64,000 nt of DNA, taken from Cyanophora paradoxa CCMP329. Taxonomy: Eukaryota > Plantae > Glaucophyta. Numbering within the stretch: the stretch's first letter is position 1; each line of letters opens with the position of its first letter. Location: the NCBI GenBank assembly GCA_004431415.1, contig QPMI01000479.1, positions 116,175-180,174 of the forward strand, given 5' to 3'. Below, in pieces: positions 1 to 64,000 of the stretch. The translations under genes were made by a program, and so were the position numbers. The notes below the pieces were generated by a model. It was not told the origin of the DNA and did not search any database. It worked only from the letters and a program-made list of their open reading frames with translations.

Positions 1-409
1 ATGGGATTGGGTTGATCATTTACGAAAAGAGGCGCACCAACAGCTCCACCAATCCGAAGACCATCACCAATATATGCTCCCCCGTTTTGCAGTTAATAGC
101 TCCCGACCGAGATTCAAAAGAATAAGTAGAAAGAGGATCACCATAACTGTCTGGGTCTCCATAGTGGGCAGAAAAGTTTGCATTTGTGACAAGGAGTTTC
201 GTTGTCTTAACTATACCATTATTTTTATCACACCTGAGTTCTTGCAATCTCAGTTTGTGGGTGGAACCAAATGTATTCATTGTGGGTTGCACTTCTGTGG
301 ATTGGAGACCTTCTACATCATCAAAGGTAGCATGCTGCAAAACGTGATTTGCAGGTGCTGCTAATGAGAGTTGGGGTGTAATAATTCGTTCTGGTATTGG
401 GGCAGCCAT
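1..409 (-). CDS. 276-aa putative structural protein, copy 1 (runs off window; C5/C6 homopolymer frameshift near 80)
   Basis: Matches the intact copy at 6359-7189 apart from a 1-nt indel. Confidence 0.7.
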
Positions 410-410
410 T

Positions 411-1286
411 TTACATTAAAGTGATATATAATTTATGGGTTGGGTCATCAATCACATCTGGTTCCTGGTAAAACCCTGTTGTGAAGATATCTGCAACGTT
501 TACCCCTCGAAGTGCCGAAACAGCTGCTATATCTGTCCTCAGTCCCATAATCATAGTATTGTAAACTCCAACCTCAGTTACAAACAAATCATAGGTAAAT
601 GTCAAATTGTTATAAACACAATATCCTCGACCGAAATGGTTTGATGCTTGAACAAAGAATAGGTAATTATGACCTGTTTGATTGTTGTTTGCTCTGCACA
701 TAGATAGCATTGCTGTGGGAAGCGGAATATTTCTTCTTACTCGATCAGTTCCTGTTATAATAACCAATTCCGAATTTTCAAGAGTGACAGAGGAAGCAAC
801 ATAGAAATGTAGAAAAGGTTGCTGTGCAACTGGTGTATAGAAACGTATTCGTTGGGGATTCTCTACATTTTGTTCAAGAGTATCTGGGACATCATTATAC
901 GAAATGGAGGATGAGAGTTGACCTGACACTCTGCAACCTCCCCCAATAAATGCTCCTCCTGATCTCACAGTAACAGCAGCAGTATTCTTATCGAAATCAA
1001 GGGCTTTTAAATCTACACTGTATGCATCAGGACCTCCATTTGTCGGTTGAAAGAAGTTAGCATTTGTTACAAGTAGTCGTGTGGTTTTAACTACACCCGA
1101 ATTCTTATCGGCTCGGAGTTCTTTTACACGAATCATCGAGTTTTTATCAAAGGAGTTACCATTAGAATTGGGTCTCTCTGTGGATTCTAAACCGCGAACT
1201 TCATCATTAACTTCATGTTGTCGAAAGTGCATAGCTGGCGATCCAAGCGAATAAATGGGCAGTTGAACTCGATTGTATTCACCCAT
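411..1286 (-). CDS. ~284-aa putative structural protein, paralog of the 276-aa ORF (outer allele)
   Basis: Shares ELRxDKNxGxVKTTxLLVTNANF and GGA[FY]IGxGxR[VI]xG with the neighbouring ORF. The C-terminal extension is due to a G3/G4 indel. Confidence 0.75.
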   Translation of the reverse strand: MGEYNRVQLPIYSLGSPAMHFRQHEVNDEVRGLESTERPNSNGNSFDKNSMIRVKELRADKNSGVVKTTRLLVTNANFFQPTNGGPDAYSVDLKALDFDKNTAAVTVRSGGAFIGGGCRVSGQLSSSISYNDVPDTLEQNVENPQRIRFYTPVAQQPFLHFYVASSVTLENSELVIITGTDRVRRNIPLPTAMLSMCRANNNQTGHNYLFFVQASNHFGRGYCVYNNLTFTYDLFVTEVGVYNTMIMGLRTDIAAVSALRGVNVADIFTTGFYQEPDVIDDPTHKLYITLM

Positions 1287-1335
1287 TGCTTCTTTTACTA
1301 AGAAGGATAGAAAAATAAAGGAGAATCTAAGTTAA

Positions 1336-4187
1336 TTATGGTATTCCATATGCTGTCCAATGGATTGTGCAAGTGATACTACGACTTTCAGATAGAGTAG
1401 GGGATGCTATGAATGTCACATAAATTGTTGTATATGTAGATGTGGAGTTTGAGATTCCAATTCTAAAATCTACATCCCCGGGGTTTGTTGCAGGAGTTCC
1501 TTGAAGAGTGGCATTTACAACAGGTGTTTGTGTGTAAAAAGCAGGATTCCAATTTAAAACATATGCATGCTGTGTTCTCTGACCCGCGCTTATCACACCA
1601 CTTGTAGCTTCGTATTTTCCTGATTTGAAACGTCTTTCTATATCAGACCAAGTTGGAAGTTGGCTAATTGTATTGGTGGTTCCCGAATTCATTGCATAAA
1701 ATGCTCTTGCATAAGCATTTCCGCGACAGAGTAGGGTTTTATCATAGAAGTTTGCTGAATTGTGGAAGAACCAAGTTTCCTCATTTGTAGGCGATGCAGG
1801 GGCTACTATTTGACCTGATCCTACATACATAGTATTATTTGCAGTGATTGTATTGGCTGTGAATGGGTCTAAACTTGGGAGATCTGTGATTTCTGATTTA
1901 GTATGAGTATGGGCGAAATCTGTAATATTTGCCTTTGTGTGAGTATGGGCAAAGTCGGTGATATCTGATTTAGTGTGAGAGTGAGGTCCGACAGTTGTAG
2001 AAGCTGTTGGTTTCCCATAAATGTTATCCCAATGCAAGAAGCCGCTATGTGAGGATACAGTGGGGTTCTTGCTCCAACCTACAAGACCCACAAGGTAAAT
2101 CCTTCCTATTCGCCCTTGAACACCCACTTTACTCAGCCCTTCACAATTCACTCCGACATATTGCCTATACTCTACACTTGGGTCACTACCAGGAGAATAA
2201 GCATTTACTCTCGAAAGTGTATAAGAATTCGTTGATGGATAAACTCCCACAACATCGAAGTATCTGCTATTATATTGACACACATAGAAGATATAGCATG
2301 TTTTCATTCCCGCAGGGACAGTCCATAACATCTTGTAGCCACTACAATCTTCATCACCAGAAGCCCATGTGTTTGCTCCTGAGTAAGGAGATATAAATGT
2401 GAAAAATCTCCAATCGCCTGTGCGATCTGTTGAAAGACCATTTGTGGCATCAAAGTTGATGGGGGATGTGTATGTTGGTTTATTTATCAGATCATCGTAA
2501 TTTCCTGTCGTTGCAACAGTTGCAAGATTAGGTCTATCTGTGATATTTGACCAAGCATGAGTATGGGTTGCAGGAGGGAATGTTAAAGGTTTATCTGTGA
2601 TATTGTTCCATGCATGACTGTGAGTTTGAAGTGCAACACCCAATTCGGTTTCATCTATATAATTTTTGCTTTGCAGGTAATCGTCTGTGACCACACCTGA
2701 AAGGGTCTCGTTGTGCAGGTTTTTAGCCGCCATTCTCTGATTGGCTTCAATAGCCCCACCTGATAGCGTTTTAATCCAAGCGATCTCAGCTTTACTGTAA
2801 TTATCAGTTGGTTGCCCAACAAGTGGAATATAATTGAGTTTATCCCGAGTGAAAACTATCTTAGGTCTTGATCCATCCAAGCTGCTTACATCTGTCACAT
2901 TCACATGGACAGCTGCTGAGAAGTCTTGATAACCCGCAGGATTGGAGGGAACACCGAACCCATCCTTTGGAATATCGTTTTTGTAATAGCTTGTCACATA
3001 GATATTCGGGAAAGTGTCACCCGGGTTAACATACGCCATATCTTGCACTCGGAATTGAGGCAAGCTTCGGACAAATAGAGGTCCTGTCATTGCACTGCCC
3101 GCATCAGCCCCTTTGAGGTGAACATAATGCTCATTCAAAATAGTTCTTTCCGCAATATTGCAGGATTTATAAAGGGAAACCCCATATTCACAGGTTCGAC
3201 CTTTGAGAATTCAGGTTGGTTATTGATCTCATCCCATGTATGCTCATGGGTTGCAGGTGGGAATATTGAAGGTCTATCTGTGATATTCGACCAAGCATGA
3301 GTGTGGTTTTGTATCCATCCCTGCACCACATTGGATGTTGTGTAGTTTGGAATTATAGCGTTTGAACCTACTATTAAATTTTTAATGTGGACATAGTCAG
3401 AAGAAATTCGCAGATTTTCGGGATAATAAAGCGATTGCGTTTTTGGGAAGCCGTAATAATCCTGAATATAGTATCTCACCCTTTGCTTCTCTTCAAACGT
3501 TAATGCTCTATTGAAAATGATGTATTCGGCTATATCACCTATGAAATAGTTAACACCCATCCTACTGAAAGTTGAAGGTGGAAGGTAATTTGTTCCTGTA
3601 AAGGTTCCTACATCTTGTCCTCTGATTCCAAAGGTTATGCTGTTTGAAGTTATGGTGGTGTCCCAATAATTAGCTGAATAATTATTGGGGATGAACTGTG
3701 ACTGAGGATTTGTATTAACAGGAAGCCCATCCATTCTCATTGTTAAAAGGCATTTCGGTGTGGTTTTGGCAGGGTCAGTGTTGGAAGTAATGGGGTAATA
3801 GGGTGGATCATAGTAGACATCGATTTCTGTATTTCCGTCTCCTATTTTCAGCTTTCCCTTCACATTCAGGTTACATGTAACTGTAAGATTGCTACCAATC
3901 CAAGCGGATCCTGTGTTGCTACTGTTTATTGATTTCACTGTTCCATGCACATCCAAATTACTTGTGGTAAGATTGCTTGTTATAATAAGATTTCCATCTA
4001 TTGTTCCCCCTGATTTTGGCAAGTAGTTGTTGAGCCACCCTAATGTAACATTACTACTTGTGAGAGGAGCCAAGAGTTCGTTTAATGTAGCTGCACTCAC
4101 CTTCGAGACAAGCCATCCCTGAACAGTATTTGAAGAGGTTAGAGGAGCTATTTGAGCATTCACAGTTGCTGTATCAGCCTTAGTAGC
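1336..4187 (-). pseudogene. 3' half of the giant fibre gene of the outer element, cut by the insertion, with a net 363-bp deletion
   Basis: Matches 15255-18470 and ends at the TIR junction. Deletion at ~3680, frameshift at ~3180. Confidence 0.85.
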
Positions 4188-4282
4188 ACACATATTGAAA
4201 AACGAATTTAAATCCCTCGTTCATCTCGATCGCTTCGCGATCTCGATTCACTCTGGATTTAAATTCGTTTTTCAATATGTGT
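4188..4282. repeat. 95-bp terminal hairpin
   Basis: Perfect 28-bp stem ACACATATTGAAAAACGAATTTAAATCC / GGATTTAAATTCGTTTTTCAATATGTGT with an inner GATCGC-TTC-GCGATC stem-loop. Confidence 0.95.
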
Positions 4283-4603
4283 TAATTTAACTACTAAAAT
4301 ACATATTTATCGATTAATTTCTTTAACTTTTTATGCAAACTTTGTATAAATTAATGCAAACTTTGTATTAAAAATGATAAACGCGTTTAATTTAATGCAT
4401 ATTCACGATTGATTCGATCGATATTATATCGATATATTATGTTCTTTGTCGATTACATATATAACTTCGATTGATTAACATTAAACTACTTAAAGAACGA
4501 TATAATCGCGATTAATTCGCATAAATTCGCATAAATTCGCATAAACTCGATATATCTCTCTGGTATTGAAGTAGACCACCGCCCATTCTGTATCGAAAAA
4601 CGC

Positions 4604-4862
4604 AAAAAGTGTCACAGAGTTGCATCATGTCCAATTAAACAATCGATGGAATTGCGGATTTACATTTTTGCACCGAAAAAGTGTCACAGAGTTGCATTAT
4701 GTCCAATTAAACAATCGATCAGATTGCGGGATTTTCTATTGGAATATATCGGAACTGCATCACGTCCAATTAAACAATCGATGGAATTGCGGATTTACAT
4801 TTTTGCACCGAAAAAGTGTCACAGAGTTGCATGGTCTCCAATTGAACAATCGATTAGATTGC
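4604..4862 (+). repeat. Subterminal tandem repeats (about four 63-72-bp units) inside the TIR
   Basis: AAAAAGTGTCACAGAGTTGCAT at 4604, 4676 and 4811; the GTCCAATTAAACAATCGAT core recurs. Present in every TIR. Confidence 0.9.
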
Positions 4863-5470
4863 ATATGTTCTATAAAACAGAATAATTGAGATCAAGTGTG
4901 ACAGGTAGTATTCAAATGATATTCAGTAAGAGATAGTTTTGTTTTTGAGAAAGTCAGTAAGAGGGGTGGAATGTCTGTGACGCCTGTGACGGCTGTGACG
5001 CCTGTTTTCAGAAGTCTGTCATTTTTGAAAATTTTAAAAAGTTTGAAAGTAGGTGTCACAGGCGTCACAGGCGTCACACTCAATTAAATTAGGTGTCACA
5101 GCGAAATTGCAGACCATTTCCAGTAAGACAACTTCGCATTTTCGGAAAGGTGGATTAATGGATAGTGTTTTGTAGGTGTCAGAGGTGTCACAAGACGGAT
5201 TTCAGTAAGACAAGAATATATTTTTGAATATCTCAGTAAGAGAAAGAGATTCCATTTTTAATTGGGTGTGACGCCTGTGACGGCTGTGACGGCTGTTTTA
5301 AGAAGTCTGTCATTTTTGAAAATTTTAAAAAGTTTGAAAGTAGGCGTCACAGGCGTCACAGGCGTCACAGTCAATTAAAGAGGCGTCACAGTCAATTAAA
5401 TAGGTGTCACACCCGATTATCTGACCATTTTCAGTAAGACCATCTGAAATTCTGAATTTCTCAGTGTCAA

Positions 5471-5872
5471 CTAACTCGGAAATCGCAATACTCTATGTTT
5501 CTCCGATTTCTCCAACCCTGAAAACACACCTGTTATTCTCTCATCTATCTCATGAGATACTCTCGTGGTTTTTCTCTCTGCTTCTAATCCACAACTGAAT
5601 ATATCAATCGCCAACATACCTTCATTTGAGTAACAATGAGCAGTGCAATGGCTCTCATCCAGCAGAAGAACCATTGCAAAACCAGGAGGAGAAATACCAC
5701 CATCGAAAATCTCGCAATGCTTGTGAACTACTCGAATACCTTGCTCTTGAATAATAGTTTGCAAGAACTGCATTAACCACCTGGTTGTTGTCTCCAAGTC
5801 CTCCATTCCTACTGCTAATTGGGTTCTGAATTTGTAATCCAGCATCACATGGAAGCCTCGATGAGTATTCAT
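5471..5872 (-). CDS. speD: Prokaryotic-type S-adenosylmethionine decarboxylase proenzyme (SpeD/SpeH family)
   Basis: N-terminal GxHxxxD, LLLDESHCTAH self-cleavage (E|S) motif, AIDIFSCG motif, 133 aa. Confidence 0.85.
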   Translation of the reverse strand: MNTHRGFHVMLDYKFRTQLAVGMEDLETTTRWLMQFLQTIIQEQGIRVVHKHCEIFDGGISPPGFAMVLLLDESHCTAHCYSNEGMLAIDIFSCGLEAERKTTRVSHEIDERITGVFSGLEKSEKHRVLRFPS

Positions 5873-5912
5873 TTATGAATAATTTAGAAAAATTAAAAAC
5901 GCGAATGGTAGA

Positions 5913-6062
5913 ATGCGAACCATCTTAGCAAGAGTGCTACCTTATGAGTTGGTGGATATCATTCTGCTGCACTACCACAAGACCTGTCCCAGCTGCTTTG
6001 ACACATGCATAATCACAAAGGGAAAATGGGGAAAGATTCTCATTTCTCTCTCAAAGATCTAA
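5913..6062 (+). CDS. 49-aa micro-ORF with F-box-like start and CxxCxxxC (not in ORF track)
   Basis: Manual translation MRTILARVLPYELVDIILLHYHKTCPSCFDTCIITKGKWGKILISLSKI. Fills the gap and its stop overlaps the convergent gene's stop. Confidence 0.5.
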   Translation: MRTILARVLPYELVDIILLHYHKTCPSCFDTCIITKGKWGKILISLSKI

Positions 6063-6331
6063 TCGAAATATAATACTACTGGTTTATCATCTATCACGAT
6101 TCCTGATGTCGTCTTTTTTCTATATGCATGAGAGGATTTCTTGTTGCATTCTCTGCATCCACTTCCCCTTACATGATTAAATGGGTAGGTTTGCAGGATC
6201 TTGTTGCATTTAAGGCATCTAACAGAGACCTTCTCTTGTGCTTTCTTATAGACTGTCTCACTATAATCGAATTTAGCATCACCATGAACCATCATTGCAG
6301 ATTCTATGAATTTCTTTGTTTTATCATCCAT
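6059..6331 (-). CDS. Small zinc-ribbon protein (DUF723-like, endonuclease-associated repeat domain)
   Basis: FIESAMMVHGDAKFDYSETVY...CLKC...NHVRGSGCREC pattern. Confidence 0.7.
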   Translation of the reverse strand: MDDKTKKFIESAMMVHGDAKFDYSETVYKKAQEKVSVRCLKCNKILQTYPFNHVRGSGCRECNKKSSHAYRKKTTSGIVIDDKPVVLYFD

Positions 6332-6358
6332 CCCTCTCTCTATATATACCTGAGATTT

Positions 6359-7189
6359 CTATGGAGCAGTATCCTGTCCGAAAATGGGGAAGTAGCGATT
6401 TGTGCCGTAATATTCTGCATATGTATTCTGTTTTGCAATAGCATCGGTTCTCTCAGCATAGAGAATGCATTTGTAGATACCAAACCTGGTGGCTCTCACC
6501 AAGAACTGGTAATCTTCAAGACCGAAATTCACTCCATGATAAGCAATTCCGAAATTGTCATATGGCGTGATCACAACTGCAATATTTGGGGTTCCACCCT
6601 CTACTTGACAGACAGCATAAACATCTGGTGGGATATCGACAACCACCTTGTAGTGGTCACCAATCTCAACAAGAGAATCAACTACTGATGTCTGCTCATT
6701 CACAACAATTGGGAAGATCTTGATAATATATGGTGCATTCATACTGGGGACATAGGTGCGAATTCTGGTGTTGGGATCAATGGGATTGGGTTGATCATTT
6801 ACGAAAAGAGGCGCACCAACAGCTCCACCAATCCGAAGACCATCACCAATATATGCTCCCCCCGTTTTGCAGTTAATAGCTCCCGACCGAGATTCAAAAG
6901 AATAAGTAGAAAGAGGATCACCATAACTGTCTGGGTCTCCATAGTGGGCAGAAAAGTTTGCATTTGTGACAAGGAGTTTCGTTGTCTTAACTATACCATT
7001 ATTTTTATCACACCTGAGTTCTTGCAATCTCAGTTTGTGGGTGGAACCAAATGTATTCATTGTGGGTTGCACTTCTGTGGATTGGAGACCTTCTACATCA
7101 TCAAAGGTAGCATGCTGCAAAACGTGATTTGCAGGTGCTGCTAATGAGAGTTGGGGTGTAATAATTCGTTCTGGTATTGGGGCAGCCAT
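6359..7189 (-). CDS. 276-aa putative structural protein (intact copy)
   Basis: Full ORF, paralog of the adjacent gene, co-oriented with the fibre gene. Confidence 0.75.
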   Translation of the reverse strand: MAAPIPERIITPQLSLAAPANHVLQHATFDDVEGLQSTEVQPTMNTFGSTHKLRLQELRCDKNNGIVKTTKLLVTNANFSAHYGDPDSYGDPLSTYSFESRSGAINCKTGGAYIGDGLRIGGAVGAPLFVNDQPNPIDPNTRIRTYVPSMNAPYIIKIFPIVVNEQTSVVDSLVEIGDHYKVVVDIPPDVYAVCQVEGGTPNIAVVITPYDNFGIAYHGVNFGLEDYQFLVRATRFGIYKCILYAERTDAIAKQNTYAEYYGTNRYFPIFGQDTAP

Positions 7190-7212
7190 TTTACATTAAA
7201 GTGATATATAAT

Positions 7213-8067
7213 TTATGGGGTTGGGTCATCAATCACATCTGGTTCCTGGTAAAACCCTGTTGTGAAGATATCTGCAACGTTTACCCCTCGAAGTGCCGAA
7301 ACAGCTGCTATATCTGTCCTCAGTCCCATAATCATAGTATTGTAAACTCCAACCTCAGTTACAAACAAATCATAGGTAAATGTCAAATTGTTATAAACAC
7401 AATATCCTCGACCGAAATGGTTTGATGCTTGAACAAAGAATAGGTAATTATGACCTGTTTGATTGTTGTTTGCTCTGCACATAGATAGCATTGCTGTGGG
7501 AAGCGGAATATTTCTTCTTACTCGATCAGTTCCTGTTATAATAACCAATTCCGAATTTTCAAGAGTGACAGAGGAAGCAACATAGAAATGTAGAAAAGGT
7601 TGCTGTGCAACTGGTGTATAGAAACGTATTCGTTGGGGATTCTCTACATTTTGTTCAAGAGTATCTGGGACATCATTATACGAAATGGAGGATGAGAGTT
7701 GACCTGACACTCTGCAACCTCCCCCAATAAATGCTCCTCCTGATCTCACAGTAACAGCAGCAGTATTCTTGTCGAAATCTAGGGCTTTCAGGGCAACACT
7801 GTAAGCATCAGGACCTCCATTTGTAGGCTGGAAGAAGTTAGCATTGGTGACAAGAAGTCGAGTTGTTTTAACCACACCAGAATTCTTATCAGCTCTCAGC
7901 TCTTTTACTCGAATAATCGAATTTTTATCAAAGGAGTTACCATTGGAATTGGGTCTCTCTGTGGATTCTAAACCACGAACCTCATCATTTACTTCATGCT
8001 GGCGAAAATGCATTGCAGGGGATCCAAGGGAATATATAGGCAGTTGAACTCGATTATATTCACCCAT
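7213..8067 (-). CDS. 284-aa putative structural protein (inner-type allele, intact)
   Basis: Start MGEYNR is shared with the other copies. Confidence 0.75.
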   Translation of the reverse strand: MGEYNRVQLPIYSLGSPAMHFRQHEVNDEVRGLESTERPNSNGNSFDKNSIIRVKELRADKNSGVVKTTRLLVTNANFFQPTNGGPDAYSVALKALDFDKNTAAVTVRSGGAFIGGGCRVSGQLSSSISYNDVPDTLEQNVENPQRIRFYTPVAQQPFLHFYVASSVTLENSELVIITGTDRVRRNIPLPTAMLSMCRANNNQTGHNYLFFVQASNHFGRGYCVYNNLTFTYDLFVTEVGVYNTMIMGLRTDIAAVSALRGVNVADIFTTGFYQEPDVIDDPTP

Positions 8068-8116
8068 TGCTTCTTTTACTAAGAAGGAAAGAAAAATAAT
8101 GCGAAATATGCATTTA

Positions 8117-11100
8117 TTATGGGATTCCATATGCTGTCCAATGGATTGTGCAAGTAATACTTCGACTTTCAGATAGAGTAGGGGATGCTATGAATGTCAC
8201 ATAAATTGTTGTATAGGTAGATGTGGAGTTTGAGATTCCAATTCTAAAATCTACATCCCCGGGGTTTGTTGCAGGAGTTCCTTCAAGTGTGGCAGTTACA
8301 ACAGGTGTCTTAGTGTAAAAAGCAGGATCCCAATTCAAAACCTGTGCATGCTGTGTTCTCTGACCTGCACTTATAGCACCACTGTAAGCTTGAAATTTTC
8401 CTGACTTAAATCGTCTTTCTATATCATACCAAGTTGGAAGTTGGCTAATTGTATTGGTGGTTCCCGAATTCATTGCATAAAATGCCCTTGCATAAGCATT
8501 TCCTTTGCAGAGCAAGGTTTTATCATAGAAGTTTGCTGAATTGTGGAAGAACCAAGTTTCCTCATTTGTAGGCGATGCAGGGGCTACTATTTGACCTGAT
8601 CCTACATACATAGTATTATTTGCAGTGATTGTATTGGCTGTGAATGGGTCTAAACTTGGGAGATCTGTGATTTCTGATTTAGTATGAGTATGGGCGAAAT
8701 CTGTAATATTTGCCTTTGTGTGAGTATGGGCAAAGTCGGTGATATCTGATTTAGTGTGAGAGTGAGGTCCGACAGTTGTAGAAGCTGTTGGTTTCCCATA
8801 AATGTTATCCCAATGCAAGAAGCCGCTATGTGAGGATACAGTGGGGTTCTTGCTCCAACCTACAAGACCCACAAGATAAATCCTTCCTATTCGCCCTTGA
8901 ACACCCACTTTACTCAGCCCTTCACAATTCACTCCGACATATTGCCTATACTCTACACTTGGGTCACTACCAGGAGAATAAGCATTTACTCTCGAAAGTG
9001 TATAAGAATTCGTTGATGGATAAACTCCCACAACATCGAAGTATCTGCTATTATATTGACACACATAGAAGATATAGCATGTTTTCATTCCGCAGGGACA
9101 GTCCATAACATCTTGTAGCCACTACAATCTTCATCACCAGAAGCCCATGTGTTTGCTCCTGAGTAAGGAGATATAAATGTGAAAAATCTCCAATCGCCTG
9201 TGCGATCTGTTGAAAGACCATTTGTGGCATCAAAGTTGATAGGGGATGTGTATGTTGGTTTATTTATCAGATCATCGTAATTTCCTGTCGTTGCAACAGT
9301 TGCAAGATTAGGTCTATCTGTGATATTTGACCAAGCATGAGTATGGGTTGCAGGAGGGAATGTTAAAGGTTTATCTGTGATATTGTTCCATGCATGACTG
9401 TGAGTTTGAAGTGCAACACCCAATTCGGTTTCATCTATATAATTTTTGCTTTGCAGGTAATCGTCTGTGACCACACCTGAAAGGGTCTCGTTGTGCAGGT
9501 TTTTAGCCGCCATTCTCTGATTGGCTTCAATAGCCCCACCTGATAGCGTTTTAATCCAAGCGATCTCAGCTTTACTGTAATTATCAGTTGGTTGCCCAAC
9601 AAGTGGAATATAATTGAGTTTATCCCGAGTGAAAACTATCTTAGGTCTTGATCCATCCAAGCTGCTTACATCTGTCACATTCACATGGACAGCTGCTGAG
9701 AAGTCTTGATAACCCGCAGGATTGGAGGGAACACCGAACCCATCCTTTGGAATATCGTTTTTGTAATAGCTTGTCACATAGATATTCGGGAAAGTGTCAC
9801 CCGGGTTAACATACGCCATATCTTGCACTCGGAATTGAGGCAAGCTTCGGACAAATAGAGGTCCTGTCATTGCACTGCCCGCATCAGCCCCTTTGAGGTG
9901 AACATAATGCTCATTCAAAATAGTTCTTTCCGCAATATTGCAGGATTTATAAAGGGAAACCCCATATTCACAGGTTCGACCTTTGAGAATTCAGGTTGGT
10001 TATTGATCTCATCCCATGTATGCTCATGGGTTGCAGGTGGGAATATTGAAGGTCTATCTGTGATATTCGACCAAGCATGAGTGTGGTTTTGTATCCATCC
10101 CTGCACCACATTGGATGTTGTGTAGTTTGGAATTATAGCGTTTGAACCTACTATTAAATTTTTAATGTGGACATAGTCAGAAGAAATTCGCAGATTTTCG
10201 GGATAATAAAGCGATTGCGTTTTTGGGAAGCCGTAATAATCCTGAATATAGTATCTCACCCTTTGCTTCTCTTCAAACGTTAATGCTCTATTGAAAATGA
10301 TGTATTCGGCTATATCACCTATGAAATAGTTAACACCCATCCTACTGAAAGTTGAAGGTGGAAGGTAATTTGTTCCTGTAAAGGTTCCTACATCTTGTCC
10401 TCTGATTCCAAAGGTTATGCTGTTTGAAGTTATGGTGGTGTCCCAATAATTAGCTGAATGGGAAGCATAATTGGTGTTCACTCGTGGGGCTGTGTAACCC
10501 ACTCCATTACTTGTGAATGAATACAAACCAAATGATAATGACGATCCATACCCAAACTCTATTTTATGGGTTCCATCAGGAGAACCAAAATCTAAATGAA
10601 CTGTTTGCCAATTTGGTGCAGAGTAGTGACTACCTACATAGAACAGTGTCATGCCCTCTGACCAATCAACGGATACATTATAGTTAATGAATGCCGAGGC
10701 AGTATATCCACCTGACTTTCTTACTACTTTTTGGTTGTTGAATAAAGGATTTGCTACGACAGCACCACTGCTCCCGAAAAATGGGAATGTTATCCCTGAA
10801 ATAAACGGAACAGCTGATGTTGCCCTATTGGGGATGAACTGTGACTGAGGATTTGTATTAACAGGAAGCCCATCCATTCTCATTGTTAAAAGGCATTTCG
10901 GTGTGGTTTTGGCAGGGTCAGTGTTGGAAGTAATGGGTAATAGGGTGGATCATAGTAGACATCGATTTCTGTATTTCCGTCTCCTATTTTCAGCTTTCCC
11001 TTCACATTCAGGTTACATGTAACTGTAAGATTGCTACCAATCCAAGCGGATCCTGTGTTGCTACTGTTTATTGATTTCACTGTTCCATGCACATCCAAAT

Positions 11101-11328
11101 TACTTGTGGTAAGATTGCTTGTTATAATAAGATTTCCATCTATTGTTCCCCTGATTTTGGCAAGTAGTTGTTGAGCCACCCTAATGTAACATTACTACTT
11201 GTGAGAGGAGCCAAGAGTTCGTTTAATGTAGCTGCACTCACCTTCGAGACAAGCCATCCCTGAACAGTATTTGAAGAGGTTAGAGGAGCTATTTGAGCAT
11301 TCACAGTTGCTGTATCAGCCTTAGTAGC
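8117..11328 (-). pseudogene. 3' half of the giant fibre gene in the extra unit (chimeric allele)
   Basis: Matches 15255-18470, truncated at the TIR junction, with several 1-nt homopolymer indels. Confidence 0.85.
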
Positions 11329-12707
11329 ACACATATTGAAAAACGAATTTAAATCCCTCGTTCATCTCGATCGCTTCGCGATCTCGATTCACTCTGGATT
11401 TAAATTCGTTTTTCAATATGTGTTAATTTAACTACTAAAATACATATTTATCGATTAATTTCTTTAACTTTTTATGCAAACTTTGTATAAATTAATGCAA
11501 ACTTTGTATTAAAAATGATAAACGCGTTTAATTTAATGCATATTCACGATTGATTCGATCGATATTATATCGATATATTATGTTCTTTGTCGATTACATA
11601 TATAACTTCGATTGATTAACATTAAACTACTTAAAGAACGATATAATCGCGATTAATTCGCATAAATTCGCATAAATTCGCATAAACTCGATATATCTCT
11701 CTGGTATTGAAGTAGACCACCGCCCATTCTGTATCGAAAAACGCAAAAAGTGTCACAGAGTTGCATCATGTCCAATTAAACAATCGATGGAATTGCGGAT
11801 TTACATTTTTGCACCGAAAAAGTGTCACAGAGTTGCATTATGTCCAATTAAACAATCGATCAGATTGCGGGATTTTCTATTGGAATATATCGGAACTGCA
11901 TCACGTCCAATTAAACAATCGATGGAATTGCGGATTTACATTTTTGCACCGAAAAAGTGTCACAGAGTTGCATGGTCTCCAATTGAACAATCGATTAGAT
12001 TGCATATGTTCTATAAAACAGAATAATTGAGATCAAGTGTGACAGGTAGTATTCAAATGATATTCAGTAAGAGATAGTTTTGTTTTTGAGAAAGTCAGTA
12101 AGAGGGGTGGAATGTCTGTGACGCCTGTGACGGCTGTGACGCCTGTTTTCAGAAGTCTGTCATTTTTGAAAATTTTAAAAAGTTTGAAAGTAGGTGTCAC
12201 AGGCGTCACAGGCGTCACACTCAATTAAATTAGGTGTCACAGCGAAATTGCAGACCATTTCCAGTAAGACAACTTCGCATTTTCGGAAAGGTGGATTAAT
12301 GGATAGTGTTTTGTAGGTGTCAGAGGTGTCACAAGACGGATTTCAGTAAGACAAGAATATATTTTTGAATATCTCAGTAAGAGAAAGAGATTCCATTTTT
12401 AATTGGGTGTGACGCCTGTGACGGCTGTGACGGCTGTTTTAAGAAGTCTGTCATTTTTGAAAATTTTAAAAAGTTTGAAAGTAGGCGTCACAGGCGTCAC
12501 AGGCGTCACAGTCAATTAAAGAGGCGTCACAGTCAATTAAATAGGTGTCACACCCGATTATCTGACCATTTTCAGTAAGACCATCTGAAATTCTGAATTT
12601 CTCAGTGTCAACTAACTCGGAAATCGCAATACTCTATGTTTCTCCGATTTCTCCAACCCTGAAAACACACCTGTTATTCTCTCATCTATCTCATGAGATA
12701 CTCTCGT
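11329..12707 (+). repeat. Left TIR of the inner element (hairpin 11329-11423)
   Basis: Reverse complement of 35879-37257; one mismatch noticed. Confidence 0.95.
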
Positions 12708-13013
12708 GGTTTTTCTCTCTGCTTCTAATCCACAACTGAATATATCAATCGCCAACATACCTTCATTTGAGTAACAATGAGCAGTGCAATGGCTCTCATC
12801 CAGCAGAAGAACCATTGCAAAACCAGGAGGAGAAATACCACCATCGAAAATCTCGCAATGCTTGTGAACTACTCGAATACCTTGCTCTTGAATAATAGTT
12901 TGCAAGAACTGCATTAACCACCTGGTTGTTGTCTCCAAGTCCTCCATTCCTACTGCTAATTGGGTTCTGAATTTGTAATCCAGCATCACATGGAAGCCTC
13001 GATGAGTATTCAT
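12612..13013 (-). CDS. speD: S-adenosylmethionine decarboxylase proenzyme
   Basis: Same protein as 5471-5872. Confidence 0.85.
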   Translation of the reverse strand: MNTHRGFHVMLDYKFRTQLAVGMEDLETTTRWLMQFLQTIIQEQGIRVVHKHCEIFDGGISPPGFAMVLLLDESHCTAHCYSNEGMLAIDIFSCGLEAERKTTRVSHEIDERITGVFSGLEKSEKHRVLRFPS

Positions 13014-13053
13014 TTATGAATAATTTAGAAAAATTAAAAACGCGAATGGTAGA

Positions 13054-13203
13054 ATGCGAACCATCTTAGCAAGAGTGCTACCTTATGAGTTGGTGGATAT
13101 CATTCTGCTGCACTACCACAAGACCTGTCCCAGCTGCTTTGACACATGCATAATCACAAAGGGAAAATGGGGAAAGATTCTCATTTCTCTCTCAAAGATC
13201 TAA
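13054..13203 (+). CDS. 49-aa F-box-like micro-ORF
   Basis: Copy of 5913-6062. Confidence 0.5.
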   Translation: MRTILARVLPYELVDIILLHYHKTCPSCFDTCIITKGKWGKILISLSKI

Positions 13204-13471
13204 TCGAAATATAATACTACTGGTTTATCATCTATCACGATTCCTGATGTCGTCTTTTTTCTATATGCATGAGAGGATTTCTTGTTGCATTCTCTGCATC
13301 CACTTCCCTTACATGATTAAATGGGTAGGTTTGCAGGATCTTGTTGCATTTAAGGCATCTAACAGAGACCTTCTCTTGTGCTTTCTTATAGACTGTCTCA
13401 CTATAATCGAATTTAGCATCACCATGAACCATCATTGCAGATTCTATGAATTTCTTTGTTTTATCATCCAT
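13200..13471 (-). CDS. DUF723-like zinc-ribbon protein (homopolymer indels)
   Basis: Copy of 6059-6331. Confidence 0.65.
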
Positions 13472-13498
13472 CCCTCTCTCTATATATACCTGAGATTT

Positions 13499-14328
13499 CT
13501 ATGGAGCAGTATCCTGTCCGAAAATGGGGAAGTAGCGATTTGTGCCGTAATATTCTGCATATGTATTCTGTTTTGCAATAGCATCGGTTCTCTCAGCATA
13601 GAGAATGCATTTGTAGATACCAAACCTGGTGGCTCTCACCAAGAACTGGTAATCTTCAAGACCGAAATTCACTCCATGATAAGCAATTCCGAAATTGTCA
13701 TATGGCGTGATCACAACTGCAATATTTGGGGTTCCACCCTCTACTTGACAGACAGCATAAACATCTGGTGGGATATCGACAACCACCTTGTAGTGGTCAC
13801 CAATCTCAACAAGAGAATCAACTACTGATGTCTGCTCATTCACAACAATTGGGAAGATCTTGATAATATATGGTGCATTCATACTGGGGACATAGGTGCG
13901 AATTCTGGTGTTGGGATCAATGGGATTGGGTTGATCATTTACGAAAAGAGGCGCACCAACAGCTCCACCAATCCGAAGACCATCACCAATATATGCTCCC
14001 CCGTTTTGCAGTTAATAGCTCCCGACCGAGATTCAAAAGAATAAGTAGAAAGAGGATCACCATAACTGTCTGGGTCTCCATAGTGGGCAGAAAAGTTTGC
14101 ATTTGTGACAAGGAGTTTCGTTGTCTTAACTATACCATTATTTTTATCACACCTGAGTTCTTGCAATCTCAGTTTGTGGGTGGAACCAAATGTATTCATT
14201 GTGGGTTGCACTTCTGTGGATTGGAGACCTTCTACATCATCAAAGGTAGCATGCTGCAAAACGTGATTTGCAGGTGCTGCTAATGAGAGTTGGGGTGTAA
14301 TAATTCGTTCTGGTATTGGGGCAGCCAT
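13499..14328 (-). CDS. 276-aa putative structural protein (C5/C6 frameshift near 14000)
   Basis: Copy of 6359-7189. Confidence 0.7.
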
Positions 14329-14351
14329 TTTACATTAAAGTGATATATAAT

Positions 14352-15205
14352 TTATGGGGTTGGGTCATCAATCACATCTGGTTCCTGGTAAAACCCTGTT
14401 GTGAAGATATCTGCAACGTTTACCCTCGAAGTGCCGAAACAGCTGCTATATCTGTCCTCAGTCCCATAATCATAGTATTGTAAACTCCAACCTCAGTTAC
14501 AAACAAATCATAGGTAAATGTCAAATTGTTATAAACACAATATCCTCGACCGAAATGGTTTGATGCTTGAACAAAGAATAGGTAATTATGACCTGTTTGA
14601 TTGTTGTTTGCTCTGCACATAGATAGCATTGCTGTGGGAAGCGGAATATTTCTTCTTACTCGATCAGTTCCTGTTATAATAACCAATTCCGAATTTTCAA
14701 GAGTGACAGAGGAAGCAACATAGAAATGTAGAAAAGGTTGCTGTGCAACTGGTGTATAGAAACGTATTCGTTGGGGATTCTCTACATTTTGTTCAAGAGT
14801 ATCTGGGACATCATTATACGAAATGGAGGATGAGAGTTGACCTGACACTCTGCAACCTCCCCCAATAAATGCTCCTCCTGATCTCACAGTAACAGCAGCA
14901 GTATTCTTGTCGAAATCTAGGGCTTTCAGGGCAACACTGTAAGCATCAGGACCTCCATTTGTAGGCTGGAAGAAGTTAGCATTGGTGACAAGAAGTCGAG
15001 TTGTTTTAACCACACCAGAATTCTTATCAGCTCTCAGCTCTTTTACTCGAATAATCGAATTTTTATCAAAGGAGTTACCATTGGAATTGGGTCTCTCTGT
15101 GGATTCTAAACCACGAACCTCATCATTTACTTCATGCTGGCGAAAATGCATTGCAGGGGATCCAAGGGAATATATAGGCAGTTGAACTCGATTATATTCA
15201 CCCAT
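14352..15205 (-). CDS. 284-aa putative structural protein (frameshift near 14424)
   Basis: Copy of 7213-8067. Confidence 0.7.
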
Positions 15206-15254
15206 TGCTTCTTTTACTAAGAAGGAAAGAAAAATAATGCGAAATATGCATTTA

Positions 15255-18200
15255 TTATGGGATTCCATATGCTGTCCAATGGATTGTGCAAGTAATACTT
15301 CGACTTTCAGATAGAGTAGGGGATGCTATGAATGTCACATAAATTGTTGTATAGGTAGATGTGGAGTTTGAGATTCCAATTCTAAAATCTACATCCCCGG
15401 GGTTTGTTGCAGGAGTTCCTTCAAGTGTGGCAGTTACAACAGGTGTCTTAGTGTAAAAAGCAGGATCCCAATTCAAAACCTGTGCATGCTGTGTTCTCTG
15501 ACCTGCACTTATAGCACCACTGTAAGCTTGAAATTTTCCTGACTTAAATCGTCTTTCTATATCATACCAAGTTGGAAGTTGGCTAATTGTATTGGTGGTT
15601 CCCGAATTCATTGCATAAAATGCCCTTGCATAAGCATTTCCTTTGCAGAGCAAGGTTTTATCATAGAAGTTTGCTGAATTGTGGAAGAACCAAGTTTCCT
15701 CATTTGTAGGCGATGCAGGGGCTACTATTTGACCTGATCCTACATACATAGTATTATTTGCAGTGATTGTATTGGCTGTGAATGGGTCTAAACTTGGGAG
15801 ATCTGTGATTTCTGATTTAGTATGAGTATGGGCGAAATCTGTAATATTTGCCTTTGTGTGAGTATGGGCAAAGTCGGTGATATCTGATTTAGTGTGAGAG
15901 TGAGGTCCGACAGTTGTAGAAGCTGTTGGTTTCCCATAAATGTTATCCCAATGCAAGAAGCCGCTATGTGAGGATACAGTGGGGTTCTTGCTCCAACCTA
16001 CAAGACCCACAAGATAAATCCTTCCTATTCGCCCTTGAACACCCACTTTACTCAGCCCTTCACAATTCACTCCGACATATTGCCTATACTCTACACTTGG
16101 GTCACTACCAGGAGAATAAGCATTTACTCTCGAAAGTGTATAAGAATTCGTTGATGGATAAACTCCCACAACATCGAAGTATCTGCTATTATATTGACAC
16201 ACATAGAAGATATAGCATGTTTTCATTCCCGCAGGGACAGTCCATAACATCTTGTAGCCACTACAATCTTCATCACCAGAAGCCCATGTGTTTGCTCCTG
16301 AGTAAGGAGATATAAATGTGAAAAATCTCCAATCGCCTGTGCGATCTGTTGAAAGACCATTTGTGGCATCAAAGTTGATAGGGGATGTGTATGTTGGTTT
16401 ATTTATCAGATCATCGTAATTTCCTGTCGTTGCAACAGTTGCAAGATTAGGTCTATCTGTGATATTTGACCAAGCATGAGTATGGGTTGCAGGAGGGAAT
16501 GTTAAAGGTTTATCTGTGATATTGTTCCATGCATGACTGTGAGTTTGAAGTGCAACACCCAATTCGGTTTCATCTATATAATTTTTGCTTTGCAGGTAAT
16601 CGTCTGTGACCACACCTGAAAGGGTCTCGTTGTGCAGGTTTTTAGCCGCCATTCTCTGATTGGCTTCAATAGCCCCACCTGATAGCGTTTTAATCCAAGC
16701 GATCTCAGCTTTACTGTAATTATCAGTTGGTTGCCCAACAAGTGGAATATAATTGAGTTTATCCCGAGTGAAAACTATCTTAGGTCTTGATCCATCCAAG
16801 CTGCTTACATCTGTCACATTCACATGGACAGCTGCTGAGAAGTCTTGATAACCCGCAGGATTGGAGGGAACACCGAACCCATCCTTTGGAATATCGTTTT
16901 TGTAATAGCTTGTCACATAGATATTCGGGAAAGTGTCACCCGGGTTAACATACGCCATATCTTGCACTCGAAATTGAGGCAAGCTTCGGACAAATAGAGG
17001 TCCTGTCATTGCACTGCCCGCATCAGCCCCTTTGAGGTGAACATAATGCTCATTCAAAATAGTTCTTTCCGCAATATTGCAGGATTTATAAAGGGAAACC
17101 CCCATATTCACAGGTTCGACCTTTGAGAATTCAGGTTGGTTATTGATCTCATCCCATGTATGCTCATGGGTTGTAGGTGGGAATATTGAAGGTCTATCTG
17201 TGATATTCGACCAAGCATGAGTGTGGTTTTGTATCCATCCCTGCACCACATTGGATGTTGTGTAGTTTGGAATTATAGCGTTTGAACCTACTATTAAATT
17301 TTTAATGTGGACATAGTCAGAAGAAATTCGCAGATTTTCGGGATAATAAAGCGATTGCGTTTTTGGGAAGCCGTAATAATCCTGAATATAGTATCTCACC
17401 CTTTGCTTCTCTTCAAACGTTAATGCTCTATTGAAAATGATGTATTCGGCTATATCACCTATGAAATAGTTAACACCCATCCTACTGAAAGTTGAAGGTG
17501 GAAGGTAATTTGTTCCTGTAAAGGTTCCTACATCTTGTCCTCTGATTCCAAAGGTTATGCTGTTTGAAGTTATGGTGGTGTCCCAATAATTGGCTGAATG
17601 GGAAGCATAATTGGTGTTCACTCGTGGGGCTGTGTAACCCACTCCATTACTTGTGAATGAATACAAACCAAATGATAATGACGATCCATACCCAAACTCT
17701 ATTTTATGGGTTCCATCAGGAGAACCAAAATCTAAATGAACTGTTTGCCAATTTGGTGCAGAGTAGTGACTACCTACATAGAACAGTGTCATGCCCTCTG
17801 ACCAATCAACGGATACATTATAGTTAATGAATGCCGAGGCAGTATATCCACCTGACTTTCTTACTACTTTTTGGTTGTTGAATAAAGGATTTGCTACGAC
17901 AGCACCACTGCTCCCGAAAAATGGGAATGTTATCCCTGAAATAAACGGAACAGCTGATGTTGCCCTATTGGGGATGAACTGTGACTGAGGATTTGTATTA
18001 ACAGGAAGCCCATCCATTCTCATTGTTAAAAGGCATTTCGGTGTGGTTTTGGCAGGGTCAGTGTTGGAAGTAATGGGGTAATAGGGTGGATCATAGTAGA
18101 CATCGATTTCTGTATTTCCGTCTCCTATTTTCAGCTTTCCCTTCACATTCAGGTTACATGTAACTGTAAGATTGCTACCAATCCAAGCGGATCCTGTGTT

Positions 18201-21200
18201 GCTACTGTTTATTGATTTCACTGTTCCATGCACATCCAAATTACTTGTGGTAAGATTGCTTGTTATAATAAGATTTCCATCTATTGTTCCCCCTGATTTT
18301 GGCAAGTAGTTGTTGAGCCACCCTAATGTAACATTACTACTTGTGAGAGGAGCCAAGAGTTCGTTTAATGTAGCTGCACTCACCTTCGAGACAAGCCATC
18401 CCTGAACAGTATTTGAAGAGGTTAGAGGAGCTATTTGAGCATTCACAGTTGCTGTATCAGCCTTAGTAGCAAGCCATCCCTGAACTGTGTTAGAAGAGGT
18501 TAGAGGAGCTATCTGAGCATTCACAGTCGCTGTATCAGCCTTTGGAGCCAACCAACCCTGCACCACATTGGACGTAGTGTAGTTTGGAATGGTAGCGTTT
18601 GAACTAACTATTATGTTCTCAATGTGAACATAATCAGCAGCGATTCGTAGATTGTCAGGATAATACAGTGATTGCGTTTTTGGAAAACCGTAATAATCCT
18701 GAATATAATATCTCACCCTTTGCTTCTCCTCAAATGACAAGGCTCTGTTGAAAATGATGTATTCGGCTACATCACCTATGAAATAATCGACTCCCATTCG
18801 ATTGAAAGTGGAAGGGGGAAGGTAATTTGTTCCTGTAAATGTTCCTACATCTTGTCCCCCAATACCAAAGGTTATAGCATTAGAAGTTATGGTGGTGTCC
18901 CAATAATTGGCTGAGTGTGAGGCATAGTTAGTATTAACTCGTGGAGCTGGGTAACTCACCCCATTACTCGTAAATGAATACAAGCCAAATGATAAAGATG
19001 ACCCATACCCAAATGCTATTTTATGGGTTCCATCAGGAGAACCAAAATCTAAATGAATTGTTTGCCAATTTGTTAATGAATAGTGACTGCCTACATAGAA
19101 CAGTGTCATGCCCTCTGACCAATCAACAGTCACAGAGTAGTTTATGAATGCCGCCGCAGTATACCCACCTGACTTTCTTACCACTTTTCGGTTGTTCAAT
19201 GCAGCATTAGCTGCAACAGTTCCACTACTTCCCCAAAATGGGAAAGTAATCCCTGAAATAAATGGCACAGCTGCTGTCGCTCTATTGGGGATGAACTGAT
19301 TGTAAGGATTTGTGTTAACAGGAAGCCCATCCATTCTCATTGTATAGAGGCATTTCGAAATGGTTGTAGCAGGGTCAGTGTTGGAATTAATTGGGTAGTA
19401 GGGTGTGTCATATGTCACATTCAATAGAGTTCCATAGGTTCCTAATTCGAAGTTGCTGGATACTTTCAGACTGCCTGCAATGGTGACATTATTACTTGTA
19501 TAAATGTTACTTGTGTAAAGGTTGCTTGTGTAAATATTACTATTAACTGTCAGGTTTCCTGTGATTGTCCCACCCACCAGAGGAAGATACTTGGATAATT
19601 CGGCTGCAAGTTCATTTTTAGTTACATAATTTGCGAGCATAGCAAGGGTGACTATATTCACAAGAACAACAGCAGTAAGGTAATCCTCTGTGACTACTCT
19701 CGAAATGCTCTCATTGTGTATGTTTTTTGCTGCCATCCTCTGATTGGCTTCCAGAACCCCACCATAATCTGTTTTAATCCATGCAAGCTCTGCCCTTCCA
19801 TAATTATCATTTGCAGTTCCCACTATGGGAATGTAGGAATACTTATCTCGACTGAAAACTATCATTGGTCTTGATCCATCCAGACTGCTCACATCTGCAA
19901 CATGAACCTGTATAGCTGCATTGTAATTTTGGTAGGTTGCTGGGTCTGTTGGAACTCTAAAAGTATCTGTGGGTATGTCAACCTCCATGTAGCTTGACAC
20001 AAAGATATTTGGTATGGTTGCTCCTGGTTCTGGTGGTGGATTATAAGAGCCTGGTAATGTTCTAATATGCAATGGTCCTATCATAGCTGAGTTTGCAAGT
20101 GTCCCTTCCACATGAACATAGTGGTGATTCAAAAAGATCCTTTCAGGGACATTGCAAGTCTGGTAAAGAGAAACTCCCAGAGTAGCAAGAGGCTCTACTT
20201 TTGCGAATTCTGGTTGGTCATTGATCTCATCCCAGGTGTGTTCATGGTTGCTTGCTGCAAACTTATCTGGTATCCCATCCAGATCACCCCAATCATGCCT
20301 GTGATCCTCTGGTGGGTATTTGTCTGGTTTACCCAAGATCTCATCCCAGTCATGGTTGTGATCCTCTGGTGGATATATCGCTGGTTTATTGTTAATCTGC
20401 TCCCAATCTGGAAAGAACTCCCAAATCTCTGGGCGAAATCCATCTGGTAATAATTCTTCATGGGGTTCATATGGTTGCTCATAATCAACAACTGGTGGTT
20501 CGAGACCATCTGCTAAATATTCCTCATGGGGTTCATAATTCTGCTCATACTCATACTCTTGTGGATCTAAACCATCTGGTAAATACTCTTCCTCATTGGG
20601 ATCATATTGATCATATTCATACTCTTGTGGGTCGAAACCATCAGGTAGGTATTCCTCCTCATCTGGAACGAATTGGTATTCGTCAAGCTCCAAAATATCA
20701 ATTTCAGGAGGTAAATATTGCTCATCAATTTGCTTTCTTGGTTCAATTATCGGTTTATTTCGAACCTGCTCCCAACTCACAATGTGTTGACCAAAAGGAA
20801 CTGTCTCATCTGCTGTGTATTCTCTTCCTGGTTGCTTTTTGGGTGTTAAATCTGGTGGATCCCATGGTAGTGGGAAGGGAACTGGGACAGGTCCATAATA
20901 CTCAAAGATCTCTCTTATGGTCTTCTCACTTACAAGTTTCTCTCCATTTGCATAGACATTGCTTCCATGGATATTTCGCCATTGTCTGGTTCTAATACCA
21001 AGATCTTTGGTGTTTGTCACCAAAGGTAAAAGGTGCCTATCCATTTCGACAAGGTCTGGGTGTAAATGAACTGTTACTGGTTGAGTGGGGCTACTGTTGA
21101 CAGTGATAGACGCCTTATTCTTTGCTGTATCACCAGGTAGTTGGAAACCGAATTGCGCATTAGAAGCCGAATTCGCCACAATATCTCGTGGATAAACATT

Positions 21201-21676
21201 GTTAGTGAACTCGATTTTGTTGGTTTCTCCATGGGGGCTATCTGTAATATTTCGGGAATTTGTGCAATTGCATTTGATCCTTCATTATAGATTCTCAAAC
21301 CACTCTGATGCCCACCCTTCTCATTTTGAACATTGAATATTAACCTACCACTATCGAATCGAGTTGGAATATCTGGATGGGTTCCACTGGTTTTCAGTTT
21401 TCTTGGTCTGCTCCTGGTTGCTTTAATCTGGGCTACTTGATTCGATTTCACATTCCCCATGCTGAAAGCAACACTCACATCCTCCTTTTCGGGATCCATT
21501 TCGTTTATTGAAAGTGCATGCTCTCTTGGGTGAGTCTTTGAGGGTTCATCTGCACTGTGATCAATTGAGATTGACCCTCTGGCTGTCAAGTTATCGAAAT
21601 TCACATGTTTGTTATCTGCCTTCCCTCTTCCTGATGAGGGAATGGTTTGAAGGTTTGCTGGGTAATTGAAACTCAT
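15255..21676 (-). CDS. Giant fibre/adhesin-like protein, ~2,140 aa (G5/G6 frameshift at ~21235)
   Basis: Phage tail-fibre-like HxHxWxxIxxKP and HTHTKSDITDF repeats, YLPxxGGTIxGNL, ATVATTGNYDDLINKP, two LamG-like modules (FIGD[IV]AEYIIFNRAL) and acidic EEYLPDG repeats. The N-terminus is continuous in the copy ending at 40470. Confidence 0.8.
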
Positions 21677-21725
21677 CCCTGTTTACTCTACTTATAGAGA
21701 TTTATTAAATTTGAGTTAAGTAAAG

Positions 21726-23267
21726 ATGCCCCTTCGTGTAATTCTCTCATTATCAGGTGGGGGAGCTCGTGGTATAATTATTACGAGATTGTTAAAAGAA
21801 ATCGAAACTCGAACAGGAAAAAGAGTAATTGACCTTGTTGATCTGGTGAGTGGAACATCCACTGGTGGGATAATTGCGATTGGTCTCAATGTGAAAAATC
21901 CCGAATTTCCAAACGAACCTAAACTTACTGCAACCGATTTGCATTCCACTTATCTCAATCAACTCCCCTTAATCTTTGCAAATCCCAGAAATATTATTGA
22001 TAATGCACTTTTCAACACCAAGTATGATGTGACCCCATTGGAGACAGCCATTCTCACTGTTACTGGTGAGTCTCTCATTCAAGACTCTCTCAAAGATGTA
22101 GTGATCACAAGTTTTGACACTGTGAGTATGAAGCCCATTTTTATCACCAATGATAACTCCTACAAATCCATCCCCAGCAAGATTGCTGCAAGATCCACCT
22201 CTGCTGCTCCAACATATTTCTCACCTGTGAACTATGATGGGATGTCTCTAATTGATGGTGCAATCTCAGGTAACAACAATCCCAGTGTCTGTGGTTACAG
22301 TCATGCTAAGAAGATCTATGATGATGATGATGATATAATTGTGATAAGTATATCCTGTGGTGAAGTCAATGAAACAGATGCTCCAAATGTGGGTTACACT
22401 TATGAAGATGTGAACAGCTGGGGCATCCTCTCTTGGATTGCTTCGACCTCTGGAAGTCCATTAATCAATATGTTGATGGCTGCAAGTGAACTCTCTGCTC
22501 TGGAAAAGATGCAAGAGTTTCTCCCATACAATGATGATCAAGGATATGCAAGATATTATAGACTCTCTGTTCCACTTCCAAAGACCATAGTAAACTCTTT
22601 GGATGATACCTCTAAGATCCCAGATATGATAGATGCAACCGAAATATATATAGCAGCAAACACTGTGATGATTGATAGACTCTGTGATTTACTGGTTGCA
22701 AATTACGAAATCAAGAACCCTGCAAGGTTCTATATATCATCCACTCTGAATAACATACCTCCCATTGATGCTAACTGGTATCTTCTATCAGATGGTGCTT
22801 TCACTGCTTCATCATCAAAAATTGGAAGGGAGGCATTTAAAGCAAGACCTTCTTTAACAGGTTGGGAGGCAAATGCATCTGCTCCTGATGGGATATGGAG
22901 TGTTCCCACTGAGTATCTCCAAGTATCCTTCCCATATATATTTGAGATAGCATCTATAATTGCATATGGTTCTGGTGTGACCAATGCCTTTGTTAAGACC
23001 TTCAATGTTGCAACATCACAAGATGGTGTTTCCTGGTCATTTATCAAGTATGAAGGTGTGAATAGAGTGTTCATGTGTGAAACCATTAATAATGCCCACA
23101 ATAGTGGTGATGTCTCATACAGTTCTGGGTTTCCCACCTCTATTAGAGACGTTTTCTATATTGGCTACCCTCTGAGGACAAGGTATATTCGTATTTATCC
23201 ACTGGTATATATAAATGCCCCAACTATGAGAGTGGATGTGACAGGTGCATTTATTCGAAGTGTATGA
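21726..23267 (+). CDS. Patatin-like phospholipase fused to an F5/8 type C (discoidin) domain
   Basis: LSLSGGGARG, GTSTG nucleophile, SAAPTYF, DGA. C-terminal YLQV...SQDGVSW...TRYIRIYP...MRVDV. Confidence 0.88.
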   Translation: MPLRVILSLSGGGARGIIITRLLKEIETRTGKRVIDLVDLVSGTSTGGIIAIGLNVKNPEFPNEPKLTATDLHSTYLNQLPLIFANPRNIIDNALFNTKYDVTPLETAILTVTGESLIQDSLKDVVITSFDTVSMKPIFITNDNSYKSIPSKIAARSTSAAPTYFSPVNYDGMSLIDGAISGNNNPSVCGYSHAKKIYDDDDDIIVISISCGEVNETDAPNVGYTYEDVNSWGILSWIASTSGSPLINMLMAASELSALEKMQEFLPYNDDQGYARYYRLSVPLPKTIVNSLDDTSKIPDMIDATEIYIAANTVMIDRLCDLLVANYEIKNPARFYISSTLNNIPPIDANWYLLSDGAFTASSSKIGREAFKARPSLTGWEANASAPDGIWSVPTEYLQVSFPYIFEIASIIAYGSGVTNAFVKTFNVATSQDGVSWSFIKYEGVNRVFMCETINNAHNSGDVSYSSGFPTSIRDVFYIGYPLRTRYIRIYPLVYINAPTMRVDVTGAFIRSV

Positions 23268-23715
23268 TACATCAGGACTTCTGATGTATGGTGCGCCAGA
23301 TTATGGCTTTTTTAACAGTAGCTACTGTATTTTCGCATTATTTTACTGTATGTTCCTTACAGTAGAAAGTAGCCGATTAATCGTTTTTTCGCAATATTTG
23401 TATGTAATATATACGTATATGTACTTGATACCTACACCATCGTGTAGATCGTTTCAAGCGCTTTCCAGCGCTATGTCGACGGTCACGATCTGATGATCTG
23501 GTGGTGAGATACGAGCGTTTGAAGATGCCGACAGCCCAACAGTGGGAACGTTAGGCGATGCCGACAGTAGTAACGCGAACCGTCAAGTATATATGCGCAT
23601 ATATACATTTTGACCACAAAATAGCGGATTGGTCGGTCGGGGACTCTGGGGCTCAGGGTCACACGAAATGTATGGTGTATATATATGATGAAACACGTGA
23701 TGTCATGACGTCATA

Positions 23716-23965
23716 CTGGTTGCGCGACCTGGTTGCGATGACGCAACCATGGTTGCGATGATGGTTGCGATGATGCAACCATGGTTGCGCTGGTTGCGCA
23801 ACCTGGTTGCGCAACCAATTTTTTTCCGATTCAGTGGTTGCGCAACCATTTTTTTCCCGATTGAGTGGTTGCGCGACCTGGTTGCGATGATGCAACCATG
23901 GTTGCGATGATGGTTGCGATGATGCAACCATGGTTGCGATGATGGTTGCGATGACGCGCAACCAT
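23716..23965. repeat. GGTTGCG/GCAACC direct and inverted repeat array
   Basis: Many TGGTTGCGATGATGCAACCA-type palindromic units. Confidence 0.9.
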
Positions 23966-23992
23966 TTTTCGATTTATAGAATTATCCTATTG

Positions 23993-24092
23993 ACCGAAAC
24001 TTCACCGAAACTTCACCGAAACTTCACCGAAACTTCACACCGAAACTTCACCGAAACTTCGCACCGAAACTTCACCGAAACATCACTGAAAC
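23993..24092 (+). repeat. 11-bp tandem repeat ACCGAAACTTC
   Basis: Directly visible; copy number differs at 42758-42890. Confidence 0.9.
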
Positions 24093-24219
24093 TCCATCAA
24101 TCTCGGTCATACATATGTATTTTATTACCAACTGCTCCGTTTTCAATTCTGAAAGCAGATTCGGAATCCTCTCGGCAGCAGCTATCAGGTTTCGTCGAGA
24201 CCGGGCACTAACAAAATAA

Positions 24220-24228
24220 AAAATTGAC
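24220..24228 (+). promoter_or_regulatory. AAAATTGAC putative early promoter
   Basis: About 30 nt upstream of the ATG at 24260. The motif recurs upstream of four other genes. Confidence 0.55.
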
Positions 24229-24259
24229 AAGGATTTTTTGGATTCTCTCAACTTCTGCT

Positions 24260-24502
24260 ATGGATCCCATCTACCAAGACCCTGCTATCATCCATGCTTC
24301 CCAGTCAGATTGGATACATGATTTCAAGACTGCTTTCTATTACAATTTCTTCATGTCACAGCCAGAGCATGTGAGACTGTTCTTTGTTTACAATTACCAA
24401 CTGGTTTCAAACCTTGAAACTTTCTTCTTGGAAATTATTGAAAAAGATAGACAAATGAGGAAAATTCGCCAGAGGTCTAAGAGATTCCGAAAACGTTGTT
24501 AA
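24260..24502 (+). CDS. 80-aa hypothetical protein with basic C-terminus
   Basis: Conserved in both elements with mostly synonymous changes; stop abuts the integrase stop. Confidence 0.65.
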   Translation: MDPIYQDPAIIHASQSDWIHDFKTAFYYNFFMSQPEHVRLFFVYNYQLVSNLETFFLEIIEKDRQMRKIRQRSKRFRKRC

Positions 24503-24503
24503 T

Positions 24504-25904
24504 CTATTTCCTCTGACCACTTCGTAAATTAAATCGAGTTTGGGGTGCAGTATATGTTTCCTTGGTGGTTGAAAAGTCATTATACCATCTCTGACTGTTA
24601 ACTTCTGATAATTTCTGGGTTCCTGCTATGGTCAACTTCTTCAACTCTTTCTCTACTCTGCCCTTCTTTTGTGCTCTTGCTTCTGTGAGGGGTTCTTTTG
24701 GAACTTCACTTGCTTTTTCTATGCCCTCCTTTCTGATTGCTGAATCAACCCTGGCTTCCTCTTTTGCCTGTTCAAGGGCATCCACTGTGGGAGTTTCATG
24801 ATACTCAACACCTTTAATGGGCAGCAGTTCATGAAAAGCGAATCTACCATCAACTATCTCACCACTGGGACTTCTGATTCTGAATTTGAAGCCCTCTCTG
24901 CCCTCCACACTATAAACAATTCGAGACCAATTAACACCCTGCTTTGCAAATGGATTCTTTTCAACTTTCACTCTCACAAACATTCCAGGTTTCAGAGCAT
25001 CAAGATACTCAATCGATTTCTTGAATCTCTGATCCTCCATATTCACTATCTCTTTGTAGTGGGCTTCTGTGGTCTCTGCTGGTTTTCTCTTGGTTGCAGA
25101 GTGGATGGTATTATTATAATTATACTCAATATCACCCAACACATCAAAAAATCGGGCAGTATTATTTGCAATGCAGTAGTTTGTGATCAATCTCTTGATC
25201 TGTCTGTTAAAGGCTTCAATCCGACCTTGGGTTCTGTGATCTGCAACATCACTTAGTTGATGCTCAATGAATTTCGTTCCCAAATAATCTGTGAATAACA
25301 CATTGGTAAATTCGCTTCCACTATCACTCTGAATGCGAACAATTGGTCTGGGGACTCTCTGTTCAAGTTGCTTGAATGCTGCAAGTGTAGTAAGAGCACT
25401 CTTGTCTCTCATTGGAATTATGAACCCTGTTCTCAGGGTTGATTCCATTGCACTCATAAATGTATCATAACCATCATTCTGCTTTTTGTATGCAGGAAAG
25501 AAGAGCAGATCAATCACATAGGTATCAAGGGGTTGCCTAATTGGAATCATGGGATCTCTCTTTCGAGATAGGGTGGGTGCATTAATCTGGACGACCTCCT
25601 GCTTATCATACCACTCTCTCATCTTCTTGTAGTTCTCCTCTGGTAGTTCCTGTCTCATTGCAGTAAATCCCTTGTAACCTGTTCTGGGATCATAGAACTT
25701 CTTAGCAATCTTCGACTCTTTTGGTGCTGTCTCAGCTGGGAGGGTCTCTGGAATTAATTGCTTGACCATCTCTGATCTTTTCAATATTCGACTGCTCTTC
25801 TCCTCCACTGGAACTGTGATGGGCAGGATATTCCCTCGATCTTCAATTGCCTCTTTTCTCACAATTCTTGGTGGTTGTCTCAATCCTATTTGTGTAGAAG
25901 GCAT
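24504..25904 (-). CDS. Polinton-type retroviral-like (rve) DDE integrase
   Basis: FYDPRTGY, YVIDLLF, IQSDSGSEF, GRIEAFNRQIK, YNNTIHSATKRKP. Confidence 0.92.
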   Translation of the reverse strand: MPSTQIGLRQPPRIVRKEAIEDRGNILPITVPVEEKSSRILKRSEMVKQLIPETLPAETAPKESKIAKKFYDPRTGYKGFTAMRQELPEENYKKMREWYDKQEVVQINAPTLSRKRDPMIPIRQPLDTYVIDLLFFPAYKKQNDGYDTFMSAMESTLRTGFIIPMRDKSALTTLAAFKQLEQRVPRPIVRIQSDSGSEFTNVLFTDYLGTKFIEHQLSDVADHRTQGRIEAFNRQIKRLITNYCIANNTARFFDVLGDIEYNYNNTIHSATKRKPAETTEAHYKEIVNMEDQRFKKSIEYLDALKPGMFVRVKVEKNPFAKQGVNWSRIVYSVEGREGFKFRIRSPSGEIVDGRFAFHELLPIKGVEYHETPTVDALEQAKEEARVDSAIRKEGIEKASEVPKEPLTEARAQKKGRVEKELKKLTIAGTQKLSEVNSQRWYNDFSTTKETYTAPQTRFNLRSGQRK

Positions 25905-26087
25905 CTTTACCTTATCTCTCATATAATAAATGCAAGAGTCTGTGTGGAAAGAGAACACAATTCCAAACTATTTTGCAATCGAGCCCAATGACCCTGGATT
26001 AAGATGTATTTGGCTGCTGCATTTAATTCGCGGTTTATTACTTCTTGGAGAGCGAAACCAAAGAAAAAGAAAGATTAATGAAGTAGA

Positions 26088-26723
26088 TTAGAGCCCAAAT
26101 GGAATGCTGTGAATTCCATCGTCTAATATCTTCCTTTTGCTATCGAGTTGGTTTAGAGCCACCCTTCTGCTCTCCAAATCATATAGGTTGTGGTCTTGTC
26201 TTCGCTTGTTTACTACTGCTACTGTTTTGGTGATGCCTTCAAACAGGCATCTCTTGAAATCATCAAAGTGAACCTCTTTGGAGGAAGTCCCACCGAAGTC
26301 AGGTCAACAAATGAAGGTCAACCGAGTCTTAATTGCTCTCAGGTCTTGGAGTTTCTGTCTGAGTCTCTGAGGTAGAGTGGGTGCAATTCTCTCCAAGAAT
26401 TCAATCCCATCTTGGATAACCTCCCCTCTTGCTCGATAGGTTAACCAAGAGTATGCTTTGTTCATTGCTTCCCCATCTTCAATCTCTGGTGCAATCGCTC
26501 CCAACCTTAAACCTTCATCCCTGAATTCCTCCATTTTCTCAAAACGATCATACAGTCGATTTGTAATTTCTGTGAGTTGAGATAATCTTGGTCTCCTATC
26601 CAGGATTGCTGCCTGGCGATCATATTCGAATTCTGTAATATCACCAGTAACTAAAAGGGTTCCTAAAAGACCGAGTATTTCGTTTTTCTTTTCTTTGATG
26701 ATTCTATTTGATTGGCGGGGCAT
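26088..26723 (-). pseudogene. pPolB remnant (2,660-bp internal deletion plus 14-nt filler)
   Basis: Both ends match 44868-48148; junction at 26293-26306. Confidence 0.93.
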
Positions 26724-26779
26724 CTTTTACTTTAAGGGAACATATTATTTTGGGGCGTTTTAAACGCATTTCCCATTTT

Positions 26780-26971
26780 TCAGGTTCTAATGATTCGCAC
26801 ATTCGTGCCTTTGGGGACATATACATTAACTGTGTCGAGTCTGCTTGCATAAACACGCTTCTTTTGATAGGTTCTACCATAACCTGCTCTGATCTTTGCA
26901 ATATAATCCGCCACCTCTGCAATATCATTCTTTTCGACAAGCTGCTGCCGAATTTCATCAAAATAATCCAT
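26780..26971 (-). CDS. 63-aa hypothetical protein upstream of pPolB
   Basis: Identical protein in both elements despite nucleotide changes; AAAATTGAC upstream. Confidence 0.6.
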   Translation of the reverse strand: MDYFDEIRQQLVEKNDIAEVADYIAKIRAGYGRTYQKKRVYASRLDTVNVYVPKGTNVRIIRT

Positions 26972-27018
26972 TTTCTGTCTTAGTCAAGTGAAATACGCAA
27001 CCATCCCTTAAATCGCCA

Positions 27019-27027
27019 GTCAATTTT
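27019..27027 (-). promoter_or_regulatory. AAAATTGAC putative early promoter (63-aa ORF/pPolB)
   Basis: GTCAATTTT on the + strand, about 48 nt from the ATG at 26971. Confidence 0.55.
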
Positions 27028-27113
27028 TGTCACAACACAACGATTTTCGATACGTTTTTATATTGTCCAATTATTATTCGCGAAAGTGATCGACCCACAG
27101 GGGGCGTCTGTGG

Positions 27114-27256
27114 TTAATTGGGTGTGACGCCTGTGACGCCTGTGACACCTGTTTTCAGAGGTTTGTAGATTTTTGAAATTTTAAAAAGTTTGAAAGCAGG
27201 CGTCACAGGCGTCACAGGCGTCACACTCAATTAAAAAGGTGTCACAGCTGTCACAC
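27114..27256. repeat. Internal iteron-like module: (TGTGACGCC)n, AT-rich spacer, (GGCGTCACA)n; candidate replication origin
   Basis: Same module occurs twice in each TIR; this copy lies just downstream of the primase-helicase stop. Confidence 0.7.
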
Positions 27257-27323
27257 AAACCATTTACAGTAAGTTTTTAAAAAATAAGAAATTAAATCAG
27301 TATTAGAATCGATTCTGTTTTGT

Positions 27324-29687
27324 TTACTCATCCCCACCTTCAACATCACTGTCATCCACCAACTTGCGACTATGCTTCTTTTTGATCCCAAAGTAGCCAC
27401 GAGCAAGAACACCATTGACTCGCTTTCTCTCAGCCTTCACATTAAAGACTTCGCGAAGTCTCTTCAAGATAGTGCATTCTGTGATTTTCTCATCAGATTT
27501 GCCCATGTGATCTATCTTAAAGTGACTGATAATGGACTCACTTGTGGCGAAATCCCCTTGACTCTTGGTGAGTTCATAACTCTCACGAATCCATTCTCCA
27601 ATCTTGTCATTCTCATTGAAATATTCAACACCTTGATCAACAATGGACTGGGGTGGTTTGGTGACGAATTCATTGAGAGAATGGGTTCTCCACATTTCCA
27701 GGAGAATGGACATATGCGCCATTTTATAATCGTCATCATTCTTCATTAGGCGCATGAGAGTGGTGTCTGCTTTCTTCTCACCAGGCTGAGGATCGACCTT
27801 GAAGACATTTTCGAATCGGTAGTAGATAATTCGCCTTTGAATTGCTGCATCTGGTTTACTGATTCCCAAGTTGTCATTTGTGGACAAGAACAACTGGAAC
27901 ATGGGAATGAATGTAACAAGATCTTTGAAAAGAGCTCGAACCTTCATCTCATTCCCACCAGTAACCTGTTTGATTTTGTTCAGTTGAAGCATATCACCAT
28001 CTTCTGCTTCATTACTGAAAACAATTCGTTTACCAAGAATGCAAGCGAGTTCTGGGGAAGCCTCTGACGAACTCTTCTTGGGTTTAGTCCAATATGTCAT
28101 GTCCAGTGACCCATAATACTCACCAAATGTGTCTTTCACCAACTCTTGGAGCAGTGATTTCCCATTTGCTCCAATTCCAGTCCAGCAAGTGTATCTCTGA
28201 TTTTCTGTCAAACCACTCAGGGCATAGGCAATTAATCCCATCATAAATTCGCGGTTTTCATCAGATTCGATAATATCTGCATAGATGGATTTAATCTTCG
28301 CAACTTTCTCTTGGTCAATTTCTGTGGTGTAATCGTAGCCAACAGTCTTACTCACCATATCATCTGGGAGTCCCTGTCGAAAAGTCATGGAGTTCAGGTC
28401 AAACACACCATTTGTAAATCCAATGATGTTGGGAACAGTATCAAGTCTCTCGAAAAAGGTCTTGTCACTGAACAGAACTGAAAGATCAGACATAAGTGCA
28501 GTTCTGTATGTAGTCTGTTTGAGGCTCTTAGCAATTCCCAGCAGAATCTTTGACCTTTCCTCCAAGGAATTGCGGTTCTCTTCATCACGAAGTGCTCTCT
28601 GTGCGAGTTGAACAGAACGTTGAAGATAAACTGGACAGACCTTGCAGCTCAAACAGAGAAAGATTCGCTTCCCAGTTTCATCCATCTCCCAAATCCCACA
28701 TACATCATTGAACTTGAACCAGGTCTTGTTGGAATACTTGTATTTGTCTTGCAGAACAAGATAGGCAACCTGTGCAACATCATAATGGGCACCATCAGAT
28801 CCAGCAGACCGATCAATCAGATTTTCGATCTTCACATCTGTCTCTTCCTTCACACGAACTGTGATGCTTCGCTTTTTGCAGTTTGCACTGTAACTCGAAA
28901 CAATATATTTGTCCTTCTCCTTCCCTTGAACAATATACCAATTGTTCGAGTCATGGCTTCCCTTGCAGCAGGGACAGATCAGACCTTTGTTCTCAGCAGT
29001 GAAATTGTATCCCATCTTGGTCTCATTGATGATTGTGGGCAAGATGAAACCGAATTCTTCGAGTTTAGAAAGAATATGTTTCTGCAAATTCTCCTCAGCG
29101 CACCTTGCATAATAAGAATGTGCACCTTTGGGGAATTCGTAGTTTTCAACAATCCACTTTTGCAACTCAGCAGTGGGTTCATTTAACTCACACTCAGATG
29201 CCCATGGCTCTCTGATCCATGTTTTGTTGGGACTGGGACAAACATTAATTACCCCAGCAGTCCCAGTGGATGCAATCGTTTTGCAGTCGATCTTGGGGTT
29301 TCCTTTGAATGCACCTGCTTTATCCCAGATCTTAATGGTGTCGAATTCAGCAGGTCGAGCGAAATAAGCATGATATCCTTTTTTGGTTTTAGCAAGTGGA
29401 TTAACACCACCGAAATCATCAGGGAATTGCTCCTCGAATTTGGCGAAGTCCTCCTCTTGGTCGAAGTCAATTACCATGATATTACGAGCGAGAATGCCCC
29501 AAGCAGTATACTTACCGGATTTCAGGGCTTCATCGAATTTATCCCAAGTCCAGGTTCCGTCTTTATGAGCGAATAGCGGTCTCTTGGTATCAGGATCAAC
29601 AGGAATTACGATATTCTCAGACAGGACATCGTCTTCACGAAGCCAGTCAACAAGGCGTTTCAGGGATTTCTTGGCGGCAGCGTTCAT
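27324..29687 (-). CDS. Prim-Pol primase fused to a D5-like superfamily 3 helicase
   Basis: VIPV...KRP, VIDFD, TKKGYHAYF, CPCC..H zinc site, IGFTNGVFDL, Walker A GIGANGKS, AIQRR. Confidence 0.92.
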   Translation of the reverse strand: MNAAAKKSLKRLVDWLREDDVLSENIVIPVDPDTKRPLFAHKDGTWTWDKFDEALKSGKYTAWGILARNIMVIDFDQEEDFAKFEEQFPDDFGGVNPLAKTKKGYHAYFARPAEFDTIKIWDKAGAFKGNPKIDCKTIASTGTAGVINVCPSPNKTWIREPWASECELNEPTAELQKWIVENYEFPKGAHSYYARCAEENLQKHILSKLEEFGFILPTIINETKMGYNFTAENKGLICPCCKGSHDSNNWYIVQGKEKDKYIVSSYSANCKKRSITVRVKEETDVKIENLIDRSAGSDGAHYDVAQVAYLVLQDKYKYSNKTWFKFNDVCGIWEMDETGKRIFLCLSCKVCPVYLQRSVQLAQRALRDEENRNSLEERSKILLGIAKSLKQTTYRTALMSDLSVLFSDKTFFERLDTVPNIIGFTNGVFDLNSMTFRQGLPDDMVSKTVGYDYTTEIDQEKVAKIKSIYADIIESDENREFMMGLIAYALSGLTENQRYTCWTGIGANGKSLLQELVKDTFGEYYGSLDMTYWTKPKKSSSEASPELACILGKRIVFSNEAEDGDMLQLNKIKQVTGGNEMKVRALFKDLVTFIPMFQLFLSTNDNLGISKPDAAIQRRIIYYRFENVFKVDPQPGEKKADTTLMRLMKNDDDYKMAHMSILLEMWRTHSLNEFVTKPPQSIVDQGVEYFNENDKIGEWIRESYELTKSQGDFATSESIISHFKIDHMGKSDEKITECTILKRLREVFNVKAERKRVNGVLARGYFGIKKKHSRKLVDDSDVEGGDE

Positions 29688-29717
29688 TTCGATAATCGGA
29701 GGCTTCTTATACTTAAT

Positions 29718-29735
29718 GGAGAAATTAATTTCTCC
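29718..29735. promoter_or_regulatory. Perfect 18-bp palindrome GGAGAAATTAATTTCTCC upstream of the primase ATG
   Basis: Lies between the AAAAATGAC motif (29744-29752, - strand) and the ATG at 29687; conserved at ~51154-51171. Confidence 0.5.
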
Positions 29736-29881
29736 GGATCCTTGTCATTTTTTGGCGGCTAACCTTTAAATACCTTTGGGTTTTCCGATTGGCGCTCGAT
29801 ATATGGTAATGATCCATCGAAAAGTCGATTGATCATGGTAACAAAAAGGATTCAGCGGATATTTGGGACTTTGGGGGCGGT

Positions 29882-30109
29882 TCAGTATTTCCTGGGACGA
29901 CCAACTGGGCGTTTTACTGGATTATTGGGATCCATCTCAGCAGCTTTCCTGCGATAATATCGTTCCAGTGCCTTTTTCCGATATAATTCACGAAATTCCT
30001 CATCTTGATAACGTTTCTGGAAATACAAGCGGTCATACAACCTTTTCCTCTCATTGGGATCCATTTCGCTCATTGCAAGTTCGAATTCGACCACAGATTC
30101 AGTTTCCAT
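29882..30109 (-). CDS. 75-aa basic protein with C-terminal AT-hook
   Basis: KRPVGRPRKY; identical protein in both elements. Confidence 0.72.
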   Translation of the reverse strand: METESVVEFELAMSEMDPNERKRLYDRLYFQKRYQDEEFRELYRKKALERYYRRKAAEMDPNNPVKRPVGRPRKY

Positions 30110-30310
30110 TTGATATGTTCCTTATATTTGGACGAGAAAATAATTTGTCCGGGTTCACCAATCAAACACACCTTACCCTTAAATCCCTTGTCATTTTTTG
30201 CAGATCGAGACCAGTTCCTGTCTACGCTTTTTTATTGCGTCTTCTGTTGCATATTCAGCGGATTTCCTTTCAAGGATAGCATAGATCTCAGAGAGACTGA
30301 GCATTCGATA

Positions 30311-30544
30311 TTAATTACCGAGATTTAATTTCGGATCTGTGAAAGATACAGAGCGTCGCCTCACTGTCTCTGTTTTAATATGCTCCTCGAAATCCACCGA
30401 GTCTGTGGATAATCGCCTACCGCCAGATCCATGACTTTCAGTGTCAGAGAATTCGATTTCGACTTTTGTATCACAGCAACCACTGTGACAATTGCTCACA
30501 ATGTGGAGATTAAACATTTCAATGATTTTTCGCAAGAAATCCAT
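30311..30544 (-). CDS. 77-aa protein with CHSGCC motif
   Basis: Identical protein in both elements with synonymous changes. Confidence 0.6.
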   Translation of the reverse strand: MDFLRKIIEMFNLHIVSNCHSGCCDTKVEIEFSDTESHGSGGRRLSTDSVDFEEHIKTETVRRRSVSFTDPKLNLGN

Positions 30545-30571
30545 GATGCTCTCTCTCTTAAAGCGAGATAA

Positions 30572-31306
30572 TTATAGCCAAACTCGTCGTTTATATACTG
30601 TTGGGGCAACACCTTTATCGACCTCTGATTTGGTAGCACCAGGTTCAATGGTTCCCTTCTGGGTTTTGGTCTTCATCTCATCAACTGCCTGCTCATCAAT
30701 TTGAGTCTCTTTTTTACCAATGAACTGCTTATCTGGAAGACCAGTGATTCCCATTCTATACACCTCCTTTCGCAGCATCTCCTTTAATTTCGCTCTCTCT
30801 TTCTTCTCAGAGACATACTGTTCAAGTGCACTCGATTTCGCTTCCAGATCTTTAAGTTTCGCAGTCATTTCGTCCCATTGGGCTTTGGGAATTCGGTGGA
30901 TGTTTTGAGTTGGTGCTGTCTTGTAGGTCACCTCACCAGCCATGGATTGAATTACCTTGTCTGATTCCTTGGAGACACCTTCACCTTTGCGAGCAAGTGA
31001 GAGATCTTGCAGACCCAGTCCTTTATCATCAGCAGCACCAATAATTCGACGAGCACCTTCACCAACTGCTTTCATCTTTGTGGCTTCGGGCGAAATATTC
31101 AATTGATCACTGGTGGATGTTTGAGGCGCTTTATCATCTGTTGATTCTTCGTAAGCAGCATTGAGGGGATCCTCCTGTTGCTGTGATGCTTTAACTTCAT
31201 TGACACCATTGAATTTCATGGGCTCTGTGTTAATAGAACCGGTTCCAGAGGATGCAGAATATGACATAGCACCAGCAGGAACACCAACTTTGCGTTTGGA
31301 AGGCAT
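30572..31306 (-). CDS. 244-aa charged hypothetical protein (possible core protein)
   Basis: Located in the morphogenesis cluster; conserved with mostly synonymous changes. Confidence 0.7.
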   Translation of the reverse strand: MPSKRKVGVPAGAMSYSASSGTGSINTEPMKFNGVNEVKASQQQEDPLNAAYEESTDDKAPQTSTSDQLNISPEATKMKAVGEGARRIIGAADDKGLGLQDLSLARKGEGVSKESDKVIQSMAGEVTYKTAPTQNIHRIPKAQWDEMTAKLKDLEAKSSALEQYVSEKKERAKLKEMLRKEVYRMGITGLPDKQFIGKKETQIDEQAVDEMKTKTQKGTIEPGATKSEVDKGVAPTVYKRRVWL

Positions 31307-31334
31307 TGTATATTTATAAGAAGCAGAGATTATT

Positions 31335-32117
31335 TTACAATCCTCTCTTATATCGCATCAGTTTGTTTGAATGAACACCACTCTTTACCTCCTTGGGTGC
31401 TTCCTCTTTCTGTGGAGATGGTAGTTCATCTTCTTTCTTTTTGGGCTTCCTGTGGAACCGAGGAAATGCGAAATCTTTGACCAGATCCGCTTTATCAACA
31501 TAATAGTTCACCGAATAATTCGCAGAAGACCACACAATATATTGGTAGGAGTGCACATACTCCTCAAACATCTTATAGAAATCGTCTTTGTTTCGCATGA
31601 TATTATATTCCTCTTCAATTGCTTCGAGCTCTTTGCGATTAGCAGCACTCAGGAACACAGCATAATCCGAATTTACTCGAATTGTTGAAGAAACCTTCCT
31701 CAGCTTCTGTGTGATGCAGATAATCGAGATTTTCGAATGGCGACCTCTGGAATAAAGAGATCCCACGATTTTGTCTCGGGTCAAATCAATGATTTCGTTG
31801 TCTATTAGATCATCTAAGACCACACACAGGTGATTGACAGGTTCCCCTTTTTCGATTTTCTCCTGCCTTTCATCCAGTAATTTGGAAATGTAAGCAGCAT
31901 CCCATTTCCCGAGTTGCATTGTTGCAACTGCATCCCAGAAATGATTGAAGGACGTCCCACTCACAACAAGAACAGTATCAATCTTTTTCGCATCATGCAG
32001 CTGTTTCAACCAATATTTCACACATTCTGACTTGCCTGTTGCAGACTTTCCTATGAAAAGAGCACGAAATGGTGGGGTTATCATTTCACCTGCATTAAAC
32101 TCCTCTAAATCGTTCAT
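31335..32117 (-). CDS. A32-like FtsK/HerA genome-packaging ATPase
   Basis: GKSATGKS, VVLDD, SRGRH, ICITQ, IRVNSDY. Confidence 0.93.
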   Translation of the reverse strand: MNDLEEFNAGEMITPPFRALFIGKSATGKSECVKYWLKQLHDAKKIDTVLVVSGTSFNHFWDAVATMQLGKWDAAYISKLLDERQEKIEKGEPVNHLCVVLDDLIDNEIIDLTRDKIVGSLYSRGRHSKISIICITQKLRKVSSTIRVNSDYAVFLSAANRKELEAIEEEYNIMRNKDDFYKMFEEYVHSYQYIVWSSANYSVNYYVDKADLVKDFAFPRFHRKPKKKEDELPSPQKEEAPKEVKSGVHSNKLMRYKRGL

Positions 32118-32179
32118 GGCTTTGTAGATCTTTCTTATTAAAGATAGATAAAAATAACAAACTGTTACTGATAATGGTT

Positions 32180-33556
32180 TTACAGATTAATGCGACGAAG
32201 ACCATCTTTGTCAACAATAATGAAACTGTGCATGAGAGCACGAACATTAACTGTGATTGTCTGGTCAGAAGGCATGTATAGAGTGAGGAAAGAGGAGGAG
32301 GAGTTCGTGAGATCAACATAGCCAGACTGGGCAATGTTGCGAATCGCTTTCTCTCCATCAACACAGAATGGTAGACCACTGAGGACATATTTGTCTGCAA
32401 CCTTGTCCATATTTGAGCACTTGAAGGCATCCGCAATTAATTCGGCACCTTTGAGAAGAGGGATGGGCTCAGTAGCATAGAGACGTTGACCATTAATTTC
32501 AACAGTGAAAGTAATGTCTTTTGAGTTAGCATACGTTTTCAGAACACTGTGGGAACCATTGAAACCATCAATACCTGCGGCATCACGAACTGAAACAAGA
32601 AGACCATAGACAAGACCAGAGATCTGTGACAGGTTAATACGATTTGGTTGAGCATTTCCTTTTGCAGCAAAATTGACACTGTCTACGATACCAATATCCA
32701 GAGCAGGAATAGCCATACCAGTGGTCTTCACCTTCTCAATGACAGTAGCAAACAGTTCATCAGAAACATTAATAGCATGCATGTAAAGACGAGGAGAAGT
32801 GACTTTAATTTCGGGGGTTGTTCCAGAGATGGTGAAAGTGGTGATCTGTTGACCAACATGGGCAAGATCTAGAGTAGCATTAGCAGTAGCACCAAGTCCA
32901 TCATCCTCTGTCTTATCAGCAGCTGTTCCACCAACAACTGGAAGAGCACGACCACCATAAGAAGTCTCAACATAACCCTTTCCAGCATCCTTGAACCAGA
33001 CAGTCACCACCATTTCTCCTGAGAGAGCACCAAGAGGGAGGTAGTGGTTTAGCCATGGGACGGGGATTTCAACAAAGAATGACCCACCAAGTCGGTTGGT
33101 TCCATGGGCAGGGATACCATGAACCATACCCATTGAACGCTTCTTCTTGGCGAGTTGATCCTCACTGTAATAGATAAGAGGGAAATGAGCAAGGAAATCA
33201 GAAGGCACATGGAAAGTGTAAGATCCATAGGTGATTTCAAGTCGAGAGACAAGAGCACCAACTGGGCGAACGTATCCATTGCGAACAAGGTCGGTATCAC
33301 CAGCAAAAGTGACAGCTGGAAGGTCAAACGCAAGTTCGAGTTTTCCACAGAAATTGTAGCGAGGGAGCTTGAAAGAAATGCGATTTCCAGCATTATTCTC
33401 GAAAGTGTTGCTTGGGTTCACAACAACAAGAACTGGCTTCGACTTGGATTCAAGACCAAGCATGAGAGAGTTGTCCAGGAAGAACGCCTTGGCTTCTTCC
33501 GGGGTTGTTAGAGCTTCTTTCAGAGAAAGACGTTGGAGGGTCGAAGTAATATCCAT
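32180..33556 (-). CDS. Major capsid protein (double jelly-roll, inferred), 458 aa
   Basis: Size, beta-rich pattern (RISFKLPR...LELAFDLP) and position between the ATPase and penton-like genes. Confidence 0.75.
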   Translation of the reverse strand: MDITSTLQRLSLKEALTTPEEAKAFFLDNSLMLGLESKSKPVLVVVNPSNTFENNAGNRISFKLPRYNFCGKLELAFDLPAVTFAGDTDLVRNGYVRPVGALVSRLEITYGSYTFHVPSDFLAHFPLIYYSEDQLAKKKRSMGMVHGIPAHGTNRLGGSFFVEIPVPWLNHYLPLGALSGEMVVTVWFKDAGKGYVETSYGGRALPVVGGTAADKTEDDGLGATANATLDLAHVGQQITTFTISGTTPEIKVTSPRLYMHAINVSDELFATVIEKVKTTGMAIPALDIGIVDSVNFAAKGNAQPNRINLSQISGLVYGLLVSVRDAAGIDGFNGSHSVLKTYANSKDITFTVEINGQRLYATEPIPLLKGAELIADAFKCSNMDKVADKYVLSGLPFCVDGEKAIRNIAQSGYVDLTNSSSSFLTLYMPSDQTITVNVRALMHSFIIVDKDGLRRINL

Positions 33557-33610
33557 GATTATCTCTTTTATTATACTGCAACATAAAAAATTCACCAATG
33601 ATCCTTGATT

Positions 33611-34620
33611 TTACGCAAAACTCGCAATTACAGGATAAGATGGATGGGTTTCCGCCATCCTCCTCTTGAAATATTCATACACAGGATCACCAGCAGGTTC
33701 ATCACCATATCGAATTTCGAAGGTGAGGTGCACAGGTTGACCTTCGAAATCAATTGGTTCATTAATTGCATTCACAATGTCAACCGAAAATGTGGAGAGC
33801 CCCAGATTCTTGTTATAGTATTTATAAATCGGATGGGCTTCTGTTGAATTATAAACGACATGCTCACCATAATCTTTATCAGGAACCACGATTTTGTGGA
33901 AATATCCAGTGAGGAGACCATCACCACATTGCACAAGATCACCCAGCTCTTTTACTCTCACAAATAGGACACTATCCCTGGTCTTCTCGGTTCAAATGAA
34001 GATATAATACCATGCACCATCGACCCAGTGAAGATACCATCAGTAAGAGTATTATAAACCTGAGATTGGATTGGTGTGTTACCATATCTTCCAGGATCAA
34101 GACCAAGCAGTCGAGCAGAACTCAAAAACCTCTGAATCTGTGCCTGGGTTGGGTTAATTGCGGTTGAGAAAGCCAGGTAAAACGGTATGGTGGAATGGAA
34201 TATTACTCGTTTCAGTGTATCATCCCATTTGCAACGAATAGCTACTGCTGGTTCTCTCAATGCAAGTTTGGAGTTAATTACATTCACCAGTTGTTGGTGG
34301 TTTTGAATGGGTGTGCTGCGACTTATCACAATGTGTTTCCATGATTCATAATCGGCAGCAGGTCGATCAGTTGGAATACCAGTGCTTCCTGCACCAGCAT
34401 AACTTTCAGACCAATAAAGGTAGAATGCATTATCTATTGTCACATCTCCTACTTTGGTTTCACCACTCACCATGGGGATGCTGTTATAGAATTCTGCTGA
34501 GACCAGTCTTACTGCTCTTACAAATTCATATGTGCTGGGGAGGCGAGCAATAAAACTCGAAGTAGGTCCATCTCCCGAAATTGTATTGAAAGAGCTCACT
34601 TCAATGTAATCCACAGGCAT
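33611..34620 (-). CDS. Minor capsid (penton-like) protein 1 (G2/G3 frameshift near 33990)
   Basis: Intact as 336 aa at 55036-56046. YIEVSS...VRLVSAEFYN N-terminus and IDFEGQPVHLTFEI C-terminus. Confidence 0.72.
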
Positions 34621-34648
34621 CTTCTTTTATCTATAAACATATATTAAA

Positions 34649-35581
34649 ATGATTCGGCTGGTCAATATAGATAGCAGAGACCGATCAGATGGACAAATAG
34701 AAAACTCCTACAAAGTTTCACTCACAACCCCAGTGACCAAACCAAGAGAATGTCGAGTTTTGTATGCAGAGATCCCCAACAGCATCTATAACTCCATTGG
34801 AACAGACCACCTTCTTGTCAGATTCTACTACCAAGGCATCTCTGAAACCAAGCAGGTCTTCCTTCTCCCAAGTGGTTACATAAATCAAGGTCATTTCGGG
34901 GTCACCACTCCATATAATTATGGTCTGAATTTCACATTTACTGGGAGCAACAATCTCACATATGCATTCAAGGTCTACTACAACCCTACCTCCTACAAAT
35001 TGGAGTTTTACAGTAATGTTCAATTCGATATGGTTGCATCTACACAGAGATTGGGTAAACTTCTTGGTGTGAGTTCAGTGGAGTGGGTGGCTTCCACTGA
35101 ACAGATTTACGATTTCCCAGAGTCTGCAAGGTCTTTATATGCCCCCGAGAATTTCCTTTATTTCGCAGGAATACCAATCACCCCAAACCATCCCCAATGG
35201 GGAATCACATTCACAGGATATGAATTCGAGGCATCTCGCTTAAACTACAAGTTAGAAGCTTCCAAGATGACAGATATGAATGCAGAACAGTATTTATACA
35301 TGCACATTAAAGAACTCTCCCCATTTGCTACAAACCACAATATTGTCCCACAATCTCAACCACAGAATCAAGGAGCGATTCTCAGATTGCAATTAAGTAA
35401 AGATATTGGACAGTATGTTTATCACAGTGGAGAGCACAGTGAATACATAAAAATAACCGATCGAAACCTTGTGATTAGAGAGTTAACAGTTGAGTTTCGC
35501 GATTATTATGGTGATCTTGTAGATATGAATGGAATTGACAACTCATTCCAGTTAGAGTTCTTGGCTATTGGTAATGATTAA
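34649..35581 (+). CDS. Minor capsid (penton-like) protein 2
   Basis: NIDSRDR...AEIPNS and LTVEFRDYYGDLVDMNGIDNSFQLEF motifs typical of single jelly-roll pentons. Confidence 0.8.
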   Translation: MIRLVNIDSRDRSDGQIENSYKVSLTTPVTKPRECRVLYAEIPNSIYNSIGTDHLLVRFYYQGISETKQVFLLPSGYINQGHFGVTTPYNYGLNFTFTGSNNLTYAFKVYYNPTSYKLEFYSNVQFDMVASTQRLGKLLGVSSVEWVASTEQIYDFPESARSLYAPENFLYFAGIPITPNHPQWGITFTGYEFEASRLNYKLEASKMTDMNAEQYLYMHIKELSPFATNHNIVPQSQPQNQGAILRLQLSKDIGQYVYHSGEHSEYIKITDRNLVIRELTVEFRDYYGDLVDMNGIDNSFQLEFLAIGND

Positions 35582-35867
35582 ACCGATCCTGATAGAAGAA
35601 CTCCCCATCTGTCTCGAAAATATTAAGAATGGGACTCTTTCGATCTTCTGTATACCATCGGCGAATTGTCTTATCCCATTTAGCACCATTCTTTTTCAAG
35701 AATCTACAAAGAGTTGATCTCCTTGTAATTCGCAATCCCATCTCTTGAAAGATCTCATAATGATCTTGTATTCTTTTCACAATCAAGATGTAAGTCCCAT
35801 GGAAATTGTGATATTGCTGGTTAATCGGCATGTTTCCTTTACAGCATGATGGGAAATCGTTTGTCAT
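35565..35867 (-). CDS. Small DUF5710-like protein (start 35867 or 35831)
   Basis: LKKNGAKWDKTIRRWY motif. The upstream extension in the ORF track is TIR sequence. Confidence 0.6.
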   Translation of the reverse strand: MTNDFPSCCKGNMPINQQYHNFHGTYILIVKRIQDHYEIFQEMGLRITRRSTLCRFLKKNGAKWDKTIRRWYTEDRKSPILNIFETDGEFFYQDRFNHYQ

Positions 35868-35878
35868 TTTTTGGCGAA

Positions 35879-37257
35879 ACGAGAGTATCTCATGAGATAG
35901 ATGAGAGAATAACAGGTGTGTTTTCAGGGTTGGAGAAATCGGAGAAACATAGAGTATTGCGATTTCCGAGTTAGTTGACACTGAGAAATTCAGAATTTCA
36001 GATGGTCTTACTGAAAATGGTCAGATAATCGGGTGTGACACCTATTTAATTGACTGTGACGCCTCTTTAATTGACTGTGACGCCTGTGACGCCTGTGACG
36101 CCTACTTTCAAACTTTTTAAAATTTTCAAAAATGACAGACTTCTTAAAACAGCCGTCACAGCCGTCACAGGCGTCACACCCAATTAAAAATGGAATCTCT
36201 TTCTCTTACTGAGATATTCAAAAATATATTCTTGTCTTACTGAAATCCGTCTTGTGACACCTCTGACACCTACAAAACACTATCCATTAATCCACCTTTC
36301 CGAAAATGCGAAGTTGTCTTACTGGAAATGGTCTGCAATTTCGCTGTGACACCTAATTTAATTGAGTGTGACGCCTGTGACGCCTGTGACACCTACTTTC
36401 AAACTTTTTAAAATTTTCAAAAATGACAGACTTCTGAAAACAGGCGTCACAGCCGTCACAGGCGTCACAGACATTCCACCCCTCTTACTGACTTTCTCAA
36501 AAACAAAACTATCTCTTACTGAATATCATTTGAATACTACCTGTCACACTTGATCTCAATTATTCTGTTTTATAGAACATATGCAATCTAATCGATTGTT
36601 CAATTGGAGACCATGCAACTCTGTGACACTTTTTCGGTGCAAAAATGTAAATCCGCAATTCCATCGATTGTTTAATTGGACGTGATGCAGTTCCGATATA
36701 TTCCAATAGAAAATCCCGCAATCTGATCGATTGTTTAACTGGACATAATGCAACTCTGTGACACTTTTTCGGTGCAAAAATGTAAATCCGCAATTCCATC
36801 GATTGTTTAATTGGACATGATGCAACTCTGTGACACTTTTTGCGTTTTTCGATACAGAATGGGCGGTGGTCTACTTCAATACCAGAGAGATATATCGAGT
36901 TTATGCGAATTTATGCGAATTTATGCGAATTAATCGCGATTATATCGTTCTTTAAGTAGTTTAATGTTAATCAATCGAAGTTATATATGTAATCGACAAA
37001 GAACATAATATATCGATATAATATCGATCGAATCAATCGTGAATATGCATTAAATTAAACGCGTTTATCATTTTTAATACAAAGTTTGCATTAATTTATA
37101 CAAAGTTTGCATAAAAAGTTAAAGAAATTAATCGATAAATATGTATTTTAGTAGTTAAATTAACACATATTGAAAAACGAATTTAAATCCAGAGTGAATC
37201 GAGATCGCGAAGCGATCGAGATGAACGAGGGATTTAAATTCGTTTTTCAATATGTGT
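35879..37257 (-). repeat. Right TIR of the inner element (hairpin 37163-37257)
   Basis: Reverse complement of 11329-12707. Confidence 0.95.
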
Positions 37258-37263
37258 AGTAGC
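37258..37263 (+). repeat. Target-site duplication AGTAGC (partners 11323-11328 and 4182-4187)
   Basis: The uninterrupted gene reads CCTT-AGTAGC-AAGCC at 18461-18475. Confidence 0.9.
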
Positions 37264-40200
37264 AAGCCATCCCTGAACTGTGTTAGAAGAGGTTAGAGGA
37301 GCTATCTGAGCATTCACAGTCGCTGTATCAGCCTTTGGAGCCAACCAACCCTGCACCACATTGGACGTAGTGTAGTTTGGAATGGTAGCGTTTGAACTAA
37401 CTATTATGTTCTCAATGTGAACATAATCAGCAGCGATTCGTAGATTGTCAGGATAATACAGTGATTGCGTTTTTGGAAAACCGTAATAATCCTGAATATA
37501 GTATCTCACCCTTTGCTTCTCTTCAAACGTTAATGCTCTATTGAAAATGATGTATTCGGCTACATCACCTATGAAATAGTCGACTCCCATTCGATTGAAA
37601 GTTGAAGCGGGAAGGTAATTTGTTCCTGTAAATGTTCCTACATCTTGTCCCCCAATACCAAAGGTTATAGCATTAGAAGTTATGGTGGTGTCCCAATAAT
37701 TGGCTGAGTGTGAGGCATAGTTAGTATTTACTCTTGGAGCTGGGTAACTCACCCCATTGCTCGTAAATGAATACAAGCCAAATGATAAAGATGACACATA
37801 CCCAAATGCTATTTTATGGTTTCCATCAGGAGAACCAAAATCTAAATGAACTGTTTGCCAATTTGGTGCAGAGTAGTGACTACCTACATAGAACAGTGTC
37901 ATGCCCTCTGACCAATCAACAGTCACAGAGTAGTTTATGAATGCCGCCGCAGTATACCCACCTGACTTTCTTACCACTTTTCGGTTGTTCAATGCAGCAT
38001 TAGCTGCAACAGTTCCACTACTTCCCCAAAATGGGAAAGTAATCCCTGAAATAAATGGCACAGCTGCTGTCGCTCTATTGGGGATGAACTGATTGTAAGG
38101 ATTTGTGTTAACAGGAAGCCCATCCATTCTCATTGTATAGAGGCATTTCGAAATGGTTGTAGCAGGGTCAGTGTTGGAATTAATTGGGTAGTAGGGTGTG
38201 TCATATGTCACATTCAATAGAGTTCCATAGGTTCCTAATTCGAAGTTGCTGGATACTTTCAGACTGCCTGCAATGGTGACATTATTACTTGTATAAATGT
38301 TACTTGTGTAAAGGTTGCTTGTGTAAATATTACTATTAACTGTCAGGTTTCCTGTGATTGTCCCACCCACCAGAGGAAGATACTTGGATAATTCGGCTGC
38401 AAGTTCATTTTTAGTTACATAATTTGCGAGCATAGCAAGGGTGACTATATTCACAAGAACAACAGCAGTAAGGTAATCCTCTGTGACCACTCTCGAAATA
38501 TTTTCGTTGTGTATGTTTTTTGCAGCCATCCTCTGATTGGCTTCCAGAACCCCACCATAATCTGTTTTAATCCATGCAAGCTCTGCCCTCCCATAATTAT
38601 CATTTGCAGTTCCCACTATGGGAATGTAGGAGTATTTATCTCGACTGAAAACTATCATTGGTCTTGATCCATCCAGACTGCTCACATCTGCAACATGAAC
38701 CTGTATAGCTGCATTGTAATTTTGGTAGGTTGCTGGGTCTGTTGGAACTCTAAAAGTATCTGTGGGTATGTCAACCTCCATGTAGCTTGACACAAAGATA
38801 TTTGGTATGGTTGCTCCTGGTTCTGGTGGTGGATTATAAGAGCCTGGTAATGTTCTAATATGCAATGGTCCTATCATAGCTGAATTTGCAAGTGTCCCTT
38901 CCACATGAACATAGTGGTGATTCAAAAAGATCCTTTCAGGGACATTGCAAGTCTGGTAAAGAGAAACTCCCAGAGTAGCAAGAGGCTCTACTTTTGCGAA
39001 TTCTGGTTGGTCATTGATCTCATCCCAGGTGTGTTCATGGTTGCTTGCTGCAAACTTATCTGGTATCCCATCCAGATCACCCCAGTCATGCCTGTGATCC
39101 TCTGGTGGGAATTTCTCTGGTTTACCTAATATCTCATCCCAGTCATGGTTGTGATCCTCTGGTGGAAATCTTGCTGGTTTGTTATTGATCTGCTCCCAAT
39201 CTGGGAAGAACTCCCAAATCTCTGGGCGAAATCCATCTGGTAATAATTCTTCATGGGGTTCATATGGTTGCTCATAATCAACAACTGGTGGTTCGAGACC
39301 ATCTGCTAAATATTCCTCATGGGGTTCATAATTCTGCTCATATTCATACTCTTGTGGATCTAAACCATCTGGTAAATACTCTTCCTCATTGGGATCATAT
39401 TGATCATATTCATACTCTTGTGGGTCGAAACCATCAGGTAGGTATTCCTCCTCATCTGGAACGAATTGGTATTCGTCAAGCTCCAAAATATCAATTTCAG
39501 GAGGTAAATATTGCTCATCAATTTGCTTTCTTGGTTCAATTATAGGTTTATTTCGAACCTGCTCCCAACTCACAATGTGTTGACCAAAAGGAACTGTCTC
39601 ATCTGCTGTGTATTCTCTTCCTGGTTGCTTTTTGGGTGTTAAATCTGGTGGATCCCATGGTAGTGGGAAGGGAACTGGGACAGGTCCATAATACTCAAAG
39701 ATCTCTCTTATGGTCTTCTCACTTACAAGTTTCTCTCCATTTGCATAGACATTGCTTCCATGGATATTTCGCCATTGTCTGGTTCTAATACCAAGATCTT
39801 TGGTGTTTGTCACCAAAGGTAAAAGGTGCCTATCCATTTCGACAAGGTCTGGGTGTAAATGAACTGTTACTGGTTGAGTGGGGCTACTGTTGACAGTGAT
39901 AGACGCCTTATTCTTTGCTGTATCACCAGGTAGTTGGAAACCGAATTGCGCATTAGAAGCCGAATTCGCCACAATATCTCGTGGATAAACATTGTTAGTG
40001 AACTCGATTTTGTTGGTTTCTCCATGGGGGGCTATCTGTAATATTTCGGGAATTTGTGCAATTGCATTTGATCCTTCATTATAGATTCTCAAACCACTCT
40101 GATGCCCACCCTTCTCATTTTGAACATTGAATATTAACCTACCACTATCGAATCGAGTTGGAATATCTGGGTGGGTTCCACTGGTTTTCAGTTTTCTTGG

Positions 40201-40470
40201 TCTGCTCCTGGTTGCTTTAATCTGGGCTACCTGATTCGATTTCACATTTCCCATGCTGAAAGCAACACTCACATCCTCCTTTTCGGGATCCATTTCGTTT
40301 ATTGAAAGTGCATGCTCTCTTGGGTGAGTCTTTGAGGGTTCATCTGCACTGTGGTCAATTGAGATTGACCCTCTGGCTGTCAAGTTATCGAAATTTACAT
40401 GTTTGTTATCTGTCTTCCCTCTTCCTGATGAGGGAATGGTTTGTAGGTTTGCTGGATAATTGAAACTCAT
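37258..40470 (-). pseudogene. 5' half of the outer giant fibre gene, interrupted by the nested insertion
   Basis: The 1,078-aa ORF runs into the TIR (...QGWLAT|THIEKRI*). Confidence 0.9.
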
Positions 40471-40519
40471 CCCTGTTTACTCTACTTATAGAGATTTATT
40501 AAATTTGAGTTAAGTAAAT

Positions 40520-42060
40520 ATGCCTTTGAAGATTTGCCTCAGTCTCTCAGGTGGGGGAGCTCGTGGTATAATTATTACGAGATTGCTAAAAGAAATCGAA
40601 ACTCGAACAGGAAAAAGAGTAATAGATCTTGTTGACCTGGTGAGTGGAACATCCACTGGTGGGATAATTGCGATTGGTCTCAATGTGAAAAATCCCGAAT
40701 TTCCAAACGAACCTAAACTCACAGCAACCGATTTGCATTCCACTTATCTCAATCAACTCCCCTTAATCTTTGCAAATCCCAGAAATATTATTGATAATGC
40801 ACTTTTCAACACCAAGTATGATGTGACCCCATTGGAGACAGCCATTCTCACTGTTACTGGTGAGTCTCTCATTCAAGACTCTCTAAAAGATGTAGTGATC
40901 ACAAGTTTTGACACTGTGAGTATGAAGCCCATTTTTATCACCAATGATAACTCCTACAAATCCATCCCCAGCAAGATTGCTGCAAGATCCACCTCTGCTG
41001 CTCCAACATATTTCTCACCTGTGAACTATGATGGGATGTCTCTTATTGATGGTGCAATCTCAGGTAACAACAATCCCAGTGTATGTGGTTACAGTCATGC
41101 TAAGAAGATCTATGATGATGATGATGATATAATTGTGATCAGTATATCCTGTGGTGAAGTCAATGAAACAGATGCTCCAAATGTGGGTTACTCTTATGAA
41201 GATGTGAACAGCTGGGGCATCCTCTCTTGGATTGCTTCGACCTCTGGAAGTCCATTAATCAATATGTTGATGGCTGCAAGTGAACTGTCTGCTCTGGAAA
41301 AGATGCAAGAGTTTCTCCCATACAATGATGATCAAGGATATGCAAGATATTATAGACTCTCTGTTCCACTTCCAAAGACCATAGTAAACTCTTTGGATGA
41401 TACCTCTAAAATACCAGATATGATAGATGCAACCGAAATATATATAGCAGCAAACACTGTGATGATTGATAGACTCTGTGATTTACTGGTTGCAAATTAC
41501 GAAATCAAGAACCCTGCAAGGTTCTATATATCATCCACTCTGAATAACATACCTCCCATTGATGCTAACTGGTATCTTCTATCAGATGGTGCATTCACTG
41601 CTTCATCATCAAAAATTGGAAGGGAGGCATTTAAAGCAAGACCTTCCTTGACAGGTTGGGAAGCAAATGCATCTGCTCCTGATGGGATATGGAGTGTTCC
41701 CACTGAGTATCTCCAAGTAACCTTCCCATACATATTTGAGGTTGCATCTATAATTGCATATGGTTCTGGTGTAACAAACGCTTTTATTAAGACCTTCAAT
41801 GTTGCAACATCACAAGATGGTGTTTCCTGGTCATTTATCAAGTATGAAGGTGTCAACAGAGTGTTTATGTGTGAAACTATTAATAATGCCCACAACAGTG
41901 GTGATGTCTCATACAGTTCTGGGTATCCCACCTCTATTAGAGACGTTTTCTATATTGGCTACCCTCTGAGGACAAGGTATATTCGAATTTATCCACTTGT
42001 ATACATCAACACCCAACTATGAGAGTGGATGTCACAGGTGCATTTATTCGAAGTGTATGA
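40520..42060 (+). CDS. Patatin-discoidin fusion (1-nt indel near 42010)
   Basis: Copy of 21726-23267. Confidence 0.85.
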
Positions 42061-42510
42061 TACATCAGGACTTCTGATGTATGGTGCACCAGATTATGGC
42101 TTTTTTTACAGTAGCTACTGTATTTTGCATTATTTTACTGTATGTTCCTTACATTAGAAAGTAGCCGATAAATCGTTTTTTCGAAATATATGTATGAAAT
42201 ATATACGTATATATACTTGATACCTACACCATCGTGTAGGTCTTTTTAAGCGCTTTCCAGCGCTATGTCGACGGTCGCGATCTGATGATCTGGTGGTGAG
42301 ATACAAGCGTTTGAAGATGCCGACAGCCCCACAGTGGGAACGTTAGGCGATGCCGACAGTAGTAACGCGAACCGTCAAGTATATATGCGCATATATACAT
42401 TTTGACCACAAAATCGCGGATTGGTCGGTCGCCAACTCGGGGGGCTCAGTGTCACACGAAATGTATGGTATATATATATATGATGAAACAAGTGATGTCA
42501 TGACGTCATA

Positions 42511-42890
42511 ATGGTTGCGCAACCTGGTTGCGATGATGCAACCATGGTTGCGATATGATGCAACCATGATGCAACCATGGTTGCGCTGGTTGCGCAACCA
42601 GGTTGCGCAACCAATTTTTTTCCCATTGAGTGGTTGCGCAACCTGGTTGCGATGATGCAACGATGGTTGCGATGATGGTTGCGATGATGCAACCATGGTT
42701 GCGATGATGGTTGCGATGACGCGCAACCATTTTGCGATTCATAGAATTATCCGATTGACCGAAACTTCACCGAAACTCCACCGAAACTTCACCGAAACTT
42801 CACCGAAACTTCACCGAAACTTTTCCGAAACTTCACCGAAACTTCACCGAAACTTCACCGAAACTTCACCGAAACTTCACCGAAACTTCA
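42511..42890. repeat. GGTTGCG array plus ACCGAAACTTC tandem repeat (outer allele)
   Basis: Rearranged counterpart of 23716-24092. Confidence 0.9.
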
Positions 42891-43050
42891 ATATCGGTCA
42901 TACATATGTATTTTATTACCAGGTGCTCCGTTTTTAAATCTGAAAACAGATTCGGAATCGCCACGATAGCGCCAATCAGGATTCGTCGTGATCGGGCACT
43001 TACAAAATAAAAAATTGACAAGGAGTTTCTGGATTCTCCAAACTTCTGCT

Positions 43051-43293
43051 ATGGATCCCATCTACCAAGACCCTGCTATCATCCATGCTGCCCAGTCAGA
43101 CTGGATCCATGATTTCAAGACTGCTTTCTATTACAATTTCTTCATGTCACAGCCAGAGCATGTGAGACTGTTCTTTGTTTATAATTACCAACTGGTCTCA
43201 AACCTTGAAACTTTCTTCTTGGAAATTATTGAAAAAGATAGACAAATGAGGAAAATTCGCCAGAGGTCTAAGAGATTCCGAAAGCGTTGTTAA
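43051..43293 (+). CDS. 80-aa hypothetical protein
   Basis: Copy of 24260-24502. Confidence 0.65.
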   Translation: MDPIYQDPAIIHAAQSDWIHDFKTAFYYNFFMSQPEHVRLFFVYNYQLVSNLETFFLEIIEKDRQMRKIRQRSKRFRKRC

Positions 43294-43294
43294 T

Positions 43295-44684
43295 CTATTT
43301 CCTCTGCCCTCTTCGTAGATTGAATCGAGTTTGGGGTGCAGTATATGTTTCTTTGGTGGTTGAAAAGTCATTATACCACCTCTGACTGTTGACTTCTGGT
43401 TCCTGCTATGGTCAACTTCTTTAATTCTTTCTCTACTCTACCCTTCTTTTGTGCTCTTGCTTCTGTGAGGGGTTCTTTTGGTATTTCACTTGCTTTTTCT
43501 ATGCCCTCCTTTCTGATTGCTGAATCAACCCTGGCTTCCTCCTTTGCCTGTTCAAGAGCATCCACTGTGGGAGTTTCATGATACTCAACACCTTTAATGG
43601 GCAGCAGTTCATGAAAAGCGAATCTACCATCAACTATCTCACCACTGGGACTTTTTATTCTGAACTTGAAGCCCTCTCTACCCTCCACACTATAAACAAT
43701 TCGAGACCAATTAACTCCCTGCTTTGCAAATGGGTTCTTTTCAACTTTCACTCTCACAAACATTCCAGGTTTCAGAGCATCAAGATACTCAATTGATTTC
43801 TTGAATCTCTGATCCTCCATATTCACAATCTCTTTGTAGTGGGCTTCTGTGGTCTCTGCTGGTTTCCTCTTGGTTGCAGAGTGAATGGTATTATTATAAT
43901 TATACTCAATATCACCCAACACATCAAAAAATCGTGCAGTATTATTTGCAATGCAGTAGTTTGTGATCAATCTCTTGATCTGTCTGTTAAAGGCTTCAAT
44001 TCGACCTTGGGTTCTGTGATCTGCAACATCACTTAGTTGATGCTCAATGAATTTGGTTCCCAGATAATCTGTGAATAATACATTGGTAAATTCGCTTCCA
44101 CTGTCACTCTGAATGCGAACAATTGGTCTGGGGACTCTTTGTTCAAGTTGCTTGAATGCTGCAAGTGTAGTAAGAGCACTCTTGTCTCTCATTGGGATTA
44201 TGAACCCTGTTCTCAGGGTTGATTCCATTGCACTCATAAATGTATCATAACCATCATTCTGCTTTTTGTATGCAGGAAAGAAGAGCAGATCAATCACATA
44301 TGTATCAAGGGGTTGCCTAATTGGAATCATGGGATCTCTCTTTCGAGATAGAGTGGGTGCATTAATTTGGACAACCTCCTGCTTATCATACCATTCTCTC
44401 ATCTTCTTGTAGTTCTCCTCTGGTAGTTCCTGTCTCATTGCAGTAAATCCTTTGTAGCCTGTCCTGGGATCATAGAACTTCTTAGCAATCTTCGACTCTT
44501 TTGGTGCTGTCTCAGCTGGGAGGGTCTCTGGGATTAATTGCTTGACCATCTCTGATCTTTTCAATATTCGACTGCTTTTCTCTTCCACTGGAACTGTGAT
44601 AGGTAGGATATTCCCTCGATCTTCAATTGCCTCTTTTCTCACAATTCTTGGTGGTTGTCTCAATCCTATTTGTGTGGAAGGCAT
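43295..44684 (-). CDS. rve integrase; 11-bp deletion near 43397 truncates the C-terminal tail, DDE core intact
   Basis: Comparison with 24504-25904. Confidence 0.9.
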
Positions 44685-44867
44685 CTTTACCTTATCTCTC
44701 ATATAATAAATGCAAGAGTCTGTGTGGAAAGAGAACACAATTCCAAACTATTTTGCAATCGAGCCCAATGACCCTGGATTAAGATGTATTTGGCTGCTGC
44801 ATTTAATTCGCGGTTTATTACTTCTTGGAGAGCGAAACCAAAGAAAAAGAAAGATTAATGAAGTAGA

Positions 44868-47800
44868 TTAGAGCCCAAATGGAATGCTGTGAATTCCATC
44901 GTCTAATATCTTCCTTTTGCTATCGAGTTGGTTTAGAGCCACCCTTCTGCTCTCCAAATCATATAGGTTGTGGTCTTGTCTTCGCTTGTTTACTACTGCT
45001 ACTGTTTTGGTGATGCCTTCAAACAGGCATCTCTTGAAATCATCAAAGTGAACCTCTTTGGAGGAAGTCCCAGACATCTTTATTTTATCAAAGGTCTCAG
45101 TTCTGAAAGCATAGAGTTTCGATCTCAGACCTACATACTCCACAATCTTTGCATTTGGAAACTCGTTTTTATATTTACCTGGAATCAAACGATTGCTCCT
45201 ATCAAAGAGAGGGTGGGTGGGATCATAATTACTGCAATCAAGGTGTCCAGCAATTCGCTTCATCTCATTATTTAGATCATTGGTATGCAGCAGGAGACAG
45301 AAAGAATCTGTATCATGGAATAGTAGCTCTGCTGTTTCCCAAGTTCTCCTCACCACATCATAAAAGAACCTGCTATTGTGGAGTTTCGCGAAATCCAGCA
45401 CAAAAGCACCAATTGCAACAGGTTTATCTAAGTGAACATGCTTGGAATACATCTCAAAGGCAACAGCATTTTCGTTTAATACATTGGTTGCCTTGATGAG
45501 TGGACTTGCAGCATATTTCTTGCAGAGTTTCTCACTGTTAGCAATCTTAACCACAGAGCGACCCCTGCATGATTCGAGGCATTTACCATAGATTGCATTG
45601 TTCATTAATTTAAAGAAGTCACTCTCGAATCTGGACATAGATTGGCGCCTCAGTTTCGTATTTAGATCAATATAACTCTTCATAAATGCAGAGGTTGCAA
45701 ATGAGAGAACCCTGTGAACCTTCGTGATTATAATACCTTTGCTCACAAGATAGACCAAGAGAGGTTGGGAGATCACATAGTTGTTTTTGGGTGTGAATGT
45801 TGCTGTGAGTTTGGGGTCTTTGCTTATCTTCTCACCTGTGATATCCAGTAGTTTTCGTTGATACTCACCCAGCATTTCGGTGGTGACATGTTCTTTATTA
45901 ACTACAAGTGGAAAATCATAATGATCTGTGAGAGTGTGTGGGTATTCCAGGTCTACTTCAATAAAGGCACTTCGTCCTGGGGTCTCTTTAAGTGCCTCTG
46001 AGACATCTTCCCATCGAAAATCTCCAATGGGCAGTTCTTGACTGAGAGCAAAACCATACAGATTATTTGCATCCAAGAGAACTATATGGTCATCTGGGTT
46101 TTCCACCTTTGCATATCGAGTAGGCATTGTAGCAAACCCACCTCGAATTGCCCTCTCAATAAATTCGTATTGCCCTACATCACTGATCTGCTCAATCTTT
46201 GCTCTGGTGTAAATGAGCATTGCATCCCAGGATAATCCAGGAGCCGAAACATAGTTGGCAGGATCCAATCCATATTGGGAAAACGCCAATTCTCGGAATG
46301 TCTGGAATTTACCCATTAGATCACTTGCATCCACTGCCTGGAAGTCCATGAAGTGCGAAGCATCTATGAATTTCCACATGCCCCATTGCAGGGAGAGGTA
46401 TTGGTCGAAATTCTTGCTCAGAATCTCAACACGAAGTTTATCATCTTGCTGTGCAATTTTGCGGAATATTTCGTGTCCACATTCATCCATGTGATCCACC
46501 ACAATTGCTACTTTGGTTTGCTTTGAGATTCTCCTGTGGAGGTTGCAGTTTCGGCATGCTTTCCCAATAAATGCTCCTGATTGATGACAATGGTCTCTCA
46601 CTGGGAAATTCTCATGGGTAAATCGTTCAGCACAGATATAACAGTGTTTAGTCATCTTGTATTTTGCTTTCTGCTCCTCTGTGAGTGGGTGCATTGGAAT
46701 ATTGGTGAATAGAGTGCGGATTACTTGGGGTCTGATCTCTGTGAGAGTGGTAAACAGAGCACCAAGTGGATCTGATCCCTCGAAATAATGAGAGATCACC
46801 TCATCCCCCATCACAACTGTTAAAGAAACCGATTTGACCTCTCTTTTACTGCGGTTCTCATCAATTGGAACCGAGTGACTGTCCATTTTTACATAGCAGA
46901 TAGTGGGAAGCCACACAGTTTTGCGAAGGTGTTGAAGCCCAAATGCAATGTGACTTCCAGATTTCGGGCATTTACCTTTGCTCTCCCTCCAATCAATGCA
47001 GCGATTCGCTTCTATATGAACATCCAGCTTCTCCTGAGTTCTGAAACGAGACAGACAGGTCTCACAGTAATAAATGCGACCATCATGGGCTTTATCAAAG
47101 GTGGTTTTCAGAAGTCTACTCAGAGACATGATGGTGATATAATGCCCTCTATCATCCTCTTCGTTTTCGATTAATAAAAGGTTAATCTTGGTCTTTCTCC
47201 TGGGGTTGCTGGATTGATGGAGAGGATAGAAACACTGTGCTTGATTATCTGCACCATAAATGTTGATACTCAGTTCAGGGTTCTGCTCCTCAAATCGATC
47301 AATAACCTCTGCATCACAGGCAACTGGAAACTGGATGCCTTCGAAATTGAGTTCGTTTAACCATCTTCTATACTGGCTGGGTTCATTGCTCTTGTGTTTA
47401 TTGATGTCCTTTCGGTGCAGGTAAGCCAAGATTGCATACTTGAAGCAGTCTTGACCATCAATATTCTTGACATTCACAGTTGCTCTCTTTAATCCAATCC
47501 ACTCAGGTGTTGAGAAGAAGCAACCACCCACAGGAGCATAAGACATTATAACCACTCTCAGCATCTCGATGCGATCCAGTCTGTAACTGTCCACCTGCAT
47601 CATCTGTTCCTGCATTGCTTGAAGTGCATTTCGCAGTTCAACATCAATATTTCGAGATCTTGTGATGACAAAGTAATCACTATAAATGAACTTGGTGATC
47701 CACACCCTTGGATCACTCACTTTGGTGAACTTACAAATGAAGGTCAACCGAGTCTTAATTGCTCTCAGGTCTTGGAGTTTCTGTCTGAGTCTCTGAGGTA

Positions 47801-48148
47801 GAGTGGGTGCAATTCTCTCCAAGAATTCAATCCCATCTTGGATAACCTCCCCTCTTGCTCGATAGGTTAACCAAGAGTATGCTTTGTTCATTGCTTCCCA
47901 TCTTCAATCTCGGGTTCAATTGTTCCCAACCTTAAACCTTCATCCCTGAATTCCTCCATCTTCTCAAAACGATCATAGAGGCGATTAGTAATTTCTGTGA
48001 GTTGAGATAATCTTGGTCTCCTATCCAGGATTGCTGCCTGGCGATCATATTCGAATTCTGTAATATCACCAGTAACTAAAAGGGTTCCTAAAAGACCGAG
48101 TATTTCGTTTTTCTTTTCTTTGATGATTCTATTTGATTGGCGGGGCAT
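44868..48148 (-). CDS. polB: Protein-primed family B DNA polymerase, ~1,093 aa (C3/C4 frameshift at ~47897)
   Basis: LLDANNLYG, FKLMNNAIYGK, HDTDS, GLRSKLY. Endonuclease-VII-like insert (CYIC..RDHCH..ACRNCN) and N-terminal DCF...GHY region as in Polinton PolBs. Confidence 0.93.
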
Positions 48149-48204
48149 CTTTTACTTTAAGGGAACATATTATTTTTGGGCGTTTTAAACGCATTTCGCA
48201 TTTT

Positions 48205-48396
48205 TCAGGTTCTGATAATTCGCACATTCGTGCCTTTGGGGACATATACATTCACTGTGTCGAGTCTGCTTGCATAAACACGCTTCTTTTGATAGGTTCT
48301 ACCATAACCTGCTCTGATCTTTGCAATATAATCCGCCACCTCTGCAATATCATTCTTTTCGACAAGCTGCTGCCGAATTTCATCAAAATAATCCAT
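48205..48396 (-). CDS. 63-aa hypothetical protein
   Basis: Copy of 26780-26971. Confidence 0.6.
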   Translation of the reverse strand: MDYFDEIRQQLVEKNDIAEVADYIAKIRAGYGRTYQKKRVYASRLDTVNVYVPKGTNVRIIRT

Positions 48397-48539
48397 TTTC
48401 TGTCTTAGTCAAGTGAAATACGCAACGATCCCTTAAATCGCCAGTCAATTTTTGTCACAACACACCGATTTCCGATACGTTTTTATATTGTCCAATTATT
48501 ATTCGCGAAAGTGATCGACCCACAGGGGGGAGTCTGTGG

Positions 48540-48691
48540 TTAATTGGGTGTGACGCCTGTGACGCCTGTGACACCTGTTTTCAGAGGTTTGTAGATTTTT
48601 GAAATTTTAAAAAGTTTGAAAATAGGCGTCACAGGCGTCACAGGCGTCACAGGCGTCACACTCAATTAAAAAGGTGTCACAGCTGTCACAC
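48540..48691. repeat. Internal iteron-like module (one extra 9-mer)
   Basis: Copy of 27114-27256. Confidence 0.7.
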
Positions 48692-48759
48692 AAACCATTT
48701 ACAGTAAGGTTTTTAAAAAATAAGAAATTCAATCAGTATTAGAATCGATTCTGTTTTGT

Positions 48760-51123
48760 TTACTCATCCCCACCTTCAACATCACTGTCATCCACCAACT
48801 TGCGACTATGCTTCTTTTTGATCCCAAAGTAGCCACGAGCAAGAACACCATTGACTCGCTTTCTCTCAGCCTTCACATTAAAGACTTCGCGAAGTCTCTT
48901 CAAGATAGTGCATTCTGTGATTTTCTCATCAGATTTGCCCATGTGATCCATCTTAAAGTGACTGATAATGGACTCACTTGTGGCGAAATCCCCTTGACTC
49001 TTGGTGAGTTCATAACTCTCACGAATCCATTCTCCAATCTTGTCATTCTCATTGAAATATTCAACACCTTGATCAACAATGGACTGGGGTGGTTTGGTGA
49101 CGAATTCATTGAGAGAATGGGTTCTCCACATTTCCAGGAGAATGGACATATGCGCCATTTTATAATCGTCATCATTCTTCATTAGGCGCATGAGAGTGGT
49201 GTCTGCTTTCTTCTCACCAGGCTGAGGATCGACCTTGAAGACATTTTCGAATCGGTAGTAGATAATTCGCCTTTGAATTGCTGCATCTGGTTTACTGATT
49301 CCCAAGTTGTCATTTGTGGACAAGAACAACTGGAACATGGGAATGAATGTAACAAGATCTTTGAAAAGAGCTCGAACCTTCATCTCATTCCCACCAGTAA
49401 CCTGTTTGATTTTGTTCAGTTGAAGCATATCACCATCTTCTGCTTCATTACTGAAAACAATTCGTTTCCCAAGAATGCAAGCGAGTTCTGGGGAAGCCTC
49501 TGACGAACTCTTCTTGGGTTTAGTCCAATATGTCATGTCCAGTGACCCATAATACTCACCAAATGTGTCTTTCACCAACTCTTGGAGCAGTGATTTCCCA
49601 TTTGCTCCAATTCCAGTCCAGCAAGTGTATCTCTGATTTTCTGTCAAACCACTCAGGGCATAGGCAATTAATCCCATCATAAATTCGCGGTTTTCATCAG
49701 ATTCGATAATATCTGCATAGATGGATTTAATCTTCGCAACTTTCTCTTGGTCAATTTCTGTGGTGTAATCGTAGCCAACAGTCTTACTCACCATATCATC
49801 TGGGAGTCCCTGTCGAAAAGTCATGGAGTTCAGGTCAAACACACCATTTGTAAATCCAATGATGTTGGGAACAGTATCAAGTCTCTCGAAAAAGGTCTTG
49901 TCACTGAACAGAACTGAAAGATCAGACATAAGTGCAGTTCTGTATGTAGTCTGTTTGAGGCTCTTAGCAATTCCCAGCAGAATCTTTGACCTTTCCTCCA
50001 AGGAATTGCGGTTCTCTTCATCACGAAGTGCTCTCTGTGCGAGTTGAACAGAACGTTGAAGATAAACTGGACAGACCTTGCAGCTCAAACAGAGAAAGAT
50101 TCGCTTCCCAGTTTCATCCATCTCCCAAATCCCACATACATCATTGAACTTGAACCAGGTCTTGTTGGAATACTTGTATTTGTCTTGCAGAACAAGATAG
50201 GCAACCTGTGCAACATCATAATGGGCACCATCAGATCCAGCAGACCGATCAATCAGATTTTCGATCTTCACATCTGTCTCTTCCTTCACACGAACTGTGA
50301 TGCTTCGCTTTTTGCAGTTTGCACTGTAACTCGAAACAATATATTTGTCCTTCTCCTTCCCTTGAACAATATACCAATTGTTCGAGTCATGGCTTCCCTT
50401 GCAGCAGGGACAGATCAGACCTTTGTTCTCAGCAGTGAAATTGTATCCCATCTTGGTCTCATTGATGATTGTGGGCAAGATGAAACCGAATTCTTCCAGT
50501 TTAGAAAGAATATGTTTCTGCAAATTCTCCTCAGCGCACCTCTCAAAATAAGAATGTGCACCTTTGGGGAATTCGTAGTTGTCAACAATCCACTTTTGCA
50601 ACTCAGCAGTAGGTTCATTTAACTCACACTCAGATGCCCATGGCTCTCTGATCCATGTTTTGTTGGGACTGGGACAAATATTAATTACCCCAGCAGTCCC
50701 AGTGGATGCAATCGTTTTGCAGTCGATCTTGGGGTTTCCTTTGAATGCACCTGCTTTATCCCAGATCTTAATGGTGTCGAATTCAGCAGGTCGAGCGAAA
50801 TAAGCATGATATCCTTTTTTGGTTTTAGCAAGTGGATTAACACCACCGAAATCATCAGGGAATTGCTCCTCGAATTTGGCGAAATCCTCCTCTTGGTCGA
50901 AGTCAATAACCATGATATTACGAGCAAGAATGCCCCAAGCAGTATATTTACCGGATTTCAGGGCTTCATCGAATTTATCCCAAGTCCAGGATCCGTCTTT
51001 ATGAGCGAAAAGCGGTCTCTTGGTATCAGGATCAACAGGAATTACGAGATTCTCAGACAGGACATCGTCTTCACGAAGCCAGTCAACAAGGCGTTTCAGG
51101 GATTTCTTGGCGGCAGCGTTCAT
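48760..51123 (-). CDS. Prim-Pol/D5-like primase-helicase
   Basis: Intact copy of 27324-29687. Confidence 0.92.
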   Translation of the reverse strand: MNAAAKKSLKRLVDWLREDDVLSENLVIPVDPDTKRPLFAHKDGSWTWDKFDEALKSGKYTAWGILARNIMVIDFDQEEDFAKFEEQFPDDFGGVNPLAKTKKGYHAYFARPAEFDTIKIWDKAGAFKGNPKIDCKTIASTGTAGVINICPSPNKTWIREPWASECELNEPTAELQKWIVDNYEFPKGAHSYFERCAEENLQKHILSKLEEFGFILPTIINETKMGYNFTAENKGLICPCCKGSHDSNNWYIVQGKEKDKYIVSSYSANCKKRSITVRVKEETDVKIENLIDRSAGSDGAHYDVAQVAYLVLQDKYKYSNKTWFKFNDVCGIWEMDETGKRIFLCLSCKVCPVYLQRSVQLAQRALRDEENRNSLEERSKILLGIAKSLKQTTYRTALMSDLSVLFSDKTFFERLDTVPNIIGFTNGVFDLNSMTFRQGLPDDMVSKTVGYDYTTEIDQEKVAKIKSIYADIIESDENREFMMGLIAYALSGLTENQRYTCWTGIGANGKSLLQELVKDTFGEYYGSLDMTYWTKPKKSSSEASPELACILGKRIVFSNEAEDGDMLQLNKIKQVTGGNEMKVRALFKDLVTFIPMFQLFLSTNDNLGISKPDAAIQRRIIYYRFENVFKVDPQPGEKKADTTLMRLMKNDDDYKMAHMSILLEMWRTHSLNEFVTKPPQSIVDQGVEYFNENDKIGEWIRESYELTKSQGDFATSESIISHFKMDHMGKSDEKITECTILKRLREVFNVKAERKRVNGVLARGYFGIKKKHSRKLVDDSDVEGGDE

Positions 51124-51317
51124 TTCGAAAATTGGGGGCTTCTTACACTTAATGGAGAAATTAATTTCTCCGGATCCTTGTCATTTTGTGGCGGCTAACC
51201 TTTAAATACCTTTGGGTTTTCCGATTGGCGCTCGATATATGGTAATGATCCATCGAAAAGTCGATTGATCATGGTAACAAAAAGGATTCAGCGGATATCT
51301 GGGACTTTGGGGGCGGT

Positions 51318-51545
51318 TCAGTATTTTCTGGGACGACCTACTGGGCGTTTGACTGGATTATTGGGATCCATCTCAGCAGCTTTCCTGCGATAATATCGTT
51401 CCAGTGCCTTTTTACGATATAATTCACGAAATTCCTCATCTTGATAACGTTTCTGGAAATACAAGCGGTCATACAACCTTTTCCTCTCATTGGGATCCAT
51501 TTCGCTCATTGCAAGTTCGAATTCGACCACAGATTCAGTTTCCAT
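51318..51545 (-). CDS. 75-aa AT-hook protein
   Basis: Copy of 29882-30109. Confidence 0.72.
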   Translation of the reverse strand: METESVVEFELAMSEMDPNERKRLYDRLYFQKRYQDEEFRELYRKKALERYYRRKAAEMDPNNPVKRPVGRPRKY

Positions 51546-51746
51546 TTGATATGTTCCTTATATTTGGACGAGAAAATAATTTGTCCGGGTTCACCAATCA
51601 AACACACCTTACCCTTAAATCCCTTGTCATTTTTTGCAGATCGAGACCAGTTCCTGTCTACGCTTTTTTATTGCGTCTTCTGTTGCATATTCAGCGGATT
51701 TCCTTTCAAGGATAGCATAGATCTCAGAGAGACTGAGCATTCGATA

Positions 51747-51980
51747 TTAATTACCGAGATTTAATTTCGGATCTGTGAAAGATACAGAGCGTCGCCTCAC
51801 TGTCTCTGTTTTAATATGCTCCTCGAAATCCACCGAGTCTGTGGATAATCGCCTACCGCCAGATCCATGACTTTCAGTGTCAGAGAATTCGATTTCGACT
51901 TTTGTATCACAGCAACCACTGTGACAATTGCTCACAATGTGGAGATTAAACATCTCAATGATTTTGCGCAGAAAATCCAT
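51747..51980 (-). CDS. 77-aa CHSGCC protein
   Basis: Copy of 30311-30544. Confidence 0.6.
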   Translation of the reverse strand: MDFLRKIIEMFNLHIVSNCHSGCCDTKVEIEFSDTESHGSGGRRLSTDSVDFEEHIKTETVRRRSVSFTDPKLNLGN

Positions 51981-52007
51981 GATGCTTTCTCTTTTAATGC
52001 GAGATAA

Positions 52008-52742
52008 TTATAGCCAAACTCGTCGTTTATATACTGTTGGGGCAACACCTTTGTCAACCTCTGCTTTGGTAGCACCAGGTTCAATGGTGCCCTTTTGGGT
52101 TTTGGTCTTCATCTCATCAACTGCCTGCTCATCGATTTGAGTTTCTTTCTTACCAATGAACTGCTTATCTGGGAGACCAGTGATTCCCATTCTATACACC
52201 TCCTTTCGCAGCATCTCCTTTAATTTCGCTCGCTCTTTCTTCTCAGATACATACTGTTCAAGTGCACTCGATTTCGCTTCCAGATCTTTTAGTTTCGCAG
52301 TCATTTCGTCCCATTGGGCTTTGGGAATTCGATGAATATTCTGTGTAGGTGCGACCTTGTAGGTGACCTCGCCAGCCATGGATTGAATTACCTTGTCAGA
52401 TTCCTTGGAGACACCTTCACCTTTGCGAGCAAGTGAGAGATCTTGCAGACCCAATCCTTTGTCATCAGCAGCACCAATAATTCGACGAGCACCTTCACCA
52501 ACTGCTTTCATCTTTGTGGCTTCGGGCGAAATATTCAATTGATCACTGGTGGATGTTTGAGGCGCTTTATCATCGGGAGATTCTTCGTAAGCAGCATTGA
52601 GGGGATCTTCCTGTTGCTGTGATGCTTTGACTTCATTGACACCATTGAATTTCAGGGGCTCTGTGTTAATAGAACCGGTTCCAGAGGATGCAGAATATGA
52701 CATAGCACCGGCAGGAACACCAACTTTGCGTTTAGAAGGCAT
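52008..52742 (-). CDS. 244-aa hypothetical protein
   Basis: Copy of 30572-31306. Confidence 0.7.
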   Translation of the reverse strand: MPSKRKVGVPAGAMSYSASSGTGSINTEPLKFNGVNEVKASQQQEDPLNAAYEESPDDKAPQTSTSDQLNISPEATKMKAVGEGARRIIGAADDKGLGLQDLSLARKGEGVSKESDKVIQSMAGEVTYKVAPTQNIHRIPKAQWDEMTAKLKDLEAKSSALEQYVSEKKERAKLKEMLRKEVYRMGITGLPDKQFIGKKETQIDEQAVDEMKTKTQKGTIEPGATKAEVDKGVAPTVYKRRVWL

Positions 52743-52770
52743 TGTATATTTATTAGAAGCAGAGATTATT

Positions 52771-53553
52771 TTACAAACCTCTCTTATATCGCATCAGTTT
52801 ATTCGAATGAACACCACTCTTGACCTCTTTGGGGGCTTCCTCTTTCTGTGGAGGTGGTAATTCGTCCTCTTTCTTTTTGGGCTTCCTGTGGAACCGAGGA
52901 AATGGGAAATCTTTGACCAGATCCGCTTTATCAACATAATAGTTCACCGAATAATTCGCAGAAGACCACACAATATATTGGTAAGAGTGCACATACTCCT
53001 CAAACATCTTATAGAAATCGTCTTTGTTTCGCATGATATTATATTCCTCTTCAATGGCTTCGAGTTCTTTGCGATTTGCAGCACTCAGGAACACAGCATA
53101 ATCCGAATTTACTCGAATTGTTGAAGAAACCTTACGCAATTTCTGAGTTATGCAGATGCAGGATACTGCCGAGTGTCGGCCGCGCGAATACACAGAGCCA
53201 ATTATTTTATCACGAGTTAGGTCTATTAACTCATTATCTATTAAATCATCAAGGACAATACACATTTGATTCACAGGTTCCCCTTTTTCGATTTTCTCCT
53301 GCCTTTCATCCAGTAATTTGGAAATGTAAGCAGCATCCCATTTCCCGAGTTGCAATGTTGCAACTGCATCCCAGAAATGATTGAAGGACGTCCCACTCAC
53401 AACAAGAACAGTATCAATCTTTTTCGCATCATGCAGCTGTTTCAACCAATATTTCACACATTCTGACTTGCCTGTTGCAGACTTTCCTATGAAAAGAGCA
53501 CGAAATGGTGGGGTTATCATTTCGCCTGCATTAAACTCTTCTAAATCGTTCAT
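52771..53553 (-). CDS. A32-like packaging ATPase
   Basis: Walker A/B, RGRH and ITQ motifs. Confidence 0.93.
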   Translation of the reverse strand: MNDLEEFNAGEMITPPFRALFIGKSATGKSECVKYWLKQLHDAKKIDTVLVVSGTSFNHFWDAVATLQLGKWDAAYISKLLDERQEKIEKGEPVNQMCIVLDDLIDNELIDLTRDKIIGSVYSRGRHSAVSCICITQKLRKVSSTIRVNSDYAVFLSAANRKELEAIEEEYNIMRNKDDFYKMFEEYVHSYQYIVWSSANYSVNYYVDKADLVKDFPFPRFHRKPKKKEDELPPPQKEEAPKEVKSGVHSNKLMRYKRGL

Positions 53554-53615
53554 GGCTTTGTAGATCTTTCTTATTAAAGATAGATAAAAATAACGAAACG
53601 TTACTGATAATGGTT

Positions 53616-54981
53616 TTACAGATTAATGCGACGAAGACCATCTTTGTCAACAATAATGAAACTGTGCATGAGAGCACGAACATTAACTGTGATTGTCTGG
53701 TCAGAAGGCATGTATAGAGTGAGGAAAGAGGAGGAGGAGTTCGTGAGATCAACATAGCCAGACTGGGCAATGTTGCGAATCGCTTTCTCTCCATCAACAC
53801 AGAATGGTAGACCACTGAGGACATATTTGTCTGCAACCTTGTCCATATTTGAGCACTTGAAGGCATCCGCAATTAATTCGGCACCTTTGAGAAGAGGGAT
53901 GGGCTCAGTAGCATAGAGACGTTGACCATTAATTTCGACAGTGAAAGTAATGTCTTTTGAGTTAGCATACGTTTTCAGAACACTGTGGGAACCATTGAAA
54001 CCATCAATACCTGCGGCAACGAACTGAAACAAGAAGACCATAGACAAGACCCGAGATCTGTGACAGGTTAATACGATTTGGTTGAGCATTGCCTTTTGCA
54101 GCGAAATTGACACTGTCAACAAAACCAATATCCAGAGCAGGAATAGCCATACCAGTGGTCTTCACCTTCTCAATGACAGTAGCAAACAGTTCATCAGAAA
54201 CATTAATAGCATGCATGTAAAGACGAGGAGAAGTGACTTTAATTTCAGGGGTTGTTCCTGAGATGGTGAAAGTGGTGATCTGTTGACCAACATGGGCAAG
54301 GGTTCCATCTGTGAAATTTCCAAGTCCATCATCAGCAGTTGCATCAACAGTTCCAACAGCAGTTGTAAGTTCACGACCACCATAAGAAGTCTCAACATAA
54401 CCCTTTCCAGCATCCTTGAACCAGACAGTTACCACCATTTCTCCTGAGAGAGCACCAAGAGGTAGGTAATGGTTTAGCCATGGGACTGGGATTTCAGTGA
54501 AAAATGACCCACCAAGTCGGTTGGTTCCATGGGCAGGGATACCATGAACCATACCCATTGAACGCTTCTTCTTGGCGAGTTGATCCTCACTGTAATAGAT
54601 AAGAGGGAAATGAGCAAGGAAATCAGAAGGCACATGGAAAGTGTAAGATCCATAGGTGATTTCAAGTCGAGAGACAAGAGCACCAACTGGGCGAACGTAT
54701 CCATTGCGAACAAGGTCGGTATCACCAGCAAAAGTAATGGCTGGAAGGTCAAACGCAAGTTCGAGTTTTCCACAGAAATTGTAGCGAGGAAGCTTGAAAC
54801 TAATGCGATTTCCAGCATTATTCTCGAAAGTGTTGCTTGGGTTCACAACAACAAGAACTGGCTTCGACTTGGATTCAAGACCAAGCATGAGAGAGTTGTC
54901 CAAGAAGAACGCCTTGGCTTCTTCCGGGGTTGTTAGAGCTTCTTTCAGAGAAAGACGTTGGAGGGTCGAAGTAATATCCAT
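53616..54981 (-). CDS. Major capsid protein (2-bp deletion near 54018 causes a frameshift)
   Basis: GCGGCAACG here versus GCGGCATCACG in the inner copy. Confidence 0.72.
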
Positions 54982-55035
54982 GATTATCTCTTTTATTATA
55001 CTGCAACATAAAAAATTCACCAATGATCCTTGATT

Positions 55036-56046
55036 TTACGCAAAACTCGCAATTACAGGATAAGATGGATGGGTTTCCGCCATCCTCCTCTTGAAGTATT
55101 CATACACAGGATCACCAGCAGGTTCATCACCATATCGAATTTCGAAGGTGAGGTGCACAGGTTGACCTTCGAAATCAATTGGTTCATTAATTGCATTCAC
55201 AATGTCAACCGAAAATGTGGAGAGTCCCAGATTCTTGTTATAGTATTTATAAATCGGATGGGCTTCTGTCGAATTATAAACGACATGCTCACCATAATCT
55301 TTATCAGGAACCACGATTTTGTGGAAATATCCAGTGAGGAGACCATCACCACATTGCACAAGATCACCAAGCTCTTTTACTCTCACAAATAGGACACTAT
55401 CCCTGGTCTTCTCGGGTTCAAATGAAGATATAATACCATGCACCATCGACCCAGTGAAGATACCATCAGTAAGAGTATTATAAACCTGAGATTGGATTGG
55501 TGTGTTACCATATCTTCCAGGATCAAGACCAAGCAGTCGAGCAGAACTCAAAAACCTCTGAATCTGTGCCTGGGTTGGGTTAATTGCGGTTGAGAAAGCC
55601 AGGTAAAACGGTATGGTGGAATGGAATATTACTCGTTTCAGTGTATCATCCCATTTGCAACGAATAGCTACTGCTGGTTCTCTCAATGCAAGTTTGGAGT
55701 TAATTACATTCACCAGTTGTTGGTGGTTTTGAATGGGTGTGCTGCGACTTATCACAATGTGTTTCCATGATTCATAATCGGCAGCAGGTCGATCAGTTGG
55801 AATACCAGTGCTTCCTGCACCTTGGTAATATTCAGACCAATAAAGGTAGAATGCATTATCTATTGTCACATCTCCTGGTTTGGTTTCACCACTCACCATG
55901 GGAATGCTGTTATAGAATTCTGCTGAGACCAGTCTCACTGCTCTTACAAATTCATATGTGCTGGGGAGGCGAGCAATAAAACTCGAAGTAGGTCCATCTC
56001 CCGAAATTGTATTGAAAGAGCTCACTTCGATGTAATCCACAGGCAT
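55036..56046 (-). CDS. Minor capsid (penton-like) protein 1
   Basis: Intact 336-aa ORF. Confidence 0.72.
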   Translation of the reverse strand: MPVDYIEVSSFNTISGDGPTSSFIARLPSTYEFVRAVRLVSAEFYNSIPMVSGETKPGDVTIDNAFYLYWSEYYQGAGSTGIPTDRPAADYESWKHIVISRSTPIQNHQQLVNVINSKLALREPAVAIRCKWDDTLKRVIFHSTIPFYLAFSTAINPTQAQIQRFLSSARLLGLDPGRYGNTPIQSQVYNTLTDGIFTGSMVHGIISSFEPEKTRDSVLFVRVKELGDLVQCGDGLLTGYFHKIVVPDKDYGEHVVYNSTEAHPIYKYYNKNLGLSTFSVDIVNAINEPIDFEGQPVHLTFEIRYGDEPAGDPVYEYFKRRMAETHPSYPVIASFA

Positions 56047-56074
56047 CTTCTTTTATCTATAAACATATATTAAA

Positions 56075-57007
56075 ATGATTCGGCTGGTCAATATAGATAG
56101 CAGAGACCGATCAGATGGACAAATAGAAAACTCCTACAAAGTTTCACTCACAACCCCAGTGACTAAACCAAGAGAATGTCGAGTTTTGTATGCAGAAATC
56201 CCCAACAGCATCTATAACTCCATTGGAACAGACCACCTTCTTGTCAGATTCTACTACCAAGGCATCTCTGAAACCAAGCAGGTCTTCCTTCTCCCAAGTG
56301 GTTACATAAATCAAGGTCATTTCGGGGTCACCACTCCATATAATTATGGTCTGAATTTCACCTTTACTGGGAGCAACAATCTCACATATGCATTCAAGGT
56401 CTACTACAACCCTACCTCCTACAAATTGGAGTTTTACAGTAATGTTCAATTCGAGATGGTAGCATCTACACAGAGATTGGGTAAACTTCTTGGTGTGAGT
56501 TCAGTGGAGTGGGTGGCTTCCACTGAACAGATTTACGATTTCCCAGAGTCTGCAAGGTCTTTATATGCCCCCGAGAATTTCCTTTATTTCGCAGGAATAC
56601 CAATCACCCCAAACCATCCCCAATGGGGAATCACATTCACAGGATATGAATTCGAGGCATCTCGCTTAAACTACAAGTTAGAAGCTTCCAAGATGACAGA
56701 TATGAATGCAGAACAGTATTTATACATGCACATTAAAGAACTCTCCCCATTTGCTACAAACCACAATATTGTCCCACAATCTCAACCACAGAATCAAGGG
56801 GCGATTCTCAGATTGCAATTAAGTAAAGATATTGGACAGTATGTTTATCACAGTGGAGAGCACAGTGAATACATAAAAATAACCGATCGAAACCTTGTGA
56901 TTAGAGAGTTAACAGTTGAGTTTCGCGATTATTATGGTGATCTTGTAGATATGAATGGAATTGACAACTCATTCCAGTTGGAGTTCTTGGCTATTGGTAA
57001 TGATTAA
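56075..57007 (+). CDS. Minor capsid (penton-like) protein 2
   Basis: IDSRDR and DMNGIDNSFQLEF motifs. Confidence 0.8.
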   Translation: MIRLVNIDSRDRSDGQIENSYKVSLTTPVTKPRECRVLYAEIPNSIYNSIGTDHLLVRFYYQGISETKQVFLLPSGYINQGHFGVTTPYNYGLNFTFTGSNNLTYAFKVYYNPTSYKLEFYSNVQFEMVASTQRLGKLLGVSSVEWVASTEQIYDFPESARSLYAPENFLYFAGIPITPNHPQWGITFTGYEFEASRLNYKLEASKMTDMNAEQYLYMHIKELSPFATNHNIVPQSQPQNQGAILRLQLSKDIGQYVYHSGEHSEYIKITDRNLVIRELTVEFRDYYGDLVDMNGIDNSFQLEFLAIGND

Positions 57008-57293
57008 ACCGATCCTGATAGAAGAACTCCCCATCTGTCTCGAAAATATTAAGAATGGGACTCTTTCGATCTTCTGTATACCATCGGCGAATTGTCTTAT
57101 CCCATTTAGCACCATTCTTTTTCAAGAATCTACAAAGAGTTGATCTCCTTGTAATTCGCAATCCCATCTCTTGAAAGATCTCATAATGATCTTGTATTCT
57201 TTTCACAATCAAGATGTAAGTCCCATGGAAATTGTGATATTGCTGGTTAATCGGCATGTTTCCTTTACAGCATGATGGGAAATCGTTTGTCAT
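56991..57293 (-). CDS. DUF5710-like small protein
   Basis: Copy of 35565-35867. Confidence 0.6.
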   Translation of the reverse strand: MTNDFPSCCKGNMPINQQYHNFHGTYILIVKRIQDHYEIFQEMGLRITRRSTLCRFLKKNGAKWDKTIRRWYTEDRKSPILNIFETDGEFFYQDRFNHYQ

Positions 57294-57304
57294 TTTTTGG
57301 CGAA

Positions 57305-58682
57305 ACGAGAGTATCTCATGAGATAGATGAGAGAATAACAGGTGTGTTTTCAGGGTTGGAGAAATCGGAGAAACATAGAGTATTGCGATTTCCGAGTTAG
57401 TTGACACTGAGAAATTCAGAATTTCAGATGGTCTTACTGAAAATGGTCAGATAATCGGGTGTGACACCTATTTAATTGACTGTGACGCCTCTTTAATTGA
57501 CTGTGACGCCTGTGACGCCTGTGACGCCTACTTTCAAACTTTTTAAAATTTTCAAAAATGACAGACTTCTTAAAACAGCCGTCACAGCCGTCACAGGCGT
57601 CACACCCAATTAAAAATGGAATCTCTTTCTCTTACTGAGATATTCAAAAATATATTCTTGTCTTACTGAAATCCGTATTGTGACACCTCTGACACCTACA
57701 AAACACTATCCATTAATCCACCTTTCCGAAAATGCGAAGTTGTCTTACTGGAAATGGTCTGCAATTTCGCTGTGACACCTAAATTAATTGAGTGTGACGC
57801 CTGTGACGCCTGTGACGCCTACTTTCAAACTTTTTAAAATTTTCAAAATGACAGACTTCTGAAAACAGGCGTCACAGCCGTCACAGGCGTCACAGACATT
57901 CTGCCCCCCTTACTACTCTTCTCAAAAACAGAAATATATCTTACTGAATATCATTTGAATACTATCTGTCACACTTGATTTCATTTATTCTGTTTTATAG
58001 AACATCTGCAATCTAATCGATTGATCAATTGGAGACCATGCAACTCTGTGACACTTTTTCGGTGCAAAAATGTAAATCCGCAATCTCATCGATTGTTTAA
58101 TTGGACGTGATGCAGTTCCGATATATTCCAATAGAAAATCGCGCAATCTCTTCAATTGTTTAATTGGACATAATGCAACTCTGTGACACTTTTTCGGTGC
58201 AAAAATGTAAATCCGCAATTCCATCGATTGTTTAATTGGACATGATGCAACTCTGTGACACTTTTTGCGTTTTTCGATACAGAATGGGCGGTGGTCTACT
58301 TCAATACCAGAGAGATATATCGAGTTTATGCGAATTTATGCGAATTTATGCGAATTAATCGCGATTATATCGTTCTTTAAGTAGTTTAATGTTAATCAAT
58401 CGAAGTTATATATGTAATCGACAAAGAACATAATCTATCGATATAATATCGATTGAATCAATCGTGAATATGCATTAAATTAAACGCGTTTATCATTTTT
58501 AATACAAAGTTTGCATTAATTTATACAAAGTTTGCATAAAAAGTTAAAGAAATTAATCGATAAATATGTATTTTAGTAGTTAAATTAACACATATTGAAA
58601 AACGAATTTAAATCCAGAGTGAATCGAGATCGCGAAGCGATCGAGATGAACGAGGGATTTAAATTCGTTTTTCAATATGTGT
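57305..58682 (-). repeat. Right TIR of the outer element (hairpin 58588-58682)
   Basis: Homologous to 35879-37257, with multiple substitutions mostly in 57670-58460. Confidence 0.95.
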
Positions 58683-61600
58683 GAAGAGCACCAAATGCGC
58701 ACGAGACGATATTCGCGTCCAGCAGACTATACATGTATGCCAGGTGATCCGAGCTCGAGGGGATGCTCAGATCTGAGCACTGCAGCTGCAATTTACAAAT
58801 TTAAACCCTGCCCCGGGGGCTCAAAATTCGGATCTAATTACAAGCAGGGGGGCAAGCCCCCCCGCACCCCCCCATTTAATAATTCCAGCTGCAGTCTGAG
58901 TCTCTGTCTGTGCGTGAAATTAAACATGCATGAATTTGAAACGCGATACATACCCGTACTCGCAGTATCTCAGAAAAAATGCCAGATCTAGACTTCGAAT
59001 TCAGGGCACTGCGCATGCGGTCTTTCTTTGTCTTCAAATTTAAATAGCCTCGCTACTTCGATTTCATCAGTAATAGGCGGGCGCCTCGAGCCTTAAGCTT
59101 CGAAATATTCGCTGCTTCCGCTAGCTATAGCCGAGCGCTGCGTTGGCTTCGCCTGCTGATGTGCTCCTTCAAGACAAGCGCCTATGCTAGCGCTAGCCAC
59201 GTACGTGTGTACAGACGCTATCTATGCAGCAGGAGCAGTGCGTACACGGTTGCTGAGCCTCTCGGAGCGCAACGTTCATGACAGCTGCAGCTGCGCTTCT
59301 GCAGCCTGCCAGGCTGCGCATGTCGTATACGTAGTGCGGGCTGTAGCTGCGTTAACTTAAGCTTTTTAAGCCTGCTTATAAAGCCTACATCAGCAGTATA
59401 CGTACTAGTCCAGCGCTAGCTGCATGCAGACTGCAGTCACGGTGTGTTTCCGTTACTTTCCGTTACTAGTATCCGCCATTTTCCGTTACTTTCAAAAAAG
59501 TTCCGTTATCCGCGGATAAGCCATGGCCACCACGTAGTTTCCGTTTGCAAACGATGTCAAACTTGAAAAATCTAGCGTTTTGGGGAACGACGTCATTTTG
59601 GGTAACTACGTTCGTCGATCGATATCCACGTACGCCGCGGCCCGCGGGACGAGTCGACGTCGACGTCGACATTAACTTAGTAAATCTAGCGTTTTGTGGA
59701 GATTTGAATTCGCGAGTCGCGAGCTCGAGTCGCGACGTCGACTCGCCGTGGTCTGTGGTCCGCGGCCGATTCGAACTTAGTATGCCACCTAGGCCTGCAG
59801 GCTGCAGCTGGCATGCAGCTGCAGCAGCTAGTGGCTGCGGCAGCTGTCGGGGTGAGTCGGGTCTACGCCGATATCGATGTCGACACTCGACGTGTTCGCA
59901 CATGAGGGTTCATATTGGGTGCGACAAAACGGGGAACTGAATCGAGACTGCAAGCTCAGCCGGCCGTGTTAACCCGATTTTTTTCGAAAGTGTCCGCTTG
60001 CGTCTTAAGTAATAAGTTATAACTTAGTATAAAGCCTTCTCGACCTCAGTTTCACGTTGGTTTGTGTCGAAGATGTCTTTAAAATTTGCAGTTTATTTGC
60101 AGTGATTTCACTCCCTTAGACAGCCTGTGTCGCGGGCGAAATATGTATTAATCTTAGGCGGCTGCAGCCTTAGAGAATTTACCGTTCGTAGAGATCCGGG
60201 TTCGCCTTAGCGTACTTAGAGTTTCGGATTCGAATCCGGGGGCTCGCTTTTCATATGTCTGAGCTGCCTGATCAGATCATACGATTTGGTCATGAGAGCT
60301 TCTTCTGTCGTACTGCTGTCTATCTGGTTTGCTTCTCCTCTCTTCTCGATCTACTGGTATCTCGCGCCCTGTGTCTTTCCTTGCTTATTGTCGATTTTGG
60401 CTCTTTGTCTTGTCTTTCTTCGTGCTCTTGTCTTAGTTCCTTCGCTTTTTGTCTTTGTGCCCCCTGGGCAGCCCCCGCAGTGCTGGTGTCTAGAGACTGT
60501 GGCCGGTAATTCACCAAAACAAATATTTAATGTTTATCAAGAGTTCTTCAGATCAGATCTACGAGTGCTGTCTTACTAAGTTACCTGCATCACGCTCGGG
60601 CCGGTCTTGCACTCACTGCAGGTCAGAGTCACTCTATATAAACCTGTTGTCTAGAATATATAATCCCGTGCCCCCTAGGGCTGCCAGTAGGGCATGTACC
60701 AGAATGGCCGGGGGATTTCTAGCTCAACCGTTGAACACCGCAACTTGGCAAGTCGGATCGGACCGTCAAGAAAGCCTTTTCCCCTCAAGTCGGACCGTCA
60801 AGACGATCGCGACTGATTATGACCAGAGTTCGAAATGCCTTCGAATTCACATGCGCGGACCGTCAATTCGGCGTCAAGTTGCCGACGACTTGCAAGTTGC
60901 AATGGCAAATTGCCGACGAATTCGAAGTTGCCGTCAACCCGGTTGAACCCGCCGCTGGGCCGCGGCCGCGGACCGTCGCGGCCCGCGGGCCGCCGCGGCC
61001 GCCCGGCGGGGCCGGCGCCGGTCCGGCGGCTCGACAGTGACTCGACACGCAAATATAGACACGCACCGTGCACGTGACGCACGGCGCACCGTGACGCACG
61101 CCGTTTCCCGTGCCACCCTACCTCCGGTAGCTATCATAGTTTAGCCTACAGACTACAGTTACTATCAGTTCGGGCCCTAGGGCACCAGGCTGCCACCAGC
61201 CTGCCACCTGGGTGGGGGCCGTGGGGCCCGTGGCCCGTGGGGGATTTCTAGCTCATCTTTATATATAATTAGATGAGCCTCGATCCCTCCTGATCAATCG
61301 CACGTCGGACCGTCAAGAAAGTCGTTTTCCCTCAAGTCGGACCGTCAAGCCTTTGAAGACGATCGCGACTGATTATGACCGGACATGCGCGGACCGTCAA
61401 TTCGGCGTCAACTTCAATTGGCAAGTTGCCGACGACTTGCAATATATTAATGGCAAATTGCCGACGAATTCGCCGTACGTACATATACGCGTCAACGCGG
61501 TTGAACCCGCCGCTGGCCGTGGGCCGCGGCCGCGGACCGTCATCATCGGCGTCACTGACTCTGACACTCAGTGAGTCATGATCAGCTTTTGAGGCGGCAA

Positions 61601-64000
61601 TGAGGCCTAGGCCGCCGCCGCGGCCCGCGGGCCGCGGGCCGCCGCCGGATCCCAAGTTGCCCCCAACTTGCAACGGCCCCCAAGGGAATTCGCGATCGGA
61701 TACACTAAATTGCTCAGGATAATGATGCTTATCTTGGCGGTCCATGGCAGTGACGGCACTCGATCCATGCTCTACGATTGATATACAGTTGCTGTTCCGA
61801 AGTTCAACGGTTCTGAGATCTAGATTCTAGACGTCGAGTCCGACGGTCGTCGTCGACTCGTCGACTAACTTAAGCTTGAAGGAGTCACTGTGAGTCACTT
61901 AGAGTCACTTGACTGACGCCGGTGGTCCGGCCGCCGGCGTTAAAAAACGTTGCGTCCGCGGACCGGTACCGTCCGCCCCCAATGGCCCAAGTTGCCCCTA
62001 CGGTAGCTAGCACCTTCGGCTAAAATTCGCCGCTAAATAGATGACCGGTCGAAGGGCACGTCACGTAGAACATTGATACATGTGCCGTGGTGTATCTATG
62101 CGACGTCCATTTTGCAAAAAACAAGTTGCCCCTACGTATACGGCCCCCAAGGGATTCGGATACACTAAATTTCTCAGGATAAGGATGCTTATCTTGGCGT
62201 CTATGGCACTCTATCCATGCTCTACGATTGATATATACACTCGCTGTTCTGACTCCTGAGATCCAGACGTCGAGTCGTCGACTCACTTAGAGTCACTTGA
62301 CTGACTCAGTGACTTGAATAAGTCACTGGATCGCTCGAGCCTCATGGATATATTTCATGCATAGTACTAACTCTAGATCTATTGTTTTAAACACCTCTTT
62401 AGAGTCAGTTGAATAGACGTCGACACGCAAAATATAGACACGTACGCCGTTTCGAAATTCGAATCGCCAGCGGACCGCCGGCGCCGGTTCAAATCGGGCC
62501 CTGCCATGCCGCAGTGTGCACGTACCGGGTGTGCCCTGCACTGTCTGCACAGTGCGGCCACACATGTACAAGGCTGCAGCTGCGTACACTTCTCGACCAC
62601 GGTACCCGGTCCTCCGAGTCCGGACTCCGGATACCGCACGAGCTCTGATCGCGAGCCTTCTACCGCAGTACCCCGGCCCTCTCCTCCCGAGCCGACGGTA
62701 CGTCCCAGCGGGCCGCCCGGCCGGCGGTGGCTTGCCATCCCTGCAGCTGGTAGCGGTACAGCAGCCTCATCATCAGGACCGCCGCCCGTGGATCAAGATC
62801 AGACCCTTCCCCCCCCCCCCCCCCCCCCCCCCCGGGCCCCGGGCCCCGGCCTGCAGCTGCCCGCGCGCGACATGTACACCCACCCGAACCCCCAGCGCGC
62901 GATCTAGCTATGGATCCGGATCTGCGTCTGACCAGATTTGATCCAGGCTGTGGCACTGGCAGGGACTCTAAATTCGTGGGGCGGGGAATTCGAAGCTTAA
63001 GCGCAAGGGAGATCTAGATTGATCACGATCGAGGCCGACGTCGGCCGGCCCCGGCCGCGGGCCGCGGCGCGATGTCGACTCTACACCAAAACGCGCGATC
63101 GAACCTAGCTTCGCTTCAGTCTCAAGAGTCTCGATACATATCTGACTGATATTGTATGCACACGATATCGATGTCTCACAATGCATTTGGGGGCCGCTCT
63201 CAGCTTTATTTACACCTATTGATACGGATTTACAATATTTAAAATCTATGAGATGACGATATAAATCGCCTGCTTATCCGAGCATGATTATATATATCGA
63301 AGTTCGAATTAATCTACAATAGAACCTACGATAGAAGTCAGCCCACTTGCAGCAATAAGTTACACTGACGAAAGTTACAACGTTATCGAATTTTCGAAGC
63401 CAATTAGGGGCTACTGAAAATTGCTGACATAGAACATAGAGTTATTGAAGTAAGTTACAACGACCTTGGGGCTACTGAAAAACCACTGATTCTGTAATAC
63501 TGATTTTAAGCCGCAGCCGCTTAAAAGCCGCTGCAGCATCTAGCGAAACTTTAGGTAATGCTTGATAATTAAATAGTGTTAAAACTAGAGCAGGAGATCT
63601 AGAGAGACCGATCCAGCATAAATATTAATACAGCGTCGAAAAGATTACCGTAGCACTGAAAGCGATTCGATGATGATCGATATCAGAGAATAATCATAAG
63701 GGGGCTCGACGGATCTCCGAGCGATCGCGAGTCGCGACGCCGGAGCTGCGCGGGCGCTGCGGCCGCGGCTGGCCTCTCGGGGCCTGTTGCCGACGTCGAC
63801 TGGATCAAATTTGCGATGGGAGAGGTGGCGCGTTGATCGCTTTTGACGCGCACGGCCGCGGCCGCAGCTTCGTCGCGGGAGCTGAAGCTGGACGTCACCG
63901 TAGACACGGAGATTTTCTCGAGTTCGTAACCAAAGTGCTTCTTGGGAGCGGCCGCGGGCTTGGGAGCGGGCTCCACATCGAGCACCACGGTTGCGAAGGC
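58683..64000. other. Host flanking DNA, largely non-coding, GC/CpG-richer, with local duplications
   Basis: Sharp composition change after the TIR; only short low-complexity ORFs. Confidence 0.75.

Follow-up and report, generated by a model that had tools for sequence, protein, structure and literature searches.

The analysed window, a stretch of 64,000 nucleotides from the glaucophyte Cyanophora paradoxa CCMP329 (contig QPMI01000479.1, positions 116,175 to 180,174), carries two copies of an endogenous Polinton-like virus (PLV), whereby one copy is inserted inside the other. For the overall reading, namely that this is a multi-copy endogenous PLV in which a pPolB-poor copy was placed into the fibre gene of another, likely by its own integrase, we estimate a probability of roughly 0.8. 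The assignment to the informal PLV category is supported at the sequence level by an A32-like ATPase, the TIR-bounded integrated genome, and the 61% identity of the capsid to the published protein P0001. The integrated 25.9-kb copy with its TIRs lies within the PLV format of a 15–45 kb linear genome with TIRs. The element represents a Polinton-like family that is catalogued but undescribed, and it is not a new kind of system.

Table 1. Features of the nested elements (positions refer to the window)
Feature	Position	Strand	Basis or remark
Left part of outer element	1..4187	.	sequence comparison with inner copy
Direct duplicate of 11329-18470	4188..11328	.	7,141 bp; 3 substitutions, 7 single-base indels
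Left 6-bp target-site copy AGTAGC	11323..11328	+	flanks inner element; further copy at 4182-4187
Complete inner element between TIRs, with internal deletion in pPolB	11329..37257	.	25,929 bp
Left TIR of inner element	11329..12707	+	1,379 bp; terminal 95-nt hairpin 11329-11423
AdoMetDC-like pyruvoyl decarboxylase, 133 aa	12612..13013	-	Pfam AdoMet_dc; ESH, SCG motifs; substrate predicted
Small ORF	13235..13471	-	profile search; weak endonuclease/HNH family matches
ORFs of 127, 129, 282 aa without family	13499..15268	-	ORF list
Giant fibre	15255..21676	-	200 + 1,929 aa in inner copy; insertion target 18465-18470
Patatin-like phospholipase fused to F5/8 type C domain	21726..23267	+	Pfam; GGGARG, GTSTG, DGA motifs
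rve integrase, D138-D200-E236	24504..25922	-	Pfam weak, E 0.002; catalytic triad intact
14-nt filler replacing 2,660 bp of pPolB in inner copy	26293..26306	.	copy comparison
5' remnant of inner-copy pPolB	26304-26723		ORF comparison
Internal palindrome of 9-bp repeats	27100..27247	.	related to two copies per TIR
Prim-Pol (AEP) + D5-like superfamily 3 helicase, 787 aa	27324..29687	-	Pfam Prim-Pol, D5_N
ORF of 244 aa without family	30572..31306	-	no cysteine
A32-like packaging ATPase	31335..32117	-	Pox_A32, PF04665, E 2e-11
Major capsid protein, 458 aa	32180..33556	-	61% identity to C. paradoxa protein published as capsid
Candidate minor capsid protein 2, 310 aa	34649..35581	+	gene context
ORF of 100 aa	35565..35867	-	weak DUF5710 match
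Right TIR of inner element	35879..37257	-	1,379 bp
Right 6-bp target-site copy AGTAGC	37258..37263	+	flanks inner element
Right part of outer element, whole pPolB	37258..58682	.	96-97.5% identity to inner copy
pPolB of outer copy	44868..47891	-	Pfam, motif alignment, fold comparison
Candidate minor capsid protein 1, 336 aa	55036..56046	-	gene context; split at 33958-34620 in inner copy
Right TIR of outer element	57305..58682		98.2% identity to inner TIRs

Arrangement of the two copies

The sequence AGTAGC occurs once at the intact site and is doubled around the inner element, which constitutes a 6-bp target duplication. The insertion site lies in the fibre gene of the outer copy, whose fibre is a single frame (37234-40470) up to the insertion and continues into the inner TIR. 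Both outer parts diverge from the inner copy, whereby the left part is set apart by its fibre tip and by a ~0.36-kb deletion; the left TIR of the outer copy would fall ~2.6 kb upstream of the window. At its right end, the outer copy is bordered by a host 6-mer (58683-58688). Among the contigs of four short-read runs, those from two (X1 and X10) stop at 18471, the last base common to the empty and the filled site, which supports the nest, whereas those from X2 and X3 pass this position unbroken, which speaks against it. The span 11329-58682 given in the sequence-only reading thus joins the left end of the inner copy to the right end of the outer one.

The segment 4188-11328 is either an assembly loop or a recent unequal crossover. 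For this segment only, we lean slightly towards a loop, i.e., not real DNA: just three substitutions and seven single-base indels, all of them C/G, separate it from 11329-18470, and over the 506 bp preceding the insertion site the two copies do not differ at all, a situation that favours a loop. However, an unequal crossover inside the same 506 bp would produce identical sequence. Two independent tandem copies, the second left-truncated, as had been proposed from the sequence alone, would fit the direct near-repeats 11329-37257 and 37258-58682, but this layout is ruled out by the target duplication in the assembly, and the second "copy" begins mid-fibre at the doubled 6-mer while its absent left part sits at 1-4187.

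The two TIRs of the inner copy differ by one base over 1,379 bp. An identical 95-nt hairpin is present at all four TIR ends in the window (-32.9 kcal/mol, an energy reached by none of 500 base shuffles), so that the proposed hairpin ends are borne out. The same applies to the genome size of ~28.6 kb (25,929 + 2,660 - 14) and to recent mobility, which is supported by the perfect target duplication, the nearly identical TIRs and intact catalytic motifs.

Frame breaks in the element's genes are likely assembly errors; gene decay was rejected as an explanation, since short-read contigs vary by small indels at several breaks. Contig word depth over the element is ~30–50x that of the flanking contigs, with comparable values at pPolB and the helicase; such a depth gives no copy number and cannot rank genes. 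Two runs, guessed to be RNA, cover the stretch thinly, which has no bearing on expression.

Gene content, capsid and polymerase

The mix of pPolB, Prim-Pol/D5, rve, A32 ATPase, capsid, fibre, lipase and AdoMetDC-like genes was confirmed, for most of them by Pfam, and the SAM decarboxylase claimed before is AdoMetDC-like by sequence. The fibre matches phage tail-fibre families, and the 129- and 282-aa ORFs are paralogues (44% over 106 aa). Inspection by eye of the regions preceding 20 ORFs revealed no promoter motif common to them.

The capsid protein yielded no Pfam match, its single-sequence fold model had no usable fold (pLDDT 36.8), and only two relatives were found among 1.84 billion proteins. 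For the 61%-identical relative P0001, Table S2 of PMC10120064 gives an HHpred capsid match of 98.5%. A C. paradoxa capsid in this table agrees with that of the element at 68 of the first 80 residues (compared by eye), and another published row opens with the exact 29-aa translation of the element's hairpin end (PMC10120064). No useful match came from PDB sequence searches with the capsid, the ATPase and the two penton candidates. The two proposed pentons are plausible as a pair of paralog-like ORFs adjoining the capsid gene (25% identity in the alignment); their identity was not confirmed, as Pfam, PHROG and PDB gave no match and hhalign reached a probability of 0.5% to the presumed penton of an IMG/VR contig (L001).

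The pattern Q-x(2-6)-CG with an upstream H-aromatic pair is the motif used for adenain/Ulp1 proteases; across 253 six-frame segments it matched in TIR repeats only, and Pfam, PHROGs and NCBIfam scans gave no match to this protease type. The 244-aa ORF was rejected as a cysteine protease, as it contains no cysteine. The earlier statement that no protease is recognisable holds for the capsid-maturation type; it fails for pPolB, where residues 128-256 fold as an OTU protease in the predicted model. A maturation protease of adenain/Ulp1 type appears to be absent, apart from the residual chance of a remote homologue among the ORFs without family; most PLVs are published as being without a maturation protease.

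The pPolB of the outer copy comprises a terminal-protein domain, an OTU protease (C149, H250), an Endo VII insert, a degenerate exonuclease and intact polymerase motifs A, B and C; the terminal-protein and vOTU architecture of pPolB is given in 10.1101/2024.03.18.585575. In the predicted model, residues 1-120 resemble Y-family little-finger domains (Z 9.2, rmsd 2.9, 106 aligned) and residues 128-256 OTU domains (OTUD1, Z 7.0, rmsd 3.1, 107 aligned), whereby OTU Z-scores of 5.5–7 are middling, many rows agree, and the OTU Cys/His pair is conserved in six of six alignment rows. Foldseek of the model against PDB returned no match at E 0.001 and weak Y-family rows only. Compared with all four relatives, ~100 aa around Exo III are absent; Exo I and Exo II are altered and motifs A–C retained. 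Judged by these motifs, proofreading has been lost as in mavirus, whose pPolB has an exonuclease remnant only and is accompanied by S3H (10.1101/2024.03.18.585575). The protein shows 29–32% identity to insect-type relatives, and its top viral fold match is a Drosophila-associated adintovirus protein. For the filler that replaces most of pPolB in the inner copy, no full-length source was found within the window, and no read joint spanning the deletion is among the joints listed.

Position among known systems

Glaucophyte elements are part of published catalogues. The 2023 survey PMC10120064 includes capsids of C. paradoxa elements (Tables S2 and S4), and Table S6 of PMC12220804 (2025) tallies 156 glaucophyte elements, with matches to Pox_A32 in 139, DNA_pol_B_2 in 49, D5_N in 40, Prim-Pol in eight, rve in 85, lipase in 89, AdoMet_dc in 66 and none in nine protease columns; this is a tally per group, which does not show the co-occurrence of genes in one element. 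Discoidin-patatin fusions are mentioned in the main text of the published glaucophyte survey (PMC10120064/PMC12220804). The capsids of these EVEs fall into the same cluster as that of the element, and the clusters stand under no named group. The accessible parts of PMC10120064 and PMC12220804 contain no description of the anatomy, nesting, hairpin ends or pPolB domains of glaucophyte EVEs, and the search found no publication in which these elements are described or classified. Since pPolB with helicase and rve, terminal palindromes, nesting and protease absence have all been reported elsewhere, the hybrid gene set defines no new lineage. Thus, of the suggested undescribed lineage, what stands is that no describing paper was found and that the capsid is not placed in a named group.

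In how the element works, mavirus and the low-GC EMALEs are by analogy the closest systems, sharing rve, a pPolB with terminal-protein and vOTU domains and an exonuclease remnant, a separate primase/helicase, TIRs and 5–6 bp target duplications. Virophages, however, are characterised by a distinct capsid type and by a maturation protease, whereas no such protease was found here and MCP-VIR matches 0 of the 156 glaucophyte elements (PMC12220804). The capsid has no Pfam match, and the Atlas, below its reliable range, points to NCLDV-type clusters. The Polintoviricetes features of the element are rve and, in the outer copy only, pPolB with terminal-protein and vOTU domains. Maverick-Polintons and adintoviruses are similar in pPolB (identity to insect-type sequences, Endo VII insert), rve, the 6-bp target duplication and TIRs; Maverick-Polintons possess an Ulp1 protease and proofreading, whereas in the element no Ulp1 protease was found, proofreading is lost, an extra AEP-S3H is present and no capsid similarity is detectable. 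Virophages and PLVs of Halocafeteria seosinensis (10.64898/2026.07.28.741278) include pPolB + D5 in virophages, terminal palindromes next to target duplications and nested elements, but there the palindromes are mainly on non-pPolB elements, whereas here they are also on the pPolB-bearing copy, and host and capsid differ. Mriyaviruses have 35–45 kb and no integration gene, in contrast to the ~28.6 kb and rve of the element, and no HUH endonuclease or VLTF2/3 family, which mark Mriyaviruses together with Mriya48, was matched among the scanned ORFs.

A somewhat unlikely alternative is that the elements form a deep lineage in glaucophytes, with a capsid module nearer to Nucleocytoviricota-like small viruses than to Polintons/Aquintoviricetes and an animal-Maverick-type pPolB gained sideways. 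Both capsid relatives return Capsid_N/Capsid_NCLDV Atlas clusters (score 0.98, a recognition below the reliable range of the Atlas), the published HHpred matches are NCLDV capsids (PMC10120064), and MCP-POL matches two of the 156 elements (PMC12220804). In addition, a pPolB scan of IMG/VR retained one of 57 candidates, L001, which has a 35%-identical pPolB and no other protein in common with the element at E 0.01. However, NCLDV likeness is not diagnostic, because most Polintons and PLVs have capsids similar to those of NCLDVs (PMC10120064), and the lack of an HUH, VLTF or similar match also argues against this lineage. The search for free copies yielded no free or environmental relative: in IMG/VR none of 3 and none of 155 capsid candidates, none of 43 for the ATPase, none of nine for the helicase and no match of the terminal 25-mer were retained, and in metagenome scans none of 296 for the capsid and none of 359 for the ATPase, whereby all these scans depend on exact short words and have little power to detect distant relatives.

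Proposed replication cycle and its implications

Modelled on mavirus, the free linear genome of the PLV would be copied by the protein-primed polymerase, whose terminal-protein domain may be cut off by the built-in OTU protease. This pPolB would act without proofreading, and the D5-like primase-helicase likely unwinds the DNA; the internal palindrome is possibly a candidate origin. Genome packaging would be the task of the A32 ATPase, and the double jelly-roll capsid that is filled would mature without an adenain/Ulp1 protease. The fibre and the phospholipase may act in attachment and entry, while the decarboxylase probably contributes to the polyamine supply. Polymerase for the inner copy would have to come from sister copies, and a dependence on a giant virus is plausible.

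It could also be that the family is switching replicases, with pPolB decaying and pPolB-less copies replicating themselves from terminal hairpins via Prim-Pol/D5. The inner copy, mostly without pPolB, still has TIRs one base apart and a perfect target duplication, proofreading is lost in pPolB, and several replicase types appear in the glaucophyte tally (PMC12220804). In Halocafeteria, terminal palindromes accompany replication genes other than pPolB, and dual sets are interpreted as a transient state (10.64898/2026.07.28.741278). We nevertheless consider such a switch quite improbable, as the outer copy retains intact polymerase, terminal-protein and OTU parts, and the deletion may postdate the insertion or sister copies may provide pPolB. 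Hairpin transfer often yields two hairpin orientations, whereas a single one is seen at the four window ends and at the one end readable in a published row, these ends not being independent. Unlikely as a whole is a broader proposal: a deep, glaucophyte-specific lineage that falls outside every named PLV group and has an NCLDV-like capsid, an animal-Maverick-type pPolB devoid of proofreading and joined to a primase-helicase independently of mavirus, hairpins that let polymerase-less copies replicate, and an integrase that prefers AT-rich viral copies and thereby disables fibre or capsid genes.

Glaucophytes branched off early within the plant supergroup. The capsid genes of C. paradoxa have been counted (366 viral capsid genes in Table S4 of PMC10120064), but no description of them was found. 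If the capsid lies outside all named groups, it would add a branch among the small DNA viruses that are linked to giant-virus origins. If true, the combination of a pPolB without proofreading and a separate helicase, also present in mavirus, would have arisen twice. Finally, a natural pPolB-less copy beside a whole one makes testable the published question of whether terminal palindromes prime replication without a protein primer.

Nested arrangement of two copies

The element in the window is real. That it is present in two copies, as the sequence-only reading had proposed, was retained, while self-comparison and the junction sequences revealed that the arrangement is a nest, with the inner copy interrupting the fibre gene of the outer one.

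Parts of the nested element in window coordinates
Feature	Position	Remarks
Inner element, 25,929 bp	11329-37257	from self-comparison and junctions
Right part of outer copy	37258-58682	right of inner element; begins mid-fibre
Left part of outer copy	1-4187	left of inner element; matches 13920-18470

The terminal inverted repeats (TIRs) of the inner element are 1,379 bp each and differ by 1 base, which bears out the recent activity suggested earlier. AGTAGC is present at either flank of the inner element and single at the intact site (18465-70) within its own fibre gene. The right part is 96.2-97.5% identical to 18465-37257 and has an extra 2,660 bp of the protein-primed polymerase gene (pPolB), where 14 nt stand in the inner copy. 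The left part shows a deletion of ~0.36 kb, and 82 of the 89 substitutions within 1-3679 lie in 1000-1999 (fibre tip and next ORF), whereby 209 of 220 amino acids of the fibre tip are identical. From these flanking matches it follows that both parts are halves of one outer copy, whose left TIR would sit ~2.6 kb upstream of the window. Aligned to 14919-15918, the differences in 1000-1999 concentrate at the fibre C-terminus and the following ORF. Outside this cluster identity is patchy: blocks free of mismatches stand next to an ATPase at 95%, which suggests that copies have recombined.

The region 4188-11328 is a near-exact repeat of 11329-18470 and may be an assembly loop. Short-read contigs from runs X1 and X10 end at 18471, where the empty and filled sites diverge, and those from X2 and X3 continue past this point without a break. 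The fibre gene carries an internal 860-bp duplication (17235-18095 and 18552-19412, 85% identical), and the insertion site falls between the two units. The element has a GC content of 41%, compared with 54% for the host flank (58683-64000). This flank has many short palindromes and local repeats and, near 62809, a long stretch of C; no gene was recognised in it.

Gene content and the polymerase

ORFs were annotated with Pfam (31 ORFs), PHROGs (19 ORFs) and NCBIfam (16 proteins) together with motif checks. This confirmed AdoMet_dc, patatin with F5/8 C, Prim-Pol with D5, Pox_A32, an rve integrase with a D,D(35)E motif, pPolB with an Endo VII insert, and tail-fibre repeats. Thus, the pPolB, Prim-Pol/D5, rve, fibre and SAM decarboxylase genes named from sequence hold, and the two penton ORFs are unproven candidates. 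Several ORF breaks are likely assembly errors, because small indels relative to the short-read contigs coincide with them. Viral AdoMetDC homologues can decarboxylate arginine or ornithine instead (PMC9992855), so the AdoMetDC-like protein may act on a substrate other than AdoMet.

The Endo VII-like insert of pPolB (46500-46660) keeps its RDHCH motif and is also present in pPolB relatives. T4 endonuclease VII cleaves cruciforms, and by analogy the insert could, speculatively, act on the terminal palindromes. The IMG/VR contig L001 (1317-14474) encodes a pPolB (35% identical in the best segment), rve and an A32 ATPase in a Maverick-like arrangement; apart from pPolB, no shared protein was detectable. 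Compared with four full-length relatives, the pPolB of the element has changed Exo I and Exo II motifs and lacks ~100 aa around Exo III, while its polymerase motifs A-C are intact. Mavirus is described with the same exonuclease loss and in addition encodes S3H (10.1101/2024.03.18.585575).

The first 480 aa of pPolB were modelled from a 6-row alignment (pLDDT 68). Residues 1-120 of the model match Y-family little-finger domains (Z 9.2) and residues 128-256 match OTU proteases in many rows (Z up to 7.0), with C149 and H250 retained. As modelled, the N-terminal part corresponds to the layout described in 10.1101/2024.03.18.585575, in which a terminal-protein domain is joined to a vOTU domain. At the sequence level, Pfam, PHROGs and NCBIfam scans and a six-frame motif search yielded no adenain/Ulp1 protease candidate in the element. 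At this level the proposed lack of a maturation protease stands for this type only, as pPolB 128-256 models as an OTU protease.

Element ends and a probable second insertion

The same 95 nt occur at all four TIR ends in the window and form a hairpin whose outer stem measures 30 bp, in agreement with the hairpin-capped ends read earlier. The folding energy is -32.9 kcal/mol versus -4.7 +/- 2.0 for shuffles (0 of 500 as low), and the asymmetric hairpin centre has one orientation only among the four ends. A related palindrome of ~130 bp, built of 9-bp repeats, is found twice per TIR and once upstream of pPolB. Between lipase and integrase lie short-repeat arrays of variable copy number (23700-24100, inner; 42500-42900, outer), in which GGTTGCG-type 12-13-mers are followed by an 11-mer (~9x inner, ~12x outer); these are possibly binding sites.

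Row gene_58741 of PMC10120064 Table S2, a Cyanophora paradoxa capsid of a different family, opens with the exact 29-aa translation of the hairpin end (58595-58682). This start points to a second insertion of the same element family into another viral copy; an end of the family lies against or within a capsid gene that belongs to another Polinton-like virus (PLV) family, and the entry is chimeric. The hairpin translation also supports C. paradoxa as host, which we infer at species level. On two uncontrolled cases, insertion of the family may favour other viral copies.

Relatives and earlier records

The capsid had no family match in the Pfam, PHROGs and NCBIfam scans, one relative among 7,999 candidates and two among 1.84 billion representatives. 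Both relatives adjoin Capsid_N/Capsid_NCLDV clusters in the Atlas (12-18% of members with the family in question), at recognition values under the Atlas reliable range. One of them, P0001 (61% identical), comes from C. paradoxa and is listed in PMC10120064 Table S2, where a closer C. paradoxa capsid matches at 68 of 80 N-terminal residues by eye. For the ATPase, one relative was found among 388 candidates (E 1e-10).

PMC10120064 records 366 C. paradoxa capsid hits in two clusters, both in an unnamed "iterative HMM" block; the species goes unmentioned in the main text. For 156 glaucophyte elements, Table S6 of PMC12220804 gives 49 pPolB, 40 D5_N, 8 Prim-Pol, 85 rve, 89 lipase, 66 AdoMet_dc, 0 protease and 2 MCP-POL hits, and its per-element data may already show the pPolB/D5/rve/lipase/AdoMet_dc combination; AdoMet_dc also occurs in its cryptophyte PLVs, undiscussed in the text there. 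PMC8502044 mentions C. paradoxa contigs once, and a search of its supplement gave no hit. Low-GC EMALEs are reported with pPolB, primase/helicase and rve (PMC8547959), and a Halocafeteria preprint describes pPolB with D5, terminal palindromes and nesting (10.64898/2026.07.28.741278). According to PMC7805220, 28 viruses with Polinton gene sets spread over at least 8 clusters and PLVs are mostly without protease. A 2026 framework preprint, whose text does not include Cyanophora, reports frequent switching of replication modules, and its supplements could place the capsid.

Of the undescribed lineage proposed earlier, what stands is that no dedicated paper was found in the literature searched, mostly outside subscription journals; the host group itself is catalogued. 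Judged by the features testable here, the element belongs with neither the virophages nor the canonical Polintons, and in replication and integration it is most like mavirus. It is a Polinton-like virus from an already catalogued host group in which every unusual trait has precedent, and it was mobile recently.
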